Shown here: one piece after another, positions 1-64,000 of the stretch
How the letters are laid out: the number at the start of each line of letters is the position of its first letter
Position numbering within the stretch: position 1 is the first letter of the stretch
Source: Saprospiraceae bacterium
GTDB taxonomy: Bacteria > Bacteroidota > Bacteroidia > Chitinophagales > Saprospiraceae
DNA: 64,000 nt
Assembly (NCBI GenBank): GCA_965215215.1
Contig: OZ244043.1
Span: 2,610,351-2,674,350 of the forward strand
Reading direction: 5' to 3'
Notes under the pieces: generated by a model
The model's input: the letters and a program-made list of their open reading frames with translations, nothing else
Databases searched by the model: none
Told to the model about the DNA's origin: nothing
Program-made: the position numbers and the translations under genes

Positions 1-122
1 TCCGGAGACGAGTTTGGAGGAGATCCTCGCCAACACCGACGCGCAAGCGTTTTTGACTGAAAGTCGCTACAAACCCGGCCTGTAGAACGGACCTTCGTCT
101 CGCCCTCACACACCACCCAACC

Positions 123-1079
123 ATGCCTACACCGCGCGCGATCCCGCTTATTGACCTCGATAAATTCGTTCGCGGAAGCCAATCGGAGCGCCAACGGGTA
201 GTGCAACAGCTCGGGGATGCCTTCGAGGACACCGGGTTCGTGGGCGTGATCAACCACGGGATCTCCCCCGAGCTAATCGACTCGTACTACGAGGCTTCGC
301 GCACGTTTTTCGCCCTGCCCGCCGAGCGAAAGAAACGTTACGAACTCGCCGGAATGGCCGGGCAGCGTGGGTACACGTCTTTCGGTAAGGAGCACGCTAA
401 GCAGAGTGAGGTGGCCGACCTGAAGGAGTTTTTCCAACTGGGGCAGGAGGTCCCGGAGGATCATCCGGGGTGCGACGAAGGGGCACGCAATCCCCACGTG
501 GAGGAGGTGCCGGCGTTTAGCGAACAGGGGGCGAAACTCTACGCGGCCTTCCAGCGCGCCGGTACGAATCTGTTGCGGGCGATCGCGCTCTACCTCGGGC
601 TTCCGGAGGACTACTTCGACGATCAAATCGAGTACGGGAACTCCATCCTCCGCGCCATCTACTACCCGCCGATCACCGTGGAACCGGCCAGCGCGATACG
701 CGCCGAGCAACACGAGGACATCAATTTGATTACGCTACTGGTTGGCGCGAGCGCGGGTGGACTGCAGCTGCTAACGGCCGACGGCAAGTGGGTAGACGTA
801 GTGCCGGAGGAAGACGAGATCGTCGTTAACGTGGGCGATATGCTCCAGCGCCTCACGAACAACCACTTGCGCTCGACCACGCACCGTGTCGTCAACCCGC
901 CCAGAGAGGAGTGGCATACCGACCGGCTCAGCATTCCGTTCTTCCTCCATCCCGTAGCCGAGATGAGTTTGGCGGCGTTGCCGCAGACCGTGACCGCCGG
1001 GCGACCGATCGCAGACCCGCCGATTACGGCGGGAGAATACCTCGACGAACGGCTGCGGGAGATCGGTCTGAAGAACTAA
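123..1079 (+). CDS. 2-oxoglutarate/Fe(II)-dependent oxygenase (isopenicillin N synthase-like family)
   Basis: 318-aa ORF. The N-terminal IPLIDL...[10 protein letters not shown] region and the C-terminal core ([12 protein letters not shown] ... THRVVNP) are typical of 2OG-Fe(II) oxygenases. Confidence 0.8.
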
Positions 1080-1122
1080 GTCCTCCCACAAGCCGTACAT
1101 TACCTGTTTAATCCCTTACACC

Positions 1123-1359
1123 ATGCAGACGCTTTGGTTTTTCGCTCCCGGAATACAGGAGCTCGTCATCATCTTCTTCGTTGTCCTGTTGCTCTTCGGT
1201 GGGAAGAAGATCCCCGAGCTGATGCGCGGACTCGGGAAGGGCATCCGCGAGTTTAACACCGCCCGCGCCAGCATCGAAGGCGAAATTCGGGAGGGGATCC
1301 GGGAGTCCGAAGTTGCGGACAAGAAGAAGGCCGAGATCCGGATCGAAAAGGACGTCTAG
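1123..1359 (+). CDS. tatA: twin-arginine translocase subunit TatA/E
   Basis: 78 aa with one N-terminal TM helix. [23 protein letters not shown] matches the TatA signature, followed by a charged tail. Confidence 0.85.
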
Positions 1360-1420
1360 TGGCCTCGAGGCCCGGTAGCCTCCGGTGCGCTCAGCGGTAC
1401 TTCCCGTTTGTTCCTCCTAA

Positions 1421-1476
1421 TAGCTCGTAGCGGCTGACCACGACGGACGTCCGTCGTGGTCAGCCGCTGCGAGCTA
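1421..1476. terminator. long near-perfect palindrome between convergent genes (putative bidirectional terminator, no T-tract)
   Basis: tagctcgtagcggctgaccacgacggac / gtccgtcgtggtcagccgctgcgagcta. Arms are about 28 bp with one G-T position. It sits between the tatA stop and the stop of the minus-strand glucosaminidase gene. Confidence 0.55.
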
Positions 1477-1492
1477 GCGGTAATCAGCCGTA

Positions 1493-2881
1493 CTACTGCA
1501 CGTTGAGCCGCTGTCCGGGGTGAATCGTATTTCCATCCAGGGCGTTGAGGCGCTGCAGGTCGACCACGCTTACACCCGTCTTGCGGCTTATCCCCCAGAG
1601 CGTATCCCCGCTCCCTACGGTGATGTAGGTGGGCTCCGCGGCGGCCGTCGGTACTTGCGCTGAGGCGGCTACCGGCGGCGGAGTTATCGTCTCTACCTTG
1701 GGACGTTGGGCGGGGCGACTCGGTTCGGTGCTCGCGCTGGCCGTCGACGAAGCGGGGGCGGCGACTTCGCTCGGCGTCGAGGTCGCTATCTCGGAGCGGC
1801 GAGCGTTGCGGCTGCGGAGGCGAATTCGATTTTTGCGCTTTCGTCTGCCGCGTAGGTAGATCACTTCCCCGGTTGCCGGCTGCGTGTTTTCCTCCATGCG
1901 GTTGCGCGAGTAGAGCGAGGCCGTACGCACGCCGTACTTATCGGCGATCGATTGCATGGTCTCGGCATCGCGCACGCGGTGTTGGCGGTTGCGACCGCGG
2001 TGCGATTTTCGCTTCGGCTGGAGGTAGACGACCGCGTCGGCTGCGGGAGACTGGGTCGAATGGGTCAGGCCTTCGTTGTACCGGATGATGTCGGTCGAAT
2101 AGCTACGCGTCCGCCGGGCAATGTCCGCTACGGACTCGCCGGGCAAGGGGCGGGTGTAGTCTACGTCGTTCTTGGAACGCACGGAGCCGGCCGCCACCCG
2201 GCGCGCCGTACTCGGCAGCTCGTTGTGGGGCTCGATAACGCTCGATACGGCAACGGCTCGTCCCGGTTCCGCCTCGAAAACGACCTCGTCGGTGAGCACC
2301 GGCGCGGCGGCTAATACGCCGGTTTGTTCGGCTAGGTCGTAGGTGTGCAGATCGTACCGCTCGATGATGTCGATCAAGTGAGTCGCGTAGGTACCCGCGG
2401 TGGCGTACCCCGCTTTTTTAAGTCCGCGTGCCCAACCTTTATAGTCGGTTTTGCGAAGCGTGAACAGGCTGGCGTAGCGCGGCGAGGATTTCAAAAACTC
2501 GGAGTGATCGGCGTAGCTATCGTGCACGTGCCCGTAGCTGCGGAAGCAGCTCTCGACGAGGACCCCGTGCCGATTGCGATCGTCGTCCTTGCGGTAATGG
2601 CGGTCGCCCTCCCAGGAGCCGTGGCACTTGATACCGAAGTGATTGTTCGCCTGCGTGGCGAGCGTGCTCTTCCCCGCGCCCGACTCGAGGAGGCCCTGGG
2701 CGAGCGTGATCGAAGCCGGAATACCCGCGCTGTACATCTCCTGTACCGCGAGTGGGGCGAACGTTTCGATGTAGGCGAGGTAATCGGGACTGAGTGCCTG
2801 GGCCGAAGCACCGAGCGCGCTGAAGGCAAAAGTGGCGGTGAGGAGCGCCGAGCGTCGGCGGGGGGGAAGCGTGGGTCTCAT
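1493..2881 (-). CDS. cell-wall hydrolase: N-acetylglucosaminidase (FlgJ-type) domain plus LysM repeats
   Basis: Signal peptide. GIPASITLAQGLLESGAGKS...NNHFGIKCH marks a glucosaminidase domain. Three LysM-like repeats follow, the last being YITVGSGDTLWGISRKTGVSVVDLQRLN. Confidence 0.85.
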   Translation of the reverse strand: MRPTLPPRRRSALLTATFAFSALGASAQALSPDYLAYIETFAPLAVQEMYSAGIPASITLAQGLLESGAGKSTLATQANNHFGIKCHGSWEGDRHYRKDDDRNRHGVLVESCFRSYGHVHDSYADHSEFLKSSPRYASLFTLRKTDYKGWARGLKKAGYATAGTYATHLIDIIERYDLHTYDLAEQTGVLAAAPVLTDEVVFEAEPGRAVAVSSVIEPHNELPSTARRVAAGSVRSKNDVDYTRPLPGESVADIARRTRSYSTDIIRYNEGLTHSTQSPAADAVVYLQPKRKSHRGRNRQHRVRDAETMQSIADKYGVRTASLYSRNRMEENTQPATGEVIYLRGRRKRKNRIRLRSRNARRSEIATSTPSEVAAPASSTASASTEPSRPAQRPKVETITPPPVAASAQVPTAAAEPTYITVGSGDTLWGISRKTGVSVVDLQRLNALDGNTIHPGQRLNVQ

Positions 2882-3094
2882 AGTCTGGGTTGGAACGGCA
2901 AATTATGCAGCGCAGTACCAAGATATAGGTATGCGGAAGCTGGATTTGTCCTACGGGACGCACTCGCGCCGTGTTGCACCACTGACTACCTGCGCCTTAG
3001 CTCCGCTTTGCACGAAATCCCTACGCTTTCCACACTGCCGTGAGCAGCGGGTTCGCTATCCGCCTACATTTAGCGCTCACCAACGCTGAACGCC

Positions 3095-3283
3095 ATGAAC
3101 CATCGAGCTCGCACCCAAATTCCTGTTGTCATGCTGTTAAGCACCTTGATGGCTTCGCCGCTTTACGCTCAGGTCGATGTCGACATCGACCTCGGCGGTA
3201 AGGAATGGTACGAGAATCCGTGGGTCTGGGCGGGCGTTGCCGCGTTCCTGCTCCTGCTCGCGTTGATCCTACGTCGTAAGTAG
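3095..3283 (+). CDS. small secreted/membrane-anchored hypothetical protein
   Basis: 62 aa. Signal-like N-terminus ending in AQ, then a C-terminal TM helix WVWAGVAAFLLLLALIL followed by RRK. No family recognised. Confidence 0.4.
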   Translation: MNHRARTQIPVVMLLSTLMASPLYAQVDVDIDLGGKEWYENPWVWAGVAAFLLLLALILRRK

Positions 3284-3373
3284 TGCTTCGATTCCCCCAA
3301 AGGGAAAAGGCCCTAACCACCGGGAGGTAGTTAGGGCCTTTACTGTTGTTAGCTGTAAGGCTGACTGATGGGT

Positions 3374-3847
3374 CTAGTAACGGTCGCCGCGGTCGTAACC
3401 GCCGCCGCCGCCACGTCCGCCGCGATCGCCGCCGCCGTAGCCACCACGGTCGCCACCGCGCCCGCCGCGATCACCGCCGCCGCCACCGTAGCCGCCGCGA
3501 CCTCGATCGCCGCCACCGCCGCCGCCGTAGCCGCCGCGATCACCGCCACCACCGTAGCCACCCCCACCGCCGCCGCGGGAGAAGCCACCGCCGCCGCCGC
3601 GCTCCTCGCGGGGACGAGCTTCTTTGACGATAATGGTGCGACCGGCGAAGTCGGCGTCGTTTAGTTCTTGGATGGCCGCATTGGCCTCCTCGCCGTCTGG
3701 CATCTCTACAAAACCAAAGCCGCGCGAACGGCCCGTTTCGCGGTCTAAGACCACTTTTGCGGTATCTACTGTACCGTACCTCTCAAAGAGCTCTCGTAGG
3801 TCCTCGTCTGTCGAGGCGAAGTTGAGGCTCGCAACAAAAATATTCAT
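3374..3847 (-). CDS. RRM-type RNA-binding protein with long glycine-rich RGG/GGY tail
   Basis: RNP2 NIFVASLNF and RNP1 RGFGFVEM are present. The C-terminal ~75 aa are GGGG/DRGG/YGGG repeats. Confidence 0.85.
   Translation of the reverse strand: MNIFVASLNFASTDEDLRELFERYGTVDTAKVVLDRETGRSRGFGFVEMPDGEEANAAIQELNDADFAGRTIIVKEARPREERGGGGGFSRGGGGGGYGGGGDRGGYGGGGGGDRGRGGYGGGGGDRGGRGGDRGGYGGGDRGGRGGGGGYDRGDRY
3377..3601 (-). repeat. low-complexity GGC/CGC coding repeat (Gly-rich tail of the RRM protein)
   Basis: Reiterated gccgccgcc/accgcc units. They generate the spurious ORFs 3346..3627, 3349..3588 and 3368..3664 in other frames. Confidence 0.8.
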
Positions 3848-4018
3848 TAAAGCAACTGAAGTGAAGTGAAAAAGAAACCTCCTCCCAGGGCATTGAAAAT
3901 CTTTGGACGGAGAGAGGGCTTATGACAAAGGAACGAGGAATTTACTCACCGGAGCAATAATATCTCGAATGAGCTAGAATTATTTCGTAGCTATCCGAAT
4001 AGCACCGTACCGCCAAAT

Positions 4019-4732
4019 ATGGTTCACCAACTCGGCAAACCTTATGTTGCCCGGTCCAACAATACCCTTTCCACGATGAGTCCCCTAGAAATTCTCGCCA
4101 GTCAACTCGATGAGAAAACCGTCGATCGACTCGGTCAACGCGTAGGCGCCAATCCGCGACAGGCGCAGGTGGCCACCGCCGGTATCGTCAATACCCTGTT
4201 CGGGGCTATGGCCCGGGAGGTCCAACAGAACCCCGCCAAAGGGCAACGGATCGAGCGGGCGCTCGAGCGCGATAACCACGCCTCCCTCCTCGACAACCTG
4301 GGGGGTCTCCTCGGTGGGGCCACGGCGGGTGCCCCCCCGACCGCGAACGCCCGTTCCACGAACGGTATGGGTATCCTGCGGCACATCCTCGGCAACAAGA
4401 CCGGCCGCGTGGCCGACCAGGTTTCGAAAAGCTCCGGGCTCAGCCCGCAGGCCGTCGGACAGATGATGGTCGTACTCGCACCCTTCGTGATGGGCGCGCT
4501 CGGCAAAGCCCGCCAACAACAGCAACCCGTCGGCGGGACCGCGGCCGGAGGCGGTATCGCCGGTATCCTCGGCTCCGTACTCGGTGGCGGCGGCGCGGGC
4601 GCGGGCCAGCAGCAGGCTACCACCCAGAACAGCTGGTTGAAGGCCGTACTCGACCGCGATGGCGACGGCAGCGGCAACGACGATCTCGTGCGCATGGGTA
4701 CCCAACTACTCGGCGGGTTCTTCAAGCGGTAA
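4019..4732 (+). CDS. DUF937-like hypothetical protein
   Basis: A helical N-terminal part (VDRLGQRVGANPRQAQVATAGIVNTLFGAM) and a Gly/Ala-rich centre resemble DUF937. The start may instead be the ATG at 4076 (MSPLEIL). Confidence 0.5.
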   Translation: MVHQLGKPYVARSNNTLSTMSPLEILASQLDEKTVDRLGQRVGANPRQAQVATAGIVNTLFGAMAREVQQNPAKGQRIERALERDNHASLLDNLGGLLGGATAGAPPTANARSTNGMGILRHILGNKTGRVADQVSKSSGLSPQAVGQMMVVLAPFVMGALGKARQQQQPVGGTAAGGGIAGILGSVLGGGGAGAGQQQATTQNSWLKAVLDRDGDGSGNDDLVRMGTQLLGGFFKR

Positions 4733-4773
4733 GCCTGTCCGCCCGCGGGCTCCGCGGTCGAGACGGCGGAGGT

Positions 4774-4802
4774 GGTTCGGTACGGGCGCTCAGTACCGAA
4801 CC
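4774..4802. terminator. hairpin at convergent junction, overlapping the smpB stop codon
   Basis: ggttcggtac-gggcgctca-gtaccgaacc, a 10-bp stem. No T-tract. Confidence 0.35.
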
Positions 4803-5260
4803 GCCTTCATCCGGTCGAGCTCGCGGGCCTGGTCCTTCTTCTTGAGGCTATCGCGCTTGTCGAAGGTCTTCTTGCCCCGGGCCAGCGCGATTTGCAACTT
4901 CACGAAGGATCGGTCGGTCATGTACAACTTCACCGGTACGATCGTGAGGCCCTTCTCGCGCACCTTCTTGTCGAGCCGCTTCAGCTCCCGCCGTTTGAGC
5001 AGCAGCTTGCGCGGCCGGCGGGGCTCGTGGTTGGCGTCGCTGCCGAAGTGGTACTCCTTGATGTAAAGGCTGCGCACGAACAGCTCCCCGTCGCGGAAGT
5101 AGCAGTAGGCATCCGAGAGGTTCCCCTCCCCGGCGCGCAGGCTCTTCACCTCCGTGCCCTGCAGCACGAGACCCGCCTCGAAGGTGTCGAGGAACTCGTA
5201 TTCGTACCGCGAGCGCCGGTTGTCGATCACCGTGAACTTCGGCTTGTTGACAGTCGCCAT
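4790..5260 (-). CDS. smpB: SsrA-binding protein SmpB
   Basis: Starting at MATVNKPKFTVIDNRRSRYEYEF..., the 156-aa product fits SmpB along its whole length. The 257-aa track ORF adds an Arg/Pro-rich extension that overlaps the upstream gene, which I reject. The ATG at 5258-5260 overlaps the upstream stop by 1 nt. Confidence 0.9.
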   Translation of the reverse strand: MATVNKPKFTVIDNRRSRYEYEFLDTFEAGLVLQGTEVKSLRAGEGNLSDAYCYFRDGELFVRSLYIKEYHFGSDANHEPRRPRKLLLKRRELKRLDKKVREKGLTIVPVKLYMTDRSFVKLQIALARGKKTFDKRDSLKKKDQARELDRMKAVRY

Positions 5261-7530
5261 CAGAGTCGCTCGTTGATGAACTCGGTCATGAGCTCGTAGA
5301 GGTGGAGGCGGGTAGTGCCCCCGTAGATACCGTGATTCCGGTTCGGGTACGCGAAGAACTCGAACTCCTTGTTGGCCGCCACGAGTGCGTCGACCATCTC
5401 TACGGAGTGCTGGAAGTGGACGTTGTCGTCGCCCATACCGTGCACGAGCAGGTAGTCGCCCTCGAGTCGGTCGGCGAAGTACACCGGGCTGTTCTCCCGG
5501 TAGCCGGCCGGGTTCTCCTCGGTGGTGTGCATGTAGCGCTCCGTGTAGAGCGTGTCGTACCACTTCCAGTTGGTCACGGGGGCGACGGCGATCGCGAGGC
5601 TAAATACCCCGGCACCCTTCGTGATGCACAGGCTCGTCATGTATCCCCCGTAGCTCCAACCGAAGATCCCGATGCGTTCGGCGTCGATGTACGGCTGAGC
5701 GCCCAGGTGTTTTGCGGCAGCGATTTGATCTTTTACCTCCAGGTCGCCGAGCTTGAGAAACGTTTGCTTCTCGAACTCGACCCCGCGTCCGCCGGTGCCG
5801 CGGTTGTCGACGCAGGCCACTACGTAGCCCTGTTGGGCGAGCATCTGGAACCACCAATAATTCACCCCGCTCCACGCGTCGACGACTTGCTGCGAGCCCG
5901 GTCCGCCGTACACGAACATGAACAGCGGGTACACTTTATCCCCGCTTTCGCTAAAACCCTCCGGGGTTATCCGCCAACCGTTGAGCTCTATTCCCTCCTC
6001 GGTGTCGAAGCTGAAAAACTCTACCTCCCGCACGCCTTCCTCCCCCTGCGTCGCGACTACGGACGCGTTGTCGACCAGGGAGCGCAGCAGCGAGCCGTCG
6101 CGTTCGTAAACGGCGTAGGTCGGCGGCCGATTCGCGGTAGAGTGCGCGAGCATGTAGCCGGAAAAGTCGGCGTTAAACTGCGCATCGTTCCAGCCCGACT
6201 CCGACGACATTCGCTTGGGCGTACCCCCGGCCAGCGGCACATTGTACACCTCGCGGCGCATCGGACTCTCCCGGGCGGCCTGGAAGAACAGCGTCTCGGA
6301 TACGGGGTCGTAGCCGTAAAACTCCGTCACGGGATAGTTGCCTCCGGTGAGCTGTCGGATCAGCTCACCACTGGCGTCGTAGTGGTAGAGGTGGTTGAAA
6401 CCGGTACCCTCGCCGGAGAGTAGGAAGCTGCCGTCCTGGAGGAAGCGCAGATCGTCGTTCACCTCGAGGTAACGCGAGGAAGTCTCCCGGTGCAGCACGT
6501 TCAGCTCGGCCCCGGCCGTCGGCTCCGCACGTAAGCTGAAGGTGTCCTGGTGGCGATTGGTGGTCAGCAGCACGGGGAGGTTGCCGGGCGTCCAGTAGAG
6601 GCGCGGGATGTGCGTGTCGCCGTCTTCGGTGTCGAAGATGATCCGGGTCGCGCCGCTGGCGAGCGTGTACACCCGCGCGCTCACCGTCGAGTTGGGCTCG
6701 CCCACCTTCGGGTACTTGAAGGTCACGTACTCCGGGTAGAGTTCGTCGGTGTACTTCTCCATGGTGTACTCCGGCACCAGCCGTTCGTCGAAACGCAGGA
6801 AGAGCAACTCCTCGCCGCTCGGGCTCCACGCGAAGGCCTGCGCGATGCTGAACTCCTCTTCGTACACCCAGTCCGTGGCTCCGTTGATGATGGCGTTGGC
6901 CTCGCCGTCGTCGGTTACCCGCGTCACCTCGCCGCTGGCGAGCTCTTTGACGTACAGGTCGTTGGCCCGTACGTAGGCCACCCGGCTGCCGTCGGGCGAG
7001 AACGTGGCGTACATCTGCGCGCCCGCCGTGTCGAGCGCCGTGAGCCGCGCGGTGTCCCCGGTGAAGAGGTAGTAGTTCGCCCGCGAGGAGCGGCGGTAAA
7101 TGGCCTCGCTCCCGGTGGCGATGAGCGCCTTGCCGCCGTCGGCGCTGAAGACGTAGTCGTCGAAGCGCTCGGGCAGTCCGTTCGCGTTGCCGCCCGCGGC
7201 GATGTAGTCGAAGAGTACGTCGCTCGGCTCACCGGTGGTAAAATCGACGAGCTCCACGGTGTTGTCCGTGATCCGGGTGTAGAAATTCCCGCGGTCGGAA
7301 AAGTTGAACCCGGGCACGTCGTCGGCGAAGAACTTGTAGTCCTCCCAGATCTCGTTGAGCGTGATGTTCGTCTTGCGGGCCGGCGCAGGCGGGGCGGGGA
7401 CGGGTGCCGGGCCCTGGCCATACGCGTCGCCCGCGCTACCGAGGGCGAGTAGGCTTCCGCAAAACGAGAGCGCACCGAACAGGGCGGTAGTCAGCTGGCT
7501 GCGGGGTGTTTTAGCGAAAGCGATGGGCAT
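5260..7530 (-). CDS. dipeptidyl-peptidase IV family serine peptidase (S9B)
   Basis: Signal peptide and a long N-terminal propeller-like region. The C-terminal alpha/beta hydrolase has GWSYGG, and GMGDDNVHFQHS supplies the Asp/His. Confidence 0.9.
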   Translation of the reverse strand: MPIAFAKTPRSQLTTALFGALSFCGSLLALGSAGDAYGQGPAPVPAPPAPARKTNITLNEIWEDYKFFADDVPGFNFSDRGNFYTRITDNTVELVDFTTGEPSDVLFDYIAAGGNANGLPERFDDYVFSADGGKALIATGSEAIYRRSSRANYYLFTGDTARLTALDTAGAQMYATFSPDGSRVAYVRANDLYVKELASGEVTRVTDDGEANAIINGATDWVYEEEFSIAQAFAWSPSGEELLFLRFDERLVPEYTMEKYTDELYPEYVTFKYPKVGEPNSTVSARVYTLASGATRIIFDTEDGDTHIPRLYWTPGNLPVLLTTNRHQDTFSLRAEPTAGAELNVLHRETSSRYLEVNDDLRFLQDGSFLLSGEGTGFNHLYHYDASGELIRQLTGGNYPVTEFYGYDPVSETLFFQAARESPMRREVYNVPLAGGTPKRMSSESGWNDAQFNADFSGYMLAHSTANRPPTYAVYERDGSLLRSLVDNASVVATQGEEGVREVEFFSFDTEEGIELNGWRITPEGFSESGDKVYPLFMFVYGGPGSQQVVDAWSGVNYWWFQMLAQQGYVVACVDNRGTGGRGVEFEKQTFLKLGDLEVKDQIAAAKHLGAQPYIDAERIGIFGWSYGGYMTSLCITKGAGVFSLAIAVAPVTNWKWYDTLYTERYMHTTEENPAGYRENSPVYFADRLEGDYLLVHGMGDDNVHFQHSVEMVDALVAANKEFEFFAYPNRNHGIYGGTTRLHLYELMTEFINERL
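5709..5722 (+). repeat. dispersed word, short variant GTTTTGCGGCAGCG
   Basis: Inside dpp4, antisense (AAAKH). Confidence 0.5.
5943..5957 (-). repeat. dispersed word, exact 15-mer (plus strand reads CGCTTTCGCTAAAAC)
   Basis: Inside dpp4, sense, encoding GFSESG. Confidence 0.9.
7453..7465 (-). repeat. dispersed word, short variant (GCTTCCGCAAAAC)
   Basis: In the dpp4 signal-peptide codons (SFCGS). Forms an inverted pair with 7508..7522. Confidence 0.6.
7508..7522 (+). repeat. dispersed word, exact GTTTTAGCGAAAGCG
   Basis: dpp4 codons 4-8, antisense (AFAKT). Confidence 0.9.
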
Positions 7531-7577
7531 GGGGCGGGGTAGGGTTGGGGGGGGTAAATATCAGCGGCGCGCGGGAC

Positions 7578-9128
7578 TTAGATGCGCTTGCGGCTACGGC
7601 GGGCCGCCTGGCGGGCCTGGCGCTGCAGCGCGTCGATGGTCTCGCGTACCTCACGGCGCCGGGCGCGTGCCTCGGCCGCGACCGGGGGCGCGGCGCGGAC
7701 CTCGCAATCGGTGAGGGCGCAACGCTCGCAGGTGTTGGCCACCTGACGCGAGGGGAGCCGCGCCGTACTCAGGAAACGCACCTGCCGACGGAGGACCGCA
7801 TCGTGCGGCAGACCGATGCAAACTACGCGTCGCCGACCGCTCGGTTCGCGGTCGGCGAGCGCGAACACGAAGTACTCCTCGTCGGTACCCTCGAAGCGTT
7901 CGAGCTGCACGCCGACGCGCGTGCGGCTTCTTTCCCCCCCGCGCTCCTCGGACTCGTCGGCGAGCAGACGCGAGGCCACCCAGCGGCGGCAGTAGTGCTC
8001 GTCGAGTCCGGTGGAGTGGGGGCGGTGGCGCGTGCCGAGGTGCAGCTCGCGACTCACCTGGATGCCGCCGCCGGACTGCTCGGTGAGCTCGAGCAGGAAC
8101 AGGCTCCGGATCCCGCGGCGGGCGGGCAGCAGGCCGGCGAGTCGGTCGAAGAGCAGCAGCGGCGTCACGGCGAACTCCGTGCACAGTGCGACCAGCTGAC
8201 TCGGCCGGGGCCGCTGCTCGCTGATGAGGCTCTCGATGCCCGCGTCGAGCGCCTCGGCCGGCAGCAGGAGCGCGCCGGCGAAAGCGCTCGAGTTGGCCTG
8301 GGCGAGCGCCTCGTCGAAGCCGCGCACCCGCAGCGAGGGCGCCGTGAGGCTCCGGGTAGCCGGATCGAGGATGGCGTAGCCGAGCTCCTCGGCCAGGTGG
8401 TAGCGGAGCTCCGCGGCGGACAGGCCCGCTTTGAGGAGGGTGGTCCGACTCACCGGAACGAGGACGCGCTCCAAGCCGTCGAAGGCCGGGTGCGCGTCGA
8501 GTCCGCCCACGTCGAGGTGGTAGTCGAAACGCCCGCGGAGCAGTTGCGCGAGCTCCTCGACGCCCGGCACGTGGGCGTCGCTCCAACCGAGCTCCAGGCG
8601 CAGATCGGCGGCGGCCTGCTCGGGCTCGAGCAGGAAGTTCTCGTGCATCTCCAACCACGAACGCAGCGCGCCCACGTAAAAGCTCTCGTCGCGCAGGGCG
8701 TAGTTGCGGGAGAGCTCGAGCAGGGTGGAGATGAAGGCCCCGACGCGGGCCGGCGCGCCGGCGATGATCTCGACGATCTTCGCGAGCTCGATCCCGAAGC
8801 GGTCGAGGGGGAGCTCGTTGAGGAAGTTGGAGCGCAGCAGCTCGGCCACCGGCATCATGGCCGCATCCAGGGTACGGTCGCTGAGCGTACCCGACTCCAC
8901 CTCGAGGGCGCGGGCGAGGTCGGCCATCTTGTCCGGCTTCGGCGATTTTTTGCCCCGCTCGATTTCGTTGAGGTAGCTCACCGAGATACCGGTCAGCGCG
9001 GCGAGCTGCTGGAAGCTCAGTCCGCGGGCCGCCCGGAGCTGGCGGAGCTTGAGGCCGAAGAGGATGCGTTCGTTTTGGGGGCGTAGGGCCATAGGGGAGG
9101 TCGGGCGCCAAAGTAGCTCCATTGACAA
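7578..9128 (-). CDS. XRE-family transcriptional regulator with ImmA/IrrE-like middle domain and Cys-containing C-terminal domain (ScfR/RamB-like architecture)
   Basis: HTH FGLKLRQLRAARGLSFQQLAALTGISVSYLNEIERGKKSP. The middle region aligns by eye to the ImmA position but reads YHLAEELGY. The C-terminus has CERCALTDCEV. The start could be the second Met (MALRPQ). Confidence 0.75.
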   Translation of the reverse strand: MSMELLWRPTSPMALRPQNERILFGLKLRQLRAARGLSFQQLAALTGISVSYLNEIERGKKSPKPDKMADLARALEVESGTLSDRTLDAAMMPVAELLRSNFLNELPLDRFGIELAKIVEIIAGAPARVGAFISTLLELSRNYALRDESFYVGALRSWLEMHENFLLEPEQAAADLRLELGWSDAHVPGVEELAQLLRGRFDYHLDVGGLDAHPAFDGLERVLVPVSRTTLLKAGLSAAELRYHLAEELGYAILDPATRSLTAPSLRVRGFDEALAQANSSAFAGALLLPAEALDAGIESLISEQRPRPSQLVALCTEFAVTPLLLFDRLAGLLPARRGIRSLFLLELTEQSGGGIQVSRELHLGTRHRPHSTGLDEHYCRRWVASRLLADESEERGGERSRTRVGVQLERFEGTDEEYFVFALADREPSGRRRVVCIGLPHDAVLRRQVRFLSTARLPSRQVANTCERCALTDCEVRAAPPVAAEARARRREVRETIDALQRQARQAARRSRKRI

Positions 9129-9210
9129 AGCACTTGCGGTTGTCGGGTCAACGAGGCACCTTCAGGCGGCTAAGCTTGACACCGGCCTAGTGTAGACCTA
9201 CCTTAAACCC

Positions 9211-10254
9211 GTGTACGACCAGCCGCTCAAGCAAGCCAACAAGCCGCCCGGATCGGCGATCTACACGGGCAAACACGATGGACGGGGCTCGGCCTGGCGC
9301 CACATCGTCTACGATGTCGACCGTTGCGACATGCCCGCCTGCGAGATCCCCCCGCCGCCGCCCACGGACGGGCGGGTGGATTGGTACGACTTCCGCGGCC
9401 TCGGCACCACGGCCAGGGCGATCGCCTTCGCGAAGGCCCTAGCCATGCCCGACATGGCGCTCGAGGACGCGCTCGACGTAACGCAGCGCCCGAAGTACGA
9501 GGAGTACCCGGAGGCCTTCTTGTTTATCCTCGACCTCATCCTCATCGATGCGGACGGGAAGCTGACCGAGGAGCAGGTTACCGTGTACTGGAACAAGGAG
9601 TTCGTGCTCAGCTTCCAGGAGCTCCCCGGCGACCTCTTCGCCGGCGTGTGCACGCGGATCGAGGAGGGCAAGGGGCGGATCCGCAAGCGCGGGACCACGT
9701 ACCTCGCCTACGCCCTGATCGACGCGGTGGTCGATCACTACATCGTGACTCTGGAAGACCTGGAGGACGCCATCGACAAGATCGAGGAGTCGATCTTGGC
9801 CGGGGGGAATCCCACGGTGAAATTGCGGATTCACGAGATGAAAAGCAACGTGAACCGACTGCGCCGCTCGATCGTGCCGCTGCGTGAGGCGGTGACGCGT
9901 TGGCAGAAGAGCGACCACCCGAACCGGGAGCCCAAGATGAACGTCTTCATCCGCGATCTGCACGACAACGTGAGTCGCGCCCTCGAGCTAACGGACAGCT
10001 ACGTGATCCGGGCCAGCGACCTGTACTCCCTCTACACCAACGAGATCGGCGTACGCACCAACAACGTGGTCCAGGTGCTCACCGTGGTCTCGACCATCTT
10101 CATCCCGCTCACCTTCCTCACCGGGCTCTACGGGATGAACTTCGCCAACATGCCCGAGCTCTCGCTGCCCTGGGCGTACCCCGCGCTCTGGGTGGCGATG
10201 GTCGTGATCACCGTCGTACTCCTGCTGTACTTCAAGCGGCGCGACTGGTTGTGA
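9211..10254 (+). CDS. corA: CorA-family magnesium/cobalt transporter
   Basis: YGMNFANMPEL (GMN motif) lies between two C-terminal TM helices. GTG start as given in the track. Confidence 0.9.
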   Translation: MYDQPLKQANKPPGSAIYTGKHDGRGSAWRHIVYDVDRCDMPACEIPPPPPTDGRVDWYDFRGLGTTARAIAFAKALAMPDMALEDALDVTQRPKYEEYPEAFLFILDLILIDADGKLTEEQVTVYWNKEFVLSFQELPGDLFAGVCTRIEEGKGRIRKRGTTYLAYALIDAVVDHYIVTLEDLEDAIDKIEESILAGGNPTVKLRIHEMKSNVNRLRRSIVPLREAVTRWQKSDHPNREPKMNVFIRDLHDNVSRALELTDSYVIRASDLYSLYTNEIGVRTNNVVQVLTVVSTIFIPLTFLTGLYGMNFANMPELSLPWAYPALWVAMVVITVVLLLYFKRRDWL

Positions 10255-10255
10255 G

Positions 10256-10960
10256 CTACCCCTTGGGGGCATTGAGGCGAAAGCCCACCCCGTGCACGTT
10301 CTCGATGCTCACCCGGTCGTCGGCGCGCAGGTACTTACGGAGCCGGGAGATGAACACGTCCATGCTGCGCCCGAGGAAGTAATCGTCGTTGCCCCACACC
10401 CGCTCGAGCACGTGCGAGCGCTTGAGCACCTGGTTGGGGTCGCGCGCGAAGAGCGCCAGGAGTTCGAGCTCGCGCTGCGTGAGCCGCCGGTTCTCGCCCT
10501 CCGGGTCCTCGAGCTCGAGGTTGGCGATGTCGAGCACGAAGCGCCCGATGGTGAGTCGCTCGGCCGGGCGCTCGGCGAGGTGGCGTCGGCGCAGGAAGAT
10601 CTCGACCTTGAGTACGAGCTCCTCGATGCTGAAGGGCTTGGTGAGGTAGTCGTCGGCCCCGGTACGCAGGCCCTGGAGTCGATCGTCCGGGAGGCTTTTG
10701 GCGGAGAGAAACAAAATGGGCACCTCGGCGTCGCGCACGCGGATGGCCTCGGCCAGCGCGAATCCGTCCACTCCGGGGAGCATGACGTCGAGGATAGCGA
10801 GGTCGAAGCTCACGCCCGATTTAATGAAGGCTAGCGCCTCCCGCCCGTCGGCGATCGCGTTTACCTCGAATCCGGCAACCTCTAGGTTGTCTTGGGTCAC
10901 GAACCGCAGCGACTCATCGTCCTCCACGTACAGCAACCGTGCTTTTACATCTGTGTCCAT
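10256..10960 (-). CDS. OmpR/PhoB-type response regulator
   Basis: A receiver domain (LLYVEDDESL, DVMLPGVDG) plus a winged-helix output domain ending in HGVGFRL. Start set to MDTDVKARLLYVEDD (cat at 10958-10960). Confidence 0.9.
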   Translation of the reverse strand: MDTDVKARLLYVEDDESLRFVTQDNLEVAGFEVNAIADGREALAFIKSGVSFDLAILDVMLPGVDGFALAEAIRVRDAEVPILFLSAKSLPDDRLQGLRTGADDYLTKPFSIEELVLKVEIFLRRRHLAERPAERLTIGRFVLDIANLELEDPEGENRRLTQRELELLALFARDPNQVLKRSHVLERVWGNDDYFLGRSMDVFISRLRKYLRADDRVSIENVHGVGFRLNAPKG

Positions 10961-12342
10961 CCTGGGCGCTTGTCCGCGCCGAAGATGCGTAAACTCCAGC
11001 GACGCCACGCGGGTAGGCTCCGCTCACGCAGTTCGGGGATGTCGATCCGGAAGGCCGCCCCGCGTTTGCGGTCGCTCTCCAGGCTGAGCTCGTAGCCGTG
11101 CGCGCGGCACACGCCGCCCACGTAAAACAGTCCGAGGCCGAAGCCTTTCACGTCGTGGACGTTGCCCGTGGGTACGCGGTAAAATTTTTCGAACACCTTG
11201 CTGTGTTGCTCGACGGGAATCCCGATCCCCTCGTCGGCTACCGTCACGCGAAAACCGGCGGGGGTGTTCTCGGTGCACACCGTGATCTGCGGCGCTTCGG
11301 GCGAATACTTCACCGCGTTGTCGAGGAGGGCGGAGATGGCGCCGGACAGGTGCATGCGATCCGCGGGGAGGTGCGGGCCATTCGCCCCGAGTTTTAGCGA
11401 GAGCGTACCCCCGAGCTCCTCGATCTTGGCGCGCGGTCCGTCGCAAGTTTCCACGACTAACTCGTTGAGGTCGATGGGCTCCTTCTGCAGCTCGAAGCGA
11501 TTGCGTTCGATGCGGGCGAGCTGTAGCACTTTTTCGACCTGCTCGGTGAGTCGCTCGTTCTGGGAGGCCACGATGTCGGCGTAGCGGGCGAGGCGGGCGT
11601 CGGCCTGGATGGGGCCGGCCCGCTGCAGCACCCCCGCGGCCACCTTGATGGTGGAGAGCGGGGTTTTGAACTCGTGGGTCATGTTGTTGATAAAATCCTT
11701 CTGCATCTCGCCGAGCTGCTGTTGGCGTACGAGCACCCAGGTGGCGTAGGCGAAGAAGAGTACGGTAACCAGCAGCACCCCGCCGAGCGTACTCACCGCG
11801 CCGAGGGAGGCGAGCAGCGAGCTGGCGTGGTCCGGGAAACGCACCCCGAAGTAGTAGATGTACTCGTCGTAGGTGGGGAGCTCCTCGTTGAGCAAATCCG
11901 CCTGCTCGACCGAATCGGGGCGGGCCCGGTAGCTCACGTAATCGCCGTACACCATCTTGTCGGTGTAGCAGTCGTAGATCCCGTAATCGAAGGCCTCCGT
12001 CAGTCCGACCGCCTCGAGCTCGCGGCGCAGGAGGTACTCCAGGTCGTTGGCGTCGATGCTGGCGTTGAGGTTGACCACGTAGTAGTTGGCCGTGATCGGG
12101 TTTATGAGGTCTATGTCGGGCACCGAGATACCCGATTGTTCCTCGAAACCCTGCGCTACGGCGAGCAGCGCCTCCTTTACTTGCTGATCGAACTCCTGAC
12201 TCTTGAGCTGATAAGCCGACCACAGCCAGTAGCCCTGCAGCGCGAACGCCGCCAGGATAGCGATGATGCCGAGGATAACGACCTGGTACAGCGAACGTTT
12301 GCGCATAGGGTGGGGGCGGGCGGGGGGCGTACCGGATAACAT
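10945..12342 (-). CDS. sensor histidine kinase (HisKA + HATPase_c)
   Basis: N-terminal TM segments. H-box NMTHEFKTPLSTI, N-box LLDNAVKYS, G-boxes DEGIGIP / GFGLGL. It overlaps the regulator start by 16 nt. The start may be MRKRSLY at 12306. Confidence 0.85.
   Translation of the reverse strand: MLSGTPPARPHPMRKRSLYQVVILGIIAILAAFALQGYWLWSAYQLKSQEFDQQVKEALLAVAQGFEEQSGISVPDIDLINPITANYYVVNLNASIDANDLEYLLRRELEAVGLTEAFDYGIYDCYTDKMVYGDYVSYRARPDSVEQADLLNEELPTYDEYIYYFGVRFPDHASSLLASLGAVSTLGGVLLVTVLFFAYATWVLVRQQQLGEMQKDFINNMTHEFKTPLSTIKVAAGVLQRAGPIQADARLARYADIVASQNERLTEQVEKVLQLARIERNRFELQKEPIDLNELVVETCDGPRAKIEELGGTLSLKLGANGPHLPADRMHLSGAISALLDNAVKYSPEAPQITVCTENTPAGFRVTVADEGIGIPVEQHSKVFEKFYRVPTGNVHDVKGFGLGLFYVGGVCRAHGYELSLESDRKRGAAFRIDIPELRERSLPAWRRWSLRIFGADKRPGWTQM
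11391..11405 (+). repeat. dispersed word GTTTTAGCGAGAGCG
   Basis: Inside the histidine kinase gene (TLSLKL). Confidence 0.8.
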
Positions 12343-12360
12343 ACGAGACCCCGCCCTCGT

Positions 12361-13224
12361 ATGCCTGCTCCAATGTTGGCCAATTTACCTTTTACCTGGC
12401 GTTGGGCGTCCTACCTGGCCGTCGCGTGCCTTGCCTTCGGCACGGTTCAGACGGCTTTCGCGCAGGTGGGCAGCCCGTTCGACCTATCGCCGCGCCTCGA
12501 TTCCCCCGCGACGGGGGAGCTGGCCGTGCGCACTCCGCCCGCCGGCGCGGCCGACGTTTCCTCGACCGTGGAACGACCGCGGCTGAAGGTGACCAACCGG
12601 GGGCGTTTCGACTTCATTCTCGCCTTCGGCCTGGTGATCCTGCTCACCGTTTCGTTCGTGGCGCAGGGCAACGCGCTCCGTCGCATGTACGCGGCGCTGC
12701 TCAACGATAACCTGCTCGGTCGCCTCCACCGCGAGCAGCGCAAGGGGGCCTACAAGTGGTGGGGGGCCGTGGGGGCCGTGATGTTGGGCTCGTTCATGTT
12801 CGTAGCGCTGCGTCAACTCCGACCCGATACCTTCGGCTACGGTTGGGCGACCCTCGGCGCCTTCGCCGCGAGCGCGGTCGGCCTGGTGGCGCTCCGCCTG
12901 CTCGTGCTCGGTCTGCTCGGGGCCGCCTTCCCCCTCGGGAAAGCGCTCGACGGTTACCGCACGTCTACCTACGTGTGGGTGGCGGTAGTCGGGGTCGCAA
13001 CGATCCCCGCGACGGCGGTGGTGGCCTTCGGCGAAGCGGGCATCGCCAACGCGCTTGCCCACAGCGGCTTAGCCTTGCTCGGTCTGGCGTACGTAGCCTA
13101 CCTGTTACGCGCTACGGCCAGCGCCAGCTCGTACATCCTCGGTTACCCCGTACACTTTTTGTTGTACCTTTGCGCCCTCGAAATAGGGCCGCTGGCGATA
13201 GGCTATCGCACGCTGGTGGGCTAG
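12361..13224 (+). CDS. polytopic membrane protein, DUF4271-like
   Basis: Multiple TM helices. It lies immediately upstream of hemD, the arrangement I recall for DUF4271 in Bacteroidota. Confidence 0.5.
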   Translation: MPAPMLANLPFTWRWASYLAVACLAFGTVQTAFAQVGSPFDLSPRLDSPATGELAVRTPPAGAADVSSTVERPRLKVTNRGRFDFILAFGLVILLTVSFVAQGNALRRMYAALLNDNLLGRLHREQRKGAYKWWGAVGAVMLGSFMFVALRQLRPDTFGYGWATLGAFAASAVGLVALRLLVLGLLGAAFPLGKALDGYRTSTYVWVAVVGVATIPATAVVAFGEAGIANALAHSGLALLGLAYVAYLLRATASASSYILGYPVHFLLYLCALEIGPLAIGYRTLVG

Positions 13225-13251
13225 GCACCAATTTTTTCGAATAAGCTCTGT

Positions 13252-14037
13252 ATGGGATCTAAGAACGGCACCGAGACCGAGGAATATCGTCCCGTCAAAA
13301 CGATTCTCATTTCGCAGCCCAAGCCCGAGCGCTCTCCGTACTTCGATTTGGAGAAGAAGTACGGCATCAAGATAGACTGGCGCCCTTTCATCCAGGTGGA
13401 GGGGCTCGACGCGAAGGAGTTTCGCAAATCGCGCATCTACATCGAGGAGTATTCGGCGATCGTGTTTACGAGCCGCCACGCCATCGAGCACTTCTTTCGC
13501 CTGGCCGAGGAGATGCGCGTGACGGTCAGCGAGGACATGCACTACTACTGCCTCTCGGAGACGGTCGCCAACTACCTACAGAAGTTTATTAACTACCGCA
13601 AGCGCAAGGTTTTCGTTGGCCAAAAAACGGTCGAGCAGCTCAAGCCGGTCTTGCTGAAGTACAAGGCGCGCGAGAAGTTCCTCGTGCCTTGCTCCGATCT
13701 GGGCTCCAAGGATCTCAACGGATTCCTGGCCGATAACGACTTCGACTTTACCGAGGCGGTGATGTACCGGACGGTGTCGAGCGACCTGTCCGACCTCACC
13801 GAGGTCTTCTACGACGTACTCGTGTTCTTCAGTCCGCTCGGCGTGGTCTCCCTGCTGGAAAATTTCCCCCACTGGGAACAGAAGGAGACGCGGCTCGCCA
13901 TCTTCGGCAAGACGACCACGGAGGCCGTTACCGAAAACGGGTTGCGGGTCAACATCCCCGCCCCCTCGCCCGAGGCCCCGAGCATGCCGATGGCCATCGA
14001 GAACTACCTGCAGGCGAGCAACAAACGTCGCCGCTAG
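13252..14037 (+). CDS. hemD: uroporphyrinogen-III synthase
   Basis: KTILISQPKPERSPYFDLEKKYGIKIDWRPFIQVEG and the 261-aa length match the Bacteroidota HemD type. Confidence 0.75.
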   Translation: MGSKNGTETEEYRPVKTILISQPKPERSPYFDLEKKYGIKIDWRPFIQVEGLDAKEFRKSRIYIEEYSAIVFTSRHAIEHFFRLAEEMRVTVSEDMHYYCLSETVANYLQKFINYRKRKVFVGQKTVEQLKPVLLKYKAREKFLVPCSDLGSKDLNGFLADNDFDFTEAVMYRTVSSDLSDLTEVFYDVLVFFSPLGVVSLLENFPHWEQKETRLAIFGKTTTEAVTENGLRVNIPAPSPEAPSMPMAIENYLQASNKRRR

Positions 14038-14047
14038 GCGGCGCCCC

Positions 14048-14677
14048 ATGACTTCCGTTACCCCGGAGTCGGTCGCCGAGCGACTCCGGCGGCCGCTGCC
14101 CGGACCGAACGCGCAGCTCTCCCTGGCCCACCCGGCGCGCACGCTCTTCGTTGCCGACGGGCAAACCCCCCGCGAGGCGGGCGTACTCATCCTGCTTTAC
14201 GAACGGGCGGGCGCCACCTACTTCCCGCTCATCGAGCGGACCTCCCACAACCTGGACGACCGCCACCGGGGGCAGATCGGCTTTCCCGGGGGCAGCAGGG
14301 ATCCCGGGGACGCGGACCTGGTCGCGACCGCCTTGCGTGAGGCCGAGGAGGAGGTCGGGGCCCGGGTCGACCGGCTGCAACTGCTCGGATCACTTTCGGG
14401 GCTGTACATTCCGGTTAGCAACTTCCAGGTAAACCCCGCGGTGGCCTACGCGCGAACGGTACCCGAGTGGCGGCTGCAAGCCTCCGAGGTCGCCCGCCTG
14501 ATCGAGGTGCCGCTCGCGGACCTGTTCGCCGTGGAGGCCGTCAAGTACACCGATCGCCCCCTCGGGGACGGCGCGCTGCGCTTGCAGCGCGTGCCTTACT
14601 TCGACCTCGCGGGTGAGGTGGTGTGGGGGGCTACGGCGATGATCCTGGGCGAGCTGCGCGACGTACTCCTCGCTTAA
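14048..14677 (+). CDS. NUDIX hydrolase (CoA pyrophosphatase-like)
   Basis: Nudix box GGSRDPGDADLVATALREAEEEVG. Confidence 0.8.
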   Translation: MTSVTPESVAERLRRPLPGPNAQLSLAHPARTLFVADGQTPREAGVLILLYERAGATYFPLIERTSHNLDDRHRGQIGFPGGSRDPGDADLVATALREAEEEVGARVDRLQLLGSLSGLYIPVSNFQVNPAVAYARTVPEWRLQASEVARLIEVPLADLFAVEAVKYTDRPLGDGALRLQRVPYFDLAGEVVWGATAMILGELRDVLLA

Positions 14678-14763
14678 AACGCTTCGCCAACAGATCTTTA
14701 ACGAGACGGTAAGGGATCGTGAGCGTTCGACGTTCGATCTTTCGGCACACAAAATCCACGACC

Positions 14764-15330
14764 ATGTCTCGCTTTCAACCCGCTTTGCTCCTCCTGCTAC
14801 TCGTTACCGCAACGCTCGGGAGCGGTTGTAAGAAGGACGAGCCGGACGAGCCGCGTTTCGATGAGCTCAGGCTCGACGGCGACAACGCGACCGGTCCGCA
14901 GCTCGACGCGGGTACACACCGTTTCGGGGTGCGTTTTAGCGAAAGCGAGCTGCGCGATTACGTAGGCGAAGAGCTAACGGGAATCCGGGTGTTCGTGGGC
15001 GCTGCGCCCGTTTCGATGCGGCTCTCGGTGAGTTCCGGGGGGGAGGTGGTGCCGGGCGTAGACCTCGCTACGTTGCAGGTATCGAGCTTCGGGAACGTGC
15101 GGCGGTTCGTCGACTACGACCTGCGTGCTCCGGTGCGTATTGAGGCCGGGGAGGCGCTGTGGCTCGTAGCGGAAGTGGAGCTCGACGGAGACGCCCAGCA
15201 AAGTATCGGCTGCGACAGCGGTCCCCGCCGAGCGGGGGGCGACTGGCTCTGGTCCGGCGACCGCTGGCTCACCTTCGAAGAGCGCAACGGGGAGAGCGTG
15301 AACTGGAACATCCGCGGACTGGTGCGCTAG
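14764..15330 (+). CDS. hypothetical lipoprotein
   Basis: MSRFQPALLLLLLVTATLGSGC carries a lipobox. Start moved to the ATG at 14764. No family recognised. Confidence 0.5.
   Translation: MSRFQPALLLLLLVTATLGSGCKKDEPDEPRFDELRLDGDNATGPQLDAGTHRFGVRFSESELRDYVGEELTGIRVFVGAAPVSMRLSVSSGGEVVPGVDLATLQVSSFGNVRRFVDYDLRAPVRIEAGEALWLVAEVELDGDAQQSIGCDSGPRRAGGDWLWSGDRWLTFEERNGESVNWNIRGLVR
14933..14947 (+). repeat. dispersed word, exact GTTTTAGCGAAAGCG
   Basis: Inside the lipoprotein gene (RFSESE). Confidence 0.9.
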
Positions 15331-15986
15331 TCTTTTTTCTTAAAGTCACCGTCTTTCCAAGACTTGAAAAACTGTCCCCAGGCCACCGGCGAGAAGATGT
15401 TCATCGGCGGCGTTTGCCCGACGTAGTAGCTGCGGCGGGCCTGCTGACGCAGGTAAAAATCGGCCGACTCGTCCCCGTCGGGCAGCACTTCCTTGCGCGC
15501 TTGTTGCAGCCGCTCTTCGGCGAGGTTGACCTGGGCTTTGCGCTGCAGCTCGCTGCTCACGTCCATGGCCAAAAACTCGAGCTTGAAGTGCTCGCGGCTC
15601 GGCCAGGGGAAGATGACGGCGGTGGGCAGGTTGACCGTATCCTGCGAGAGCAGCTGCACGACGGAGTAGCGCTGCTCGCCGAGGGTGTCCGGCACCACGA
15701 GCGAGGCCGCCTCGAAGCCTACCGCCGTGAAGCGGATGGTGTCGCCTTCCTTGACGACGATGGAGAAGAAGCCGGAGAAATCGGAGTAGGTGCCCCGCCC
15801 CGAGCCCTGTACGTAAATGTTCGCGTAGGGAATACTCGCCAACTCCTCCTGGGAGCCGTCCAGTACGAGGCCGGAGAGTTGTACGAGGGCCGTGTCCGGG
15901 GCTTGCGCCAAAACGGGTTGCGCCAGGGCACCGATCAGGACCAAAAGTCCGGCGGCGGCGTGGCGGAAGCGGAGCGACAGATGCAT
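15327..15986 (-). CDS. carboxypeptidase-regulatory-like domain protein
   Basis: Signal peptide. LSGLVLDGSQEELASIPYANIYVQGSGRGTYSDFSGFFSIVVKEGDTIRF resembles CarboxypepD_reg. Start set to MHLSLRF so the gene no longer overlaps lon. Confidence 0.6.
   Translation of the reverse strand: MHLSLRFRHAAAGLLVLIGALAQPVLAQAPDTALVQLSGLVLDGSQEELASIPYANIYVQGSGRGTYSDFSGFFSIVVKEGDTIRFTAVGFEAASLVVPDTLGEQRYSVVQLLSQDTVNLPTAVIFPWPSREHFKLEFLAMDVSSELQRKAQVNLAEERLQQARKEVLPDGDESADFYLRQQARRSYYVGQTPPMNIFSPVAWGQFFKSWKDGDFKKKD
15901..15914 (-). repeat. dispersed word (GCTTGCGCCAAAAC)
   Basis: In the signal-peptide end of 15327..15986 (VLAQA). Confidence 0.85.
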
Positions 15987-15996
15987 AGCGTAAAGA

Positions 15997-18420
<2,424 letters not shown>

Positions 18421-18453
18421 AGGTAAGGGCTCGATTGGCCTCGTGCTAGGTTA

Positions 18454-18936
18454 GTGCATCGCTTCCCCGATCTGAGCGGGGGCGATGCGTCGTTCGTATC
18501 ATGTCGCGAGGCGCCCGCCGAAGTTCTACTTGGTCCACGTGCAGCGTTTCGGGCTGAACGGATGTCTACCACCGAGACGAACCCGCAAATGTTCGACGCG
18601 TGCTGGAGCGAGATCCTCGCGAAGCAGACCGTCACGGGCGTACGCGCGGAGTCGCTCGGTGCGCGATCGTCGGAACCGTCCGACTGGGCGGACCTCCGGG
18701 TATCCCCGAACCCGGTTACCGACGGTCAGCTTACGCTGCGAGGAATCCCCGCCGAGCTGCCAGGAGCTGAGGTATCGTTGGTCGATCTACAGGGGCGTAC
18801 GGTCTTCGACAGCGGACTGGTGCCTGGTCTCGGAGAGAGCGCGACCCTAGATCTGCCGGGCGTAGCCGCGGGATTATACATCTTGTCCATTAAAGCTGCG
18901 GGCGAGATGCACCGCCGGTCGATCGTAGTCCAGTAA
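18454..18936 (+). CDS. orphan T9SS C-terminal sorting domain ORF (possible gene remnant)
   Basis: The C-terminal ~80 aa, VSPNPVTDGQLTLRG...GLYILSIKAAGEMHRRSIVVQ, form a Por_Secre_tail-type CTD. The upstream part has no signal peptide and no recognisable domain. Confidence 0.45.
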   Translation: MHRFPDLSGGDASFVSCREAPAEVLLGPRAAFRAERMSTTETNPQMFDACWSEILAKQTVTGVRAESLGARSSEPSDWADLRVSPNPVTDGQLTLRGIPAELPGAEVSLVDLQGRTVFDSGLVPGLGESATLDLPGVAAGLYILSIKAAGEMHRRSIVVQ

Positions 18937-18962
18937 CTGCGACTACGTTTCCGTAAGGCTGG

Positions 18963-18996
18963 AGCGGGGGTTAGCACGTACGTGCTAACCCCCGCT
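18963..18996. terminator. perfect palindrome between convergent genes
   Basis: agcgggggttagcacg-ta-cgtgctaacccccgct, with 16-bp arms. It lies between the stops of the 18454 ORF and parE. Confidence 0.6.
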
Positions 18997-19013
18997 TCGA
19001 TTTCTTAGCGTTG

Positions 19014-20882
19014 CTACGCCACGGCCTCCTCGAGCACATCCTCCTCCACCTTCAGATTCTCGATAATAAATTCCTGCCGCTGAGGCGTATTTTTCCCCAT
19101 GTAGTAAGCGAGCAGGGAATCGAGGTCGAGGTCATCGCGCATCACCACGGGCCGCAGCCGGATGTCCTCCCCGATAAAGTCCTTGAACTCCCCCGGACTG
19201 ATCTCGCCCAGCCCCTTAAAGCGAGTCACCTCTGCCTTCCCGCGCAACGACTTAATCGCATCCTGCTTCTCCTGGTCCGAGTAGCAGTAGTGCGTCGTCT
19301 TTTTGTCTCGCACCCGAAACAGCGGCGTCTCCAGGATGTACAGGTGCCCCGCCCGCACGATGTCCGGGAAAAACTGCAGGAAGAAAGTGAGCAGCAGCAG
19401 CCGGATGTGCATCCCATCCACATCCGCATCAGTAGCCACGACCACGTTCGAAAACCGCAAATTGTCGAGCCCGTCCTCGATGTCGAGGGCGTGCTGCAAC
19501 AGGTTGAGCTCCTCGTTTTGGTAGACGACCTTCTTGCTCATCCCGAAGCAATTGAGTGGCTTGCCCCGCAGCGAGAACACGGCCTGCCGCTGTACGTCCC
19601 GCGCTTTGGTGATCGAACCCGAGGCCGAGTCGCCCTCCGTGATGAAGATCGTCGAGGCCAGCCGGTCCTCGTCGCTCACCTTCCTCGCGTCGTCGTTGAG
19701 GTGCAGCCGGCAGTCGCGCAGCTTCTTGTTGTGGATGTTGGCCTTCTTCGCCCGGTCGTTCGCGAGCTTTTTGATGCCGGCGATCTCCTTGCGTTCGCGC
19801 TCCGATTGTTGGATGCGCTTCTGGATCGCCTCGGCGGTCTTCGGGTTGCGGTGCAGGTAGTCGTCGAGGTGCTTCGAGAGGAAGTCGTTGACGAAGGTGC
19901 GTAGGGTAGGGCCGCCCGGACCGGTCGTCGCGCTACCGAGCTTCGTTTTGGTCTGGCTCTCGAACACCGGCTCCTCGATGCGCACGCTCAGCGCGGCGAT
20001 CACCGAGGCGCGAATGTCTTTAGCGTCGTAGTTCTTCCCGTAAAAGCTGCGGACGGTCCCGACGAGGCTCTCGCGAAAGGCGTTGAGGTGCGTCCCCCCC
20101 TGGGTGGTGTGCTGCCCGTTGACGAACGTATAGTACTGCTCGCCGTAGTGATTGCCGTGCGTGAGGGCGACCTCGATGTCGTCGCCCCGCAGGTGCACGA
20201 CGGGGTAGCGCGTCTCCTCGGCGCTCGTACGCCGCTCGAGCAGATCGAGCAGTCCGTTTTTAGAGAGGTGCAGCTTCCCGTTGAAGCGGAGCTTCAATCC
20301 CGCGTTGAGGTAAGCGTAGTTCCAGAGCTGGTTCTCGACGAACTCGGGTTCGAACTTGTACTTCTTGAAAATGGAATCGTCCGCCTCGAAACGAACGAGC
20401 GTCCCGTTCGCCTCACCGGTCTTCACCAACTTGCTCTCGCTCACCAACACCCCGCCGGCAAACTCAGCGCGCTTCATCTTCCCCTCGCGGTAGCTCTCCA
20501 CCACGAAGCGCGTCGAGAGCGCGTTGACGGCCTTGGTGCCCACGCCGTTGAGTCCGACCGATTTCTTGAAGGCCTTCGAGTCGTACTTACCGCCCGTATT
20601 GATCTTCGAGACGCAGTCCACCACCTTGCCGAGCGGGATGCCGCGGCCGAAATCACGGATCGCCACCTCGCCCCCGTCGATGTCGATGGTCACCTCGCGC
20701 CCGTGCCCCATCACGTACTCGTCGATCGCGTTGTCGAGCACCTCCTTGATCAGGATGTAGATGCCGTCGTCCGGGCTCGACCCGTCGCCGAGCTTACCGA
20801 TGTACATCCCGGGGCGCATGCGGATGTGCTCGCGCCAGTCGAGCGAGCGAATATTGTCTTCGGTGTAAGTGATTTCAGCCAT
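19014..20882 (-). CDS. parE: type IIA topoisomerase subunit B, ParE-like (topoisomerase IV B)
   Basis: From [33 protein letters not shown] ATPase motif EVLDNAIDE and Toprim ITEGDSASG are present. Length is 622 aa. The 67-aa N-extension in the track is rejected. ParE versus GyrB was judged only from the N-terminus and length. Confidence 0.8.
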
Positions 20883-21025
20883 TTCGATCCTTCGCAAACG
20901 GAGGTGAATGTAAGTACCACTTCCGTTAAAACAAAATGTTTCACGTTGAGCGCTAACCGAAAGCGGTGACCGACCATAAACTACGGTATGCTGCAAAACG
21001 GTCCGCCGGTGAGCACATACAAATT

Positions 21026-21040
21026 GTTTTAGCGAAAGCG
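21026..21040 (+). repeat. dispersed word, exact GTTTTAGCGAAAGCG
   Basis: Intergenic, between the divergent parE and sbcD-like genes. Confidence 0.9.
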
Positions 21041-21054
21041 GGAGAAACTTAGCT

Positions 21055-22212
21055 TTGGCGACGATGGTCACCTTCCTGCACACCGCCGACTGGCACCTCG
21101 GGCGCGAATACCGGCGCGTGGACGCGCGGCGGCGGCCGCTCGTGGCCGACGCGCGCTTTCAGGGGGTGGAGGCGCTGCGCGAATTGGCCGCCGAAACCGA
21201 CGCAAGATTCGTTGTCGTGGCCGGCGATCTGTTCGACTCGCGTACGCCCACGGGGGCCGTTCTGGCGAAAGCCTGCGAGGCCATCGGGCGCATCGGCGTA
21301 CCCGTGTACGCCATCCCCGGTAACCACGATCCCGGCGGGCCGGCGGGGCCGTACGCCAGTCCGCTGTTCCGGGAGTACCGCGAGCGATTCGCCCCGAACC
21401 TGCGGGTGCTCGACGCGCGCGAGCCGCTCCGGCTCGAGGAGCACCGCGTGGTCATCCTGCCCTGCCCGGTGGTGGGCGGGGAGTCCTCGGACGCCACGCG
21501 CTGGCTGCGGGACCGCGAGGTGTACGCGGCCCTGCCCGCGGATTGCGCCCGACTCGTACTCGCGCACGGGAGCACCCAAGAGTTCGTGAGCGACGCGCGG
21601 AGCTCGACGCGCCTCGACATCGACGCCCTGCCGGCCGGGGAGCTCGACTACGTGGCGCTCGGCGACTGGCACGGATACGGTGCGGTAAGCGGCCAATCCT
21701 GGGTGCGGTACTCCGGCACCCACGAGCCGGATAAGTTCCCGCTGAGCGAAGCCTACGACGCCGGTAACGTGCTGGCGGTGCGAGTGGCCCGCGCCCAAAC
21801 GCCGAGCGTCGAGAAGCACCGGGTCGGTCGTTACGAATGGCTCCTGCGCGAGGCGCGCCTGCGCGGCGCCGACGACGTGGAGCGACTCGGGCGGGAGTTG
21901 CTCGCCGCCCGCGGCTCGGGTTCCGGGCGACTGCTGCGACTGCGGCTCAGCGGCACGCTCAGCATCGCCGACACCGCCGGGCTCGATGCGCTCACCGCAA
22001 AACTCGGGGACCTCTACGACCTCGTGCACCTGGAGCGCGGCGGACTGCTCATCGAACCCGACGCGTCCGAGTTCGAGGATCTCGCACGTGCCGCCGACCC
22101 GACCGTGCGGGCCGTGGCGCAAACCCTCCGGACGCAACTCGACGACCCGGAGCAGGGGGCGGTGAGCCGCCGCGCGCTGGTCAAACTCTACGAAGCCCTC
22201 CAAACCCGCTAG
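21055..22212 (+). CDS. SbcD/YhaO-like metallophosphoesterase nuclease subunit
   Basis: Calcineurin-like phosphoesterase motifs [23 protein letters not shown] and LAHG. The likely start is the ATG at 21064 ([13 protein letters not shown]). Confidence 0.8.
21259..21273 (+). repeat. dispersed word, weak variant GTTCTGGCGAAAGCC
   Basis: Inside the sbcD-like gene (VLAKA). Confidence 0.4.
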
Positions 22213-22215
22213 CCG

Positions 22216-24951
22216 ATGCGCCTCCGTAAGGTCCAGCTCAAGAATTACCGGATCCACAAGGACACCACCGTCGAGTTTCACGCGCGGACCTCGCTGGTGT
22301 GCGGGCTCAACGAATCGGGGAAAAGCACGCTCGTCGAGGCGATGCACCGCGCGCTGTTCTTGCGGGCGAAGGGGGGCACGAAAACCCACAAGGCCCTGCA
22401 AACCGACGGGGCCTCGGAGAAGCCGGAGGTGCGCCTGTGGTTCGAGCACGACGGCCAGCGTTACGAGCTCTACAAGAGATTCGCGGGCACGTCCGGCTCG
22501 ACCGCGCAACTGCGGCGCAACGGCAGCCTACTCGCCGAAGGCGAGGCGGCCGAGGAGGAGCTCGGTCGGATTACCGGCGCCGACCCCGGCAAGGGGGGAA
22601 AGGACCTCGGCGAGCGCTGGTCGCACCTGTGGGTGTGGCAGGGCGACAGCGGCGACGATCCGCTCACGTTCGTCGGGGACACGAGCGACCAGCTCATGCA
22701 GCGGCTCGAGGAGTTCGGCGCGGGGGCGGTGAGCATGTCGGCGCTCGACACGGAGCTCGCCCGCAAATTTGCCGCGCGGGCGGAGGCCAGCTACGTGAAG
22801 TCGGGCAAGAAGGCGAAAGCCGGTAGCGCGCTCGAACGAACGACGACGGAACAACGACACTGCGAGGAGTACCTCGCCGAGCTCACCGAGCGCGTGGCGA
22901 AGCTCGAGACGGCGGCGCGGACCCACCGGCGCGAAGACGAGAACGCCGTTAAGCTAGAGCGGGCGATCGCCGAATCGGCGGAGCTACTCGAGCGCAAGGT
23001 GGCCGCGCGCGACCTGGCCAGCGCAGCGCGGACGAAGCTCGAGCAACTGGCCGCCGAGGTGGATCGAGCCGCGCACCGTGCCGACGCGCTCGCCGAAGAC
23101 TTGCGCGAGGTGCTCGCCTGGAACCACCGACTCGAGGCGCTGGCGACGGTAACGAGTGCCGAGGCCTCGGGCGCGGCCCTCGAACAGGCCTGGCGCGAGG
23201 CCAGGGAGCACCACCGGGGGCGCGAGCGCGAGCGACACCTCGCCGAGGACGAGCTGCAAGAGCTAAACCGGCGCTCCGTGCACGCCAACGACGAGGTGCG
23301 GCAGTTTCAGCTACGAGCCGAGCTGGAGCGCGGTGCTACCGCCGTGGAGCGCCTGGAGGAGATCGAACGCGAAGGGATCCAGCTCAAAGACCAGCTCGCC
23401 CGCCTCCCCGCCCACGAACCCGCGCGCATCAAACTGCTCAACGACCTGGAGCGTAAGCTCGAGAAGCTACGCGACCAGTTGGAGCGAAACGCTTCGGGCC
23501 TAACCCTACAAAAAGCTACGGCCCCCCTGTCTGTAGACGGCCGGGAGGTGGCCCCCGGGACGCGCGTCACCCTGCGCGACGGAAGCGTGTTGCGCTACGG
23601 CGATACCCTATCGCTCACGCTCCAGCTGCCCGGGGCGGCCGACGCCGCGGCGGCACGTCGCTCCCTCCAGACCGCGGAGCACGACCTGCGCGATGCCCTC
23701 CTCGCCACCGTAATCGAGGGTCGGGCCGCCCGCTCGGTGGAGGAGGCGTTGGCCGCGATGGACCGGCGGCGTTTACTGGGCAAAGACTTCGCCGCGAACC
23801 AACGGCGACGCGAGGAGGCGAACCCCGTGGCGCTGCGGGAAGCCCACCGCGAGACCGTCCGAAAGCTCACCGCCATCCAGGCGAAGTACCGCGGTGAGCG
23901 CGTCGACGACTGGAACGACGCCGACGACGAGCAACGGGCCCAGGAGCGGGCGCAACGCTACGCCCGGCAGTTCGCCGAGCAAACTTCGGTCCTGGGCGAG
24001 ATCCGCCTGGACGTGGTCCGGCTAAACGCCCAGGCGGAGGCCAAACGCGAGGCCTGGGAGGAGTCGCGCGATAAGCTCCGGGTACGGGTGCAGGAGCGCG
24101 GCAAAACCCAGGCCCTGATCGACCACACGCTGCGTTCGCACGATAACTCGCTCGATCGACTCCGGGTGCGGGTCGAAGACGCCGCGAAGGTCGCTCACGA
24201 GCTGGAAGCTCGCCTCGACCGCGAACGACGCGCGTGCGAGCAGCACGACGCCGCCGGTCTGGCGCGCACCTGCGAGCGACTCCGCAAAGGCTTGGCCATC
24301 GACCGCCAGAAGCTCGCTGCGGCCAACGAACGGAAGAACCAAGCGATCGGCGTGGTGCAGGCGAGCGGTACCGAGACCGATCCCTTCGGCGAGCACCGCG
24401 CCGCCGAGGAGGCGCTGGCCGCCGCGAAGAGCGCCTGCGAGGCGGCGACGCTCGAGGCCCGCGCCGACCAGCTGCTCGCCAGGCTCTTCGCGGAGCACGC
24501 CGACGCGGCCAACCAGCGACTCACAGAGCCACTCGCCGAGCGCATCTCCGGGTACCTCAAACCGCTCTTCGGGCCCGATACCCGCGTCACGCTCAGCTAC
24601 GACGACGGCGGCTTCGGCCATTTTCACCTCGAGCGCCCCGGCTTCGCGACCTACCCCGAACCCTTCGCCCAGCTCAGCGGCGGCGCGCGCGAACAGGTGG
24701 CGGCGGCGGTCCGGCTAGCGACCGCCGGGATCTTGGCGGAAGACTTCGACGGCTGCCTCCCGGTCGTCTTCGACGACGCGTTCACGTTCACCGACCACGC
24801 GCGCGTCGGGGGAGTGCTCGATATGCTGTCCTACGCGGGCGAGGAAGGCCTGCAGGTGATCGTGAGCACCTGCCACGAAGAACTCTACACCGGGATCGGG
24901 GAGCGGCAGGCCCGACTCGCCCGGGGGGCCGGGGCGAGTCAACTCGTCTGA
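22216..24951 (+). CDS. SbcC/Rad50/YhaN-like SMC-type ATPase
   Basis: Walker A GLNESGKST, a ~650-aa Ala/Glu/Arg/Leu-rich region predicted to be coiled coil, signature QLSGGAREQ, and Walker B LPVVFDDAF. It starts 3 nt after the upstream stop. Confidence 0.8.
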   Translation: MRLRKVQLKNYRIHKDTTVEFHARTSLVCGLNESGKSTLVEAMHRALFLRAKGGTKTHKALQTDGASEKPEVRLWFEHDGQRYELYKRFAGTSGSTAQLRRNGSLLAEGEAAEEELGRITGADPGKGGKDLGERWSHLWVWQGDSGDDPLTFVGDTSDQLMQRLEEFGAGAVSMSALDTELARKFAARAEASYVKSGKKAKAGSALERTTTEQRHCEEYLAELTERVAKLETAARTHRREDENAVKLERAIAESAELLERKVAARDLASAARTKLEQLAAEVDRAAHRADALAEDLREVLAWNHRLEALATVTSAEASGAALEQAWREAREHHRGRERERHLAEDELQELNRRSVHANDEVRQFQLRAELERGATAVERLEEIEREGIQLKDQLARLPAHEPARIKLLNDLERKLEKLRDQLERNASGLTLQKATAPLSVDGREVAPGTRVTLRDGSVLRYGDTLSLTLQLPGAADAAAARRSLQTAEHDLRDALLATVIEGRAARSVEEALAAMDRRRLLGKDFAANQRRREEANPVALREAHRETVRKLTAIQAKYRGERVDDWNDADDEQRAQERAQRYARQFAEQTSVLGEIRLDVVRLNAQAEAKREAWEESRDKLRVRVQERGKTQALIDHTLRSHDNSLDRLRVRVEDAAKVAHELEARLDRERRACEQHDAAGLARTCERLRKGLAIDRQKLAAANERKNQAIGVVQASGTETDPFGEHRAAEEALAAAKSACEAATLEARADQLLARLFAEHADAANQRLTEPLAERISGYLKPLFGPDTRVTLSYDDGGFGHFHLERPGFATYPEPFAQLSGGAREQVAAAVRLATAGILAEDFDGCLPVVFDDAFTFTDHARVGGVLDMLSYAGEEGLQVIVSTCHEELYTGIGERQARLARGAGASQLV

Positions 24952-24968
24952 ACGATCACGCGGCGCGG

Positions 24969-27900
24969 CTACCGATCGTCACGCGCGGAGAGCGGGGGCG
25001 CCAACGCGGGGGGCGTCGGGCCGGTCGATTCACGTTGGAGTAGTCGCAGCTTGGTGTCGAAGGCCTCCCCCGGGGCGCTGTTGAGCTCGAGGCGCACCTT
25101 CGGTCCGGACTTGTCGTAGGCCCGCGCCGTAGGGATCACGGTAAAATTGCGCTGCCACAGGTTGCTGACCGGTACGGCTACCCAAAGGTCGGTCGCCCCG
25201 CCCAGGGTGGTGTTCCCCTGTACGAAGGCGTTGAGCGCCGTGGAGACGACGTGCGTCCGGTTGAGCTCCATGCGCGTACCGAGCAGGTGCACCGAACCGG
25301 CCAGCGGGGCGAAACGCACGTCTTCGAGTCGCTGGCGCACCTTGTACTTCGCCGCAATACTGTCGAGCGCGGCCAGGCCGCGGACCCGCAGCTGCGTCAG
25401 TTCGAAATCCAGCGTACCCCGCGTGGAGTCGGCGACCAGGCCCGCCCCGGCTTCGCCGACCATCCCCGAGCCCGCCAGTGTCATGTCCAAGATGCCCTCC
25501 AGCTCATCCGCGTCCGCCAAACTCTGCTGTCCGAAATACGCGAAGCCCTCGAGCAGCTCGGCCAAGTCGAAGGCACGGGTGCGTACGTACCCGCGGAACG
25601 GGGAGCGCCCGAGGTCGCTCAGCCCGATCTGCCCGGCTCCCTCCACCCGGCCCCCCCGAAAGCCGAAGGCCGTGCGGTCGAGGTACAGCACGTCGCTGGT
25701 GTCCATGCGCAGGCCGCTCGTCACCCCGTCGAGCCGGAGCGTGGGCGAGAGCTCGAGCTCGCCGACGGAGAGCTGTACGGCGGGTCGGAACTCGCGCATG
25801 AGCGCGCGCAAGTTTTCGCGTAAGCCGAGCTTGACGCTATCGGCCCGGACGGGCTTGCCCGTTGCCGTGGAGTCCGCGATCGAGCCGATCAGGGTATTGA
25901 GGTCGTTCCACACCAGGCGCGGTGAGCTCACGTGCACCTCGGTACTAAATTGCTTGCCCGTACCGCCCAGCACCACCTCGCTCACGCCGCGGGCTACCCC
26001 CTGCACGCGCAGCTCCTGGTCGAGTCGTTCGTTGCGCAGCGTTAGGTCCAGTTGGGCGGTGTCGCGGCCCATGTCGAGCCACAGGTCCGAGACGGGTACG
26101 ACGATGCCGAGCTTCGGGAGCTGCACGTCCGCCCCGGTCACGTCGAGCGTCATCGCCTCGCGGTCGAGTAGGGTCGCGAGGTCGGGCACCAGGCCGGCGT
26201 AGCCGAGCGAAAAATTGAACGTGCCGCTCGTGAAGCGGAAGTCTTCGGTTTTGAAGAAATCGTTGAAGAGGGTCGGACTGCCGCTGAGTCGCGCCCGGGT
26301 GCTCTTGAAGCCCGGGCTTCCGGGGCGATCCGGCTCGAACTCGATGTACGCCGCGAAGGGTTGCTCCCCGCGGCTCAGCAACGATACCCAGCCCTCCGAA
26401 TCGTTCGGCAAGAGCCCCCGTACGTCGTCGACCCAACCGACGTGGCGCACGTCGAGGTCCACGCAGTCCGGGAAGCGCTCGATGCCCCGCAGGAGATCCA
26501 CGTTGAGGTAGTCGACCTCCGGGAAGATGCGATCCAGGTTCAGTCCGTCCGCCGCGAGGCTGTAGGCGAAGGGCGTGCGCAGCGGTTCGTCGATGCGGAA
26601 GTTGCCGCTGAAGCGCACCGTCGAGGTGTCGATCCGGAAGCTCGTGGTGTCGAGTACGAGCGTGTGCGAACCCCGGAAGTGGGCGCCGGCGGTGAGCGCG
26701 TACACCTCGACGAGGTCGTAGTAGCCGAGGGTATCGATCCGCAGGCTCACGCTCGGCCGAAAGGTGGACTCGATCAGGGCGAGTGTCGTCTTGAGGGCCA
26801 CCTTCTGGTCTACCGCGCGCGCCGAGCTGTCCGTTACCGGTACGTCGGCCCCGGGGTCGGCTTGCGCCAAAACGGCTCGCGCGGGTGCGGGGTCGGTCGA
26901 CTCCCCGAGTAGCTCGAGCACGTCGGTCCAGTTGATGCGGCCGGCGCGGAGGTTCACGCGGCTGTCCACCGGGGCCCGGCTGTCGCTGCGCAGGAGGGTG
27001 GCGAAGTTGTTGAGGTCGCCGCTGAGCGTAAAAGGCTGCGATTCGTTGGGCAGCTGCCCCTCCACCGCGAAGGTGGTGTGGCGCCGCAGCTTGTCGGCGG
27101 TGATGTGTTTTAGCGGGAGCGAGCTCCCGGCGGCCACGAGGCGCACGGTGGGTTCGGTGAACACGAGGCGGGCATCGCTGCCGCGGATGAGGCCGACGAG
27201 GTTGCCGGTGGGGCCGGAGAGCCTGGTGTCGACGTGGATTCGGCCGCCGGTAAAGAGGAAGTTGTCGTTGCCGAGCACCGCGCTCACCGCGCTGGCCGGC
27301 CCGTCGATGGTCGCGGATCCCTCCACGTGGGCCCCTTCGCCGCGCGGTGAGGTGACGAGCGCCCGCGGGCTGCTCACGGCAAAACCCCGCAGCCGGGTTT
27401 GCACGGTGTCGATCTCGAAGCGCGCACCGCGCTCGCCCCGCCGGTAGGCGGCGGGATCGGGCGAGAGCCGGTTGGTGAAGCGTCCGTCGAGGTAGGTGTC
27501 GCCGAAGTCGAGGCCGCCTACCGAGGCATCGTTACCCCGCAGCCGCACGTCGACGCCGACGACGATCTTCTCCCCCGCGGCGAAGGTGCTGCTCAGGGTG
27601 GTGGTGGTGCCGAAGGCCCCGTTCACGCGGTAGCGAGCGGTGGCCTCGCGGACCTTTTCGGCGAGTAGGGGGACCGCGGTCGCGAGCCGCGTGGAGTCGA
27701 TGCGGAAGCGCAGGGTGGAGGTGGAATCGCGCTGTGGGAAGAATCGCGCGTCGAACACGACGTCGTTGTCGCCGACGGCGAGGCGCTCGGCGTGGGCGGT
27801 GATGAGCGCGTCGGCGAACTCGAGCTCGACCGCGCCGAGCAAGTCGGTGTCGTGGAGGTAGGTGCCCGCTCGCGCGTCGAAGGTGAGGCCGTCGACGTGG

Positions 27901-28577
27901 GTGTCGAAGGCGGCGCGCAGGCCGCGGAGGCGACCGTCGTCGGTGCGGGCGAGCTCGTCTACTCGGAGTAAGTCGACCCGGGCGCCGATCCGGTCGCCTT
28001 TGTCCGGGTTGGTGTAGGCCAGCTTTAGGTCGCGCGCCGTAAAGCGGGCCGCTTCGCCGAGCCGGAGGCGTGGCTCCGCCGCCGCCGGGCCGGTCGGTCG
28101 GTCCGGGCCGGTCGGTCGGTCGTCGCCGCGTCGGTGACGGCGGAGCAGGCGGCTCAGGTTGCTACCGTCGGTTTCGCTGCCGACGATTTGCAGCTCGCCG
28201 CCCTGTGCGACGAGGGAGTCGAGGGTAACCCGTCCGCTCGACCAGGCCGCCGCGTCGAGGTAGAGGTCGACGGTCCCGAGGTGGATGACCGGCTCCCCCC
28301 CGGCGGTCGCTAGGGAGTCGTAGACCCGCAGGTCGTCGAGGTGGAGGGCGAGGCGGGGGAACTCGCCGACCCGTTTTAGCGAAAGCGACGCGAAGTGGAG
28401 GGAGCCGCCGTTGAGGGCGCGCAGGCGATCGAAGCGCTTGTCGGAGTCTCGCCCGAGGTAGAGCGCGAGGATCGCCGCGGAGAGCGCGAACAACAGCAGG
28501 AAGGCCGTCAGGCCGCCGAAGCCCCAGCGTAAGGCTTTCGATTTTCGCAAGCGAATGAGGGGTGAACGCTCGGACAC
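24969..28577 (-). CDS. AsmA/TamB-like large envelope-biogenesis protein
   Basis: 1202 aa. A single N-terminal TM anchor (GGLTAFLLLFALSAAILALYL) is followed by a long beta-rich repetitive body. The assignment rests on architecture only. Confidence 0.6.
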   Translation of the reverse strand: MSERSPLIRLRKSKALRWGFGGLTAFLLLFALSAAILALYLGRDSDKRFDRLRALNGGSLHFASLSLKRVGEFPRLALHLDDLRVYDSLATAGGEPVIHLGTVDLYLDAAAWSSGRVTLDSLVAQGGELQIVGSETDGSNLSRLLRRHRRGDDRPTGPDRPTGPAAAEPRLRLGEAARFTARDLKLAYTNPDKGDRIGARVDLLRVDELARTDDGRLRGLRAAFDTHVDGLTFDARAGTYLHDTDLLGAVELEFADALITAHAERLAVGDNDVVFDARFFPQRDSTSTLRFRIDSTRLATAVPLLAEKVREATARYRVNGAFGTTTTLSSTFAAGEKIVVGVDVRLRGNDASVGGLDFGDTYLDGRFTNRLSPDPAAYRRGERGARFEIDTVQTRLRGFAVSSPRALVTSPRGEGAHVEGSATIDGPASAVSAVLGNDNFLFTGGRIHVDTRLSGPTGNLVGLIRGSDARLVFTEPTVRLVAAGSSLPLKHITADKLRRHTTFAVEGQLPNESQPFTLSGDLNNFATLLRSDSRAPVDSRVNLRAGRINWTDVLELLGESTDPAPARAVLAQADPGADVPVTDSSARAVDQKVALKTTLALIESTFRPSVSLRIDTLGYYDLVEVYALTAGAHFRGSHTLVLDTTSFRIDTSTVRFSGNFRIDEPLRTPFAYSLAADGLNLDRIFPEVDYLNVDLLRGIERFPDCVDLDVRHVGWVDDVRGLLPNDSEGWVSLLSRGEQPFAAYIEFEPDRPGSPGFKSTRARLSGSPTLFNDFFKTEDFRFTSGTFNFSLGYAGLVPDLATLLDREAMTLDVTGADVQLPKLGIVVPVSDLWLDMGRDTAQLDLTLRNERLDQELRVQGVARGVSEVVLGGTGKQFSTEVHVSSPRLVWNDLNTLIGSIADSTATGKPVRADSVKLGLRENLRALMREFRPAVQLSVGELELSPTLRLDGVTSGLRMDTSDVLYLDRTAFGFRGGRVEGAGQIGLSDLGRSPFRGYVRTRAFDLAELLEGFAYFGQQSLADADELEGILDMTLAGSGMVGEAGAGLVADSTRGTLDFELTQLRVRGLAALDSIAAKYKVRQRLEDVRFAPLAGSVHLLGTRMELNRTHVVSTALNAFVQGNTTLGGATDLWVAVPVSNLWQRNFTVIPTARAYDKSGPKVRLELNSAPGEAFDTKLRLLQRESTGPTPPALAPPLSARDDR
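25812..25826 (+). repeat. dispersed word, weak variant GTTTTCGCGTAAGCC
   Basis: Inside the AsmA-like gene. Confidence 0.4.
26860..26873 (-). repeat. dispersed word (GCTTGCGCCAAAAC)
   Basis: Inside the AsmA-like gene (VLAQA). Confidence 0.85.
27107..27121 (+). repeat. dispersed word GTTTTAGCGGGAGCG
   Basis: Inside the AsmA-like gene (SLPLKH). Confidence 0.75.
28373..28387 (+). repeat. dispersed word, exact GTTTTAGCGAAAGCG
   Basis: Inside the AsmA-like gene (SLSLKR). Confidence 0.9.
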
Positions 28578-28757
28578 GGAGAACTAAAGGTGGGCGAAAT
28601 GAACCTATCGAAAGGCAAATTATTAGGATGGAGATCGGTCATCGACGGCGACCGGTACGTAAATCGTGCCGGTCGCGTTAGCTTTCCCGCGGCCGTACTA
28701 CTAGATTACGCCTACCGGTCCGTACCCCCCCAACCAACATCAGTCAAGTTTCGCCCC

Positions 28758-30479
28758 ATGCAGATCAAAGAGAACGCCAAAGAGTACGACGCGATTATAG
28801 TCGGCTCCGGCGCCGGCGGCGGTATGGCCACCAAGGTGCTCAGCGAGGCCGGCCTCAAGGTGGCCGTGGTGGAAGCGGGACCGTTTTTCGATCCGGCCGA
28901 CTACAAGTCGATGACGCAGCTCAAGAACCCCTACGATTCACCGAACCGGGGTGCCGGCACCACGCGGGCCTTCGGTGGCTGGGACGCGGCCTACGGCGGT
29001 TGGGAGATCGACGGCGAGCCGTACACGCGTGCCGCGGGGACTAAGTTCGACTGGTTTCGCTCGCACATGCTCGGGGGGCGCACCAATCACTGGGGGCGGA
29101 TCTCGCTGCGCTTCTCGCAGCGCGACTTCAAGAAGAAGGACCACGACGGGCTCGGGGACAACTGGCCGATCGACTACGCGGACGTGAGTCCGTACTACGA
29201 CAAGGTCGATAAGCTCATCGGCGTATTCGGTACCAAAGAGGGCCTCGAACACGATCCGGATGGCTTCTTTTTGCCACCCCCGAAGCCGCGTCTGCACGAG
29301 CTGTTCTACATCGAGGGGGCGAAGAAGATGAAGGTGCCGGTCATCCCCGGTCGCCTCTCGATGCTCACCAAGCGCATCAACGAGGATCGCGGCATTTGCT
29401 TCTACTGCGGGCAGTGCAGTCGCTCGTGCTCGGTGTACGCCGATTTCTCCGCGGCGAGCTGCTTGATCTTTCCCGCGCAAAAGGGCGGCGGCCAAATCGA
29501 CCTCTACGTGGACTCGGTAGTGCGCGAGGTGCAAACCGACGCCGAGGGCAAGGCGACCGGCGTGAGCTACGTCAACAAAGAAGACAAGAAGGAGTACACG
29601 CTCAAAGGCAAAACGGTGGTACTGGCCGCCTCGGCCTGCAGCTCGGCGCGCATCCTGCTCAACTCGAAGAGCGAGCAACACCCCAACGGGCTCGGCAACA
29701 GCAGCGGCATGGTGGGACGCTACCTGCACGACTCCACCGGGGCGAGTCGCGCCGGGTTCATCCCCGGGCTCATGAACCGCGACGTCTCCTACAACGAGGA
29801 TGGGGTAGGGGGGATGCACGTGTACAGCCCCTGGTGGCTCGACAACAAGAAGCTCGACTTCCCGCGCGGCTACCACATCGAGGTGTGGGGGGGCATCGGG
29901 CAGCCGAACTACGGGTTTGGCTTTAACCCGAACGACTTCAATAAATTCTTCGGCTTGCCGACCGGCGGCTACGGCGAAGATTTGCGCAAGGACGTGAAGA
30001 AGTACTACGGCTCCGTGGTTGGCTTTGGTGGGCGCGGCGAGGCCATCGCCCTGGAGAGCAATTACTGCGAGATCGACCCGACCACCGTAGACGAGTTCGG
30101 TATCCCCGTGCTTCGTTTCAACTACGAATGGTCCGACAACGAGCGCCTGCAGGCCAAGCACATGCAGGAGACCTTCGAGGGACTCATCGAGGGCATGGGC
30201 GGGAAGGTGCTCGGTACGACGCCCGGCAAGGACCGCGACTACGGTCTCGAGGCCCCGGGGCGTATCATCCACGAAGTGGGGACCACCCGGATGGGCGACG
30301 ATCCGAAGCGTTCGGTGACCAATAAATTCAATCAGCTCCACGACGCGGACAACGTGTTCGTCGTCGACGGCGGCCCGATCGTGCAGCAGGGGGACAAGAA
30401 CTGTACGTGGACCATCCTGGCCCTCTCCTGGCGGGCCTCCGACTACATGGTCGACCAACTCAAAAAGCAAAATATCTAA
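28758..30479 (+). CDS. GMC-family FAD-dependent oxidoreductase (gluconate 2-dehydrogenase flavoprotein-like)
   Basis: YDAIIVGSGAGGGMATKVLSEAGLKVAVVEAG is an FAD-binding fold, and a GMC C-terminal region (HEVGTTRMG) follows. Start set to MQIKENAKEYD at 28758. Confidence 0.9.
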   Translation: MQIKENAKEYDAIIVGSGAGGGMATKVLSEAGLKVAVVEAGPFFDPADYKSMTQLKNPYDSPNRGAGTTRAFGGWDAAYGGWEIDGEPYTRAAGTKFDWFRSHMLGGRTNHWGRISLRFSQRDFKKKDHDGLGDNWPIDYADVSPYYDKVDKLIGVFGTKEGLEHDPDGFFLPPPKPRLHELFYIEGAKKMKVPVIPGRLSMLTKRINEDRGICFYCGQCSRSCSVYADFSAASCLIFPAQKGGGQIDLYVDSVVREVQTDAEGKATGVSYVNKEDKKEYTLKGKTVVLAASACSSARILLNSKSEQHPNGLGNSSGMVGRYLHDSTGASRAGFIPGLMNRDVSYNEDGVGGMHVYSPWWLDNKKLDFPRGYHIEVWGGIGQPNYGFGFNPNDFNKFFGLPTGGYGEDLRKDVKKYYGSVVGFGGRGEAIALESNYCEIDPTTVDEFGIPVLRFNYEWSDNERLQAKHMQETFEGLIEGMGGKVLGTTPGKDRDYGLEAPGRIIHEVGTTRMGDDPKRSVTNKFNQLHDADNVFVVDGGPIVQQGDKNCTWTILALSWRASDYMVDQLKKQNI

Positions 30480-30480
30480 G

Positions 30481-31200
30481 ATGAAGAGGAGAGAAAGCCT
30501 AAAAACATTTTTCCTCGGTGGTATAGCTGGTGGTTTGGCGCTGACCGGCTGTAACCCCCCGGGCTCGCCCGAGGCGGACACGGCCGACGAGGCGGTTGCC
30601 GAAGCGAGCCGGCAGTACTACGGTCGCACGCCCGCGGAGGAAGAGCGCGACGCCGAGCTCAAGAGTGAAACGTTTTACGATTCGCACGAGATGGCCACCA
30701 TCACCGCGCTCGCTAACCTCATCATTCCACCCAATGAGTTCGGGGACATCAAGGATGCCTCGGTGCCGGAGTTTATCGAGTTTATCTCGAAAGACATCCC
30801 GAGCTACCAACTGCCTATCCGCGGTGGTCTCATGTGGCTCAACCACGAGAGCAATACCCGGAACGGCAAGGAGTTTATCGACGCTTCGGAGGCCGAGCAG
30901 AAGCAAATCCTGGATGATATCGCCTTCTACGAGCCGGACAGCGAGGAGCCGACGCCGATGCCGATTCGCTTCTTTAGCGTCATGCGCAACCTCACGACTT
31001 GTGGCTACTTCACCTCCGCGGTCGGCATCAAGGACCTCGGTTACGTGGGCAACGCACCTAACGTCTGGGACGGCGTGCCCGAGGAGGTACTGGCCAAGCA
31101 CGGCGTCGCCTACGACCCCGAGTGGATCGCGAAGTGCGTCGATCAGTCGAAGCGCGAGGACATCGCGCAGTGGGACGATCAGGGCAACCTGATTACCTAG
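30481..31200 (+). CDS. gluconate 2-dehydrogenase subunit 3-like protein with Tat signal
   Basis: MKRRESLKTFFLGGIAGGLALTGC looks like a Tat/lipobox leader. The gene starts 2 nt after the GMC gene stop, the classic two-gene arrangement. Confidence 0.75.
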   Translation: MKRRESLKTFFLGGIAGGLALTGCNPPGSPEADTADEAVAEASRQYYGRTPAEEERDAELKSETFYDSHEMATITALANLIIPPNEFGDIKDASVPEFIEFISKDIPSYQLPIRGGLMWLNHESNTRNGKEFIDASEAEQKQILDDIAFYEPDSEEPTPMPIRFFSVMRNLTTCGYFTSAVGIKDLGYVGNAPNVWDGVPEEVLAKHGVAYDPEWIAKCVDQSKREDIAQWDDQGNLIT

Positions 31201-31323
31201 GCGGCTTACGCCGGGGGGGGTACGCCCCGGGCGTAGTCTCTCGGGATACACATCCTCGGCGCCACCCCGGTGCGTCGGGGATGTTCGTTTTGGACGGGGC
31301 ACCTTTGCCGACCAGTCGAACTT

Positions 31324-33213
<1,890 letters not shown>

Positions 33214-33717
33214 GGGCTGTGCCCGAGAGTCGAGTCGCCCGAAATAGCCAGCGTATTTCCCCCTACCTACGGAGGCTCACCGGGGGGACGCCTGGTCGAT
33301 GCCGAACGGGTAAGCGATGCGCCTTACGTTGGCGTACATCCTTGCACTCTATCGGCCATAGTTTTACGTATAAATTTTACTATAATTTCAGTACGTACTC
33401 AGTGCATCGCTTTTCTAAGAGCCTATCTAAGGACTTGCTGATCGACTGAAAATCGGTCGACCTGGAGCTCTCCGTCGTCTGAAAGCCCCGTGATAGCGCT
33501 GCTATCCCTCCGTTTTCTCCCTCGCTGAGCTCCAAATCGACTGCGATCTCGCCAGATCGTAAATCCTTTGATAGGCTCTAGTTGGATCGGCTGTGTGTAC
33601 TTAGGACACTTACTAGCGACCGACTTACGTATAGCGTATTACAAGTATATATTTAACTTTCTCCAGGAGTGTTCGTATGTTCTGTCGTAGTACCGTACGC
33701 TTTGCGTATAAACTCAT

Positions 33718-36039
33718 ATGCGACGGGTTGACCGAATATTTAGTGCTTTTTCCGGAACGGAGTTGTATACTTGCTGGTCGGAGCTGCGTCAAATCGCGCG
33801 GCTCATTTTTATATATTTCAGATCACCAAAACCTAAACTGTTACGAGTGAATACTACTACTACACTTAGAAATGGCCTAGGCAGGATACTCCTGTTCGGC
33901 GCTATGTTACTCTACTGCGGCGTCGCGGTGGCACAGTCGCGGCTCCCCTACGAGGTCGTGAACAACAGCGAATTCGCCGACGACGAGATCTACGTAGCCG
34001 TCGTCGGTGAGATCGGCGGTTTCGTCTGGGTCGACCCGACCAACGGGCAGATCAATCGGATGTCGCAAAGCGACAACACGGTTCCCGGTCCCGTCATCGA
34101 CGGTAACCGTGGTCCCGGGCTCAACGGACTTTACGCCAACTGCTTCCGGAAGCTCAGCGACATCCCGAACCGGACGATCGACGTACCGCCGATCGCGGGG
34201 TGCCGGATCTACTTCTCGTTCAAGAGTCAGCTGTATTTCTACTTCTTCGGCTACAGTGGCGATCCCCAGGGCTACACCGCCCCGAATATCGAGAACCCGA
34301 CGGATCCGAACACGGGCATCAGCTACGAGATCATCGAGCTCACCCTCAACGAGTTTGGCCTCTTTAATAACACCTCGCGGGTCGACTCTTACAATTACCC
34401 CATCGGGTTAGAAGTGACCGGTCAGAATTTCTTCAAGCGCGTCGGAGAGCTCAAAACGCACCAGGAAATCCTCGATCGTTGGGCCGCGACCGCGCCCCCT
34501 GCTTTTCGGGGCCTGTACAAACGCGATCAGCGGATCATCAAGTTCCCGACCAAAGACGATAGCTTCCCGAAGGACTATCTAGACGGCTACATCAACGCCA
34601 TTTGGAATAAGTACCGCAATCAGGAAATTTACTTCAACTCCGGTGACGCCGGTCGTTGGCGAGGTGGCGTACAGGGGGATAATTTCGTGGTCCGCCGCGA
34701 GAGCGACGGGCAGGTAGCCACCATTCCGGGCAAGCCGAGCACGCTCGAGGCCATGGAAGGTAGCGGTGTGATGGCGAGCGGGCAGCGTTGGGACCTCGTG
34801 GTTCAAGCTCAGTTCGTAGCCGCGATCACCCGTCACGCTATCGACCTCAACTCCGGCGACGGTCAGTTCCAGGACTTCGGTGACGCCTCACGGTACTACC
34901 AAACCGAGCCGTACAACTGGTACGCCAAGTTCCTGCACCAGACGGACATCAGCTTCGAGGGTCAGACCTACGCCTTCGCGTACGACGATGTATTCAACCA
35001 GTCGGCCACCATCGCTACGGGTAACCCAATTCGTGCGAAGGTTACGCTCGGTGGCTTCGCCGGTACCAACCCGCCGAACCCACCAAACCCGCCGAACCCC
35101 CCGAATCCTAACGGCGGCGACGGCGTGACGCTTTACCGAAACTGTCCTTTCGCCGGTGAATCGCAGACCATCGGAGCAGGCCGCTACACCCTCGGGCAGC
35201 TCCAAGCGCTCGGCATGGTGAACGACCAGGTGTCTTCGATCCGCGTGGCGGACGGTTACACGGCTACCCTTTACTGGGACGATAATTTCGGCGGCCGCAC
35301 GTTGGTCAAGACCGGAGACGACGCCTGCCTCGACGACGATGGTTTCAACGACAAGCTGAGCTCAATCGTAGTCACCCGCGGCGGTGGCGGTGGCGGCGGC
35401 TTCTCGACGCAAATCGAGGCGGAAAGCTTTGCGGCCTCGAATGCCGTACGAACCGAACCCTGCTCCGAGGGGGGCCTCAACGTGGGTTACCTCGAGAGTG
35501 GCTCGTGGTTGGTCTACGACGTCAACATTCCTTCCGCAGGTTCCTACAACATCGAGTACCGGGTGGCCAGCGCCATTGGGGGTGGCCGCATCCAGCTCGA
35601 GAAAGCGGGCGGCACCCGACAGTACGCGACCATCGACGTACCGAACACGGGGGGCTGGCAGACCTGGCGGACGATCTCGAATACCGCCAACCTGCCCGCA
35701 GGCCAGCAACAAATCGCGATCTACGTGCCGACCGCGGGGTACAACCTCAATTGGATCAAGATTAGCCGCGCCGGTGGAGCAGCCCTCGCGGGCCGTGACC
35801 TCACCGACGCCGCCGGGCTCTCGGTGTACCCTAACCCGGCGAGCGACGAGCTGAACGTACGGGGATTGTCGCCGCAGACCTCGGCTTACCGCGTCTTCGA
35901 CATGACGGGACGCTCCGTGCTCAACGGACAAACCTCCGGGGGGGACGCCACGCGCATCGACGTGAGCACGCTTCCTACCGGCCTCTACATCCTCGAAGAC
36001 CGGAACAGCGGCAACGCCGTCCGCTTTACGAAGGACTAG
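33718..36039 (+). CDS. secreted multidomain beta-1,3-glucanase-like protein: GH64-like + beta/gamma-crystallin-like + CBM6-like + T9SS CTD
   Basis: GH64-like strings: PYEVVNNSEF..EIYVAVVG, CRIYFSFKSQLYFYF and YEIIELTLNEFGLFNNTSRVDSYNYPIGLEV. A PPNPPNPPNPPNP linker follows. Two Greek-key-like units end in NDQVSSIRV and NDKLSSIVV. The CBM6-like part runs IEAESF...GGWQTW...YNLNWIKI. The CTD runs LSVYPNPASDELNV...GLYILE. The true start is probably GTG 33847 or ATG 33904, just before the signal peptide. Confidence 0.7.
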   Translation: MRRVDRIFSAFSGTELYTCWSELRQIARLIFIYFRSPKPKLLRVNTTTTLRNGLGRILLFGAMLLYCGVAVAQSRLPYEVVNNSEFADDEIYVAVVGEIGGFVWVDPTNGQINRMSQSDNTVPGPVIDGNRGPGLNGLYANCFRKLSDIPNRTIDVPPIAGCRIYFSFKSQLYFYFFGYSGDPQGYTAPNIENPTDPNTGISYEIIELTLNEFGLFNNTSRVDSYNYPIGLEVTGQNFFKRVGELKTHQEILDRWAATAPPAFRGLYKRDQRIIKFPTKDDSFPKDYLDGYINAIWNKYRNQEIYFNSGDAGRWRGGVQGDNFVVRRESDGQVATIPGKPSTLEAMEGSGVMASGQRWDLVVQAQFVAAITRHAIDLNSGDGQFQDFGDASRYYQTEPYNWYAKFLHQTDISFEGQTYAFAYDDVFNQSATIATGNPIRAKVTLGGFAGTNPPNPPNPPNPPNPNGGDGVTLYRNCPFAGESQTIGAGRYTLGQLQALGMVNDQVSSIRVADGYTATLYWDDNFGGRTLVKTGDDACLDDDGFNDKLSSIVVTRGGGGGGGFSTQIEAESFAASNAVRTEPCSEGGLNVGYLESGSWLVYDVNIPSAGSYNIEYRVASAIGGGRIQLEKAGGTRQYATIDVPNTGGWQTWRTISNTANLPAGQQQIAIYVPTAGYNLNWIKISRAGGAALAGRDLTDAAGLSVYPNPASDELNVRGLSPQTSAYRVFDMTGRSVLNGQTSGGDATRIDVSTLPTGLYILEDRNSGNAVRFTKD

Positions 36040-36070
36040 GACCGAACCGTAGCCTCAGGCTAAGCGCATC

Positions 36071-36130
36071 GAGCCGTAGCACCTTGCCCACCCGGATCTC
36101 CCGGGGGCACTGTGCTACGGCTCTTTTTTT
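36071..36130 (+). terminator. rho-independent terminator of the glucanase gene
   Basis: gagccgtagcac ... gtgctacggctc forms a 12-bp stem and is followed by ttttttt. Confidence 0.7.
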
Positions 36131-36145
36131 ACCCCCGGTGCCCGA

Positions 36146-36958
36146 TCAAGTACGTCGGCGCTTAGCGTTCCCGGCTAACCAAGCCTTCACCCCCCCGACC
36201 CGGTCGCGGGCTACGATCACCGGCTCACCCCGGTGCCCGATCAAGTGGGCGCGGAAGCGGGAGTTGGAGTAGGCCGTCAACTGCTCGATCGCGGAAGCTT
36301 GCGCGATGACCGCCCGGTTGAGGCGCCTGAAATGTTGGGGATCGAGATCGACCTCCAGCTGGTCGAGCGTTTCCGAAATCGGGTGTCGGGTACCGTCGGG
36401 GGCGTAAGCCCACGTGATACGGTCGATGCTCTCGAGGTACGCGACCCTGGCCACGGGGAGTGGGACCAACTTCGTCCCAACGCGGCTCAGTAAGCGTTCC
36501 CGGTACACGACGCGCTGTTCCTTCACCGCGGTGAGTAATTGCTCCAGTACTTCCGGACTGAAACCGGCGGGCGTCGCCGGTGCAGCTGTCCCGGATCGCG
36601 CGGGCAGGCTGTCGCCAAAACGATCGAGGGCCGCGTACAGCTCGGTGGCCCGAATGGGCTTGAGGAGGTAGTCGATGGAGTTAACCTTGAAGGCCCGCAG
36701 CGCGTACTGCTCGTAGGCCGTGGTGAAGATGACGGGCGCTTTGACCTCGACGCGCGAGAAGATATTCAAGCTGAGGCCGTCGGCGAGGCGGATGTCGCAG
36801 AGCAGTAGATCGGGGTTCCACCCGGGGATCGAGCGGATCGCTCCCGAAACGCTGTCCGTTGTACCGACGAGTTCCACCTCCGCGTTCGGGTAGTCCGCCA
36901 GGAGTCCTTCGAGCCGCTCGGCGGCCAGGGGTTCGTCTTCGATTATCGCGATGCGCAT
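36146..36958 (-). CDS. LytTR-family response regulator
   Basis: From MRIAIIEDEPLAAERLEGLL (receiver domain). The C-terminus is a LytTR DNA-binding domain. The start codon overlaps the kinase stop by 1 nt. The 63-aa N-extension in the track is rejected. Confidence 0.9.
   Translation of the reverse strand: MRIAIIEDEPLAAERLEGLLADYPNAEVELVGTTDSVSGAIRSIPGWNPDLLLCDIRLADGLSLNIFSRVEVKAPVIFTTAYEQYALRAFKVNSIDYLLKPIRATELYAALDRFGDSLPARSGTAAPATPAGFSPEVLEQLLTAVKEQRVVYRERLLSRVGTKLVPLPVARVAYLESIDRITWAYAPDGTRHPISETLDQLEVDLDPQHFRRLNRAVIAQASAIEQLTAYSNSRFRAHLIGHRGEPVIVARDRVGGVKAWLAGNAKRRRT
36608..36621 (-). repeat. dispersed word (GCTGTCGCCAAAAC)
   Basis: Inside the LytTR regulator gene (RFGDS). Confidence 0.7.
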
Positions 36959-38010
36959 TAGCGGTAAAGTACCGGGAGCCAAACTTCGAAGCGTTCGGTG
37001 GAGTGTTCGATCCGGATCTCCCGGCCGGCGGCGAGGCGGTAGCGCTCGCTGATGTTCCCGAGGCCGACCCCTTTGCCCTCGGCCGGTTCGAAGAGGGGGG
37101 AGACGTTGTTCGCTACGACCAGCCACTCCGGTTCCCGGCGGAGGCACACCCCGAGCGGTTTGTCCCGGGTAGCGCCGTTGTGCTTGACCGCGTTCTCGAC
37201 CAGCATCTGCAGCGCGAGGGGAACGACGTAGACGTCTTCGCCCGACTGCGGGCCGATCTCGAGTCGGAGGCGATCACCGAAGCGGGTGGTGAGCAGATTC
37301 GCGTACGCGTGCAGCATGTCGAGCTCGCGGCCGAGCGGTACGAGCGTCTCGCGGCGCACCTCGAGCACGTAGCGGTAGACCGCGCTAAGGCCCTGAATGA
37401 AGGATTCGGCCCGCTCCGCGTCACTCCGGATGAGGGCGCTGAGTACATTGAGCGAATTGAACAGAAAGTGAGGGTTGATCTGCGCGTTGAGGGCCTCGAA
37501 CTGGGCGGCGAGGTTGGCGACTTTGAGTTGCTCGGCCTGGACGAGGCTCGCCTTCCAGGTGTTGAGAAAGTAGGCGCTCTGGTAGATCGCCGTGATGAGT
37601 AACGAGATCGTGATAGACGTGATGTAACTGCTACGCGAGATCACGTCCGGAAACCTCGACGCCTCGATGCCGAGAATACCGATGACGTACACGGCGAGAC
37701 AGAGTGTGGTGATGAGCGCGACGGTAACCACGTTGGCCGCGAGCGAGATCAGGAACCCTCGCCGAGGCCGCTCCAGCCAGTCGACCTGGTGGGTCAGCCA
37801 GGAGTTGAGGTAGCCGCCATTCAACCACAGCGAAAAGCCGATCATGACGCTGATCGACATGTCGCGGAGCATTTGTCCCGGATGCGCTAAGTCGATGTTG
37901 CCACCGAGCGCGGCGATCGTCGCTGTAATCAAGATCGCGCCCACCAGTGCGGTGAGCGCGACCTTCCAGAACGCGGCGGTCTCGATGTCTCGGAATACGA
38001 GCAGCTTCAT
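36958..38010 (-). CDS. LytS-type sensor histidine kinase (His_kinase PF06580-like)
   Basis: N-terminal TM helices, then NPHFLFNSLNVLSALI and an HATPase_c domain (LVENAVKHN, GKGVGLGN). Start set to MKLLVFRD at 38010. Confidence 0.85.
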   Translation of the reverse strand: MKLLVFRDIETAAFWKVALTALVGAILITATIAALGGNIDLAHPGQMLRDMSISVMIGFSLWLNGGYLNSWLTHQVDWLERPRRGFLISLAANVVTVALITTLCLAVYVIGILGIEASRFPDVISRSSYITSITISLLITAIYQSAYFLNTWKASLVQAEQLKVANLAAQFEALNAQINPHFLFNSLNVLSALIRSDAERAESFIQGLSAVYRYVLEVRRETLVPLGRELDMLHAYANLLTTRFGDRLRLEIGPQSGEDVYVVPLALQMLVENAVKHNGATRDKPLGVCLRREPEWLVVANNVSPLFEPAEGKGVGLGNISERYRLAAGREIRIEHSTERFEVWLPVLYR

Positions 38011-38017
38011 CGGTTCG

Positions 38018-38668
38018 CTAGTTACTCGCCGTCGCCTCGGCGAGCAAGGTCTGTGCCCGCTCCGCACCCCAGGTGGGTAGCAGCTCGCGGTCGGCGTCGG
38101 CCTCCTCGGTGAAGAGCTCGATGGCGCGCTCGAGGTGCGGCCGGGCTGCGTCGGGGCCCCCGCCGAACATGCTCGGCGTGTAGTACAGGTTGCTGCCGAG
38201 CGTAGCGGAAGCCCGCGGATTGCTAGGTTCGGCCTTCACGGCGGCTTCGAGGAGGTTCGTGGCTTTCGGTCCGTAATAAGGGGACTTAATCGGACTCTCG
38301 CGAAGTAGCGCCTGGTAGTAGGTGGCGCGGAGGGTCATGACCTCCGAGTTGTTGTCGGCAGCTTCGGCTACGCCGAGGTAGGAGTCCGCTCTGTCGAGGC
38401 AGCCCTCGCAACCCGCCTCGCCGCTGGTCCAGTACTGTAGTAGGGCGAAGTGGGCAGCGTAGTAATTGGGCAGCCAGGCCTCCGGATTGGCGGCGGCGAT
38501 GCGTTCGGTGGCCGGACCGACCCGCGCCAGTATCTCCGGACTGGTGCCGGCCGCTAACGCTTCGAGTTGTGTACCGAGGGGAGCTTCCCAGCCGGCCTGC
38601 GCGAACGCGCGGTTCGCGCTGACGGTAATGAGGCTGAATGCAATGAGTAGGGGAGCGAAGAATTTCAT
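38018..38668 (-). CDS. secreted helical (TPR-like?) hypothetical protein
   Basis: Signal peptide MKFFAPLLIAFSLITVSANRAFAQ. The sequence is helix-rich, and no family was recognised. It lies between the TonB-dependent receptor and the kinase on the same strand. Confidence 0.5.
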   Translation of the reverse strand: MKFFAPLLIAFSLITVSANRAFAQAGWEAPLGTQLEALAAGTSPEILARVGPATERIAAANPEAWLPNYYAAHFALLQYWTSGEAGCEGCLDRADSYLGVAEAADNNSEVMTLRATYYQALLRESPIKSPYYGPKATNLLEAAVKAEPSNPRASATLGSNLYYTPSMFGGGPDAARPHLERAIELFTEEADADRELLPTWGAERAQTLLAEATASN

Positions 38669-38776
38669 GCTGAGGTGAATTTGTGGGTGAATGATGGATC
38701 AAATGTGGGGGGGGGGGCGAGGGATCGGCGAGCCGAAGGGACTGAACCGTAGGATTGGCTCACTGAATCGTAGTCT

Positions 38777-40984
38777 TTAAATGTCGTCGACCGTGCCGGT
38801 GCGATCCTTGTCGCCGATGTTGACGAACACGCCCACGAAGGGGAAGCGGGGGAAGACGTTGTCGACCTCGAGCCGGCCGTACTCCCCCCGCGCGTCGGGC
38901 GTCTGCGCGAAGCGGTACTGGTGTACCTGCCGGGCGCCGGCTACGTTGCTGAAGCTGGCGAAGATCACGGTGAAGTGTCCGCGGAGCTGGGTGACGTAGG
39001 TCACGTTCACGCTCAAGTCATGGAACCGGGGTGTAGTGCCGCCGAACCGCGTCGATGCGTCGTTCGGGTCGTCGTAGGGCCGACCGCTGTGGTAGCGGTA
39101 CGTGGCGCTGAAGCCGAGGCCCGGGCCGGGGAAGAAGCGTTTGGCGACCACGGCCAGGTTGTGCCGCGCCGCGAAAGGCACGGGTGCGCGCTCGGTGAGG
39201 GTCCCACGCAGTCGGGCGGCGTCGGTGTAGGAGTAGCTAACCCAGAAATCGGCGTTCTCGACGGTCTTGCGGTCGCGAAAGAATAGGTCGAGACCGCGGG
39301 CGTATCCATTGCCTTCGGTCGCGTACCCGCCCGCCTGGCCGGTCAGTACGTTGTCGTATCGTTTTGCGTAAGCTTCCGCCCGGAGCACCCGACCGTCCCA
39401 GCTTTTGGAGTAAGTGAGGCCAACGTGCGCGAGCGACGCGGGAGCGAGGTTCCGGCTCCCGCCGAAGAGCTCGTCCGCCCGTTGGCGCTGGCGGTACCGC
39501 CCGACGGAGAGGGCGAGTTGGTGGTCGGGCGAGAAGAGGTGGGAGAGTTGGAGGCGTGGCGACAAGCCAAGATCGCCGTCGCTGCTCGCGCTCCGAAAAT
39601 CGCGGTAGTAGTCCGCCCGCAAGCCCGTGCGCAACACCCACGAGGCGTTTAAATACCAGTCCGCTTCCGCAAAACTCGCCGTGTAGCTCCGACTGACGCT
39701 AGCGACCTCTTCGAGTCGATCGGTGCCGACCTCCACGCGTTCTCGACTGACATTTTGTTCGAGGCCCGCGCGCCAGAGGGCGCGCTCGGCGAAGTTGTCG
39801 CTGTACTGCAACCGGACCTGCAGGTCGTTCCGGTCGAGTGCCTTGGCCGAGCTATCGAAGGTGAAGCGGTCGCGGTCGGCGGCGAAGGAGGCGCCGAGCT
39901 CCCAGAGGCCGGTGCGACCCCGCGGTTGCTGGTAGACGGCCTGAGCGTAGAGGTTGCGGTTGGCGAGCGCGAGGTCGGTCGCTCCGTAGAAGATCGCTTC
40001 CCCGGCGTTTTCGCCGGCGTAGCGCTGGGTGCTCGCCTGCGCGAAGGTGCGCAGGTTGCGGCCGTCTTCGCCGGTCCACCAGTAGGCGAGCTGGCTGTTC
40101 AGGCCCTGCGGAACGGTGGTGATCTGGCGGGTGGCCTCTTTGTTGAGGGCGGTGTAGAGTCCGAGGTGTGTGCCGCCGAAGTTGAAGGCGATTGCCTCCC
40201 CGGGACGCAGCGTTTGGGTGTGACCGACGTCCGCGCCCACGGTCAGTAGGCTTACCGAGGTGATGTCTTCGGTGGGTACCGCCTGGGTCTGTAGGAGGAG
40301 TGCACCCGACAGCGCATCGCCGTAGGCGGCGGAGAAGCCACCGGTGGCGAAGGTGATGCCGCTGAAGGCAAAGGGACTGAAGCGAGTACGGCTCGGCACG
40401 TCGGGTAGGCCACTGGTGTAGAGTTGGGGTACGCGTAGGCCGTTGATGTAAGCTTGGGTCTCTTCGGCGCTGCCGCCGCGCACGAGGAGCTGACCGCTTT
40501 CGCCGGCGGGCGTGCTACCGGGCAGGGTGGAGAGCGCCTCGGCGAGATCGGCGGTGGCGCCGGTGGTGGCTACGTCCACGCTCGAGAGGACGGCGGTTTT
40601 GCGGGTATCGCTCGCCTCGAAGGCCCCGGCCGTGACGACGACCTCGGCCAAGGCGGTGGCGGTCGGCCTGAGTTTTAGCGTAAGCGACCCGGCGTTGGAA
40701 GCGGTAACGGCGATGCTGTCGCCGCGGAAGCCGACGTACTGCGTGTGGAGTTGGAAGGGGGGCGCTTCGGACGAAGTGAAGGCAAACTGGCCGAGGGAGT
40801 CCGAGCTCGCACCTTCGTAGGTAGTGGCGTGGTAGACGTTGACGCCGGTGAGCGGTTGGCCGGAAGCGTCGGTTACGGTACCGGCGACGGGGGTTTGCGA
40901 CCGAAGGAGGTCGGCCTGACCGAGGAGGAGGGTCACGAGGGAAAACTGAACCAGTCCGATGGATCCGGGGGTCGAAAGGCGCAT
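38777..40984 (-). CDS. TonB-dependent receptor with N-terminal carboxypeptidase-regulatory-like domain
   Basis: GTVTDASGQPLTGVNVYHATTYEGASSDSLGQFAF, a plug region (ALSTLPG, LLVRGG) and a long beta-barrel. Confidence 0.85.
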   Translation of the reverse strand: MRLSTPGSIGLVQFSLVTLLLGQADLLRSQTPVAGTVTDASGQPLTGVNVYHATTYEGASSDSLGQFAFTSSEAPPFQLHTQYVGFRGDSIAVTASNAGSLTLKLRPTATALAEVVVTAGAFEASDTRKTAVLSSVDVATTGATADLAEALSTLPGSTPAGESGQLLVRGGSAEETQAYINGLRVPQLYTSGLPDVPSRTRFSPFAFSGITFATGGFSAAYGDALSGALLLQTQAVPTEDITSVSLLTVGADVGHTQTLRPGEAIAFNFGGTHLGLYTALNKEATRQITTVPQGLNSQLAYWWTGEDGRNLRTFAQASTQRYAGENAGEAIFYGATDLALANRNLYAQAVYQQPRGRTGLWELGASFAADRDRFTFDSSAKALDRNDLQVRLQYSDNFAERALWRAGLEQNVSRERVEVGTDRLEEVASVSRSYTASFAEADWYLNASWVLRTGLRADYYRDFRSASSDGDLGLSPRLQLSHLFSPDHQLALSVGRYRQRQRADELFGGSRNLAPASLAHVGLTYSKSWDGRVLRAEAYAKRYDNVLTGQAGGYATEGNGYARGLDLFFRDRKTVENADFWVSYSYTDAARLRGTLTERAPVPFAARHNLAVVAKRFFPGPGLGFSATYRYHSGRPYDDPNDASTRFGGTTPRFHDLSVNVTYVTQLRGHFTVIFASFSNVAGARQVHQYRFAQTPDARGEYGRLEVDNVFPRFPFVGVFVNIGDKDRTGTVDDI
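39361..39373 (+). repeat. dispersed word, short variant GTTTTGCGTAAGC
   Basis: Inside the TonB-dependent receptor gene (AYAKR). Confidence 0.6.
39663..39675 (-). repeat. dispersed word, short variant (GCTTCCGCAAAAC)
   Basis: Inside the TonB-dependent receptor gene (SFAEA). Confidence 0.7.
40672..40686 (+). repeat. dispersed word GTTTTAGCGTAAGCG
   Basis: Inside the TonB-dependent receptor gene (SLTLKL). Confidence 0.85.
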
Positions 40985-41147
40985 AATGGGTAGTTTGATA
41001 CCCTAAAGCTGCCCGCCGATTCGGTCGGCGATCGTTCCGTTCTTTCTGAGTCGTAGATAATCCCGCTTGAATCGTAGGCGTCGTCGGGGACGCGGCGCGG
41101 CTACGGCCAGTGCACCCTCTCCGTAGTGCCTCCCGTTTACTACCGGC

Positions 41148-42167
41148 ATGCGTATTGCTGCCGCCATCCTGATTTTAATTGCCGTTTCGTCGATCGGATT
41201 CGTTGTTTACATCAATACCGCCACTCCCGTTGCGGGCGGTTCGAGCGCCGGCGGGACGGTCGATTCTCTGGCTGCCCCCGTGACGCCGGTACCGGAGCTG
41301 CGCGATCCGAGCGTCAAAGCGACCCCCGCATTGGGCGACGTGCCGACCCTGGCGAAGGCCCCGGCCGATGTGTACGACCCGAACGCGCTGCTCGCCGCTA
41401 CGCTCGACAGCGTGCGCGCCGATTTCGCCCGCCACCTCGTCGACCGTGAGATCGCCTTCCGCAAGATCCCCCGTCTGGGTTCCAAGGACAAGCGCGCGCT
41501 CAAGCGTTCGCGTAACGCAAAGCACGTCGAGTTCGCGAAGCGGCACGGCGTGAACGGCGACATCTCGGTCCACGAGCTGACCACCGGAGGGCTGTTGGTT
41601 CGGATGCCGGACACGACCGATTTGTACGTACTGCAGAACAACGCGGGCCTGTTGACGCCGAACGCCGTCGAGGTGGTCGAGTACATCTCGGAGCGTTTTC
41701 GCGAGGCGACCGCCGAAGCCGGACTGCCCCCTTACCGCCTCACGGTCTCGAGTACCTTCCGGAGTCCGGCCGACCAGAAGGCGTTGCGTCGGCGCAACAC
41801 GAACGCGACGAGCGGTCAGTCGAGTCACGAGTTCGGAACCACGTTCGACCTGGCTTACCAGCGCTACGCCAGCGCGCCCGAGGGAGTGCTCGACTCCCTG
41901 GCGTTCGTGGTACCCGATTCGATTCCGGCCCCGGCCCGCGCGGAGCTAGCGCGCGAGCTCCAGGTAGCCGAACGCAGCTGGTCGGTGGAGGCCGCGGCGC
42001 GCTATCCGAGTCGGATGCAGGCCCTGCTCGGTCGGGTTATGATCGACCTGGAGGATGAGGGGGTGCTGCTCGTCGTACGCGAGTGGCGCCAGCCCTGCTT
42101 TCACGCTACGGTAGCTCAGTCTGCCCCCGCGTTCGCCAGCGGGCGCCCGGGGCGCAAGCACTCGTAG
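41148..42167 (+). CDS. membrane-anchored LAS/M15-like (VanY-type) peptidase-fold protein, paralog 1
   Basis: N-terminal TM helix. SSHEFGTTFD fits the SxHxxGxAxD zinc-ligand signature of LAS peptidases, and the C-terminal EWRQPCFHATV resembles the EPWH element. It is a paralog of 46592..47464. Confidence 0.55.
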   Translation: MRIAAAILILIAVSSIGFVVYINTATPVAGGSSAGGTVDSLAAPVTPVPELRDPSVKATPALGDVPTLAKAPADVYDPNALLAATLDSVRADFARHLVDREIAFRKIPRLGSKDKRALKRSRNAKHVEFAKRHGVNGDISVHELTTGGLLVRMPDTTDLYVLQNNAGLLTPNAVEVVEYISERFREATAEAGLPPYRLTVSSTFRSPADQKALRRRNTNATSGQSSHEFGTTFDLAYQRYASAPEGVLDSLAFVVPDSIPAPARAELARELQVAERSWSVEAAARYPSRMQALLGRVMIDLEDEGVLLVVREWRQPCFHATVAQSAPAFASGRPGRKHS

Positions 42168-42276
42168 TGGGCCGCTTCGGGGGGCCTACTGTACTGCGTC
42201 AGCGTTACTGTGTTCCAGAGGTCCGGCTTACGGCTCGGGCTACTCGGGGCAAGCGGCGCGCGTAGACCCAAACGAC

Positions 42277-42310
42277 GAGAGCAGCAGCGCTACGGGGCGC
42301 TGCTGCTCTC
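42277..42310. terminator. hairpin between convergent genes
   Basis: gagagcagcagcgc-tacggg-gcgctgctgctctc, a 14-bp stem. Confidence 0.55.
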
Positions 42311-42338
42311 AGTAAGTAGTCCTACGGAGAAGACCGCC

Positions 42339-43901
42339 TTACTGGCGTATACCGCGTACGAGTCGAATGACGGATCCCCGCTGAAGGCGGAAAATAACGG
42401 GTCCGCGCGGGTAATCGCGGGTATCGAGGCGTACGGACTGCTCGCCGGCGGGGAGTGTCATGTCGAATAGGTTCTCGACGTGGCGACCCGCGGAGTCGTA
42501 AGCGTTCAGGCTTACGCGGCCCCTTGCCCCGGTGGTGAAGGTGAGTTGCGACCAATCGTCGAATGGGTTCGGGGAGAGACCGAGTCCGTCGGTGGTGACC
42601 GGTTCTTCGCCGCCGCGCTCGCCGATGGATTTGTCGACACAACCGCGGATGATCGGAAGCCTGGTGTAATCGTCGTAGAGTAGTTCACGGACGTCGCTCG
42701 CGTCGAGGTTAAACCAATCCTCGAGGATGCTACCGTACACATCGCGGAAATCGTACTGCATCGCCACACCCTCGCGATCGTCGATCGCTTTGTCGATGTA
42801 GGGGTTGGAACCCGTTACGCCGCCCTGCACGCAGGAGCCGAAAAGAAACAGCGGAGCCGCCGTCCCGTGGTCGGTGCCCCGGTTGCCGTTCGAACGGATC
42901 TGCCGTCCGAACTCCGAGTAGGTCATACCGACCACACGCTCCGTGAGGCCCTGGGCGTTGATGTCGGCCTGGAAGGCGGCGATCGCGTCGCCGACGAGCT
43001 GCAGGCGATTGGCGTGTGCACCCTTCGTGTGATCGCCGCTGTCGACTTGATCGTCGTGCGTGTCGAAGCCACCGAGGGTAACGACGTAGAGGTTCGTGCG
43101 CAGCCCGCCCGAAATCATGCGAGCTACGTGGCTCAAACGCTCGGCGAGCTCGTTCTTGACCGGGTATTCGACGGTATTCGTACCCCGATCCGCGGCGGTC
43201 TTCACGGCGTTGCCGTAAGCGTTCGCCGCCGTGATGCTCTCGCGGATGAAACTGAGTTCGCGCCCGTACGCCCGATCCGGGGTCGGGCCGGCACCGGAGT
43301 CGAGCAGCCCGGAAGAGCGCGAGGGGTTAGGTGTGGTGAAACCGAAGTTCTGACGGACGCCCTGGCAGGTTTCGCTAACGGAATAGCCGACGGTAACCGC
43401 GATCGGGTCGGGCCGGGCTGCGGAAGGGTAGCCCTTGGGGTAGCTGGGATATTGTTTGTCGAAGTTGCGCCCCATCCAACCTTGGGTCCACACGTCGTCG
43501 GCGGGGGAACCCGACTGCCAGATGTCCGTCGAACGGAAGTGACTGCGGTTTTGGTCCGGATAGCCCACGCTCTGAATGATGGCGAGCTTGCCTTGATCGT
43601 GGACTTCGGCCAGCCCGCGCAGGGCGGGGTGTAAGCCCCGGTTGGCGTCGATATCGATGAGCTTGTTGCGCGGGATGGCGATGTTGCCACGCACCTCGTT
43701 GAGGTTGTCGAGCTGATCGAGTGGCACGACGGTGTTGAGTCCGTCGTTTCCGCCGGCGAGCTGAATGAGTACCAAGACCCGGTCAGTCGGGTTGACGGTG
43801 AGCGCGTGGGAGAGGGTTCGGGCGGAGAGTCCGATCGGTACCCCGCTCAGTACGGGAACGGCGGCGGCAGCGGAATTGACGAGGAAGTCGCGACGCTTCA
43901 T
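42339..43901 (-). CDS. DUF1501 (sulfatase-fold) protein with Tat-type signal and T9SS C-terminal domain
   Basis: MKRRDFLVNSAAAAVPVLSG carries a twin-arginine motif. The body is DUF1501-like (TDHGTAAPLFLFG). The last ~80 aa, LGLSPNPFDDWSQLTF...PVIFRLQ, resemble a CTD. Confidence 0.8.
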   Translation of the reverse strand: MKRRDFLVNSAAAAVPVLSGVPIGLSARTLSHALTVNPTDRVLVLIQLAGGNDGLNTVVPLDQLDNLNEVRGNIAIPRNKLIDIDANRGLHPALRGLAEVHDQGKLAIIQSVGYPDQNRSHFRSTDIWQSGSPADDVWTQGWMGRNFDKQYPSYPKGYPSAARPDPIAVTVGYSVSETCQGVRQNFGFTTPNPSRSSGLLDSGAGPTPDRAYGRELSFIRESITAANAYGNAVKTAADRGTNTVEYPVKNELAERLSHVARMISGGLRTNLYVVTLGGFDTHDDQVDSGDHTKGAHANRLQLVGDAIAAFQADINAQGLTERVVGMTYSEFGRQIRSNGNRGTDHGTAAPLFLFGSCVQGGVTGSNPYIDKAIDDREGVAMQYDFRDVYGSILEDWFNLDASDVRELLYDDYTRLPIIRGCVDKSIGERGGEEPVTTDGLGLSPNPFDDWSQLTFTTGARGRVSLNAYDSAGRHVENLFDMTLPAGEQSVRLDTRDYPRGPVIFRLQRGSVIRLVRGIRQ

Positions 43902-43976
43902 GCGGGAGAATTTGCTCCGGACGCTTGGGCCGGGGGAATACGGGAAAAAGGCGGGTGAGCTAGTGGGGGAAGAGGC

Positions 43977-45590
43977 TTAGTACAGGTGGAACTCGGCGCT
44001 GTTCATGATGGCGCTAACGAGGTTAGCGACTTTGTTACGGACGCTGCGCGCGATCATCTTGTCCCCCGGATTACGGAGGTAGTTGCCGTATTCGGCCGTC
44101 CACTCGAAGTCCGGTAGGCCGGGGATGAGTACGTTCTTCAACCCTTCCAACTGCTCCGGCGTGAGGGCCTCGTAGATGAGCCGGCAGCTGATCCGCTGTA
44201 CGAGCTTGTTCGGGTCTTCGGCGTCCGGAATGCTCCCGACGAAGGCGAGCAGGTCCGGAACCTGCTGATCGTAATCCCGACTGTCGAACCCATTGGTAGT
44301 CGCCTGCTTAACGATTTTGGCGCGTTCGGTAATCGTACTGGCGTTGATCCAGATTCGGTTGTACTGCGGGGCCTGGTAGTAGGCTTTCCAACCCGCTACA
44401 CTCGGTGCCACACCGATGTCCTGTTCGAGTCGCTTGGTGCTGTAGTCGATCTTGCGGGCAAACCAGTAGAGGGTCCTGTTGTCTTTAGGCAGATCGTGGC
44501 CCAGGCAACGGAACGTATCGATCTGGAATTCGAGCGGGCTTTTGATTAGGCCCGTGCGATTGACGCGCGCGAAAAAATGCTCGCTCTCCAACAACGTCCG
44601 CAGAACCGGCTTAACGTTGAAGTCGTTTTCGCGCAGCATCGCCCCTAAAGGCTTGATGATGTCGCGCTCTATCGCGGGTGTGATCTTGTGGTAGACGAAG
44701 TAGCGGTAGAGCTTACGGCACAGGTAATCCCCGATCCGGGAATTCTTGAAAATCGTATTGATAACAATCTTGTACTCGTCGGCACCGGCATCCTTGATCA
44801 CGGTGTTCCCGAAGTAACCGCTCAGCTGCTTGTCCGTATCGTCGTGAAATTTGGGATCGAACTCCGAGCCCGGCATCACGCCGGGTACCTTCGAGTGGAT
44901 ATCCCGCAACCGCCAGCCGGTTAGAGCGCGGGCGAAAGCGCGAATGTCGTCTTCGGTGAAGTTGCCGTAATCCCCCTCTTCCCCCTGCTCGCCTTTACCG
45001 AGCGTAAAGAGTTCGAGGAGCTCGCGGGCGTAATTTTCGTTCGGACTGTAACCAACGCTCTTGTCACCGTTGAGGAACCGAAGCATAACCGGCTCGACGG
45101 TGACCTCCGTAATGAGCTTACGGAAGTTGCCGATCGTGTGGCGGCGTAGTGTCGCTAGGTAGTTATAGTAAGCCCGCTGGTCGAACTCGCGAACCGCGGA
45201 GAAGTGATTCTTCCAGAACAGCGACATCTTCGCCGCGATGGTGGAATCCTCGGCGAGGTACATGAGCATTTGGTAGGCCCGGATGCTGTCGTCGCGGTAG
45301 TTGTCACCGTCGACGTGCGGCGCCTTGGCCCAAGACTTCCCGATAGGAACGTAGGGATCGTCCTCGGATTCGGTGTTGAGCGGCTCGCCTAGATCGGGCG
45401 GTGGGGCTAGAAGTCCGTCGAGCGTAGCGCTGAGCCCGGCCTTCGAGGCAGCCTGGGCTTCCTCGTAGCGCACACCGTAACGGGTGCGCCTGAGCAGGTA
45501 GAAAGCATCATCCGGATCAAACGTGCCGCGGTAAGGTGCGAGCTCGTCGACCGTGTAGGCAGACGAGGAGAAAGTAGGTGTTGTTATCAT
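43977..45590 (-). CDS. DUF1800 family protein
   Basis: 537 aa, lying directly upstream of the DUF1501 gene (the usual pairing). Contains FWKNHF and LELFTLG strings. Confidence 0.75.
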   Translation of the reverse strand: MITTPTFSSSAYTVDELAPYRGTFDPDDAFYLLRRTRYGVRYEEAQAASKAGLSATLDGLLAPPPDLGEPLNTESEDDPYVPIGKSWAKAPHVDGDNYRDDSIRAYQMLMYLAEDSTIAAKMSLFWKNHFSAVREFDQRAYYNYLATLRRHTIGNFRKLITEVTVEPVMLRFLNGDKSVGYSPNENYARELLELFTLGKGEQGEEGDYGNFTEDDIRAFARALTGWRLRDIHSKVPGVMPGSEFDPKFHDDTDKQLSGYFGNTVIKDAGADEYKIVINTIFKNSRIGDYLCRKLYRYFVYHKITPAIERDIIKPLGAMLRENDFNVKPVLRTLLESEHFFARVNRTGLIKSPLEFQIDTFRCLGHDLPKDNRTLYWFARKIDYSTKRLEQDIGVAPSVAGWKAYYQAPQYNRIWINASTITERAKIVKQATTNGFDSRDYDQQVPDLLAFVGSIPDAEDPNKLVQRISCRLIYEALTPEQLEGLKNVLIPGLPDFEWTAEYGNYLRNPGDKMIARSVRNKVANLVSAIMNSAEFHLY

Positions 45591-46591
45591 GAAAGTCTAC
45601 TTCAACTTGAAAAGACCGGCGAACCAAGTATACAATAATTCGTTGAAATCAAACAAATATTAATTATCTATAATAATGAGGACCCTAAGGAGTTTGCAAA
45701 CAATTTGTTACACCAGTCGTATGCCTGTATTTATAAATTATCAATAATTCACCTGTCCAATGACACGCTAGTATACGCGAAAACAAATCGAAGTCCAGAG
45801 GGGAAGATTTCTACACTTCGTTAACCGCGCCTTCACGACAACGTACGCTTTAGGTACGGGTCAAGAGGCAGTGAGGGTTGTCCGCGGTTTGTAAGTGAAA
45901 TGCAAGATCAAAATTTACGTTGACGCTCCGCCGATACACGTAAATCGAGTGTTTACGTGTATTCTGGGGCTTATTGTCGTTCGGACGGGAAGGGGGTGAA
46001 CGGGAGGCCAGTGTAGATACATGGTTTTAAATCATATTCGTTAATGCTTGTTAGTGTCATAGTTACGCTATCGACGTGTTGTATTTTTACGGGTTCGCGA
46101 AAGCATTACCGAGCTTCTGAGCCTTATATACTACGCGTTTGCTTAAACTAACTATGCAAAAAAAAGCTACACGGCACCGGTCGGTCCGTAAAGGCACGCC
46201 GTGGTTCTAGACTCGGTGGTCCAAGCCAAAATCGCATACGGATTAAGTTCTATGCGTTACGCCTATTCAATTGAGAATCCCCGTTCGGCGTACTTAAATT
46301 TCGTTTGAAAAGACTCAACTCCCGAGCGAACGTCGTCCGCAATCCGGGCGAGCGACTCACATGTATGATTTTTACAATATCTGTGCCGGGTCGCCGCTAA
46401 CCCTCCCCTCGGCACCCACGATCGGGTCAGTTTCGGGGTTAACGATCTCACAAGGCGCACCGGAGTGGTCCGCCGGACCCAAACGATCTCCATCCCCGTA
46501 GCGTCGATGCGCGCCCGCTTATCCGTCCCGCCGGAAGCAATTTCCGAAACCTACTCGGGCCGACCGGCAGAGTATTTGTAGGCCCTTCTGC
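45591..46591. other. about 1 kb AT-rich region without a credible ORF
   Basis: Composition drops sharply; for example 45661-45720 has 20/60 G+C against 45/60 for 48061-48120. The only track ORF (46263..46493) has no recognisable features. Confidence 0.8.
45936..45960. promoter_or_regulatory. perfect 9-bp inverted repeat, candidate operator
   Basis: acacgtaaa-tcgagtg-tttacgtgt. A third TTTACGT occurs at 45914-45920. Confidence 0.25.
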
Positions 46592-47464
46592 GTGCGCGTG
46601 ATTTTGTTCGTTCTATCCGTAGGCTTTGCCCTCTCCTTCGTGTATCCCTGGGCCGCGGAGGCCCCCGAGCGTGAGCTCTCCTCCTTCTACGTACCTACCG
46701 TTTCGCAAGTCTCCCTCGATAGCTTCGAACTCGCCTTCCGGCAACACCTGGTTCGGCGCGGACTTCGGTACAGCCGGGTCAGGCGCCTCTCCTCGCGGGA
46801 GAAGCGTCTGCTGCGGCGCAGCCGGAACGATCGCCACTTGGAGCTCGCCGCCCGTATCGGGCACCACCACGAAGCCGAGCCCGCCGTTTTGCAGCAGCAA
46901 GGCGTCCTCACCGAGTTGGCACGGGAGACGCCGTACTACACGATCTACGATAACCCCGGGGTACTCACGCCCGACGCTGCCGCCGCGCTCGACCTGATCG
47001 GCGCGGAATTTCAAGTAAAGCTCATCGAGGCCGGGCTAGCGCCAGCCAAATTCACGATATCGAGCACGTACCGTTCGGCCGCCTACCAGAAACGCCTGCG
47101 GCGACGCAACCGCAATGCGACCCGCGGGACCTCCAGTCACGAGTTCGGGACGACCTTCGACCTGGCGTACCACAGGTACGCAGCGGCCGCACCGGGTACC
47201 GCGGACCCCGGGCGGTACCGGGTGCCGACCCACTTGTCGTCGGTTACGCGCCGACTGCTCGACGCGCGGTTTGCGGCCCGGGAGCGTGCCTGGGCGGGTA
47301 AGCGGCAGAGCCGACACCTCAGTCGGATGGAGGCGCTGCTCGGGCGCGCGCTCATCGCGCTGGAGGACGAGGGGAGGTTGATCGCGCTGCGCGAATGGCG
47401 TCAGCCCTGCTTCCACATTACCGTAGCGGAGAAGCTGGCCGAAAAAAGCCCGGCAACCACGTAG
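46592..47464 (+). CDS. membrane-anchored LAS/M15-like peptidase-fold protein, paralog 2
   Basis: GTG start and a TM helix. It shares long strings with 41148..42167 (SSHEFGTTFDLAY, RRRN.NAT, LEDEG, REWRQPCFH.TVA). Confidence 0.55.
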   Translation: MRVILFVLSVGFALSFVYPWAAEAPERELSSFYVPTVSQVSLDSFELAFRQHLVRRGLRYSRVRRLSSREKRLLRRSRNDRHLELAARIGHHHEAEPAVLQQQGVLTELARETPYYTIYDNPGVLTPDAAAALDLIGAEFQVKLIEAGLAPAKFTISSTYRSAAYQKRLRRRNRNATRGTSSHEFGTTFDLAYHRYAAAAPGTADPGRYRVPTHLSSVTRRLLDARFAARERAWAGKRQSRHLSRMEALLGRALIALEDEGRLIALREWRQPCFHITVAEKLAEKSPATT

Positions 47465-47499
47465 GCGCCGGGACTCAAAAGAAATTCGTGTTCGTGGGC

Positions 47500-47961
47500 C
47501 TACATGCCTTCGAGCTCGGCCCCCGAACTCTCGAGCGCGGTACCTAGCTGCTCGAGGGAAGCGTCCGATGCGCCGGCCTCTTTGGTGGCCACGCCCAGCT
47601 TCGAGAGGGTCGCACCCACGGCCTTACCGTCGATGGTCGACGCGGAGAGTTGGGTTTTGAGGGTACGGAGATCGGTCTGGATGGCCGATCCGCCGGGCAC
47701 GCCGTCGAGTTTGCCGATCCAGGCGTCGATGTTGGCGATCGCGTCCTCCGGGGAGAGGTTGGTGAGGCCGCCGGCGGAGGTGGCGGCTTCGAGGGTGGCG
47801 TCGGCGGTCACGTCCGCGGCACCTGCGACGTCGGAGGCGCGGTCGCTCACGTCGTCACTCATCTCCGTGGCGGCGTCGGAGGTGTCCGAGGTGGTGTTCT
47901 TGGTGGTGTTGCAGGCAACGAGGCTGCCGGCGAAAAGGGTGGCGAAAAGGATGCGGGTCAT
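47500..47961 (-). CDS. hypothetical lipoprotein
   Basis: MTRILFATLFAGSLVAC carries a lipobox. The sequence is acidic and Ala/Ser/Thr-rich. Confidence 0.5.
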   Translation of the reverse strand: MTRILFATLFAGSLVACNTTKNTTSDTSDAATEMSDDVSDRASDVAGAADVTADATLEAATSAGGLTNLSPEDAIANIDAWIGKLDGVPGGSAIQTDLRTLKTQLSASTIDGKAVGATLSKLGVATKEAGASDASLEQLGTALESSGAELEGM

Positions 47962-48024
47962 GGGGTTTAGTTTGAGTTCATTAGCCTAACCCCGTTTGCC
48001 CAATCCTGTTCGTACCGGCCGCGG

Positions 48025-50031
48025 CTACGCCTCGGGCACGTTCGCCCGTAACTCGGCGAGCCAAACTTCCGCCCCCGCGTCACTCGGCGCGCGCCAGTCG
48101 CCGCGCGGACTCAGGCTTCCCCCCGAACCGACCTTCGGTCCGTTCGGCACCGCCGAGCGCTTGAACTGACTGATCCGGAAGAACCGCCAGCAGAACACCT
48201 CGAGCCACTTGCGGATCGTGGCCAGGTCGTACTTCTCGCCCCAAGCGTGCAGGCTCAAATAAGCCACCTTACTCGGCCGCGAGCCGTAGCGCGTCGTGTA
48301 GAACGTATTGAAGTCCTGCAGCTCGTAGGGGCCTATCTTCTCCTCGGTCCGCTGCGCGGGCTGTCCGCTTTCGCTAAAACCGGGGACCAATTCCGGGGAG
48401 ATCTCGGTGGCCACGATATCTCGGAGCGTCGCGCTCGCTCCCTCGCCGAACTCGCCGGTATCGGCCACCCAGCGGATGAGGTGCTGGATAAGCGTTTTGG
48501 GCACGGAGGCATTAACGTTGTAGTGGCTCATGTGGTCGCCCACCCCGTAGGTCGCCCAGCCGAGGGCGAGCTCGGAGAGATCGCCCGTACCGAGCACCAT
48601 AGCGCCGTGGTGGTTGGCGAGTCGAAACAAGTGACTCGTCCGTTCGCCCGCCTGCACGTTCTCGAAGGTGACGTCGTACTGCTCTGTGCCGGTGGAGTAG
48701 GGGTGGCCGATGTCGCGCAGCATCTGCTCGCTCGAGGGGCGGATGTCGATCTCGGAGGCGCTCACCCCGAGGGCGTGCATCAACCTCCAGGCGTTGGATT
48801 TGGTGCCTTCGCTCGTGGCGAAGCCGGGCATCGTGTAGGCGAGCACGTTGGTGCGCGGCAGCCCTAGCCGATCCATGGTTTTCGCGGCGACGATGAGGGC
48901 CTGCGTGCTGTCGAGCCCGCCGGAGACCCCGATCACGAGCTTGTGGATCCCGGTCGCCGAGAGGCGTTTGGCCAAACCGGCCACCTGGATGTTGTAGGCC
49001 TCGTAGCAGCGTTCGTGGCGCCGGGCGGGGTCGCTCGGTACGTAGGGGAACCGCTCCACGTGTCGGGCGAGCGCGACGGGTTTTAGCGGCAGCGGGAGGG
49101 AGAGGGAGACCCGCCGAATCTTTCCAACCCGCCCGCGGTGTGCCCCCGCGGTGTCGTTGAAGCTGGTGAGGCGCATGCGCTCCTGCGCGAGGCGTTCGAG
49201 GTCGATGTCGCCGAAGATGAGCTGCTCTTCCGACGAAAACCGCTCGCTCTCGGCGAGCAGCTCGCCGTTCTCGTACACCATCGCGTGGCCGTCCCAAGCG
49301 AGGTCGGTGGTGGATTCGCCCGCTCCGGCGGCGGCGTAGCAGTAGGCGGCGAGGCACTTCGCGCTCTGTTGGGCGCAGAGGGCGCGGCGGTATTCGGCCT
49401 TGCCGACGGTGATGTTGGAGGCCGAGAGGTTGAGCAGCACCGTGGCCCCGCCGAGGGCGGCGTAGGTACTGGGGGGGATGGGCGTCCAGACGTCCTCGCA
49501 GATCTCGAGGTGGAAGGTGAAGTCGGGGATTTCGCGCAGGACGTACACGACGTCGTTGCCGAAGGGTACCGTCTCGCCGAGGAGTTCTACTTCCGTAAAA
49601 ACGGCGTCCCGCCCGCTGGTGAACTGTCGCTTCTCGTAGAATTCGCGGTAGTTGGGTAGGTAGGTCTTCGGCGTTACGCCGCGCACCCTACCCTGGGCGA
49701 CGACGACGCCGCAGTTGTAGAGGGCGCCGCGGAACCGCAGGGGGAGGCCGACGACGAGGGCGCAGCTCAGCGCGTGGCTGGCCTCGACGACCGCCCGCAG
49801 CGCCGCCAGCGCCGCATCGAGCAGGGCGTCCTGGTGAAAGAGGTCTTCGTTGGTGTAGGCCGAGAGCCCGAGCTCCGGGAAAAGGGCGAGCACCGCGCCC
49901 CGCTCGGAAGCCTCGCGAGCGAGACCTAGAGTTTGATCGACATTGAAGCTCGGATCGGCGACGCGCACGTGCGGGACCCCGACGGCGACGCGGGCGAAGC
50001 CGTGGGTGTATAAGGAGTGGAAGTTGGCCAT
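48025..50031 (-). CDS. nadE: glutamine-dependent NAD+ synthetase (long form)
   Basis: An N-terminal CN-hydrolase (nitrilase-like) domain and a C-terminal NAD synthetase domain with GVSGGLDST. Length is 668 aa. Confidence 0.9.
48366..48380 (-). repeat. dispersed word, exact 15-mer (CGCTTTCGCTAAAAC)
   Basis: Inside nadE (GFSESG). Confidence 0.9.
49080..49094 (+). repeat. dispersed word GTTTTAGCGGCAGCG
   Basis: Inside nadE (LPLKP). Confidence 0.75.
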
Positions 50032-50085
50032 ACTTGCTTGCCGGGAAGGTAAGCGCGGCGATCCCCCGGTACGGGGGGGGGAAGC

Positions 50086-51855
50086 CTACTGCCTCAGGAA
50101 GCGCCCGACAACCGTATCGACCGGTCCTCGCCCCTCGAGGACGTAGCTCCCTGCCGGAAAATGGCTCACGGTGAAAACGAGTCTCTCGCCGGAGTTACCG
50201 CTGGCCTCAACGGGAGTGCGGCGGCCGCTCACGTCGGTCACCGACCACGATCGCGCTGCAAATCCGCCACCGGCCAGGCTCACTGTAACCTCGTCGCCCA
50301 CCGGATTTGGCGAAAGCGAGAGCTGAGCGAGTGAGCGCTTACGCGGTGTCGGGTCGGAGATGGAGGAGACCCGGTCGGTCCCTAACGTGTAATCCGAAGT
50401 GGGCCAGAAGCCCACGTGGAGGATGGAGGTGAAGGTCTCGAGCTCCCTGTCCTCCGTGAAGAGCTCCACGGTATCTCCTACGGGTAGGGTAGTGGTGGTA
50501 TAGAAGAGTTGCGGACGCTGACTGGCACGCAACTCTTCCTCCTCGACGAAACCGAAGGTCAACCCTACCGAATCGTCGACTAGGGCACCGTCGTAATCGA
50601 AGCGGAGGCGGTGGGCGAAACGACCTAAACCACTGGGTGGGTCCGGTGTAAGGCTGTACTCAGTAAGGCCGGTGGCCCCCGGCGTGAAGGGGCGGGGCTG
50701 GTAAAATTCGGCGGGCGTAGCGGCGGTGATCACGAAGGATGCTGCGTTCGCGTACCGAGGGGCTTCGAGGGAGTAGATGGGTGGGTACGGGACGTTGGTC
50801 TCGTAGAAATCATCCGGCGAAAACAGAGCCGTCGCCGCGTAACGGCCGTCGGGGAGGATCTGAAGCGAGGTAATCCGGTTGGTGGCCCCTTGGTACCACG
50901 GGTAGGCTTCGGCGAGGGTATCGCCTTCGGAGAAAACGAAGAGCGAGTCCGGGTCCCCCTCCTCTCCGTAAGTACCGCCCGTTACGACGATCGTTCCGTC
51001 GGCCGCGACTTGCGGGGCACCGCCCGCGCTGAGTAAGTTGGTGGGCATCCGGTAGGTAGCTGTCCCCGTGTCCCTCGTCACGGTGTAGCCCGGGAAGGCT
51101 GGGGCGGTGACACCGAAGGCGTAAAATGCTTCGCCGGTCACCGTTTGGGTACTTACTCCTTCGATATAGCTAGCGGACTCGACCTCCCCGGTTAAAAGGT
51201 CGATGAGTGTGTAGCCTCCTGTAGACATAAGGACTGCCTTATCCCCGAATACTCCAAACGTGATGCTCTCCGATGAAGCGTAACCGAAGGGCCTATTGTA
51301 GGTAAACGTCCTACCGTCGTCCAGCGCTCGGGCCGCCATGTCGTAGGTGTAGATGACTAATTCGCCCGGATTTGCGTCGTCCGTAGCGTACGGGAGATCA
51401 TAGACGACAACGTAAAGCTTGGATCCGTCTGCCGAGAAAGCGAGGCGGGCATTGAGTAGTTGGTTTCGGGCGCTCTCCACGAGTTCCGTCTCGGCGGTGT
51501 CGCTTCCGGTCAGTCCGCGCAAATAGAGCCGGAAGAACCCTGGAGGAGCATCAGCGATCCCCGGTTCCCCGTAGACCCCGTAGAGATCGCCATTCGGCGC
51601 GTAGGCCACGTCGTCGACGAGCTCGCTGGAGGTCAACAGCGGCTTCTGCGTTCCGAGGTCGCCGTCACCCTGGTCGCGGTAAACAGCGAGATCGTTGACC
51701 GTGAGCACGGCCCGCTGCTCGGCGTCCACCGGATTGAAGATTACCTTCTGGAGGTAGCACGGTATGCAGGCTTGCGAAGTGGCCGAAGTCTGCGCTCGGA
51801 GCGTCGCCGCAAGCCAGAGAACGGAGAGGAGGGTGAGGGTTATGGGGCGTAGCAT
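50086..51855 (-). CDS. secreted hypothetical protein with T9SS C-terminal domain
   Basis: Signal peptide MLRPITLTLLSVLWLAATLRAQ. The C-terminal LSLSPNPVGDEVTV...GSYVLE is a CTD. Confidence 0.6.
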   Translation of the reverse strand: MLRPITLTLLSVLWLAATLRAQTSATSQACIPCYLQKVIFNPVDAEQRAVLTVNDLAVYRDQGDGDLGTQKPLLTSSELVDDVAYAPNGDLYGVYGEPGIADAPPGFFRLYLRGLTGSDTAETELVESARNQLLNARLAFSADGSKLYVVVYDLPYATDDANPGELVIYTYDMAARALDDGRTFTYNRPFGYASSESITFGVFGDKAVLMSTGGYTLIDLLTGEVESASYIEGVSTQTVTGEAFYAFGVTAPAFPGYTVTRDTGTATYRMPTNLLSAGGAPQVAADGTIVVTGGTYGEEGDPDSLFVFSEGDTLAEAYPWYQGATNRITSLQILPDGRYAATALFSPDDFYETNVPYPPIYSLEAPRYANAASFVITAATPAEFYQPRPFTPGATGLTEYSLTPDPPSGLGRFAHRLRFDYDGALVDDSVGLTFGFVEEEELRASQRPQLFYTTTTLPVGDTVELFTEDRELETFTSILHVGFWPTSDYTLGTDRVSSISDPTPRKRSLAQLSLSPNPVGDEVTVSLAGGGFAARSWSVTDVSGRRTPVEASGNSGERLVFTVSHFPAGSYVLEGRGPVDTVVGRFLRQ

Positions 51856-52003
51856 TAATGCAAAGTAGAGAGCTTTCAGGCGTTTTTTAAGCTCTTTTTA
51901 TGTAGCTCTCAGGCTATCGGTGCCAGGGTAAAATTGCTGTTTGCAAGCGGTTGGAGTTTGCACAAAACGAAGGTCCGGTTTGGATACCGGCGGCCTAAAT
52001 CGA

Positions 52004-52018
52004 GTTTTAGCGAAAGCG
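52004..52018 (+). repeat. dispersed word, exact GTTTTAGCGAAAGCG
   Basis: Intergenic, between 51855 and 52050. Confidence 0.9.
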
Positions 52019-52049
52019 AACTGTTCCCCCGCCTAGCCTCTCCGGCGGC

Positions 52050-52904
52050 TTATGCTCGCAACCCCCCCGCCTCCCGCTCGATGAACGCCCCCAACCCCCC
52101 CGGCGCCAGTCCTGTGAGGTAGGTATAATCCGCACTAATCCGCAACGGAGCCTGAAACCTCGTCGTCCAGTGGATGAGCGTTTTCGCGAGCGCGAATCCC
52201 GGCGCCTCTCCGCGGCGGATCTCACCGATGGCGTAGGTGATCGGGTTCGGACTTCGGTAGCGGATACGTACGGCGAGTTTTTGCGAAAGCGACCCGGCCA
52301 CCTCCTGAAAGTCGAGCAGTTGCGTGCCGGTGATCGTGTAGGCGCGTCCGGCGTGCCTGCCGGGATCCGAGAGTACAGCGGCTACGGCGCGACCGATGTC
52401 TTCGGTGTCTACCCAGAGGAACTTTGCCCTCCCGGCCGGTACCCGGAGGAGGTGACGCTCGCGGATGTCGTCGGCGAAAACTTCCGTGAGGTTTTGCATG
52501 AAGTAGCTCGGCCGCAGGAAGGTGAAGGGGACGCCCGAGGCGCGGATGACCCGCTCGACGTGGGCGTGCGGTAGGTAAGAAGCCGACTCGGCACCTTCGA
52601 CGGACATAAAAATTACGTGCCGGACGCCTTCCCCCCGCGCTACCCGCAGGAGCTGGGTGTAGCGCTCGGTCACGGCTGACAGCCCGGGCGGAAGCAGGAG
52701 GAACGCCGTGTCCGCCCGTCGGAACGCGGCGCGGGATTCCAGCGGGTCCTCGTAATCGAAGAACGGGTGCGCGGCGTCGACCTCGCTGCGGTGGCGCGTA
52801 CCGAGCAGGAGCTGCGCCTCCGGCAGCGTGTCGGCGAGGGCCCGAGCGGCCGCACCACCGACGGTCCCGCTGCTACCGGTGATGAGGGGGTGAGTAGCCT
52901 TCAT
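52050..52904 (-). CDS. NmrA-like / atypical SDR NAD(P)-binding protein
   Basis: From MKATHPLITGSSGTVGGAAARAL (Rossmann motif). The 34-aa N-extension in the track is rejected. Confidence 0.75.
   Translation of the reverse strand: MKATHPLITGSSGTVGGAAARALADTLPEAQLLLGTRHRSEVDAAHPFFDYEDPLESRAAFRRADTAFLLLPPGLSAVTERYTQLLRVARGEGVRHVIFMSVEGAESASYLPHAHVERVIRASGVPFTFLRPSYFMQNLTEVFADDIRERHLLRVPAGRAKFLWVDTEDIGRAVAAVLSDPGRHAGRAYTITGTQLLDFQEVAGSLSQKLAVRIRYRSPNPITYAIGEIRRGEAPGFALAKTLIHWTTRFQAPLRISADYTYLTGLAPGGLGAFIEREAGGLRA
52277..52291 (+). repeat. dispersed word GTTTTTGCGAAAGCG
   Basis: Inside the NmrA-like gene (SLSQKL). Confidence 0.75.
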
Positions 52905-52912
52905 GGTTTCGG

Positions 52913-54076
52913 GTGAAACCGCGTTGCCGGGAGATTGTGCGGCATTACCGTATTGTGCCTCGCCGACGGGCCCGGCCGTCGATCTTGGCCGCCGTGACGA
53001 ATACACTCAGTCCCGACCTCGGCAGGTCCGCTTCCGCCGCCGGCACGCTCGGCACCCCACCCGCGCTCGTACGCCTCACTGCGCTCTGGGCCCTCGTAGA
53101 ATCGGCGCTCGGTGGCCTCATGCACGCCTTCCACATCCCGCTCGCGGGCATCTGGATGGGGAGCGTGGCGGCGGTACTCATCCTGCTCATCGCCTACTTC
53201 GCCGCGCGGCCGCGCGACATCCTGCAAGCCACTCTACTCGTGCTCATCGTCAAGGCGGTCGGCAGTCCGCACACCTCGCTCGGCGGGTACACGGCCGTGG
53301 CGTTTCAGGGGCTGTGGGGCTTCGCGGTGTTCGGGTTCCTCGGGCGCTCCCTGCCGGCCTGCCTGTTGTACTCCACGGTCGCGCTACTCGAGTCGGCCGT
53401 GCAGCGCCTGCTCATGCTCGCGCTGCTCTACGGTCGCCCGCTCGCCGAGGCCATCGACGAGTGGGGGGAGTTCGTGCGGCGGTGGGCGTTCCCGGAGCGT
53501 TTTGCGGAAGCACTCTCGCTGTCGGGGCTGCTCATCGGCGTTTACCTCACGGCGTACACGGTGGCGGGTCTGCTGCTCGGCTACTTCCTTTACCGCCTGC
53601 CCGTTTTGCTCGAGCGAGAACGAGTGGCGATGGCGGAGGAAACGCCGGCTCGGCTTGCGCCAAAACAGCAGGCATCCGCTGTCGCTAAAACACCCCGCGC
53701 GGCCTGGCGGCGCTACCTGCCGCTGGTCGCGCTCGCGGTACTCGTCGCGGTACTGAGTTACGCGGACAGTAGCTCGCCCCTGGTGTCGGGCGGTATGTAC
53801 CTCGCGCGCACGGCGCTGATCTTGGCGGTTTGGTACGGCGTGTTGGGGCCGCTGCTCGCGCGTTTCGTGCGGCAATATTTGCTGCGCAAGCAAGGCGAGC
53901 GCGCCGGGGAGCTGCGGGAGGTGATGGATTGGTTGCCGCAGTTGCGGGGGCTGGCGAGCGGACAGTACGCCCAGCTCGCGACACGCTACAGCGGACTCGA
54001 GCTGTACCGGCGCTGGTTGCTGCGGACCTTGGTGGTGGCGTTGGGGGCTGCGTCTCTGTCGCCTCAGCGTACGTAG
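52913..54076 (+). CDS. polytopic membrane protein, unknown family
   Basis: Several hydrophobic helices (LTALWALVESALGG, VAAVLILLIAYF, LLVLIVKAV ...). The start is uncertain. Confidence 0.45.
   Translation: MKPRCREIVRHYRIVPRRRARPSILAAVTNTLSPDLGRSASAAGTLGTPPALVRLTALWALVESALGGLMHAFHIPLAGIWMGSVAAVLILLIAYFAARPRDILQATLLVLIVKAVGSPHTSLGGYTAVAFQGLWGFAVFGFLGRSLPACLLYSTVALLESAVQRLLMLALLYGRPLAEAIDEWGEFVRRWAFPERFAEALSLSGLLIGVYLTAYTVAGLLLGYFLYRLPVLLERERVAMAEETPARLAPKQQASAVAKTPRAAWRRYLPLVALAVLVAVLSYADSSSPLVSGGMYLARTALILAVWYGVLGPLLARFVRQYLLRKQGERAGELREVMDWLPQLRGLASGQYAQLATRYSGLELYRRWLLRTLVVALGAASLSPQRT
53499..53511 (+). repeat. dispersed word, short variant GTTTTGCGGAAGC
   Basis: Inside the membrane-protein gene (RFAEA). 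Confidence 0.7.
53653..53666 (-). repeat. dispersed word (GCTTGCGCCAAAAC)
   Basis: Inside the membrane-protein gene (RLAPKQ). Confidence 0.85.
53678..53691 (-). repeat. dispersed word (GCTGTCGCTAAAAC)
   Basis: Its start lies 25 nt downstream of the start of the previous copy, in the same orientation (AVAKT). Confidence 0.7.
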
Positions 54077-54313
54077 TAATTGCTAATTCCATTGCCGCCG
54101 GTAGCACCGTCCAACTTCGAGGCTAATTGCTAGTGAAAGCTCACAGCCGTACCGGCGCAGCACGTAAGCTCGTCGTTCGCGAAGCGGTACGCTCGATAAC
54201 ATACGTGAACCAAAGGGCCGTCTCGAAGGAGATAGCCCTTCGTAGTTGATGAGGCTGTATTCAAACCGGTCGAGCGAGCAGCTCTAGCCCGACCGATGTT
54301 TTGCCCCGAGCAA

Positions 54314-54889
54314 TCACTTTTCGAAAACTTGCGCGCCGGAGACGGCGACGCCCGGCAGACTGAGCGACTCGATCCGGGGGTCGTCCTCAAAGCGAGGCTC
54401 TTGCCGTACGTACACCTCTTCTACCAGCAGATAGCGCTCGATGGAGACGTGGAGTGGATCTACCACCCAGTATTCCGTGACGCCGGCTTCTTGGTACAGG
54501 GCAAACTTGTCGTGCATCTCGCGCTTGGAATTGCCTGGACTCAAGATCTCGATTACCCAATCCGGGGCGCCTTCGCAACCCTGGTCGGTCAGTTTCGACT
54601 CGTCACAAATCACGCACAGATCGGGCTGGACCACGGATTCATGTCCGCTCGTCCTGGCGAGTCGTACGTCGAATGGGGCAAAGAAGAGCCTGCACGGACG
54701 TTCGATTTGGCCTCTTACTCCAGCAAATAAATTCCCCGCCACCGTCTGGTGAAACCGGCTAGGTGCCGGATTCATTTTGGCCACCCAACCGCGCAACAGC
54801 TCCACGCGCTCGTCGAACTTCCAGGTGAGGTAGTCGGCGTAGGTGTACTGCCGCGAGAGGTCGAGGTCCTCGAATCGGGTAACGGACAT
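54314..54889 (-). CDS. Uma2-family (DUF820) restriction-endonuclease-fold protein
   Basis: YTYADYLTW...ELLRG, PDLCVI and DWVIEILSPGN...K form the PD-(D/E)xK-like core typical of Uma2. Confidence 0.8.
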   Translation of the reverse strand: MSVTRFEDLDLSRQYTYADYLTWKFDERVELLRGWVAKMNPAPSRFHQTVAGNLFAGVRGQIERPCRLFFAPFDVRLARTSGHESVVQPDLCVICDESKLTDQGCEGAPDWVIEILSPGNSKREMHDKFALYQEAGVTEYWVVDPLHVSIERYLLVEEVYVRQEPRFEDDPRIESLSLPGVAVSGAQVFEK

Positions 54890-54972
54890 GGTTTCAAAGG
54901 TAAGACGGGTACCGAGGCACTCTCCGGCGGAGTAGAGATTCCACCTTCTGCCAGCAGAAGCGTTGTCCCAGC

Positions 54973-55488
54973 GTGCCCGCCGCTTTACCTCCGCTACTCA
55001 CCTTTCGCTCCACGCTGCAACGCTTCCCCGGAGTCGGCGCGCCGCACCACTTCGCCGTCCCGGCTGATGTCGCCGAGGCGCTCGGCGGCAAGCAGGGCAT
55101 CCGCCTCGCGGTTACGGTCGATGCCAAATTCACCGACTACCTCGGACTGCGGCGGCGCAACGGGGTCTTCTTCGTGAGCGCGGGCGTCGCCATGCGCAAG
55201 CGCTGCCGCCTCGTACTCGGGGCGGAGGCAACGCTCTCGCTCACGCCCGACGACTCCCGCCACGGGATCCCCCTGCCCCGCGTGCTCGCCACCGTCCTCA
55301 GGCACGACCCCGCCGCCCGCCGGGCCTTCGAGAGGCTGCCCGTGGGTGCGCGCCGGACCTTGATCACGCAGGTCCGCAAAGCAGCCACCCGGGAGGGCCG
55401 CGAGCGCAAGGCACTCAGCGTCGCCGACGAGCTCGCCGGCCGGCCCGCGGGGAGCAGCCGGGTGGAGTGGCGGGGCGGGGTGGGGTAA
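54973..55488 (+). CDS. DUF1905 + YdeI/OmpD-associated domain protein
   Basis: FRSTLQRFPGVGAPHHFAVPADVAEALGGKQGIRLAVTVD is DUF1905-like. The C-terminal ARRAFERLPVGARRTLITQV is YdeI-like. GTG start. Confidence 0.7.
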   Translation: MPAALPPLLTFRSTLQRFPGVGAPHHFAVPADVAEALGGKQGIRLAVTVDAKFTDYLGLRRRNGVFFVSAGVAMRKRCRLVLGAEATLSLTPDDSRHGIPLPRVLATVLRHDPAARRAFERLPVGARRTLITQVRKAATREGRERKALSVADELAGRPAGSSRVEWRGGVG

Positions 55489-55544
55489 TCCCGACTTGCG
55501 ATCCCGGTCCCGCCCGCTGTTCTTCGCAGCTCAATTCAGCACGT

Positions 55545-56696
55545 ATGCTTACCCTCGCCCGCCGCACGACGCTCGAGTTGTGCCTCGTCCTCGCCCCGGC
55601 GCTCGCTGCACTGACGACAATCGCGCAGTCCTCCGAAAGCGTGATCAGCTACGCCGACCGACCCGACCTCGCTCCCGACTTCTTCCTCGCCAGTATGCCG
55701 GCCGATTCGCTTCCGACTTTTCAGCCCCAACTCCAGTACGGGACCGGGCTCGGCTCCGACAAACGAAGTCAGTTCGGCATTCCGGCCTGGGAGGCGCGGG
55801 CCATCGCTTTCCCCCGTGTCAATTATACCGGAGCGAAAGGGCGCGACAGTACCGAGGCCATGGCCTACTTCGAAGCCATGTGGCAGATCGCGGGCTACCA
55901 CGGGCTGCTGCTCAAATCTCGACTCCGTAGGGAGGTGGGCGCGCAGGGTTTGTTCGCCGCGATCGGGAATGCCTACCAGGCGGAAGCAATCCAGTCGGCC
56001 GTAATGGCCGAGTGGAACGCTGCCAACAAGAGTTTTTCCAAGCAGGCTGACTACGGACAGGATTACATGCGCTCCCTCGCCTTCGCGGATGAGTACCGCC
56101 GGGCGGCGGATACGGTGACGTTCCCGAGCGTGGTACTCCGACCGAACGGCATGGAGGTGCATTTCCTGCTCGGTCCGACCTTCCCGCTCGGTGAGCTCAC
56201 CGACGGACTCGACGCCGGCTTCGGGATGGACTTGGGGATCGGCTACACCTACGATCGCTGGTTGGCCCTGCTGTTGGGATCCGTGAGTCAAACGCCGGTG
56301 TCGGGCGCCGCCTCCGAGCGCGAGCCCGGCATTACAAACGGACGGTCGCAGTGGAACAACGTCGGTCTCGATCTAGGCTACCGTTGGCTGCGCACCCCCT
56401 CCTGGGAGGCTACCGCGCGTTTGCGCACCCTCAGCGCCACGCTCCACTCCGGATCCGGCGACAACCAGGAGGATCTCCGGGAGGACTTCGCGCTAGGGCT
56501 CGCGCAGTCGCTGAGCTACAGCTTCGGCGGCGGCTACGGCGGGGAGCAGCCCGGCTCGCAACGCAGCGGACTCCAGGCAATGGCGCTCGTGGGCCTTACG
56601 CCGCAGAAGTGGCTCGGTGCGCTTCGCGGGCCCGTACTGTACGTTGGCCTCGGTTTGCAGGGGACCATATACGGGGTAGGGTACGAGAGGGAGTAG
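55545..56696 (+). CDS. hypothetical secreted / outer-membrane protein
   Basis: From MLTLARRTTLELCLVLAPALAALTTIAQS (signal peptide). The C-terminal half has alternating Gly/aromatic character. No family recognised. Confidence 0.45.
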   Translation: MLTLARRTTLELCLVLAPALAALTTIAQSSESVISYADRPDLAPDFFLASMPADSLPTFQPQLQYGTGLGSDKRSQFGIPAWEARAIAFPRVNYTGAKGRDSTEAMAYFEAMWQIAGYHGLLLKSRLRREVGAQGLFAAIGNAYQAEAIQSAVMAEWNAANKSFSKQADYGQDYMRSLAFADEYRRAADTVTFPSVVLRPNGMEVHFLLGPTFPLGELTDGLDAGFGMDLGIGYTYDRWLALLLGSVSQTPVSGAASEREPGITNGRSQWNNVGLDLGYRWLRTPSWEATARLRTLSATLHSGSGDNQEDLREDFALGLAQSLSYSFGGGYGGEQPGSQRSGLQAMALVGLTPQKWLGALRGPVLYVGLGLQGTIYGVGYERE

Positions 56697-56699
56697 GAG

Positions 56700-56713
56700 G
56701 CTTGCGCTAAAAC
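56700..56713 (-). repeat. dispersed word (GCTTGCGCTAAAAC)
   Basis: Intergenic, between convergent genes. Confidence 0.8.
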
Positions 56714-56724
56714 ACGCATGTCCA

Positions 56725-57609
56725 CTACTGCGCACACCGCGCCTCCACGTAAACCGCCCCAATGCTGAGTCCCCACTCGTCCTTGTACTTCGACCAACTC
56801 CCGTCCGTCGATTTCGTACGACCCGGATACGCCGTCGGATTACAGGGCATGTTTACAAATAGGCCTTCCCCAGGCTCGCTTACATCAACGAGCTCTATGG
56901 ATACGGCAAAGTCTCCTTCGGTCCGCACGCCCTGCTCCTGGACATCGAGCGCTAGGGTACGCCGCGCCTCCCGCCTCGTGATCGGCCACACGATCGGGGA
57001 GCGCTGAATGGGCTCGTCCGGTAGCCCCTCCGTATCGATCGTATAAAAATTCACCTCTAGGGTAGCCTCATCGGCCGTCAGGTGGTTGGACTGTACGTAC
57101 ACTTTATCGATCCGGCACCGGCGGTCGGATTCGACGACCACCGCATTCTCGGTACCGAGTTCGCCCATCTGGTGTACGGCGTAACACAGGAAGGTTTTCT
57201 TGGCGCGCTCGCCCAACCGTTGCGCTTTACCCCAGGTGTAGGCGTCCACCACCTCGGCCTCCGCTAATTCGTAGGTGGCTTTCGCCAAAACCAATTGTGG
57301 AGCGCTACGCGCTGCCCGCACGCTGAGCGAGGTATCGCGGTAGCCGATGGCACTGATGCGGAGCTCGGTCGTGGCGTGTTTTGCCGTGAGCAGAATTTCC
57401 GGAAGCTCCACCGATCCGTCGAGCGTGCCTACCGCGCCCGCGTTCGCCCGTAGCGCGTACACGTTGACGTAAGGGATGGGGCTGCCATCGATATCGACGA
57501 TGTGGATGGTGGAGGCTTGTGGTTGGGCAAACAAACTCAGGAAGGGCCAGCAGAAGAAGGGGAGTAGCAGGAAGGGCCAGCAGAAGAAGGGGAGTAGTAC
57601 GTAGCGCAT
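56725..57609 (-). CDS. carboxypeptidase-regulatory-like domain protein
   Basis: Signal peptide followed by IHIVDIDGSPIPYVNVYALRANAGAVGTLDGSVELP. Confidence 0.55.
   Translation of the reverse strand: MRYVLLPFFCWPFLLLPFFCWPFLSLFAQPQASTIHIVDIDGSPIPYVNVYALRANAGAVGTLDGSVELPEILLTAKHATTELRISAIGYRDTSLSVRAARSAPQLVLAKATYELAEAEVVDAYTWGKAQRLGERAKKTFLCYAVHQMGELGTENAVVVESDRRCRIDKVYVQSNHLTADEATLEVNFYTIDTEGLPDEPIQRSPIVWPITRREARRTLALDVQEQGVRTEGDFAVSIELVDVSEPGEGLFVNMPCNPTAYPGRTKSTDGSWSKYKDEWGLSIGAVYVEARCAQ
57278..57291 (-). repeat. dispersed word (GCTTTCGCCAAAAC)
   Basis: Inside 56725..57609 (VLAKA). The 22-nt string cgtaggtggctttcgccaaaac at 57270..57291 is identical to 60228..60249. Confidence 0.85.
57541..57600 (-). 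repeat. 30-bp tandem duplication inside the signal-peptide coding region
   Basis: The units gaagggccagcagaagaaggggagtagcag and gaagggccagcagaagaaggggagtagtac match at 28/30 positions. They encode LLPFFCWPFL twice. Confidence 0.9.
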
Positions 57610-57702
57610 TTTGGGGCGACGATTCAGCTGGGCGTAGGTTACAGGCTTTATGATTACAATCGTCTTGCGACTTCGCTAACTTTCGGCATAGCGATCCGTC
57701 AA

Positions 57703-58302
57703 CTACTTCCTCCCGAAGTGATACCTGATCCCTACGCTCGGCCGCACGGTGAGCCCAAAGCCCCGCCCCGCGTACTGCGGCCGGATCCCGAGGTCGAGCT
57801 CGAGCGGCGCTCGCTTAAGCGCGTAGCGAAAGCCGGCGACACCCTGTACGGTTAGGTTGGTCTTCGCGCCTAAAGACTCACCGTCGGACGTGCCGCCCGC
57901 GTTGCGGCTACTGTAGTTCAGGAAGCCCAGGCCTCCGCCGGCGTAAAACGTCCACTGCGGATTCTGCATCCGCCAATCGCGCTGCAGCGTCACGGTCGCC
58001 TGAAACCGCCTCGACTGCATTCGTCCGGGCAGCATACGCGGGAGATCCACAACGCTCGTGCGCCAGTACCCCGCCGTCGCCTCCGCGCTCCACCGGTCGC
58101 CGATGGGCATTCGGTAGGAGAGGTCGAGGTTCTCCAGTAGCCGATCCGCCCCGCGCGCCGTCTCGTACTTCGGGTTGAAGCGGATGCCAACGGCGTGCGT
58201 GCGGTCGACTTGCGCAACGAGGAGCAGGGGCGTTACAGCCAGGGTAGTCGCGAGGAAGAGCACGCGCCATAGCAGCGCAGGTCCGCTTGCGCTAAAACGC
58301 AT
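57703..58302 (-). CDS. small outer-membrane beta-barrel protein (OMP_b-brl-like)
   Basis: From MRFSASGPALLWRVLFLATTLAV (signal peptide). About 200 aa with alternating hydrophobic strands. The 56-aa N-extension in the track is rejected. Confidence 0.55.
   Translation of the reverse strand: MRFSASGPALLWRVLFLATTLAVTPLLLVAQVDRTHAVGIRFNPKYETARGADRLLENLDLSYRMPIGDRWSAEATAGYWRTSVVDLPRMLPGRMQSRRFQATVTLQRDWRMQNPQWTFYAGGGLGFLNYSSRNAGGTSDGESLGAKTNLTVQGVAGFRYALKRAPLELDLGIRPQYAGRGFGLTVRPSVGIRYHFGRK
58285..58298 (-). repeat. dispersed word (GCTTGCGCTAAAAC)
   Basis: Codons 2-6 of the small OMP gene (MRFSAS). Confidence 0.8.
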
Positions 58303-59100
58303 TGATCGGACGTAGGCGATAGCGGTAATGGACGTGGGTAAGCCGCAGGGCTCCGCCCCGACGCCCCGGTGAGGGTAGCTCATGGTTGGGATAATGGATA
58401 AGTAGATGCTGCCTCCGTGCGTAGGCGGTGGACGCGCGGCGCGCCCAGTCACGATTCTAACGGCGCACATAGCACGAGCGCTGCGTGGCTGGCGGCGCGC
58501 GGGCTGGGCATTGCGCCTCGGGCTACTCCTCGATGAGCTGCCGTATTTTAATAAACTGCTGCCAAGTACTCGTTCGCCAGTAGGGCTCCATAGCTGATCT
58601 GCTCATCTTGACAACCTCACCGGGGGGTGAGCGGATGCAAGTCGAGATTGAGGCATTATGGGTAGTATCCTTGAAGATCAGGAACACTCTTTACGCCAGT
58701 GCCCCATCGTGCTAAGAGCCCAGGAAGCGAATTTCATCCTTGTAATCTGAAACCACAGCTTTCGGATTACAGGGATAAAGATGCTCCGTCGGTTAAATGC
58801 GACCAAAACTGCACGTGCGCGACAGCGGCCTACTGCACGCCGTCAACTTCATCGAGGACCAGCTTCAGTTATCAAACAGCCTATTGCAGGGTGCCCGGCT
58901 ACGCGGAGGCGGTCCGGAAGCCGATCGTTCGCTGAGTCGACCTACGCGGTTAAGCCTACGAGGGGCCGCTCCGAACGGGGCGACCCCTCCTGTTTTGTGG
59001 CAACTGCGTCCAAGGGCTTCCGCGGAAGCGGCGGTACTGCCGGTTGATACGTAGCGATCGCCTTGCGGCAAAACTTCCCCTAGCTCGTACCTTACCGAAC

Positions 59101-59736
59101 ATGTCCAGGCCCATCCTCGCAACTCCCCCCTTCGTGGTCGACCCCCGGCGCCGGTACACGCTCGCGGAATGGCAGACCGTCGAGGAGATCACCGGCGAGC
59201 GCTACGAGTACCACGAGGGCAAGTTGATCTCGGTACGCGCGATGGCCGGCGGTAGCGGGGCGCACGCTTTGATTGCTGGCAACGTCACAGGCAGCTTATT
59301 CAAAATCGTCACCAAGAACGACAATGGCTCCGTAGGCTCGCGGTGCGGGGTTTATTCTAGCGACTTGCGACTCATGGTCGCTCCCGACGATCGATACGTG
59401 TATCCCGACGCAGCCGTCGTCTGCGGCCGCCCGGTATACGATAGCTCGGTACCGACCGCGGTCAGCAACCCGAAGGTGATCGTGGAGGTGGTGTCGCCGA
59501 GTAGCGCGGGCTTCGACGCCGGAGAGAAGTTCGATTTTTACGCCACGTTGGAAAGCCTGCGCGATTACGTGCTGGTCGCACAAGATCGACCCCGCGTGGA
59601 GGTGCGCTCCCGCGAGCACGCCGGTTCCCCATGGACGATCGCGGTCAGCGAGGGAATGAACGCCCGGGCTCACCTCGGCGCACTGGCAGACAGCCTGCCG
59701 CTGGGGGAGGTGTATCGACTCGTGGAGTTCGGGTAG
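59101..59736 (+). CDS. Uma2-family (DUF820) endonuclease-fold protein, second copy
   Basis: YTLAEWQTVEE...YEYHEGKL, PDAAVV and VIVEVVSPSS...K. Start at the ATG at 59101. Confidence 0.8.
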   Translation: MSRPILATPPFVVDPRRRYTLAEWQTVEEITGERYEYHEGKLISVRAMAGGSGAHALIAGNVTGSLFKIVTKNDNGSVGSRCGVYSSDLRLMVAPDDRYVYPDAAVVCGRPVYDSSVPTAVSNPKVIVEVVSPSSAGFDAGEKFDFYATLESLRDYVLVAQDRPRVEVRSREHAGSPWTIAVSEGMNARAHLGALADSLPLGEVYRLVEFG

Positions 59737-59810
59737 CCGACCGCGCCCGGGCTCGCGTTGCGTGCGCCCGAATCCGAAGCGACTTTTCGCCTGTAAAACG
59801 TTGTTGGAGC

Positions 59811-60182
59811 GTGCCCGCCGCCGTGCCCCAGCCGCTTTTGTTCCGCTCCACCCTGCAGCACTTCCCCGGGGTGGGGGCGCCGCACTACTTCGCGGTCCCG
59901 GAGGAGGTCGCCGCGGCGCTCGGCGGCAAGCAGGGCGTCCGCCTCCAGAGCGTCCGCCTCGCGGTCACGGTCGACGCCAAGTTCACCGACTACCTCGGGC
60001 TGCGGCGGCGCAGCGGGGTCTTCTTCGTGAGCGCGGGCGTCGCCGTGCGCAACCGCTGCCGCGTTGACCGCCGCGCGGGCCTGCAGCAGTGCGTGGGCTA
60101 CGGGCTGGAGGAATGGTGGCACGGCCGGCACGGGGCTGCGGAGCCAGGCTTCGGGGGCCGGCATGGTGGGCCGGCATGGTGA
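59811..60182 (+). pseudogene. truncated duplicate of the DUF1905/YdeI gene 5' part
   Basis: About 255 nt (59811..60065) align to 54973..55210 at roughly 85 percent identity by eye. The copy has a 15-nt internal insertion (59935..59949 duplicated at 59950..59964). Downstream, the frame runs into unrelated Gly/Arg-rich sequence containing a 13-nt tandem repeat (60157..60188). Confidence 0.5.
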
Positions 60183-60235
60183 GCCGGCGAGGTCGGTGCT
60201 GCCGGGCACACCTGGCCCCCGCCAGTCCGTAGGTG

Positions 60236-60249
60236 GCTTTCGCCAAAAC
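60236..60249 (-). repeat. dispersed word (GCTTTCGCCAAAAC)
   Basis: Unassigned sequence downstream of the DUF1905 remnant. Confidence 0.85.
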
Positions 60250-60343
60250 GAGTCGCAGAGTGGCGCTGCCTCAGCGGTAGCGAGGCGCGCCGCCTCTTCG
60301 AGCTGGCGGCCGTCCGAAAAAATTGGTCGCTAGCAAATCGACC

Positions 60344-60922
60344 CTATCCCATCGTCTCGGAGGCTTGCGCCACGTGCCGCTCGTTGTGCCACACGAGTGT
60401 ATACAGCATGTCGCCGAGCCGTAGGCGAACAAGCGGGAAGGCTGAGACGGGTATTCGCGAGCCGTCCAGCCGTTTGTCGCGTAGCGCGCGTAGTACGGAC
60501 CCGTAGCTACACTGATTGGCCACGAAGCTGGTCACCACCCGCCCGGCGTCGAGTGGGGAGCCCAGCGGGTTCATGTTGCCCGGACTGCGCACCGGCTTCG
60601 TGCGCCCGCTCACGTGCATGGTCCGCGCGAAGGGTTTGCCGAGTAGTCCGGGGCGGTACGGGGCGTCGGGGTTGCTGCGGATTTTGGCGGAAGCGGTGCG
60701 GGCTTCTAGGCGGGGGAGGTAATGGTCGGCGTAGCGATTCAGGTGCTCGAGGCACTCCAGGGCGCTCCACTTCCCCGCGCCCGGTCGGCGATTGAGCGCG
60801 GCGTCGCTTTTCTCCGGGAGGCTTTCGCCAAAACGAATTAGGCCCATTTGGATGGCGAGCAAATCTTCCAGCGCTTGTTCCTCCGTTTTGGCGAAAGCGG
60901 AACGGGAGTTGGCGGGGTGCAT
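60344..60922 (-). CDS. DinB-superfamily protein
   Basis: WSALECLEHLNRYADHYLPRLE and WHNERHVAQA are four-helix-bundle His motifs of the DinB_2 type. Confidence 0.75.
   Translation of the reverse strand: MHPANSRSAFAKTEEQALEDLLAIQMGLIRFGESLPEKSDAALNRRPGAGKWSALECLEHLNRYADHYLPRLEARTASAKIRSNPDAPYRPGLLGKPFARTMHVSGRTKPVRSPGNMNPLGSPLDAGRVVTSFVANQCSYGSVLRALRDKRLDGSRIPVSAFPLVRLRLGDMLYTLVWHNERHVAQASETMG
60821..60834 (-). repeat. dispersed word (GCTTTCGCCAAAAC)
   Basis: Inside the DinB gene (RFGES). Left arm of a perfect inverted pair. Confidence 0.9.
60885..60899 (+). repeat. dispersed word GTTTTGGCGAAAGCG
   Basis: Inside the DinB gene (AFAKT). Right arm of the perfect inverted pair. Confidence 0.9.
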
Positions 60923-60993
60923 GGGCGTGAGGGTTGGGGGCCGATCGATGACGCAAGGCTAGGAGATGTGGAATGGGCGGACCTTGATCAGAC

Positions 60994-61587
60994 TCAAGAT
61001 TTCGCCCGCAGGCGACTCAGCGTCTCGGGCGTCATCCGCAGGTACGAGGCGATGTAGCGGAGGGGGACGTGCTGGAAGAGCTGGGGGCTGCGCCGCAGCA
61101 CGGTTTCGTAGCGGCGCCTAAACGAGGGTTCGAGTAGATCGAGCTCGCGGGTTAGGAGCTCGCAGGCTAGAACTTCCAGCATCGAGGTGTAGGCGGCCTG
61201 GTGCTCGGGGCTCGTGGCGAAAAGTGCCTGTAGTTGGGACCGATCGAGCCTGTAGCCGGTGCAGCGGCGGATGCACTGCAGGCCTAGGGGCGAAGCTGTG
61301 TTTAGGAGCAGGCCCGGGAGGGCGGCCAACACCTCTCCGGGGTAGCCGAGCCGGATGGTCTGGCGGCCGCTTTCGGTGTCGAGGTAGGCGTGAGCCGCTC
61401 CGGATCCGAATAGGTACAGGGAGCTCGTCGGGGCCAGAGGCGCCTGAATGAGTTGCCCGCGCGCTACTTCGAAGGGGGTGCCTACCCGGTGACCGTGCTC
61501 GAAGATCGTCTGTCGATACACTGGGAGGGCGCTTCGCGGTGTACTCCCTTTATGCATGGCAAATCGACCTTCGAACACTGCTTCCAA
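60994..61587 (-). CDS. Crp/Fnr-family transcriptional regulator
   Basis: A cNMP-binding-like N-domain and a C-terminal HTH, LRYIASYLRMTPETLSRLRAK. Confidence 0.75.
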   Translation of the reverse strand: MEAVFEGRFAMHKGSTPRSALPVYRQTIFEHGHRVGTPFEVARGQLIQAPLAPTSSLYLFGSGAAHAYLDTESGRQTIRLGYPGEVLAALPGLLLNTASPLGLQCIRRCTGYRLDRSQLQALFATSPEHQAAYTSMLEVLACELLTRELDLLEPSFRRRYETVLRRSPQLFQHVPLRYIASYLRMTPETLSRLRAKS

Positions 61588-61776
61588 ACAACCCCCGCCA
61601 GGTTTCAGGCAAAAGTTAAGCCCCCAACCCTCACGCGATGTAGCTCGTGTAGTTTTTCCGGGTGGGCACCCCCCGCGCGGGCTTCCCGTAAGCTGAGGCG
61701 AAGGTGCGAAGTAGGCGCTCGGGCCGGCACACCGTCTTTATTTGGAGTGAGGTTGCAGTGGCCGCTAGCGTGTCCC

Positions 61777-61855
61777 AAATCGCAGTATTACGCAAAATTT
61801 GGCGATTACAATCGCAAGAATTAACTGAATCTTGCGATTAAGCCTCCGCCAAAAC
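61777..61855 (+). repeat. 79-nt repeat copy A (four AATCGC/GCGATT half-sites plus the dispersed word at its 3' end)
   Basis: Half-sites lie at 61778-83, 61802-07, 61810-15 and 61834-39. The copy ends with GCCTCCGCCAAAAC. It matches copy B at 63/79 positions without gaps (hand count). Confidence 0.8.
61842..61855 (-). repeat. dispersed word, variant (GCCTCCGCCAAAAC)
   Basis: The 3' end of 79-nt repeat A. Confidence 0.6.
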
Positions 61856-62028
61856 GGATTTCTGACTACCAGACTGACCCCTAATCCCCAGTTGGGACGA
61901 GTCAAGGTCAGTCGAGATAGTGGCGTGGCTGGAGAGTGAGCGTCGAACTATCGGACGGGATTCACCGCGCCGGCAGCACCTCGTGCTGGCACGGGTGACC
62001 GCCGATAATCGCGTCCGCGGGCGAACGT

Positions 62029-62043
62029 GTTTTGGCGGAAGCC
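62029..62043 (+). repeat. dispersed word GTTTTGGCGGAAGCC
   Basis: Unassigned region between repeat A and the ATPase gene. Confidence 0.75.
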
Positions 62044-62240
62044 TTGCCTGACGCTGGAAGTTCCTGCTCGCAGTTACGCAACTCACGCAGTACCCAGTAC
62101 CACATCAGTCCGCCGGCGATGACGTAGGCCGCGTTGAAGGCGACGATGCTGACCACCCCGGGGAGCATGGGTACGGCGAGCTCGACGAGGGTGCGCGCGA
62201 TGGGGCCGCGGGGGAGGCCATTTGGGGGAAGATCGAGTCG

Positions 62241-63326
62241 CTACCTCACAAACCCCGTAAAATTCTCCCGCGTCACCACCTCCCAGGTATGCTCCGGGTA
62301 AGCCGCCGCGAACGTCCCCGGGAGGCGCTTGCGCCGCCGCGGATTCCAAGTAAACTCAAAGGCCGCCAGCCGCCCGCCGGACTCCTCGAGGTAATCGATC
62401 TCCTGCCGACTGTGCGTTCTCCAGAAATAGGAGTTGGGTGCCCGCCCGCCGTAGTGATTGGCCTTCAGGCGCTCCGCTACGAGGTAGTTCTCCCACAAAG
62501 CGCCCGTATCCTGTCGGAGGTCGAGCGGGTTAAAGTTCGAGATGAGGGCATTGCGCACGCCCGTGTCGTAAAAATAGATCTTCCGCGAGCGCTTGAGCTC
62601 ATTGCGTAGGTTGCGACTGAAAGAGCCGAGGCGAAAGACGACGAAGGTCTGTTCGAGTAAGTCGACGTAACGCTCGACGGTTTGGTTGTCCGCCCCGAGT
62701 AGCCAGGCGAGCTCCCCGTAGGATACCTCGTTTCCAACCTGAAAGGCCAGTGCTTGCAACAACTTACGCAGCAGCTCGGGTCGCCGAATGTCACTCAGCG
62801 CAAACAGGTCTCTATAGAGGTAGCTGTCCGCTAGGAGTCTTAAAAGCTCTTCCGCGTCGTCCGCGGCAGTCACTACCTCCGGGTACCCCCCGAAAAGGAT
62901 GTGTCGCTCGAGGCGGCGACGCGCTTCCAAGACACCGTAGTAGCCTTCGAGCTCGGCGTACGAGATCGGGAACAGCCGAAACTCGTATTTCCGACCCGTG
63001 ATGGGTTCGTTCGTGAGGTCCGAGAGCTGAAGCGAGGAGGATCCGGTCACGATGAGCTGTACCTCCGGTAGCTGATCGACGATGAGCTTGAGGGTGAGAC
63101 CAACCCCAGGTACGCGCTGGGCTTCGTCGATCAGTACGGTACCGTGAGATCCGAACAACACGCGAAGCTCGGTGGAGGTCCGGCGCGTCAGGGCATCCCG
63201 AACGTCCGGCTCATCGGCATTCAGGTAGAGCATCTTACCGTGGCCACCCTCGAGGAGCAGCCGCGCCAGCGTCGTTTTCCCTACTTGCCGCGGACCAAGC
63301 ACGATGAGCGCTTTCCCCGCACGCAT
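62241..63326 (-). CDS. AAA+ ATPase with DUF4143 C-terminal domain (AAA_14 type)
   Basis: Walker A GPRQVGKTT and Walker B VLIDEAQ, with a DUF4143-like C-terminal half. The frame stays open upstream to 63419. There it encodes IPRLLQPRLERR, which looks like the normal N-terminus of this family, but no ATG/GTG/TTG start occurs in that stretch. Confidence 0.8.
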   Translation of the reverse strand: MRAGKALIVLGPRQVGKTTLARLLLEGGHGKMLYLNADEPDVRDALTRRTSTELRVLFGSHGTVLIDEAQRVPGVGLTLKLIVDQLPEVQLIVTGSSSLQLSDLTNEPITGRKYEFRLFPISYAELEGYYGVLEARRRLERHILFGGYPEVVTAADDAEELLRLLADSYLYRDLFALSDIRRPELLRKLLQALAFQVGNEVSYGELAWLLGADNQTVERYVDLLEQTFVVFRLGSFSRNLRNELKRSRKIYFYDTGVRNALISNFNPLDLRQDTGALWENYLVAERLKANHYGGRAPNSYFWRTHSRQEIDYLEESGGRLAAFEFTWNPRRRKRLPGTFAAAYPEHTWEVVTRENFTGFVR

Positions 63327-63368
63327 TCGCCGTTCGAGACGGGGCTGTAGTAGTCGCGGTATGTTGTC

Positions 63369-63447
63369 TAATCGCAGGATTAAGCCAAATCTAGCGATTA
63401 CGATCGCAAGATTTATAGAAATCTAGCGATTAGGCTTGCGCCAAAAC
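63369..63447 (+). repeat. 79-nt repeat copy B
   Basis: Half-sites lie at 63370-75, 63394-99, 63402-07 (GATCGC) and 63426-31, with the same spacing as copy A. The copy ends with GCTTGCGCCAAAAC. Confidence 0.8.
63434..63447 (-). repeat. dispersed word (GCTTGCGCCAAAAC)
   Basis: The 3' end of 79-nt repeat B. Confidence 0.85.
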
Positions 63448-63660
63448 AATATAGGGCTCCCCGCAAGGCCCTCTGAAACCACGCTACGACTGCGTTTCGG
63501 CAAAAGCCAAATCCATTCGGTAAAAGGTCACCCTATTCTCGTAGTCCCGATTAAGCTGACCCTGCCTCTCATTTGGAGTAATGCAACCGAACCTCCGGTG
63601 GGAGCCGTCCAACTGCGCAACCTAGAGTTCGAGCAAATCGATGCAGGGTCGAGACAGTGT

Positions 63661-64000
63661 TTAGCGCTGCAGCTTAACAAATTTACCGCGCGCAACCACG
63701 GTACCTTCGGCATCGGTGGCCAGTGCCGTGTAGACCCCGACGGGGAGACCCGCGGTCGACAACTCTCCAAGTCGACCCGCACCGTGGCACCCTACCGGGA
63801 TCGAGGGCCAAGGGCGTCCCAACGCGTCGTAAATGGAAACGCTGAACCAGGGCTCCGTTAGACCATCAGCCCGCAGGAACGCTCGTTCGCCGACAGGATT
63901 CGGGTAAATCGAAAGCGAACCGATCGTGCTGCCGCCCGCAGGACTCAACGCGGGGGCAAATTGGGCTTCGAGCCGATTGATGCGCGCGACATCGATCTGG
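63661..64000 (-). CDS. 3' part of a T9SS-secreted protein gene (5' end beyond the window)
   Basis: The CTD runs SLSIYPNPVGERAFL...GVYTALATDAEGTVVARGKFVKLQR. The frame stays open to position 64000, so the Met in the track is a TTG inside the gene. Confidence 0.6.
   Translation of the reverse strand, partial: QIDVARINRLEAQFAPALSPAGGSTIGSLSIYPNPVGERAFLRADGLTEPWFSVSIYDALGRPWPSIPVGCHGAGRLGELSTAGLPVGVYTALATDAEGTVVARGKFVKLQR

Follow-up and report, generated by a model that had tools for sequence, protein, structure and literature searches.

What maintains a 14-base word that occurs about once every 2 kb in the window (the whole 64-kb stretch analysed here), in genes and spacers alike, is the question this locus raises. 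The degenerate form GTTTTRGCGNAAGC has 21 exact matches on the two strands, where Markov models built from the window's own sequence, at orders 0-5, predict 0.002-0.04. At up to one mismatch there are 32 copies (16 plus, 16 minus; Table 1) vs. 0.18 expected, and at up to two mismatches 37 vs. 2.7, the five with two mismatches being near chance level. Overall, shuffles and Markov models put the expectation for the word at 0.002-0.2. The 15-mer GTTTTAGCGAAAGCG has 7 matches, against none expected (100 shuffles). Copies are spaced irregularly, in a Poisson-like rather than an even manner.

The repeated word is thus confirmed as real. A preliminary description had reported seven copies of GTTTTAGCGAAAGCG, four of GTTTTGGCGCAAGC, and four of GTTTTGGCGAAAGC, all of which were found again at the same positions (those of GTTTTAGCGAAAGCG on the same strands too); its total of "at least 36" agrees with the 37 counted here, and its balanced orientation with the 16/16 split. 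The range it gave starts at 5709, at a weak form of the word lacking one base (GTTTTGCGGCAGC), which was left out of the count. It had also taken N for the single varying base, which does not hold: position 6 (A/G) is equally variable, position 11 somewhat so, and N is mostly or always A in relatives. As a clade consensus the word is GTTTTGGCGAAAGC(C); in this genome it is GTTTTRGCGNAAGCS.

Table 1. Copies of the word in the window at no more than one mismatch.
Positions	Strand	Copy	Mismatches	Location	Relation to gene	Peptide or remark
5944..5957	-	GTTTTAGCGAAAGC		DPP-IV (S9 peptidase) CDS	sense	FSES
7508..7521	+	GTTTTAGCGAAAGC		first codons of DPP-IV CDS	antisense	AFAKT
11391..11404	+	GTTTTAGCGAGAGC	1	histidine kinase CDS	antisense	LSLK
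14933..14946	+	GTTTTAGCGAAAGC		203-aa unknown CDS	sense	FSES
15901..15914	-	GTTTTGGCGCAAGC		signal peptide, CarboxypepD_reg protein downstream of lon		VLAQA
21026..21039	+	GTTTTAGCGAAAGC		parE/sbcD divergent spacer	intergenic	26 nt upstream of sbcD ATG
21259..21272	+	GTTCTGGCGAAAGC	1	sbcD	sense	VLAKA
25812..25825	+	GTTTTCGCGTAAGC	1	1202-aa unknown CDS	antisense	frame would be stop if position 6 were A
26860..26873	-	GTTTTGGCGCAAGC		1202-aa CDS	sense	VLAQA
27107..27120	+	GTTTTAGCGGGAGC	1	1202-aa CDS	antisense	LPLK
28373..28386	+	GTTTTAGCGAAAGC		1202-aa CDS	antisense	LSLK
32496..32509	-	GTTTTAGCGTAAGC		ABC-F CDS	antisense	LTLK
32950..32963	-	GTTTTGGCGGAAGC		ABC-F CDS	antisense	ASAKT
36608..36621	-	GTTTTGGCGACAGC	1	LytTR response regulator	sense	FWRQ; frame open to G variant only
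40672..40685	+	GTTTTAGCGTAAGC		TonB-dependent receptor CDS	antisense	LTLK
48367..48380	-	GTTTTAGCGAAAGC		nadE, indel-rich loop	sense	FSES
49080..49093	+	GTTTTAGCGGCAGC	1	nadE, indel-rich loop	antisense	LPLK
50304..50317	+	GATTTGGCGAAAGC	1	589-aa unknown CDS	antisense	
52004..52017	+	GTTTTAGCGAAAGC		33 nt downstream of NmrA-like gene	intergenic	
52277..52290	+	GTTTTTGCGAAAGC	1	NmrA-like CDS	antisense	
53653..53666	-	GTTTTGGCGCAAGC		387-aa CDS	antisense	
53678..53691	-	GTTTTAGCGACAGC	1	387-aa CDS	antisense	AVAKT
56700..56713	-	GTTTTAGCGCAAGC		most of 28-nt spacer between two convergent genes	intergenic	
57278..57291	-	GTTTTGGCGAAAGC		CarboxypepD_reg_2 protein	sense	VLAKA
58285..58298	-	GTTTTAGCGCAAGC		PagL-like CDS	sense	FSAS
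60236..60249	-	GTTTTGGCGAAAGC		outside any supported CDS	intergenic	
60681..60694	+	ATTTTGGCGGAAGC	1	DinB_2 CDS	antisense	
60821..60834	-	GTTTTGGCGAAAGC		DinB_2 CDS	sense	FGES
60885..60898	+	GTTTTGGCGAAAGC		DinB_2 CDS	antisense	AFAKT
61842..61855	-	GTTTTGGCGGAGGC	1	head of ~85-nt element common with 63434	intergenic	
62029..62042	+	GTTTTGGCGGAAGC		92-aa ORF	antisense	ASAKT
63434..63447	-	GTTTTGGCGCAAGC		108 nt upstream of AAA_14/DUF4143 gene, head of ~85-nt element	intergenic	

The word is not a peptide motif. Its coding copies in the window lie in unrelated genes and in four reading frames, both sense and antisense, yielding the four peptide families listed in the preliminary description: VLA[KQ]A, F[SG][EA]S, A[FSV]AKT, and L[STP]LK. 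The word itself encodes 21 of the 24 occurrences of these peptides, and does so with rare codons (GTT 0.10, TTG 0.08, CTA 0.07, CTT 0.04, GCT 0.08, TTT 0.23, GAA 0.24), which upholds the proposal that the DNA word is what is constrained. The two frames in which it would give TAG or TAA, described earlier as unused, are occupied only at 36608 and 25812, where position 6 is not A. Density is about equal inside genes and between them. Six copies are intergenic, where "at least five" had been given; that at 21026 is one of them because the true parE start is the ATG at 20882. The copy at 60236 may lie in a decayed paralogue, its 3′ flank resembling that of 57278. A terminator-like hairpin (51975-51990) adjoins copy 52004 but excludes it, and 53653 and 53678 form a direct pair with starts 25 nt apart.

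Comparison with orthologues indicates how copies originate. Orthologues lacking the word show unrelated codons in its place, with no gap in the alignment (in nadE, CGT TTT GGC GGA AGC lies opposite CGG TTC CGC GGC GCC, and CCA AAA opposite CCG AAG); nothing, therefore, has been inserted, and copies arise by substitution. A sequence logo finds no conservation in the flanks. The word is neither one protein motif nor a mobile element, either of which would have told against the preliminary description. At common sites the word is 100% identical, vs. 76% in the 30-nt flanks. The signal-peptide site at 15901 keeps it in L001, L002, L003, L201, and L202, making six genomes with the window, with flanks that are almost unalignable among them. 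Persistence of this kind goes along with turnover: most window sites are absent in relatives and most of the relatives' sites are absent in the window, with sites changing by substitution, including synonymous changes.

The relatives define a clade, known only from MAGs and metagenomes. The word was found in eight related genomes at two unrelated loci, lon (the five named above) and nadE (L396, L397, and L398), so that nine independent assemblies from different projects carry it. The carrier relatives range in GC from 0.45 to 0.68, and their Lon proteins are 80-93% identical. About 200 kb of clade DNA holds 110 copies within two mismatches of the consensus, 44 of them one-mismatch forms. Through the genes and spacers of this marine Saprospiraceae-like bacterium and of its relatives a copy occurs about every 1-3 kb, with up to 23 per 22 kb in relatives; the strands are again balanced in L396-398 (25/22), and over all copies sense and antisense orientations to genes number 30 and 39 (p = 0.34). 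Other Bacteroidota loci, 2.47 Mb in all, gave no exact matches and two with one mismatch. The word thus marks a clade irrespective of base composition, with dialects: relatives have G at position 6, where this genome has A or G; N is preferentially A everywhere, fixed as A in low-GC members (23 of 23 copies) and relaxed in high-GC ones; and position 15 is C in 44 of 56 copies from high-GC relatives, C or T in 20 of 23 from low-GC ones, and G in 13 of 15 copies of the window's A variant. Nor is the word phage-borne: a full scan of IMG/VR for the 15-mer returned 115 stretches, all except one with a single match, which looks like chance level.

The reading we tentatively favor, giving it somewhat less than an even chance, is a mark of the DNA-uptake-sequence type (DUS/USS, or "DUES") by which this lineage recognizes its own DNA, kept by biased uptake and recombination. 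In its favor are the abundance of the word, its balanced strands, the constraint at the DNA level, the restriction to a clade whatever the base composition, origin by substitution, persistence with turnover, the dialects, and the lack of a phage link. Haemophilus influenzae has 1,471 USS copies and Neisseria meningitidis 1,892 DUS copies, densities similar to that found here (PMC2817400), and uptake sequences raise the frequency of their own peptides (Findlay & Redfield, PMC2817400). There are differences: known DUES are 9-12 nt long, vs. 14-15 nt (bioRxiv 10.1101/2025.10.24.684340); just 35-65% of them lie in ORFs (PMC2817400), vs. 81-91% of Saprospiraceae word copies in genes; and terminators hold about half of them, in many cases as inverted pairs (bioRxiv 10.1101/2025.10.24.684340). 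No copy in the window forms a terminator hairpin. Also counting against this reading are the Poisson-like spacing and the case of HIP1 (see below). As to the comparison with DUS and USS already made in the preliminary description, behavior as a lineage-specific word iterated genome-wide is borne out by two loci in eight relatives and by its absence from ~2.5 Mb of other Bacteroidota, while the uptake role is an analogy.

Under the uptake reading, environmental double-stranded DNA would enter cells of the clade through a surface receptor preferring word-bearing fragments, and homologous recombination would copy the word into the chromosome. Point mutations that create or improve a copy would therefore be over-transmitted, a molecular drive, and selection on proteins would then limit copies to tolerated frames and positions. 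Natural transformation does occur in Bacteroidota (PMC8459023). The Riemerella machine combines ComEC, DprA, ComF, and RecA with a DUF5689 surface protein, a CarboxypepD_reg outer-membrane barrel, and a helix-hairpin-helix periplasmic protein (PMC8459023), and a surface component like these is a candidate for the receptor; a type IV pilus is unlikely to be the uptake machine in Bacteroidota. The 64-kb window contains no competence genes, which speaks against the uptake reading.

A second possibility, which we consider rather unlikely, is that the word is the site of a clade-specific DNA-binding protein serving nucleoid organization or self-marking for repair, recombination, or defense, with selection on the whole array keeping the copies. 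Its 14-15 bp length, sharp positions, and unconserved surroundings do resemble a protein site, and also in favor are its retention in nine genomes of widely differing GC and the individual sites that outlast their flanks. However, known chromosome-organizing sites (parS, matS, SlmA, Noc) number tens per genome, not thousands, and to keep some 2,000 14-bp sites within genes, at odds with codon preference, would cost much and bring a diffuse benefit. Positions that turn over freely between lineages are better explained by drive than by a function of each site. Chi and KOPS are short, with a strand skew; a skew of 75% is rejected by the 16/16 orientation (p = 0.002).

Less probable again is a drive without DNA uptake, in which sequence-specific nicking, methylation, or very-short-patch-type repair turns near-matches into the word. 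Origin by point substitution, at synonymous sites too, would be expected of it, as would the plentiful one-mismatch forms (44/110). The cyanobacterial HIP1 (GCGATCGC) is a hyper-abundant word without a demonstrated link to uptake, and occurs in genes and between them at similar density, as does the Saprospiraceae word. The latter, though, is non-palindromic and 14-15 bp long, unlike HIP1 and typical methyltransferase or Vsr targets, and no converting enzyme was identified; the window does have two genes for Uma2-family nucleases, so far only a coincidence.

That the GCGNAAGC part acts as a stable single-stranded DNA mini-hairpin, itself recognized in replication, recombination, or uptake, seems very improbable. 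The oligonucleotide d(GCGAAAGC) is unusually stable, in a way that nearest-neighbor parameters miss, and in the G variant, G at position 6 and C at position 15 could give a third base pair. But the word is predicted to fold weakly (-0.8 to -2.3 kcal/mol, no better than shuffles) and its complementary strand not at all, and the invariant GTTTT half would have no role. The GNRA-type loop of the preliminary description is likewise unsupported, in that N is not free in low-GC copies, and the G15 common in the window's A variant cannot pair with A6 to extend the stem.

A commonplace explanation (a recurring peptide motif, MITE/REP mobile elements, CRISPR-like repeats, or an assembly artefact) might be suspected from the ~85-nt element headed by copies 61842 and 63434, the alike 3′ flanks of 57278 and 60236, or the GTTTTAG start, as in some CRISPR repeats, but for most copies it is disproved by the unrelated genes, the four frames on both strands, rare codons, unconserved flanks, gap-free alignments, irregular spacing, and independent assemblies, leaving it a negligible chance; there are no Rfam or tRNA matches in the window.

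As the preliminary description had supposed, no mention of the word was found in the literature searched. With it, a Saprospiraceae-like clade shows the genomic pattern of Neisseria and Haemophilus uptake sequences, one unreported outside those two proteobacterial families.

The 15-mer GTTTTAGCGAAAGCG occurs seven times in the window, with 0 copies expected from dinucleotide-preserving shuffles, and the positions and strands given for these copies in the preliminary description were all reproduced. The degenerate 14-mer GTTTTRGCGNAAGC has 21 exact matches (0.002–0.04 expected from Markov models of order 0–5, trained on the window itself with the words left in), 32 at ≤1 mismatch (0.18 expected), and 37 at ≤2 mismatches (2.7 expected). 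Such numbers of exact and near-exact copies in 64 kb, against at most 0.2 expected, are on the scale of hundreds to thousands per genome found for the DNA uptake sequences (DUES) of the Neisseriaceae (DUS) and Pasteurellaceae (USS); scaling to the 4.32-Mb source contig gives ~1,400–2,200 copies per genome, an extrapolation rather than a count. Among GTTTT pentamers in the window, 27 of 122 extend to GTTTTRGCG, which makes up positions 1–9 of the word. Because the window is 63.6% G+C, with third-codon-position GC of ~0.72–0.91 in well-supported genes, the T4 and A3 runs of the word run counter to composition. A further copy proposed at 5709 is a weak variant, one base shorter, and is unconvincing. 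The other recurrent 10–11-mers in the window (GCGCTCACCG, GCCGTAGCCGC, and CGCGAGCTCGA) are GC-rich coding strings with no fixed context.

Nearly every ORF in the window was annotated with Pfam and NCBIfam. The gene content is that of ordinary Bacteroidota housekeeping and envelope functions: DPP-IV, CorA, two-component systems, HemD, Lon, ParE, SbcCD, an ABC-F protein, a GH64 glucanase with a T9SS tail, a TonB-dependent receptor, NadE, Uma2 nucleases, a DinB_2 protein, and an AAA_14/DUF4143 ATPase. T9SS tails and CarboxypepD_reg TonB receptors point to the Bacteroidota affiliation. No Rfam family or tRNA was matched in the window.

The 32 window copies include 26 in coding sequence (10 sense, 16 antisense) and 6 intergenic ones, in a window with a coding fraction of ~0.89; at the nadE loci of three word-bearing relatives (L396–L398), 43 of 47 copies lie within called genes (20 sense, 23 antisense), in the same frames, so that the intragenic share over both samples is 81–91%. 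Four coding frames dominate in the window, reading VLA[KQ]A, F[SG][EA]S, A[FSV]AKT, and L[STP]LK, and coding copies are found in signal peptides and indel-rich loops. The earlier claim that frames reading TAG or TAA are unused holds for copies with A at position 6; these frames are occupied solely by window copies lacking that A. Several copies lie at predicted signal-peptide ends (see the table), which shows the word lodging where the proteome tolerates it.

The four word-encoded peptides occur 24 times in annotated window proteins, and 21 of these occurrences are spelled by the word, with codons rare in this genome (GTT 0.10, TTG 0.08, CTA 0.07, CTT 0.04, GCT 0.08, TTT 0.23, GAA 0.24, AAA 0.33); all five F[SG][EA]S peptides are spelled TTT-(A/G)GC-G(A/C)A-AGC. 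It is thus the word that accounts for the peptides and not the reverse, bearing out the preliminary description in placing the constraint on DNA. A logo of all copies has no information beyond positions 1–15, so no longer element surrounds the word.

Orientation is balanced, as first described: 16 copies on each strand in the window, over which cumulative GC skew climbs monotonically, and 25 plus and 22 minus at L396–L398. A polar chromosomal word of the Chi or KOPS type was rejected on this absence of strand skew (p = 0.002 against a 75% skew, within one 64-kb window). Spacing of the window copies fits random placement (gap CV 0.99; largest gap 7.7 kb, p = 0.45), with no even spacing or regional exclusion found, and the last 16 kb hold 17 of the 32 copies. 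The longest word-free stretch could mark acquired DNA, yet it is within this random expectation. An ~85-nt element that begins exactly with the word is present twice in the window and in none of 395 other loci examined; its appearance is that of an operator or promoter region common to the two sites.

Features of the window and of relatives' loci, with their coordinates (relatives' positions are within the locus named)
Feature	Locus	Position (strand)	Description
Signal-peptide site, gene downstream of lon	window	15850–15975	Frame 0 of site and orthologues reads V-L-A-K/Q-A, a near-ideal signal-peptide end (A-x-A)
Copies at predicted signal-peptide ends	window; L396	15901; 2325	
ORF, 1202 aa	window	24969–28577 (-)	Strong coding signal (third-position GC 0.88); four word copies; no Pfam/NCBIfam match
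Longest word-free stretch	window	40686–48366	7.7 kb; DUF5715, DUF1501, DUF1800, DUF5715; coincides with the GC minimum of the window (0.58 at 44–48 kb)
ORF, 589 aa	window	50086–51855	No Pfam/NCBIfam family
Direct pair of copies	window	53653/53678	25 nt apart
Two Uma2-family genes	window	54314–54889; 59044–59736	PD-(D/E)XK, "putative restriction endonuclease"; lie within 5 kb where word copies are densest, so far a coincidence
Copies with alike 3′ flanks	window	57278–57330; 60236–60290 (-)	VLAKATYELAEAE versus VLAKATYGLAGAR if in the same frame
Copy outside supported ORFs	window	60236	Out of frame with ORF 59670–60329; perhaps the decayed remains of a CarboxypepD_reg_2 paralogue
Inverted pair of copies	window	60821/60885	Starts 64 nt apart, within the DinB_2 CDS; the only close inverted pair
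~85-nt element	window	61760–61855; 63350–63447 (-)	Intergenic; body of repeated TAATCGC/GCGATT motifs, e.g., AATCGCAAGATT...TCTTGCGATTGTAATCGC; one site upstream of a cNMP-binding regulator gene, the other of the AAA_14/DUF4143 ATPase gene
Tight cluster	L396	18729–19059	Five copies in 330 nt over an OEP/TetR gene boundary, including a direct pair 18 nt apart
Word-free stretch	L397	10360–17651	Only long one in this locus; gene-poor, transposase (DDE_Tnp_1) fragment
Spaced repeats	L003 (relative's lon locus)	14385–15008	Eight repeats of ~60–110 nt, core GGTATCGCAAGTTCGCTGCGCTCACCGCAA; no counterpart in the window

Among the loci compared, exact copies of the word are confined to a clade known solely from MAGs and metagenomes. 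A homology search with Lon returned three "Saprospiraceae" MAGs at 81–82% identity (L001–L003) and all others at ≤67%, and a metagenome scan with Lon added two marine contigs at 80–81% (L201 and L202). All five have the word, at ~1 per 2.5–7.5 kb, although their GC is only 0.45–0.53. The remaining 155 lon loci from Bacteroidota (2.45 Mb) contain ten 1-mismatch matches and none that is exact. Among the six genomes sampled at lon, Lon identity is 80–93%, the window genome being the most divergent. Relatives found through NadE (75–76% identity; neighboring genes differ from those of the window) are richer in G+C: L396, from a circular 5.25-Mb contig, has 23 copies in 22 kb (GC 0.66), L397 has 9 (GC 0.68), and L398 has 15 (GC 0.60). 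L399, whose NadE is 74% identical and which apparently falls outside the clade, has no copies. Altogether, ~200 kb of clade DNA hold 110 copies within two mismatches of the clade consensus GTTTTGGCGAAAGC, 42 of them exact, against 39 such matches, all inexact, in 2.47 Mb of control loci. Like DUES, then, the word is common to related genomes, here nine, and is lacking in outgroups with Lon at ≤67%.

No comparable dispersed word was found in other lineages in an 11-mer census of 80 Bacteroidota loci. A complete scan of IMG/VR for the 15-mer gave 115 stretches, which looks like chance level; because all but one are single matches, phages are not dense carriers of the word. The word-free stretch of L397 (see the table) gives anecdotal support for depletion in mobile DNA. 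The repeat array in L003 is not CRISPR-like, its spacing being irregular and its flanks partly repeated. In open-access papers, none of four spellings of the word was reported, apart from one irrelevant primer match, and none was found linking uptake sequences with Saprospiraceae or Bacteroidota.

Lineages differ from one another at positions 6 and 10. The next base after the consensus is C in 44 of the 56 copies from high-GC relatives; low-GC relatives have C or T there. Position 10, first described as freely varying, is a weak position that favors A (23 of 23 copies in low-GC relatives, 37 of 56 in high-GC relatives, and 18 of 31 in the window). About half of the window copies have A at position 6, which is unusual, since the G...C/T form is nearly the only one in relatives; within the window, 13 of 15 copies with A6 have G15, and 11 of 15 with G6 have C15 (Fisher p = 0.0007), a co-variation due in part to codon context and not separable from it here.

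Copies arise by substitution rather than insertion, since word sites align gap-free to unrelated, word-less codons in orthologues. The Lon site EAFAKT is found in six relatives and missing from the window. In nadE, relatives have CGT TTT GGC GGA AGC where the window has CGG TTC CGC GGC GCC and an outgroup CGC TTC GAG GGC AAG; a synonymous change is also seen (ACG CCA AAA in relatives, ACG CCG AAG in the window), and the two nadE copies of the window itself are in indel-rich loops. Where a site is common to several genomes, the word is 100% identical and the 30-nt flanks 76%; at the signal-peptide site of the gene downstream of lon, 13–14 of 14 positions are kept in six genomes amid almost unalignable surroundings. 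Most sites of the window lineage are absent in relatives, and conversely. Taken together, density is maintained over the long term while positions turn over.

Biased DNA uptake is the reading we tentatively prefer, at slightly short of even probability: the word would be a self-recognition signal, kept in genomes by preferential uptake of word-bearing DNA followed by recombination. This reading draws on density, balanced orientation, tolerated frames, inflation of the word's own peptides, origin by substitution, clade specificity with dialects, and independence from composition, taken together. No other mechanism is known to us by which an asymmetric 14-mer spreads in such fashion. DNA uptake sequences are characterized in the literature by this same combination of features (PMC2817400; bioRxiv 10.1101/2025.10.24.684340).

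The likeness to USS (9-bp core AAGTGCGGT or ACAAGCGGT, with flanking AT tracts) extends to thousands of expected copies per genome in both orientations, mostly intragenic in a few tolerated frames, with inflated peptides, copies made by point substitution, and sharing within a family-level clade that has dialects, but not outside it. The word differs in sequence, in phylum, in its longer core (14–15 bp) without AT-rich phased flanks, in its higher share within genes (81–91% versus 49–65%), and in its lack of terminator association (50–64 kb scan). Like DUS (12-mer ATGCCGTCTGAA and dialects; receptor ComP), it is non-palindromic, of comparable density, enriched far above compositional expectation, and variable among related lineages in a dialect-like manner, with genome-maintenance genes among its sites (sbcD and DinB_2; lon in relatives). 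DUS are unrelated in sequence, mostly intergenic, with 34.5% in ORFs (PMC2817400), and often form inverted pairs acting as terminators (bioRxiv 10.1101/2025.10.24.684340). No terminator-like hairpin containing a word copy was found in a scan of 50–64 kb (five of the six intergenic copies, all but that at 21026 in a divergent promoter spacer), nor did the intergenic copies scanned there form the terminator-placed inverted pairs typical of about half of DUES. Compared with known DUES as a whole, the word is longer, lacks such pairs in that scan, and is >80% in genes. Direct comparison of GTTTTRGCGNAAGC with ATGCCGTCTGAA, AAGTGCGGT, and ACAAGCGGT found no common core, and membership in a known dialect was rejected. 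By these comparisons the word appears to work like DUS and USS, yet belongs to neither sequence family.

No competence genes were found in the window (Pfam and NCBIfam, essentially all ORFs). When all fetched loci were scanned for DprA, ComEA, and ComF motifs, the sole match was a ComF-like ORF in the non-clade locus L021; ComF is so widespread that it has no diagnostic value. Natural transformation does occur in Bacteroidota: Riemerella uses ComEC, DprA, ComF, and RecA, along with a DUF5689 surface protein, a CarboxypepD_reg outer-membrane barrel, and a helix-hairpin-helix protein, with no type IV pilus (PMC8459023). Hosts of DUES are naturally competent, with an uptake machine whose sequence-specific receptor is ComP or a predicted ComN. 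If a machine of the Riemerella type is used, ComN/ComP-type minor pilins are not expected, and because that machine is without a type IV pilus, a receptor in this clade would be non-homologous to ComP.

As a second possibility, unlikely but deserving of attention, the word could form a protein-binding or self-marking array with no part in uptake. Somewhat more doubtful is that the word is the footprint of an undescribed self-marking or sequence-directed conversion system: a clade-specific protein would recognize the asymmetric 14–15-mer and either protect the DNA bearing it or convert near-matches to matches. If true, this would be a new kind of genome-wide signal, and the co-variation of positions 6 and 15 (A...G versus G...C) would represent two recognition modes.

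A repair or methylation drive like that of the cyanobacterial HIP1 (GCGATCGC) seems improbable. HIP1 is likewise a hyper-abundant short word (~1 per kb), lineage-wide, in and between genes, with no mobile-element context; it is an 8-bp palindrome with methylation sites, in contrast to an asymmetric word of 14–15 bp. A HIP1-type palindrome was rejected, the reverse complement GCTTNCGCYAAAAC differing from the word (strands counted separately).

One argument for a signal acting as a single-strand hairpin, the mini-hairpin of the preliminary description, is the special stability reported for d(GCGAAAGC). Predicted folding of the word as single-stranded DNA is weak and no better than that of shuffles, in a model that omits this stability; we consider such a signal very improbable. 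The G form of the word (GTTTT-GGC-GNAA-GCC) has a 3-bp inverted repeat, and the A form (GTTTT-AGCG-AA-AGCG) a direct repeat of AGCG.

REP, BIME, and MITE elements also have many dispersed copies in both orientations, but are 20–300 bp, extragenic, palindromic, and spread by insertion, whereas the word is mostly intragenic and substitution-made, with unconserved flanks; a REP/MITE repeat was rejected on the intragenic share, the lack of flank information in the logo, and the gap-free alignment to orthologues. A peptide motif, mobile element, or artefact as the cause has a negligible chance of being correct, and is excluded by the data for the bulk of copies.

In a 2025 survey, Neisseriaceae and Pasteurellaceae are the only families for which sequence-specific self-DNA recognition in transformation is described (bioRxiv 10.1101/2025.10.24.684340). 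These two systems alone have been known for decades, and the word, with the same genomic signature, would be a third, unrelated one. As a concrete 14-mer, it could serve as bait for the putative receptor; as a cheap barcode, it could aid in binning, in recognizing contigs of this uncultured marine clade, and in spotting foreign DNA inside them. Its sister genomes, at 45–68% GC, offer a natural test of the molecular-drive model, an AT-rich word surviving strong codon bias. Coming from a different phylum, whose known machinery has no type IV pilus, the word would show convergent evolution of uptake specificity, or of a word-creating drive.

Follow-up and report, generated by a model that had tools for sequence, protein, structure and literature searches.

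Palindromic modules beside a DUF4143 ATPase gene as a candidate operator for the gene's own product

The window (the whole stretch of 64,000 nt analysed here) carries near its end a minus-strand gene for an ATPase with AAA_14 and DUF4143 domains, and on either side of this gene one copy of a palindromic repeat (Table 1). Counted together with the 15-nt word at one end of each, copies A (61777-61855) and B (63369-63447) lie 1592 nt apart and are 81% identical without gaps (aligned over 61778-61855 and 63370-63447), which bears out the 63 of 79 matching positions given in the initial annotation. Each copy consists of two 30-nt palindromes of the form (T)AATCGCA-N16-TGCGATT(A), which follow one another with a 32-nt period. 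The inner junction GCGATT-NN-AATCGC is the same in both copies, so that the shared spacing and the palindromic junction seen at the outset stand. The description of each copy as two AATCGC-N18-GCGATT pairs holds for the pattern, except that the second unit of copy B starts with GATCGC. This pattern has three exact matches in the window, compared to 0.08 expected, and none of 100 shuffles reached three. A module has at least two pairs of inverted half-sites, TAATCGCA...TGCGATTA, which repeat at a constant 32 bp (three helical turns), and the sequence similarity between copies stops at its edges. Read on the minus strand, copy B ends in GCGATTAGACAAC, which is directly followed by ATPase codon I1. 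The dispersed word had been correctly placed at the end of each copy; it is complete in copy B and degenerate in copy A. Its full form is GGCTT(T)CGCCAAAAC, the 9-mer core of which occurs 573 times in the genome. Because the word is missing from the third copy of this genome (copy C, see below) and from the modules of other taxa, it probably lies outside the module. The sole open reading frame in the 385 nt from the ATPase stop to copy A (61962-62168, 68 aa) is an orphan, with no homolog among 5.8 billion proteins.

Table 1. Features at the repeat locus, in window coordinates.
Feature	Position	Strand	Remarks
Relic of a different DUF4143 cassette	58736-58919	+	Palindrome and gene fragment
Possible relic of a second class-1 ATPase, its last 30 residues (RPERLLRTFASAYGKPARGVPTRKNYTSYIA-stop)	61634-61726	-	blastx
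Copy A	61777-61840	-	Two 32-nt units, predicted operator; orientation as copy B
Dispersed word, degenerate form	61841-61855		Adjoins copy A
Spacer	61856-62240	.	385 nt, ATPase stop to copy A
AAA_14 and DUF4143 ATPase-nuclease (PADLOC PDC-S01)	62241-63362	-	373 codons from I1
Copy B	63369-63432	-	Two 32-nt units (63369-63400, 63401-63432), predicted operator
Dispersed 15-nt word GGCTTGCGCCAAAAC	63433-63447	.	Gene-distal end of copy B

The ATPase matches AAA_14 (PF13173, E 1.1e-26) and then DUF4143 (PF13635, E 5.9e-42) in Pfam, and the PADLOC model PDLC04789 covers it end to end (residues 1-372, E 3.9e-153). DUF4143 is classed with the PD-(D/E)XK superfamily (PMC3424549), and PDC-S01 is reported to rank fourth in frequency among prokaryotic defence candidates, with validation pending (PMC12988326). 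The window protein resembles PDC-S01 (COG1373) in matching its model throughout and in having both Pfam domains, but it differs in its lack of a canonical start and in the presence of T at the motif lysine, K338. Copy B abuts the conserved N-terminus IPRLLQ..., and inspection of the reading frame confirmed the earlier remark that a start codon is missing there. The family start MIxR is without ATG, GTG or TTG in this gene, no such codon occurs in frame between the upstream stop and M13, and M13 (63326) is the first canonical start. As far as the sequence tells, copy B fronts a full-length ATPase gene whose canonical start is lost. Walker A (GPRQVGKT) and Walker B (IDEAQ) are intact, and 92 of the 95 positions conserved at 95% or more among homologs are retained. 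In the nuclease motif, D323 and E336 are kept and K338 is replaced by T. Position 338 is K in 105 of 119 homologs and T in 6, and since T also occurs in these six, we do not claim that the replacement inactivates the protein.

The AlphaFold2 model of the ATPase (129 sequences, pLDDT 90.4, pTM 0.90) predicts an AAA+ domain followed by a lid, a winged helix at residues 195-264 and, at the C-terminus, a PD-(D/E)XK-like fold. A PDB search by sequence gave no informative match; the best PDB folds for the model are 2fna, RuvB and ORC, and there is a weak match to HTH_11 (E 0.028). The predicted winged helix, which separates the AAA+ from the nuclease domain, would provide the ATPase with a DNA-binding domain.

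A profile of the unit, derived from 52 units in both orientations (reverse complements included), was run on the whole genome, and only six units rose above noise, which correspond to exactly three module copies, A, B and C. The genome-wide search that had been proposed yielded one further copy, whereas the degenerate third copy suspected at 46221-46260 was not detected by this profile. Copy C (G000:C1:20097-20162) lies outside the window, 2.65 Mb away and 82 nt 5′ of a VapB-like fragment. A relic of the ATPase was looked for beside it and not found, and copy C stands alone.

The motif is absent from 100 relatives, seven of which are of the same genus, which speaks against vertical inheritance, and a scan of viral contigs gave no match. 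When 185,579 species genomes were scanned with the pattern, 31 loci emerged, about 21 of them in Bacteroidota, where the module consensus is TAATCGCAAAnTTnATATnAAnTTTGCGATTA, present twice. At 15 Bacteroidota loci the module is located 0-50 nt 5′ of a full-length ATPase ortholog (48-54% identical). Together with the protein-reached loci described next, the taxa comprise Cyclobacteriaceae, Pedobacter, Flavobacteriales, Bacteroidales and one Marinimicrobia MAG, the spacing is identical throughout, and in many of them the start codon comes directly after GCGATT. As a check that does not depend on the pattern, four distinct loci were reached through protein homologs (L081, L082, L083/L084 and L085 of Marinimicrobia). 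All four carry the repeat (A/T)(T/A)CGC-N18-GCGAT-N4 at 9-134 nt before the ATG, with a degenerate second unit in L082 and L083, and the ATPase of L081 is 66% identical to that of the window. Overall, the module is found 0-134 nt upstream of ATPase orthologs with 48-66% identity, and the DUF4143 ATPase is its only constant neighbour in other taxa. The genome comparison thus links module and gene across orders and phyla, with invariant spacing. Further copies with conserved half-site spacing, which the initial annotation had set out to look for, do exist, but in distant taxa rather than among the 100 relatives. The best ATPase homologs of the same genus are only 39-41% identical and the relatives are devoid of the motif, which therefore points to joint movement of gene and site. 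We infer that both entered this genome by horizontal transfer and were then duplicated, with copy A perhaps fronting an internally deleted tandem copy.

This genome encodes about ten full-length DUF4143 paralogs, and the genus holds more. Nearly all of them possess a different, private palindrome of 31-41 bp that ends at the ATG, and seven of the 207 long palindromes of the chromosome abut DUF4143 starts. From one species to another, orthologs share their palindrome but not the sequence around it. For protein pairs with 60-80% identity, the proximal 50 nt score 24.6 vs. 6.2 for a distal control region. The subgroup of L053 and L054 (39-40% identical) shares the 32-nt double-palindrome design, but has TGACCC half-sites, and the start of its recognition helix is SKN, not DNQ, although this last observation is anecdotal. 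In these comparisons the site changes when the DUF4143 protein changes.

In the reading that we consider probable, the module is the cis-regulatory element of one AAA_14/DUF4143 (PDC-S01) orthogroup and serves as a promoter-overlapping operator for the ATPase's own product. The ATPase would bind the module via its predicted winged helix, occupying one face of the DNA as a dimer or larger oligomer, and would repress or sense at its own promoter. The last right arm of the module would supply the Bacteroidota -7 (TAnnTTTG) or -33 (TTTG) element, and in several taxa this arm indeed contains TAnnTTTG or TTTG at promoter distance. Based on the published Bacteroidota consensus, the module thus appears to overlap the core promoter, and mRNAs made from a promoter element embedded in the arm would be leaderless or have a very short leader. 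All three copies of this genome have CTGCGATT in place of TTTGCGATT as the gene-proximal arm, and therefore the -7-like box is degenerate here. The promoter of the module may be dead in this genome. Likewise, the local module may be a relic without an active protein to bind it, because the ATPase gene lacks a canonical start codon where the family has one.

Tandem NrdR boxes and Lrp-type operator arrays are phased autoregulatory operators. The module resembles them in that its palindromic boxes are set at integral helical turns (32 bp) and in that it overlaps the promoter of the gene encoding its presumed binder. On the other hand, this presumed binder is an AAA+ ATPase with a nuclease-like domain and not a small repressor, and the half-sites of the module are 24 bp apart, centre to centre, with an AT-rich core. 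We found no description of a cis element for DUF4143, PDC-S01, COG1373 or AAA_14 genes in the literature, including PMC3424549 and PMC12988326. For PDC-S01, an abundant defence candidate without a known mechanism (PMC12988326), the module adds three handles, namely a gene-linked three-turn DNA site, a private site per paralog and a predicted winged helix. These provide a concrete candidate ligand for binding, structural and reporter work, and offer a route to specificity from sequence across thousands of homologs (the family has more than 8000).

Could the additional copies have functions of their own? Simple autoregulation does not explain copies A and C or the downstream copies in Belliella. 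Beyond repression, an Orc1/Cdc6-like ATPase-nuclease might load or assemble at the module, in which case gene and private site would form a portable self-recognising unit and the extra copies would be functional; we regard this as unlikely. If it were true, copies A and C and the bracketing copies of Belliella would be functional secondary sites, through which the protein could loop its own locus, silence it or monitor it, or could favour the gain, loss and tandem amplification of the cassette. Such an arrangement would be a design principle for a candidate defence family that ranks among the most abundant. The likeness to archaeal Orc1/Cdc6 lies in the predicted order of AAA+, lid and winged helix, as reflected in the fold matches, and in the inverted elements that flank AT-rich DNA immediately upstream of the protein's own gene, as in origin boxes. 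However, the DUF4143 ATPase has an extra PD-(D/E)XK domain, the paralogs number about ten with a private site each, and there is no sign of origin function at the modules (extremes of the cumulative GC skew at 1.56 and 4.02 Mb, modules at 0.02 and 2.67 Mb).

Equally doubtful in our view is that the ATPase gene is a portable one-gene cassette, with the module as its boundary, where it would act as an attC-like recombination or duplication site or would serve homologous exchange. With modules on both sides, the gene could then be acquired, lost or amplified in tandem, which we likewise rate as a low probability. The suggestion that the repeats are cassette ends has in its favour that A and B bracket the window ATPase and that four Belliella species have modules on both sides of the gene, the second starting exactly at the stop codon, whose TAA is part of TAATCGC. 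Solo modules (copy C, and those of Cecembia and Arthrospiribacter with their decayed gene) and locus L040, with the order C-terminal gene relic, module, gene, module, fit as well. As in integron attC cassettes, the window and Belliella have a single promoter-proximal gene between imperfect palindromic repeats, and solo repeats persist where the ATPase gene is gone. The suggestion does not extend to most orthologs, though: among 19 orthologous loci the module is 5′ in all, about 14 have this upstream module only, and 4-5 also have a 3′ module. At most loci, then, the module is upstream and promoter-associated, unlike attC; it is also without the R''-L''/L'-R' layout, and neither an integrase nor a transposase gene was seen among the neighbours read. 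The one deletion examined, in Belliella buryatensis, is imprecise and not repeat-to-repeat, because one module and about 97 nt of the gene's 3′ end remain. No empty site is definable in the genus, because only the Crp/DinB gene pair is syntenic with the same-genus genomes, in which no nucleotide homology was found upstream of this pair. Moreover, the ATPase stop and copy A are 385 nt apart in the window, and a gene relic may belong to copy A itself (Table 1). This relic lies 50 nt past copy A on the same strand; by blastx it is identical at 13 of 30 residues (E 0.002 vs. two sequences), aligned to residues 343-372 with the stop at the end, while by HMM it is not significant (E 0.68). It is kept as a tentative sign of a deleted tandem copy of the ATPase gene at copy A.

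We consider it very unlikely that the module is the operator of a separate host transcription factor, Crp/Fnr-like or other, that controls the ATPase together with the genes beside copies A and C. Palindromes of such kind are typical of transcription-factor sites, copy A is positioned about 190-220 nt 5′ of a Crp/Fnr-like gene, and copy C is 82 nt 5′ of the VapB-like fragment. Yet four same-genus genomes lack the motif in front of their Crp/Fnr orthologs; in the three that were read in detail, the Crp/DinB pair adjoins a sigma-54-like gene. The half-sites are also unlike the boxes of the Crp/Fnr family, which are TGTGA-N6-TCACA and TTGAT-N4-ATCAA. In addition, the module accompanies the ATPase across phyla, whatever the neighbours, and a private palindrome per paralog would be unreadable by one shared factor. 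Of the shared operator proposed initially, the operator in kind is therefore retained, but not Crp/Fnr as the regulator, and the annotation of the window is corrected accordingly: the repeat goes with the ATPase and not with the Crp/Fnr gene.

Also very unlikely, in our view, is that the palindromes act as hairpins, be it as a 5′ leader that blocks translation at the abutting AUG, as a bidirectional terminator at the downstream copies or as a single-stranded DNA structure. Each unit can fold into a stem of 12-14 bp, and the Belliella downstream copies are found between genes that converge, a place where one expects a terminator. Pairing is seen in 81% of cells vs. 78% in shuffles and covariation exceeds that of shuffles (0/500), but relatedness alone would give this excess. 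A scan of 60000-64000 against Rfam gave no match up to E = 5, and interior stem positions are unpaired in 20-70% of the sequences, which leaves the proposed structured RNA without support. In several taxa (L028, L047) the unit interior is a direct repeat between units and not a palindrome, asymmetric arms, ATCGCTGATTT for example, are conserved from species to species, and invariance is limited to the outer half-sites and their spacing. A MITE-like element, also proposed, was rejected, as the genome has only three copies, with similarity confined to the module and neither a dispersed family nor a target-site duplication noticed.

The window also carries the relic of a different DUF4143 cassette (58736-58919). 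It begins with a 41-nt palindrome (58736-58776) that duplicates the private one of paralog C1:20322-21395, and the fragment that follows (58803-58919) is 74% identical to residues 256-294 of the same paralog. The stretch from 58.7 to 63.5 kb appears to be a small graveyard of DUF4143 cassettes.

A repeat search of the window returned one family, with two 78-nt copies (A and B) that are 81% identical without gaps and lie 1592 nt apart, in agreement with the 79-nt direct repeat of the initial annotation. Each copy consists of two (T)AATCGCA-N16-TGCGATT(A) units with a period of 32 nt, and the inner half-sites form GCGATT-NN-AATCGC. The AATCGC-N18-GCGATT inverted pairs described there are also borne out: AATCGC-N14-22-GCGATT has three occurrences in the window, where 0.08 would be expected, and none of 100 shuffles reached three. 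A genome-wide profile of 52 units rises above background at only six units in three places and adds a true third copy, C; it does not recover the degenerate copy that had been proposed at 46221-46260. The gene-proximal arm of A, B and C has the derived form CTGCGATT instead of TTGCGATT as in other taxa, and therefore all three go back to a single copy in this lineage. The modules in the window are a decaying instance of the class-1 design, class 1 being the orthogroup of the ATPase whose N-terminus copy B abuts.

Features in the window, in the source genome (G000:C1) and in the ATPase model
Feature	Position	Strand	Remarks
Copy A	61778-61855		module
Copy B	63370-63447		module
Copy C	G000:C1:20097-20162		solo class-1 module, in L002 patch
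Window ATPase	62241-63362	minus	373 codons from I1
CotH-family protein gene	63661-64000 and beyond; L080 9661-12222	minus	upstream of copy B
Relic of second DUF4143 cassette type	58736-58919		41-nt palindrome, then paralog fragment
L002 patch	G000:C1:19529-21435		small, defence or toxin-antitoxin-like
DUF4143 paralog			in L002 patch; own 41-nt palindrome
VapB_antitoxin-like N-terminal fragment	G000:C1:19857-20015	minus	in L002 patch
125-aa ORF	G000:C1:19529-19906	minus	in L002 patch; WYL domain only
Dispersed word, examples	60821-60834, 60885-60898, 61841-61855, 62029-62044, 63433-63447
AAA+	residues 1-130		AF2 model
Helical lid	residues 135-189		AF2 model
Winged helix	residues 195-264		AF2 model; three helices and beta-wing
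C-terminal domain			AF2 model; alpha-beta-beta-beta-alpha-beta; carries D323, E336, position 338

The module is linked across phyla to class-1 ATPase genes, with a regular spacing and a specificity private to them. With two mismatches allowed, its motif occurs in none of 100 relatives, of which 7 share the genus, 53 the family and 40 the order, and in none of the viral contigs scanned. A scan for ATCGC-N18-GCGAT-N4-ATCGC-N18-GCGAT in one genome per species (185,579 species) gave 31 loci. About 21 are from Bacteroidota (Belliella, Cecembia, Algoriphagus, Arthrospiribacter and Pedobacter, as well as Sphingobacteriales, Flavobacteriales and Bacteroidales MAGs), with the unit consensus TAATCGCAAAnTTnATATnAAnTTTGCGATTA; the others are tandem repeats or coding coincidences. 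At 15 of these loci tblastn with the window ATPase finds a full-length ortholog, 48-54% identical, starting 0-50 nt past the module, and in Cyclobacteriaceae and Pedobacter GCGATT runs directly into ATG. Sphingobacteriales MAGs have three units per module and one Bacteroidetes MAG three or four, the 32-nt period being constant. Because the search pattern itself fixes the spacing, we also turned to loci found by way of protein homology: that of the closest homolog (L081, 66% identical), L082 (labelled Deltaproteobacteria MAG), L083/L084 (labelled Actinobacteria contig, with T9SS neighbours) and L085 (Marinimicrobia MAG). In all of them (A/T)(T/A)CGC-N18-GCGAT-N4 repeats precede the ATG by 9-134 nt, with a degenerate second unit in L082 and L083. 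Since the best homologs of the window ATPase within its own genus are only 39-41% identical, gene and module were acquired together by horizontal transfer.

The ATPase comprises AAA_14 and DUF4143 and matches PADLOC PDC-S01, a family described as very abundant and experimentally untested (PMC12988326), from end to end; no cis element is described for DUF4143, PDC-S01, COG1373 or AAA_14 in the literature searched. The lack of an ATG, GTG or TTG start at copy B, noted earlier, is real. The frame is open for 20 codons upstream of I1 (ISINLAIVIARFGLILRLDN before IPRLLQ...) and contains none of these codons until M13 at 63326, leaving the conserved MIxR position without any canonical start; ATC, CTG and ATA are in-frame near-cognate candidates. 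The deposited gene call (361 aa) begins at M13 and omits the conserved N-terminal helix. Where the 66% homolog has GCGATTAGCATTGA-ATG-ATG-ATT, copy B, in front of the full-length gene, has GCGATTAGACAAC-ATA, and hence the start codon has been lost. Because 92 of 95 highly conserved positions are retained and K338T is also seen in 6 of 119 homologs, this loss is either of recent date or offset by initiation at a near-cognate codon or at M13. Upstream of copy B is a gene for an 853-aa protein of the CotH family; the protein has an InlB B-repeat-like domain, and its C-terminus resembles a T9SS sorting domain, which Pfam does not confirm.

Could the two copies be the ends of a cassette, as had been suggested? 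In Belliella marina, B. calami, B. kenyensis and B. alkalica the stop codon is also the start of a second module, but a downstream module is missing at about 14 of 19 loci; bracketing is therefore real and not general in the orthogroup. B. buryatensis, which shares the flanking genes, has a single module and ~97 nt left from the 3' end of the gene, an imprecise deletion. A dedicated cassette mechanism would account for the bracketing, and unequal exchange between modules, giving tandem duplication followed by decay, explains it equally well. In the window, the only ORF in the 385-nt spacer between the ATPase stop and copy A is an orphan by homolog search. On the same strand, 50 nt past copy A, 30 residues match the very C-terminal end of the ATPase and are closed by a stop codon (13/30 identical; blastx E 0.002 against two sequences; HMM E 0.68). 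A tandem pair of cassettes, the second with an internal deletion, might tentatively explain copy A and this match. Copy C is next to the 3' end of another DUF4143 paralog on one side and to VapB-like and WYL fragments on the other, and it has no ATPase relic beside it; the two fragments overlap in different frames, which suggests decay. The palindrome of the second relic (ATCCTTGTAATCTGAAACC...GGATTACAGGGAT) is near-identical to the private one abutting the paralog at C1:21396, the neighbour of copy C, and its fragment matches residues 256-294 of that paralog with 74% identity. The relic accounts for some of the "lower-GC stretch with fragmentary frames" (58471-59100) of the initial annotation. 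Solo class-1 modules were also seen in Cecembia lonarensis (L038), C. rubra (L022) and Arthrospiribacter ruber (L043), where the class-1 ATPase is truncated or only a C-terminal fragment; in the two Cecembia species ~360 nt separate the solo module from the point where a different DUF4143 paralog starts.

The genome contains about ten full-length DUF4143 paralogs plus fragments. Here and in seven same-genus genomes, nearly every paralog has a 31-41-bp palindrome of its own, which ends at the ATG or no more than a few bases from it (for example TCTCTTGCAAATTAGAAGTTGAACTTCTAATTTGCAAGAGA and ATCCTTGTAATCTGAAACCTGTAGTTTCAGATTACAAGGAT, each followed directly by ATG), and seven of 207 long chromosomal palindromes abut DUF4143 starts. 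Orthologs of different species have the palindrome in common but differ in the DNA around it. Among protein pairs with 60-80% identity, the start-adjacent 50 nt have a mean score of 24.6, compared to 6.2 at -120 to -71. A 39-40% identical subgroup (L053, L054) retains the two-unit, 32-nt layout with half-sites TGACCCAATT...AATTGGGTCA; its recognition helix starts with SKN, that of class 1 with DNQ or DNE. One shared host factor as reader of all sites was rejected because each paralog has a private palindrome. A protein reading its own site can account for the private sites.

The AF2 model of the ATPase (129 sequences) has a pLDDT of 90.4 and a pTM of 0.90. Among PDB folds the archaeal AAA+ ATPase 2fna comes closest, then RuvB, clamp-loader and ORC subunits, matches mostly driven by the AAA+ module, and DUF4143 is in the PD-(D/E)XK superfamily listing (PMC3424549). 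As modelled, the ATPase is plausibly able to bind DNA, and we infer that it binds the module of its own gene. In Bacteroidota the promoter consensus, from Bacteroides and Flavobacterium, is TAnnTTTG at -7 and TTTG at -33. Against this consensus the last right arm in Pedobacter and Belliella, TAAATTTG-CGATT-ATG, would place the transcription start at or near the A of the ATG, implying a leaderless mRNA; Flavobacteriales have the last-arm TTTTG 22 nt before a separate TATTTTTG box. Because the module covers a core promoter element in both arrangements, its occupancy should repress. The 32-bp period corresponds to about three helical turns, so that all sites lie on one DNA face; dimers or an AAA+ oligomer binding cooperatively would fit this layout. 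The site can be parsed as 30-bp units with half-sites 24 bp apart around an AT-rich core, or as compact GCGATT-NN-AATCGC junction palindromes that have outer half-sites on either side.

An unlikely alternative is that the palindromes act as hairpins. Across 24 modules some covariation exceeds that of shuffles, but kinship of the sequences alone would give such an excess, and the invariance of the outer pairs is partly required by the search pattern. Interior pairs are unpaired in 20-70% of the sequences, overall pairing is 81% vs. 78% in shuffles, the interior in L028 and L047 is a direct repeat between units and no palindrome, and there is no Rfam match. The proposal that the Crp/Fnr protein acts on the module gets no support: the pair formed by the Crp/Fnr-like and DinB_2 genes is retained in four genomes of the genus, and the three examined have no module by it. 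These three also lack nucleotide homology to the window's region upstream of the pair, and the pair's neighbour in them is, presumably, a sigma-54-like gene, judging from its N-terminal sequence.

The dispersed word, the 15-mer GGCTT(T)CGCCAAAAC, occurs 573 times as its 9-mer core and about 440 times as a 14-mer in 4.4 Mb, with no strand skew along the chromosome and with copies rarely paired. It is also found upstream of genes in same-genus genomes and is possibly an uptake-signal-like or regulatory word.
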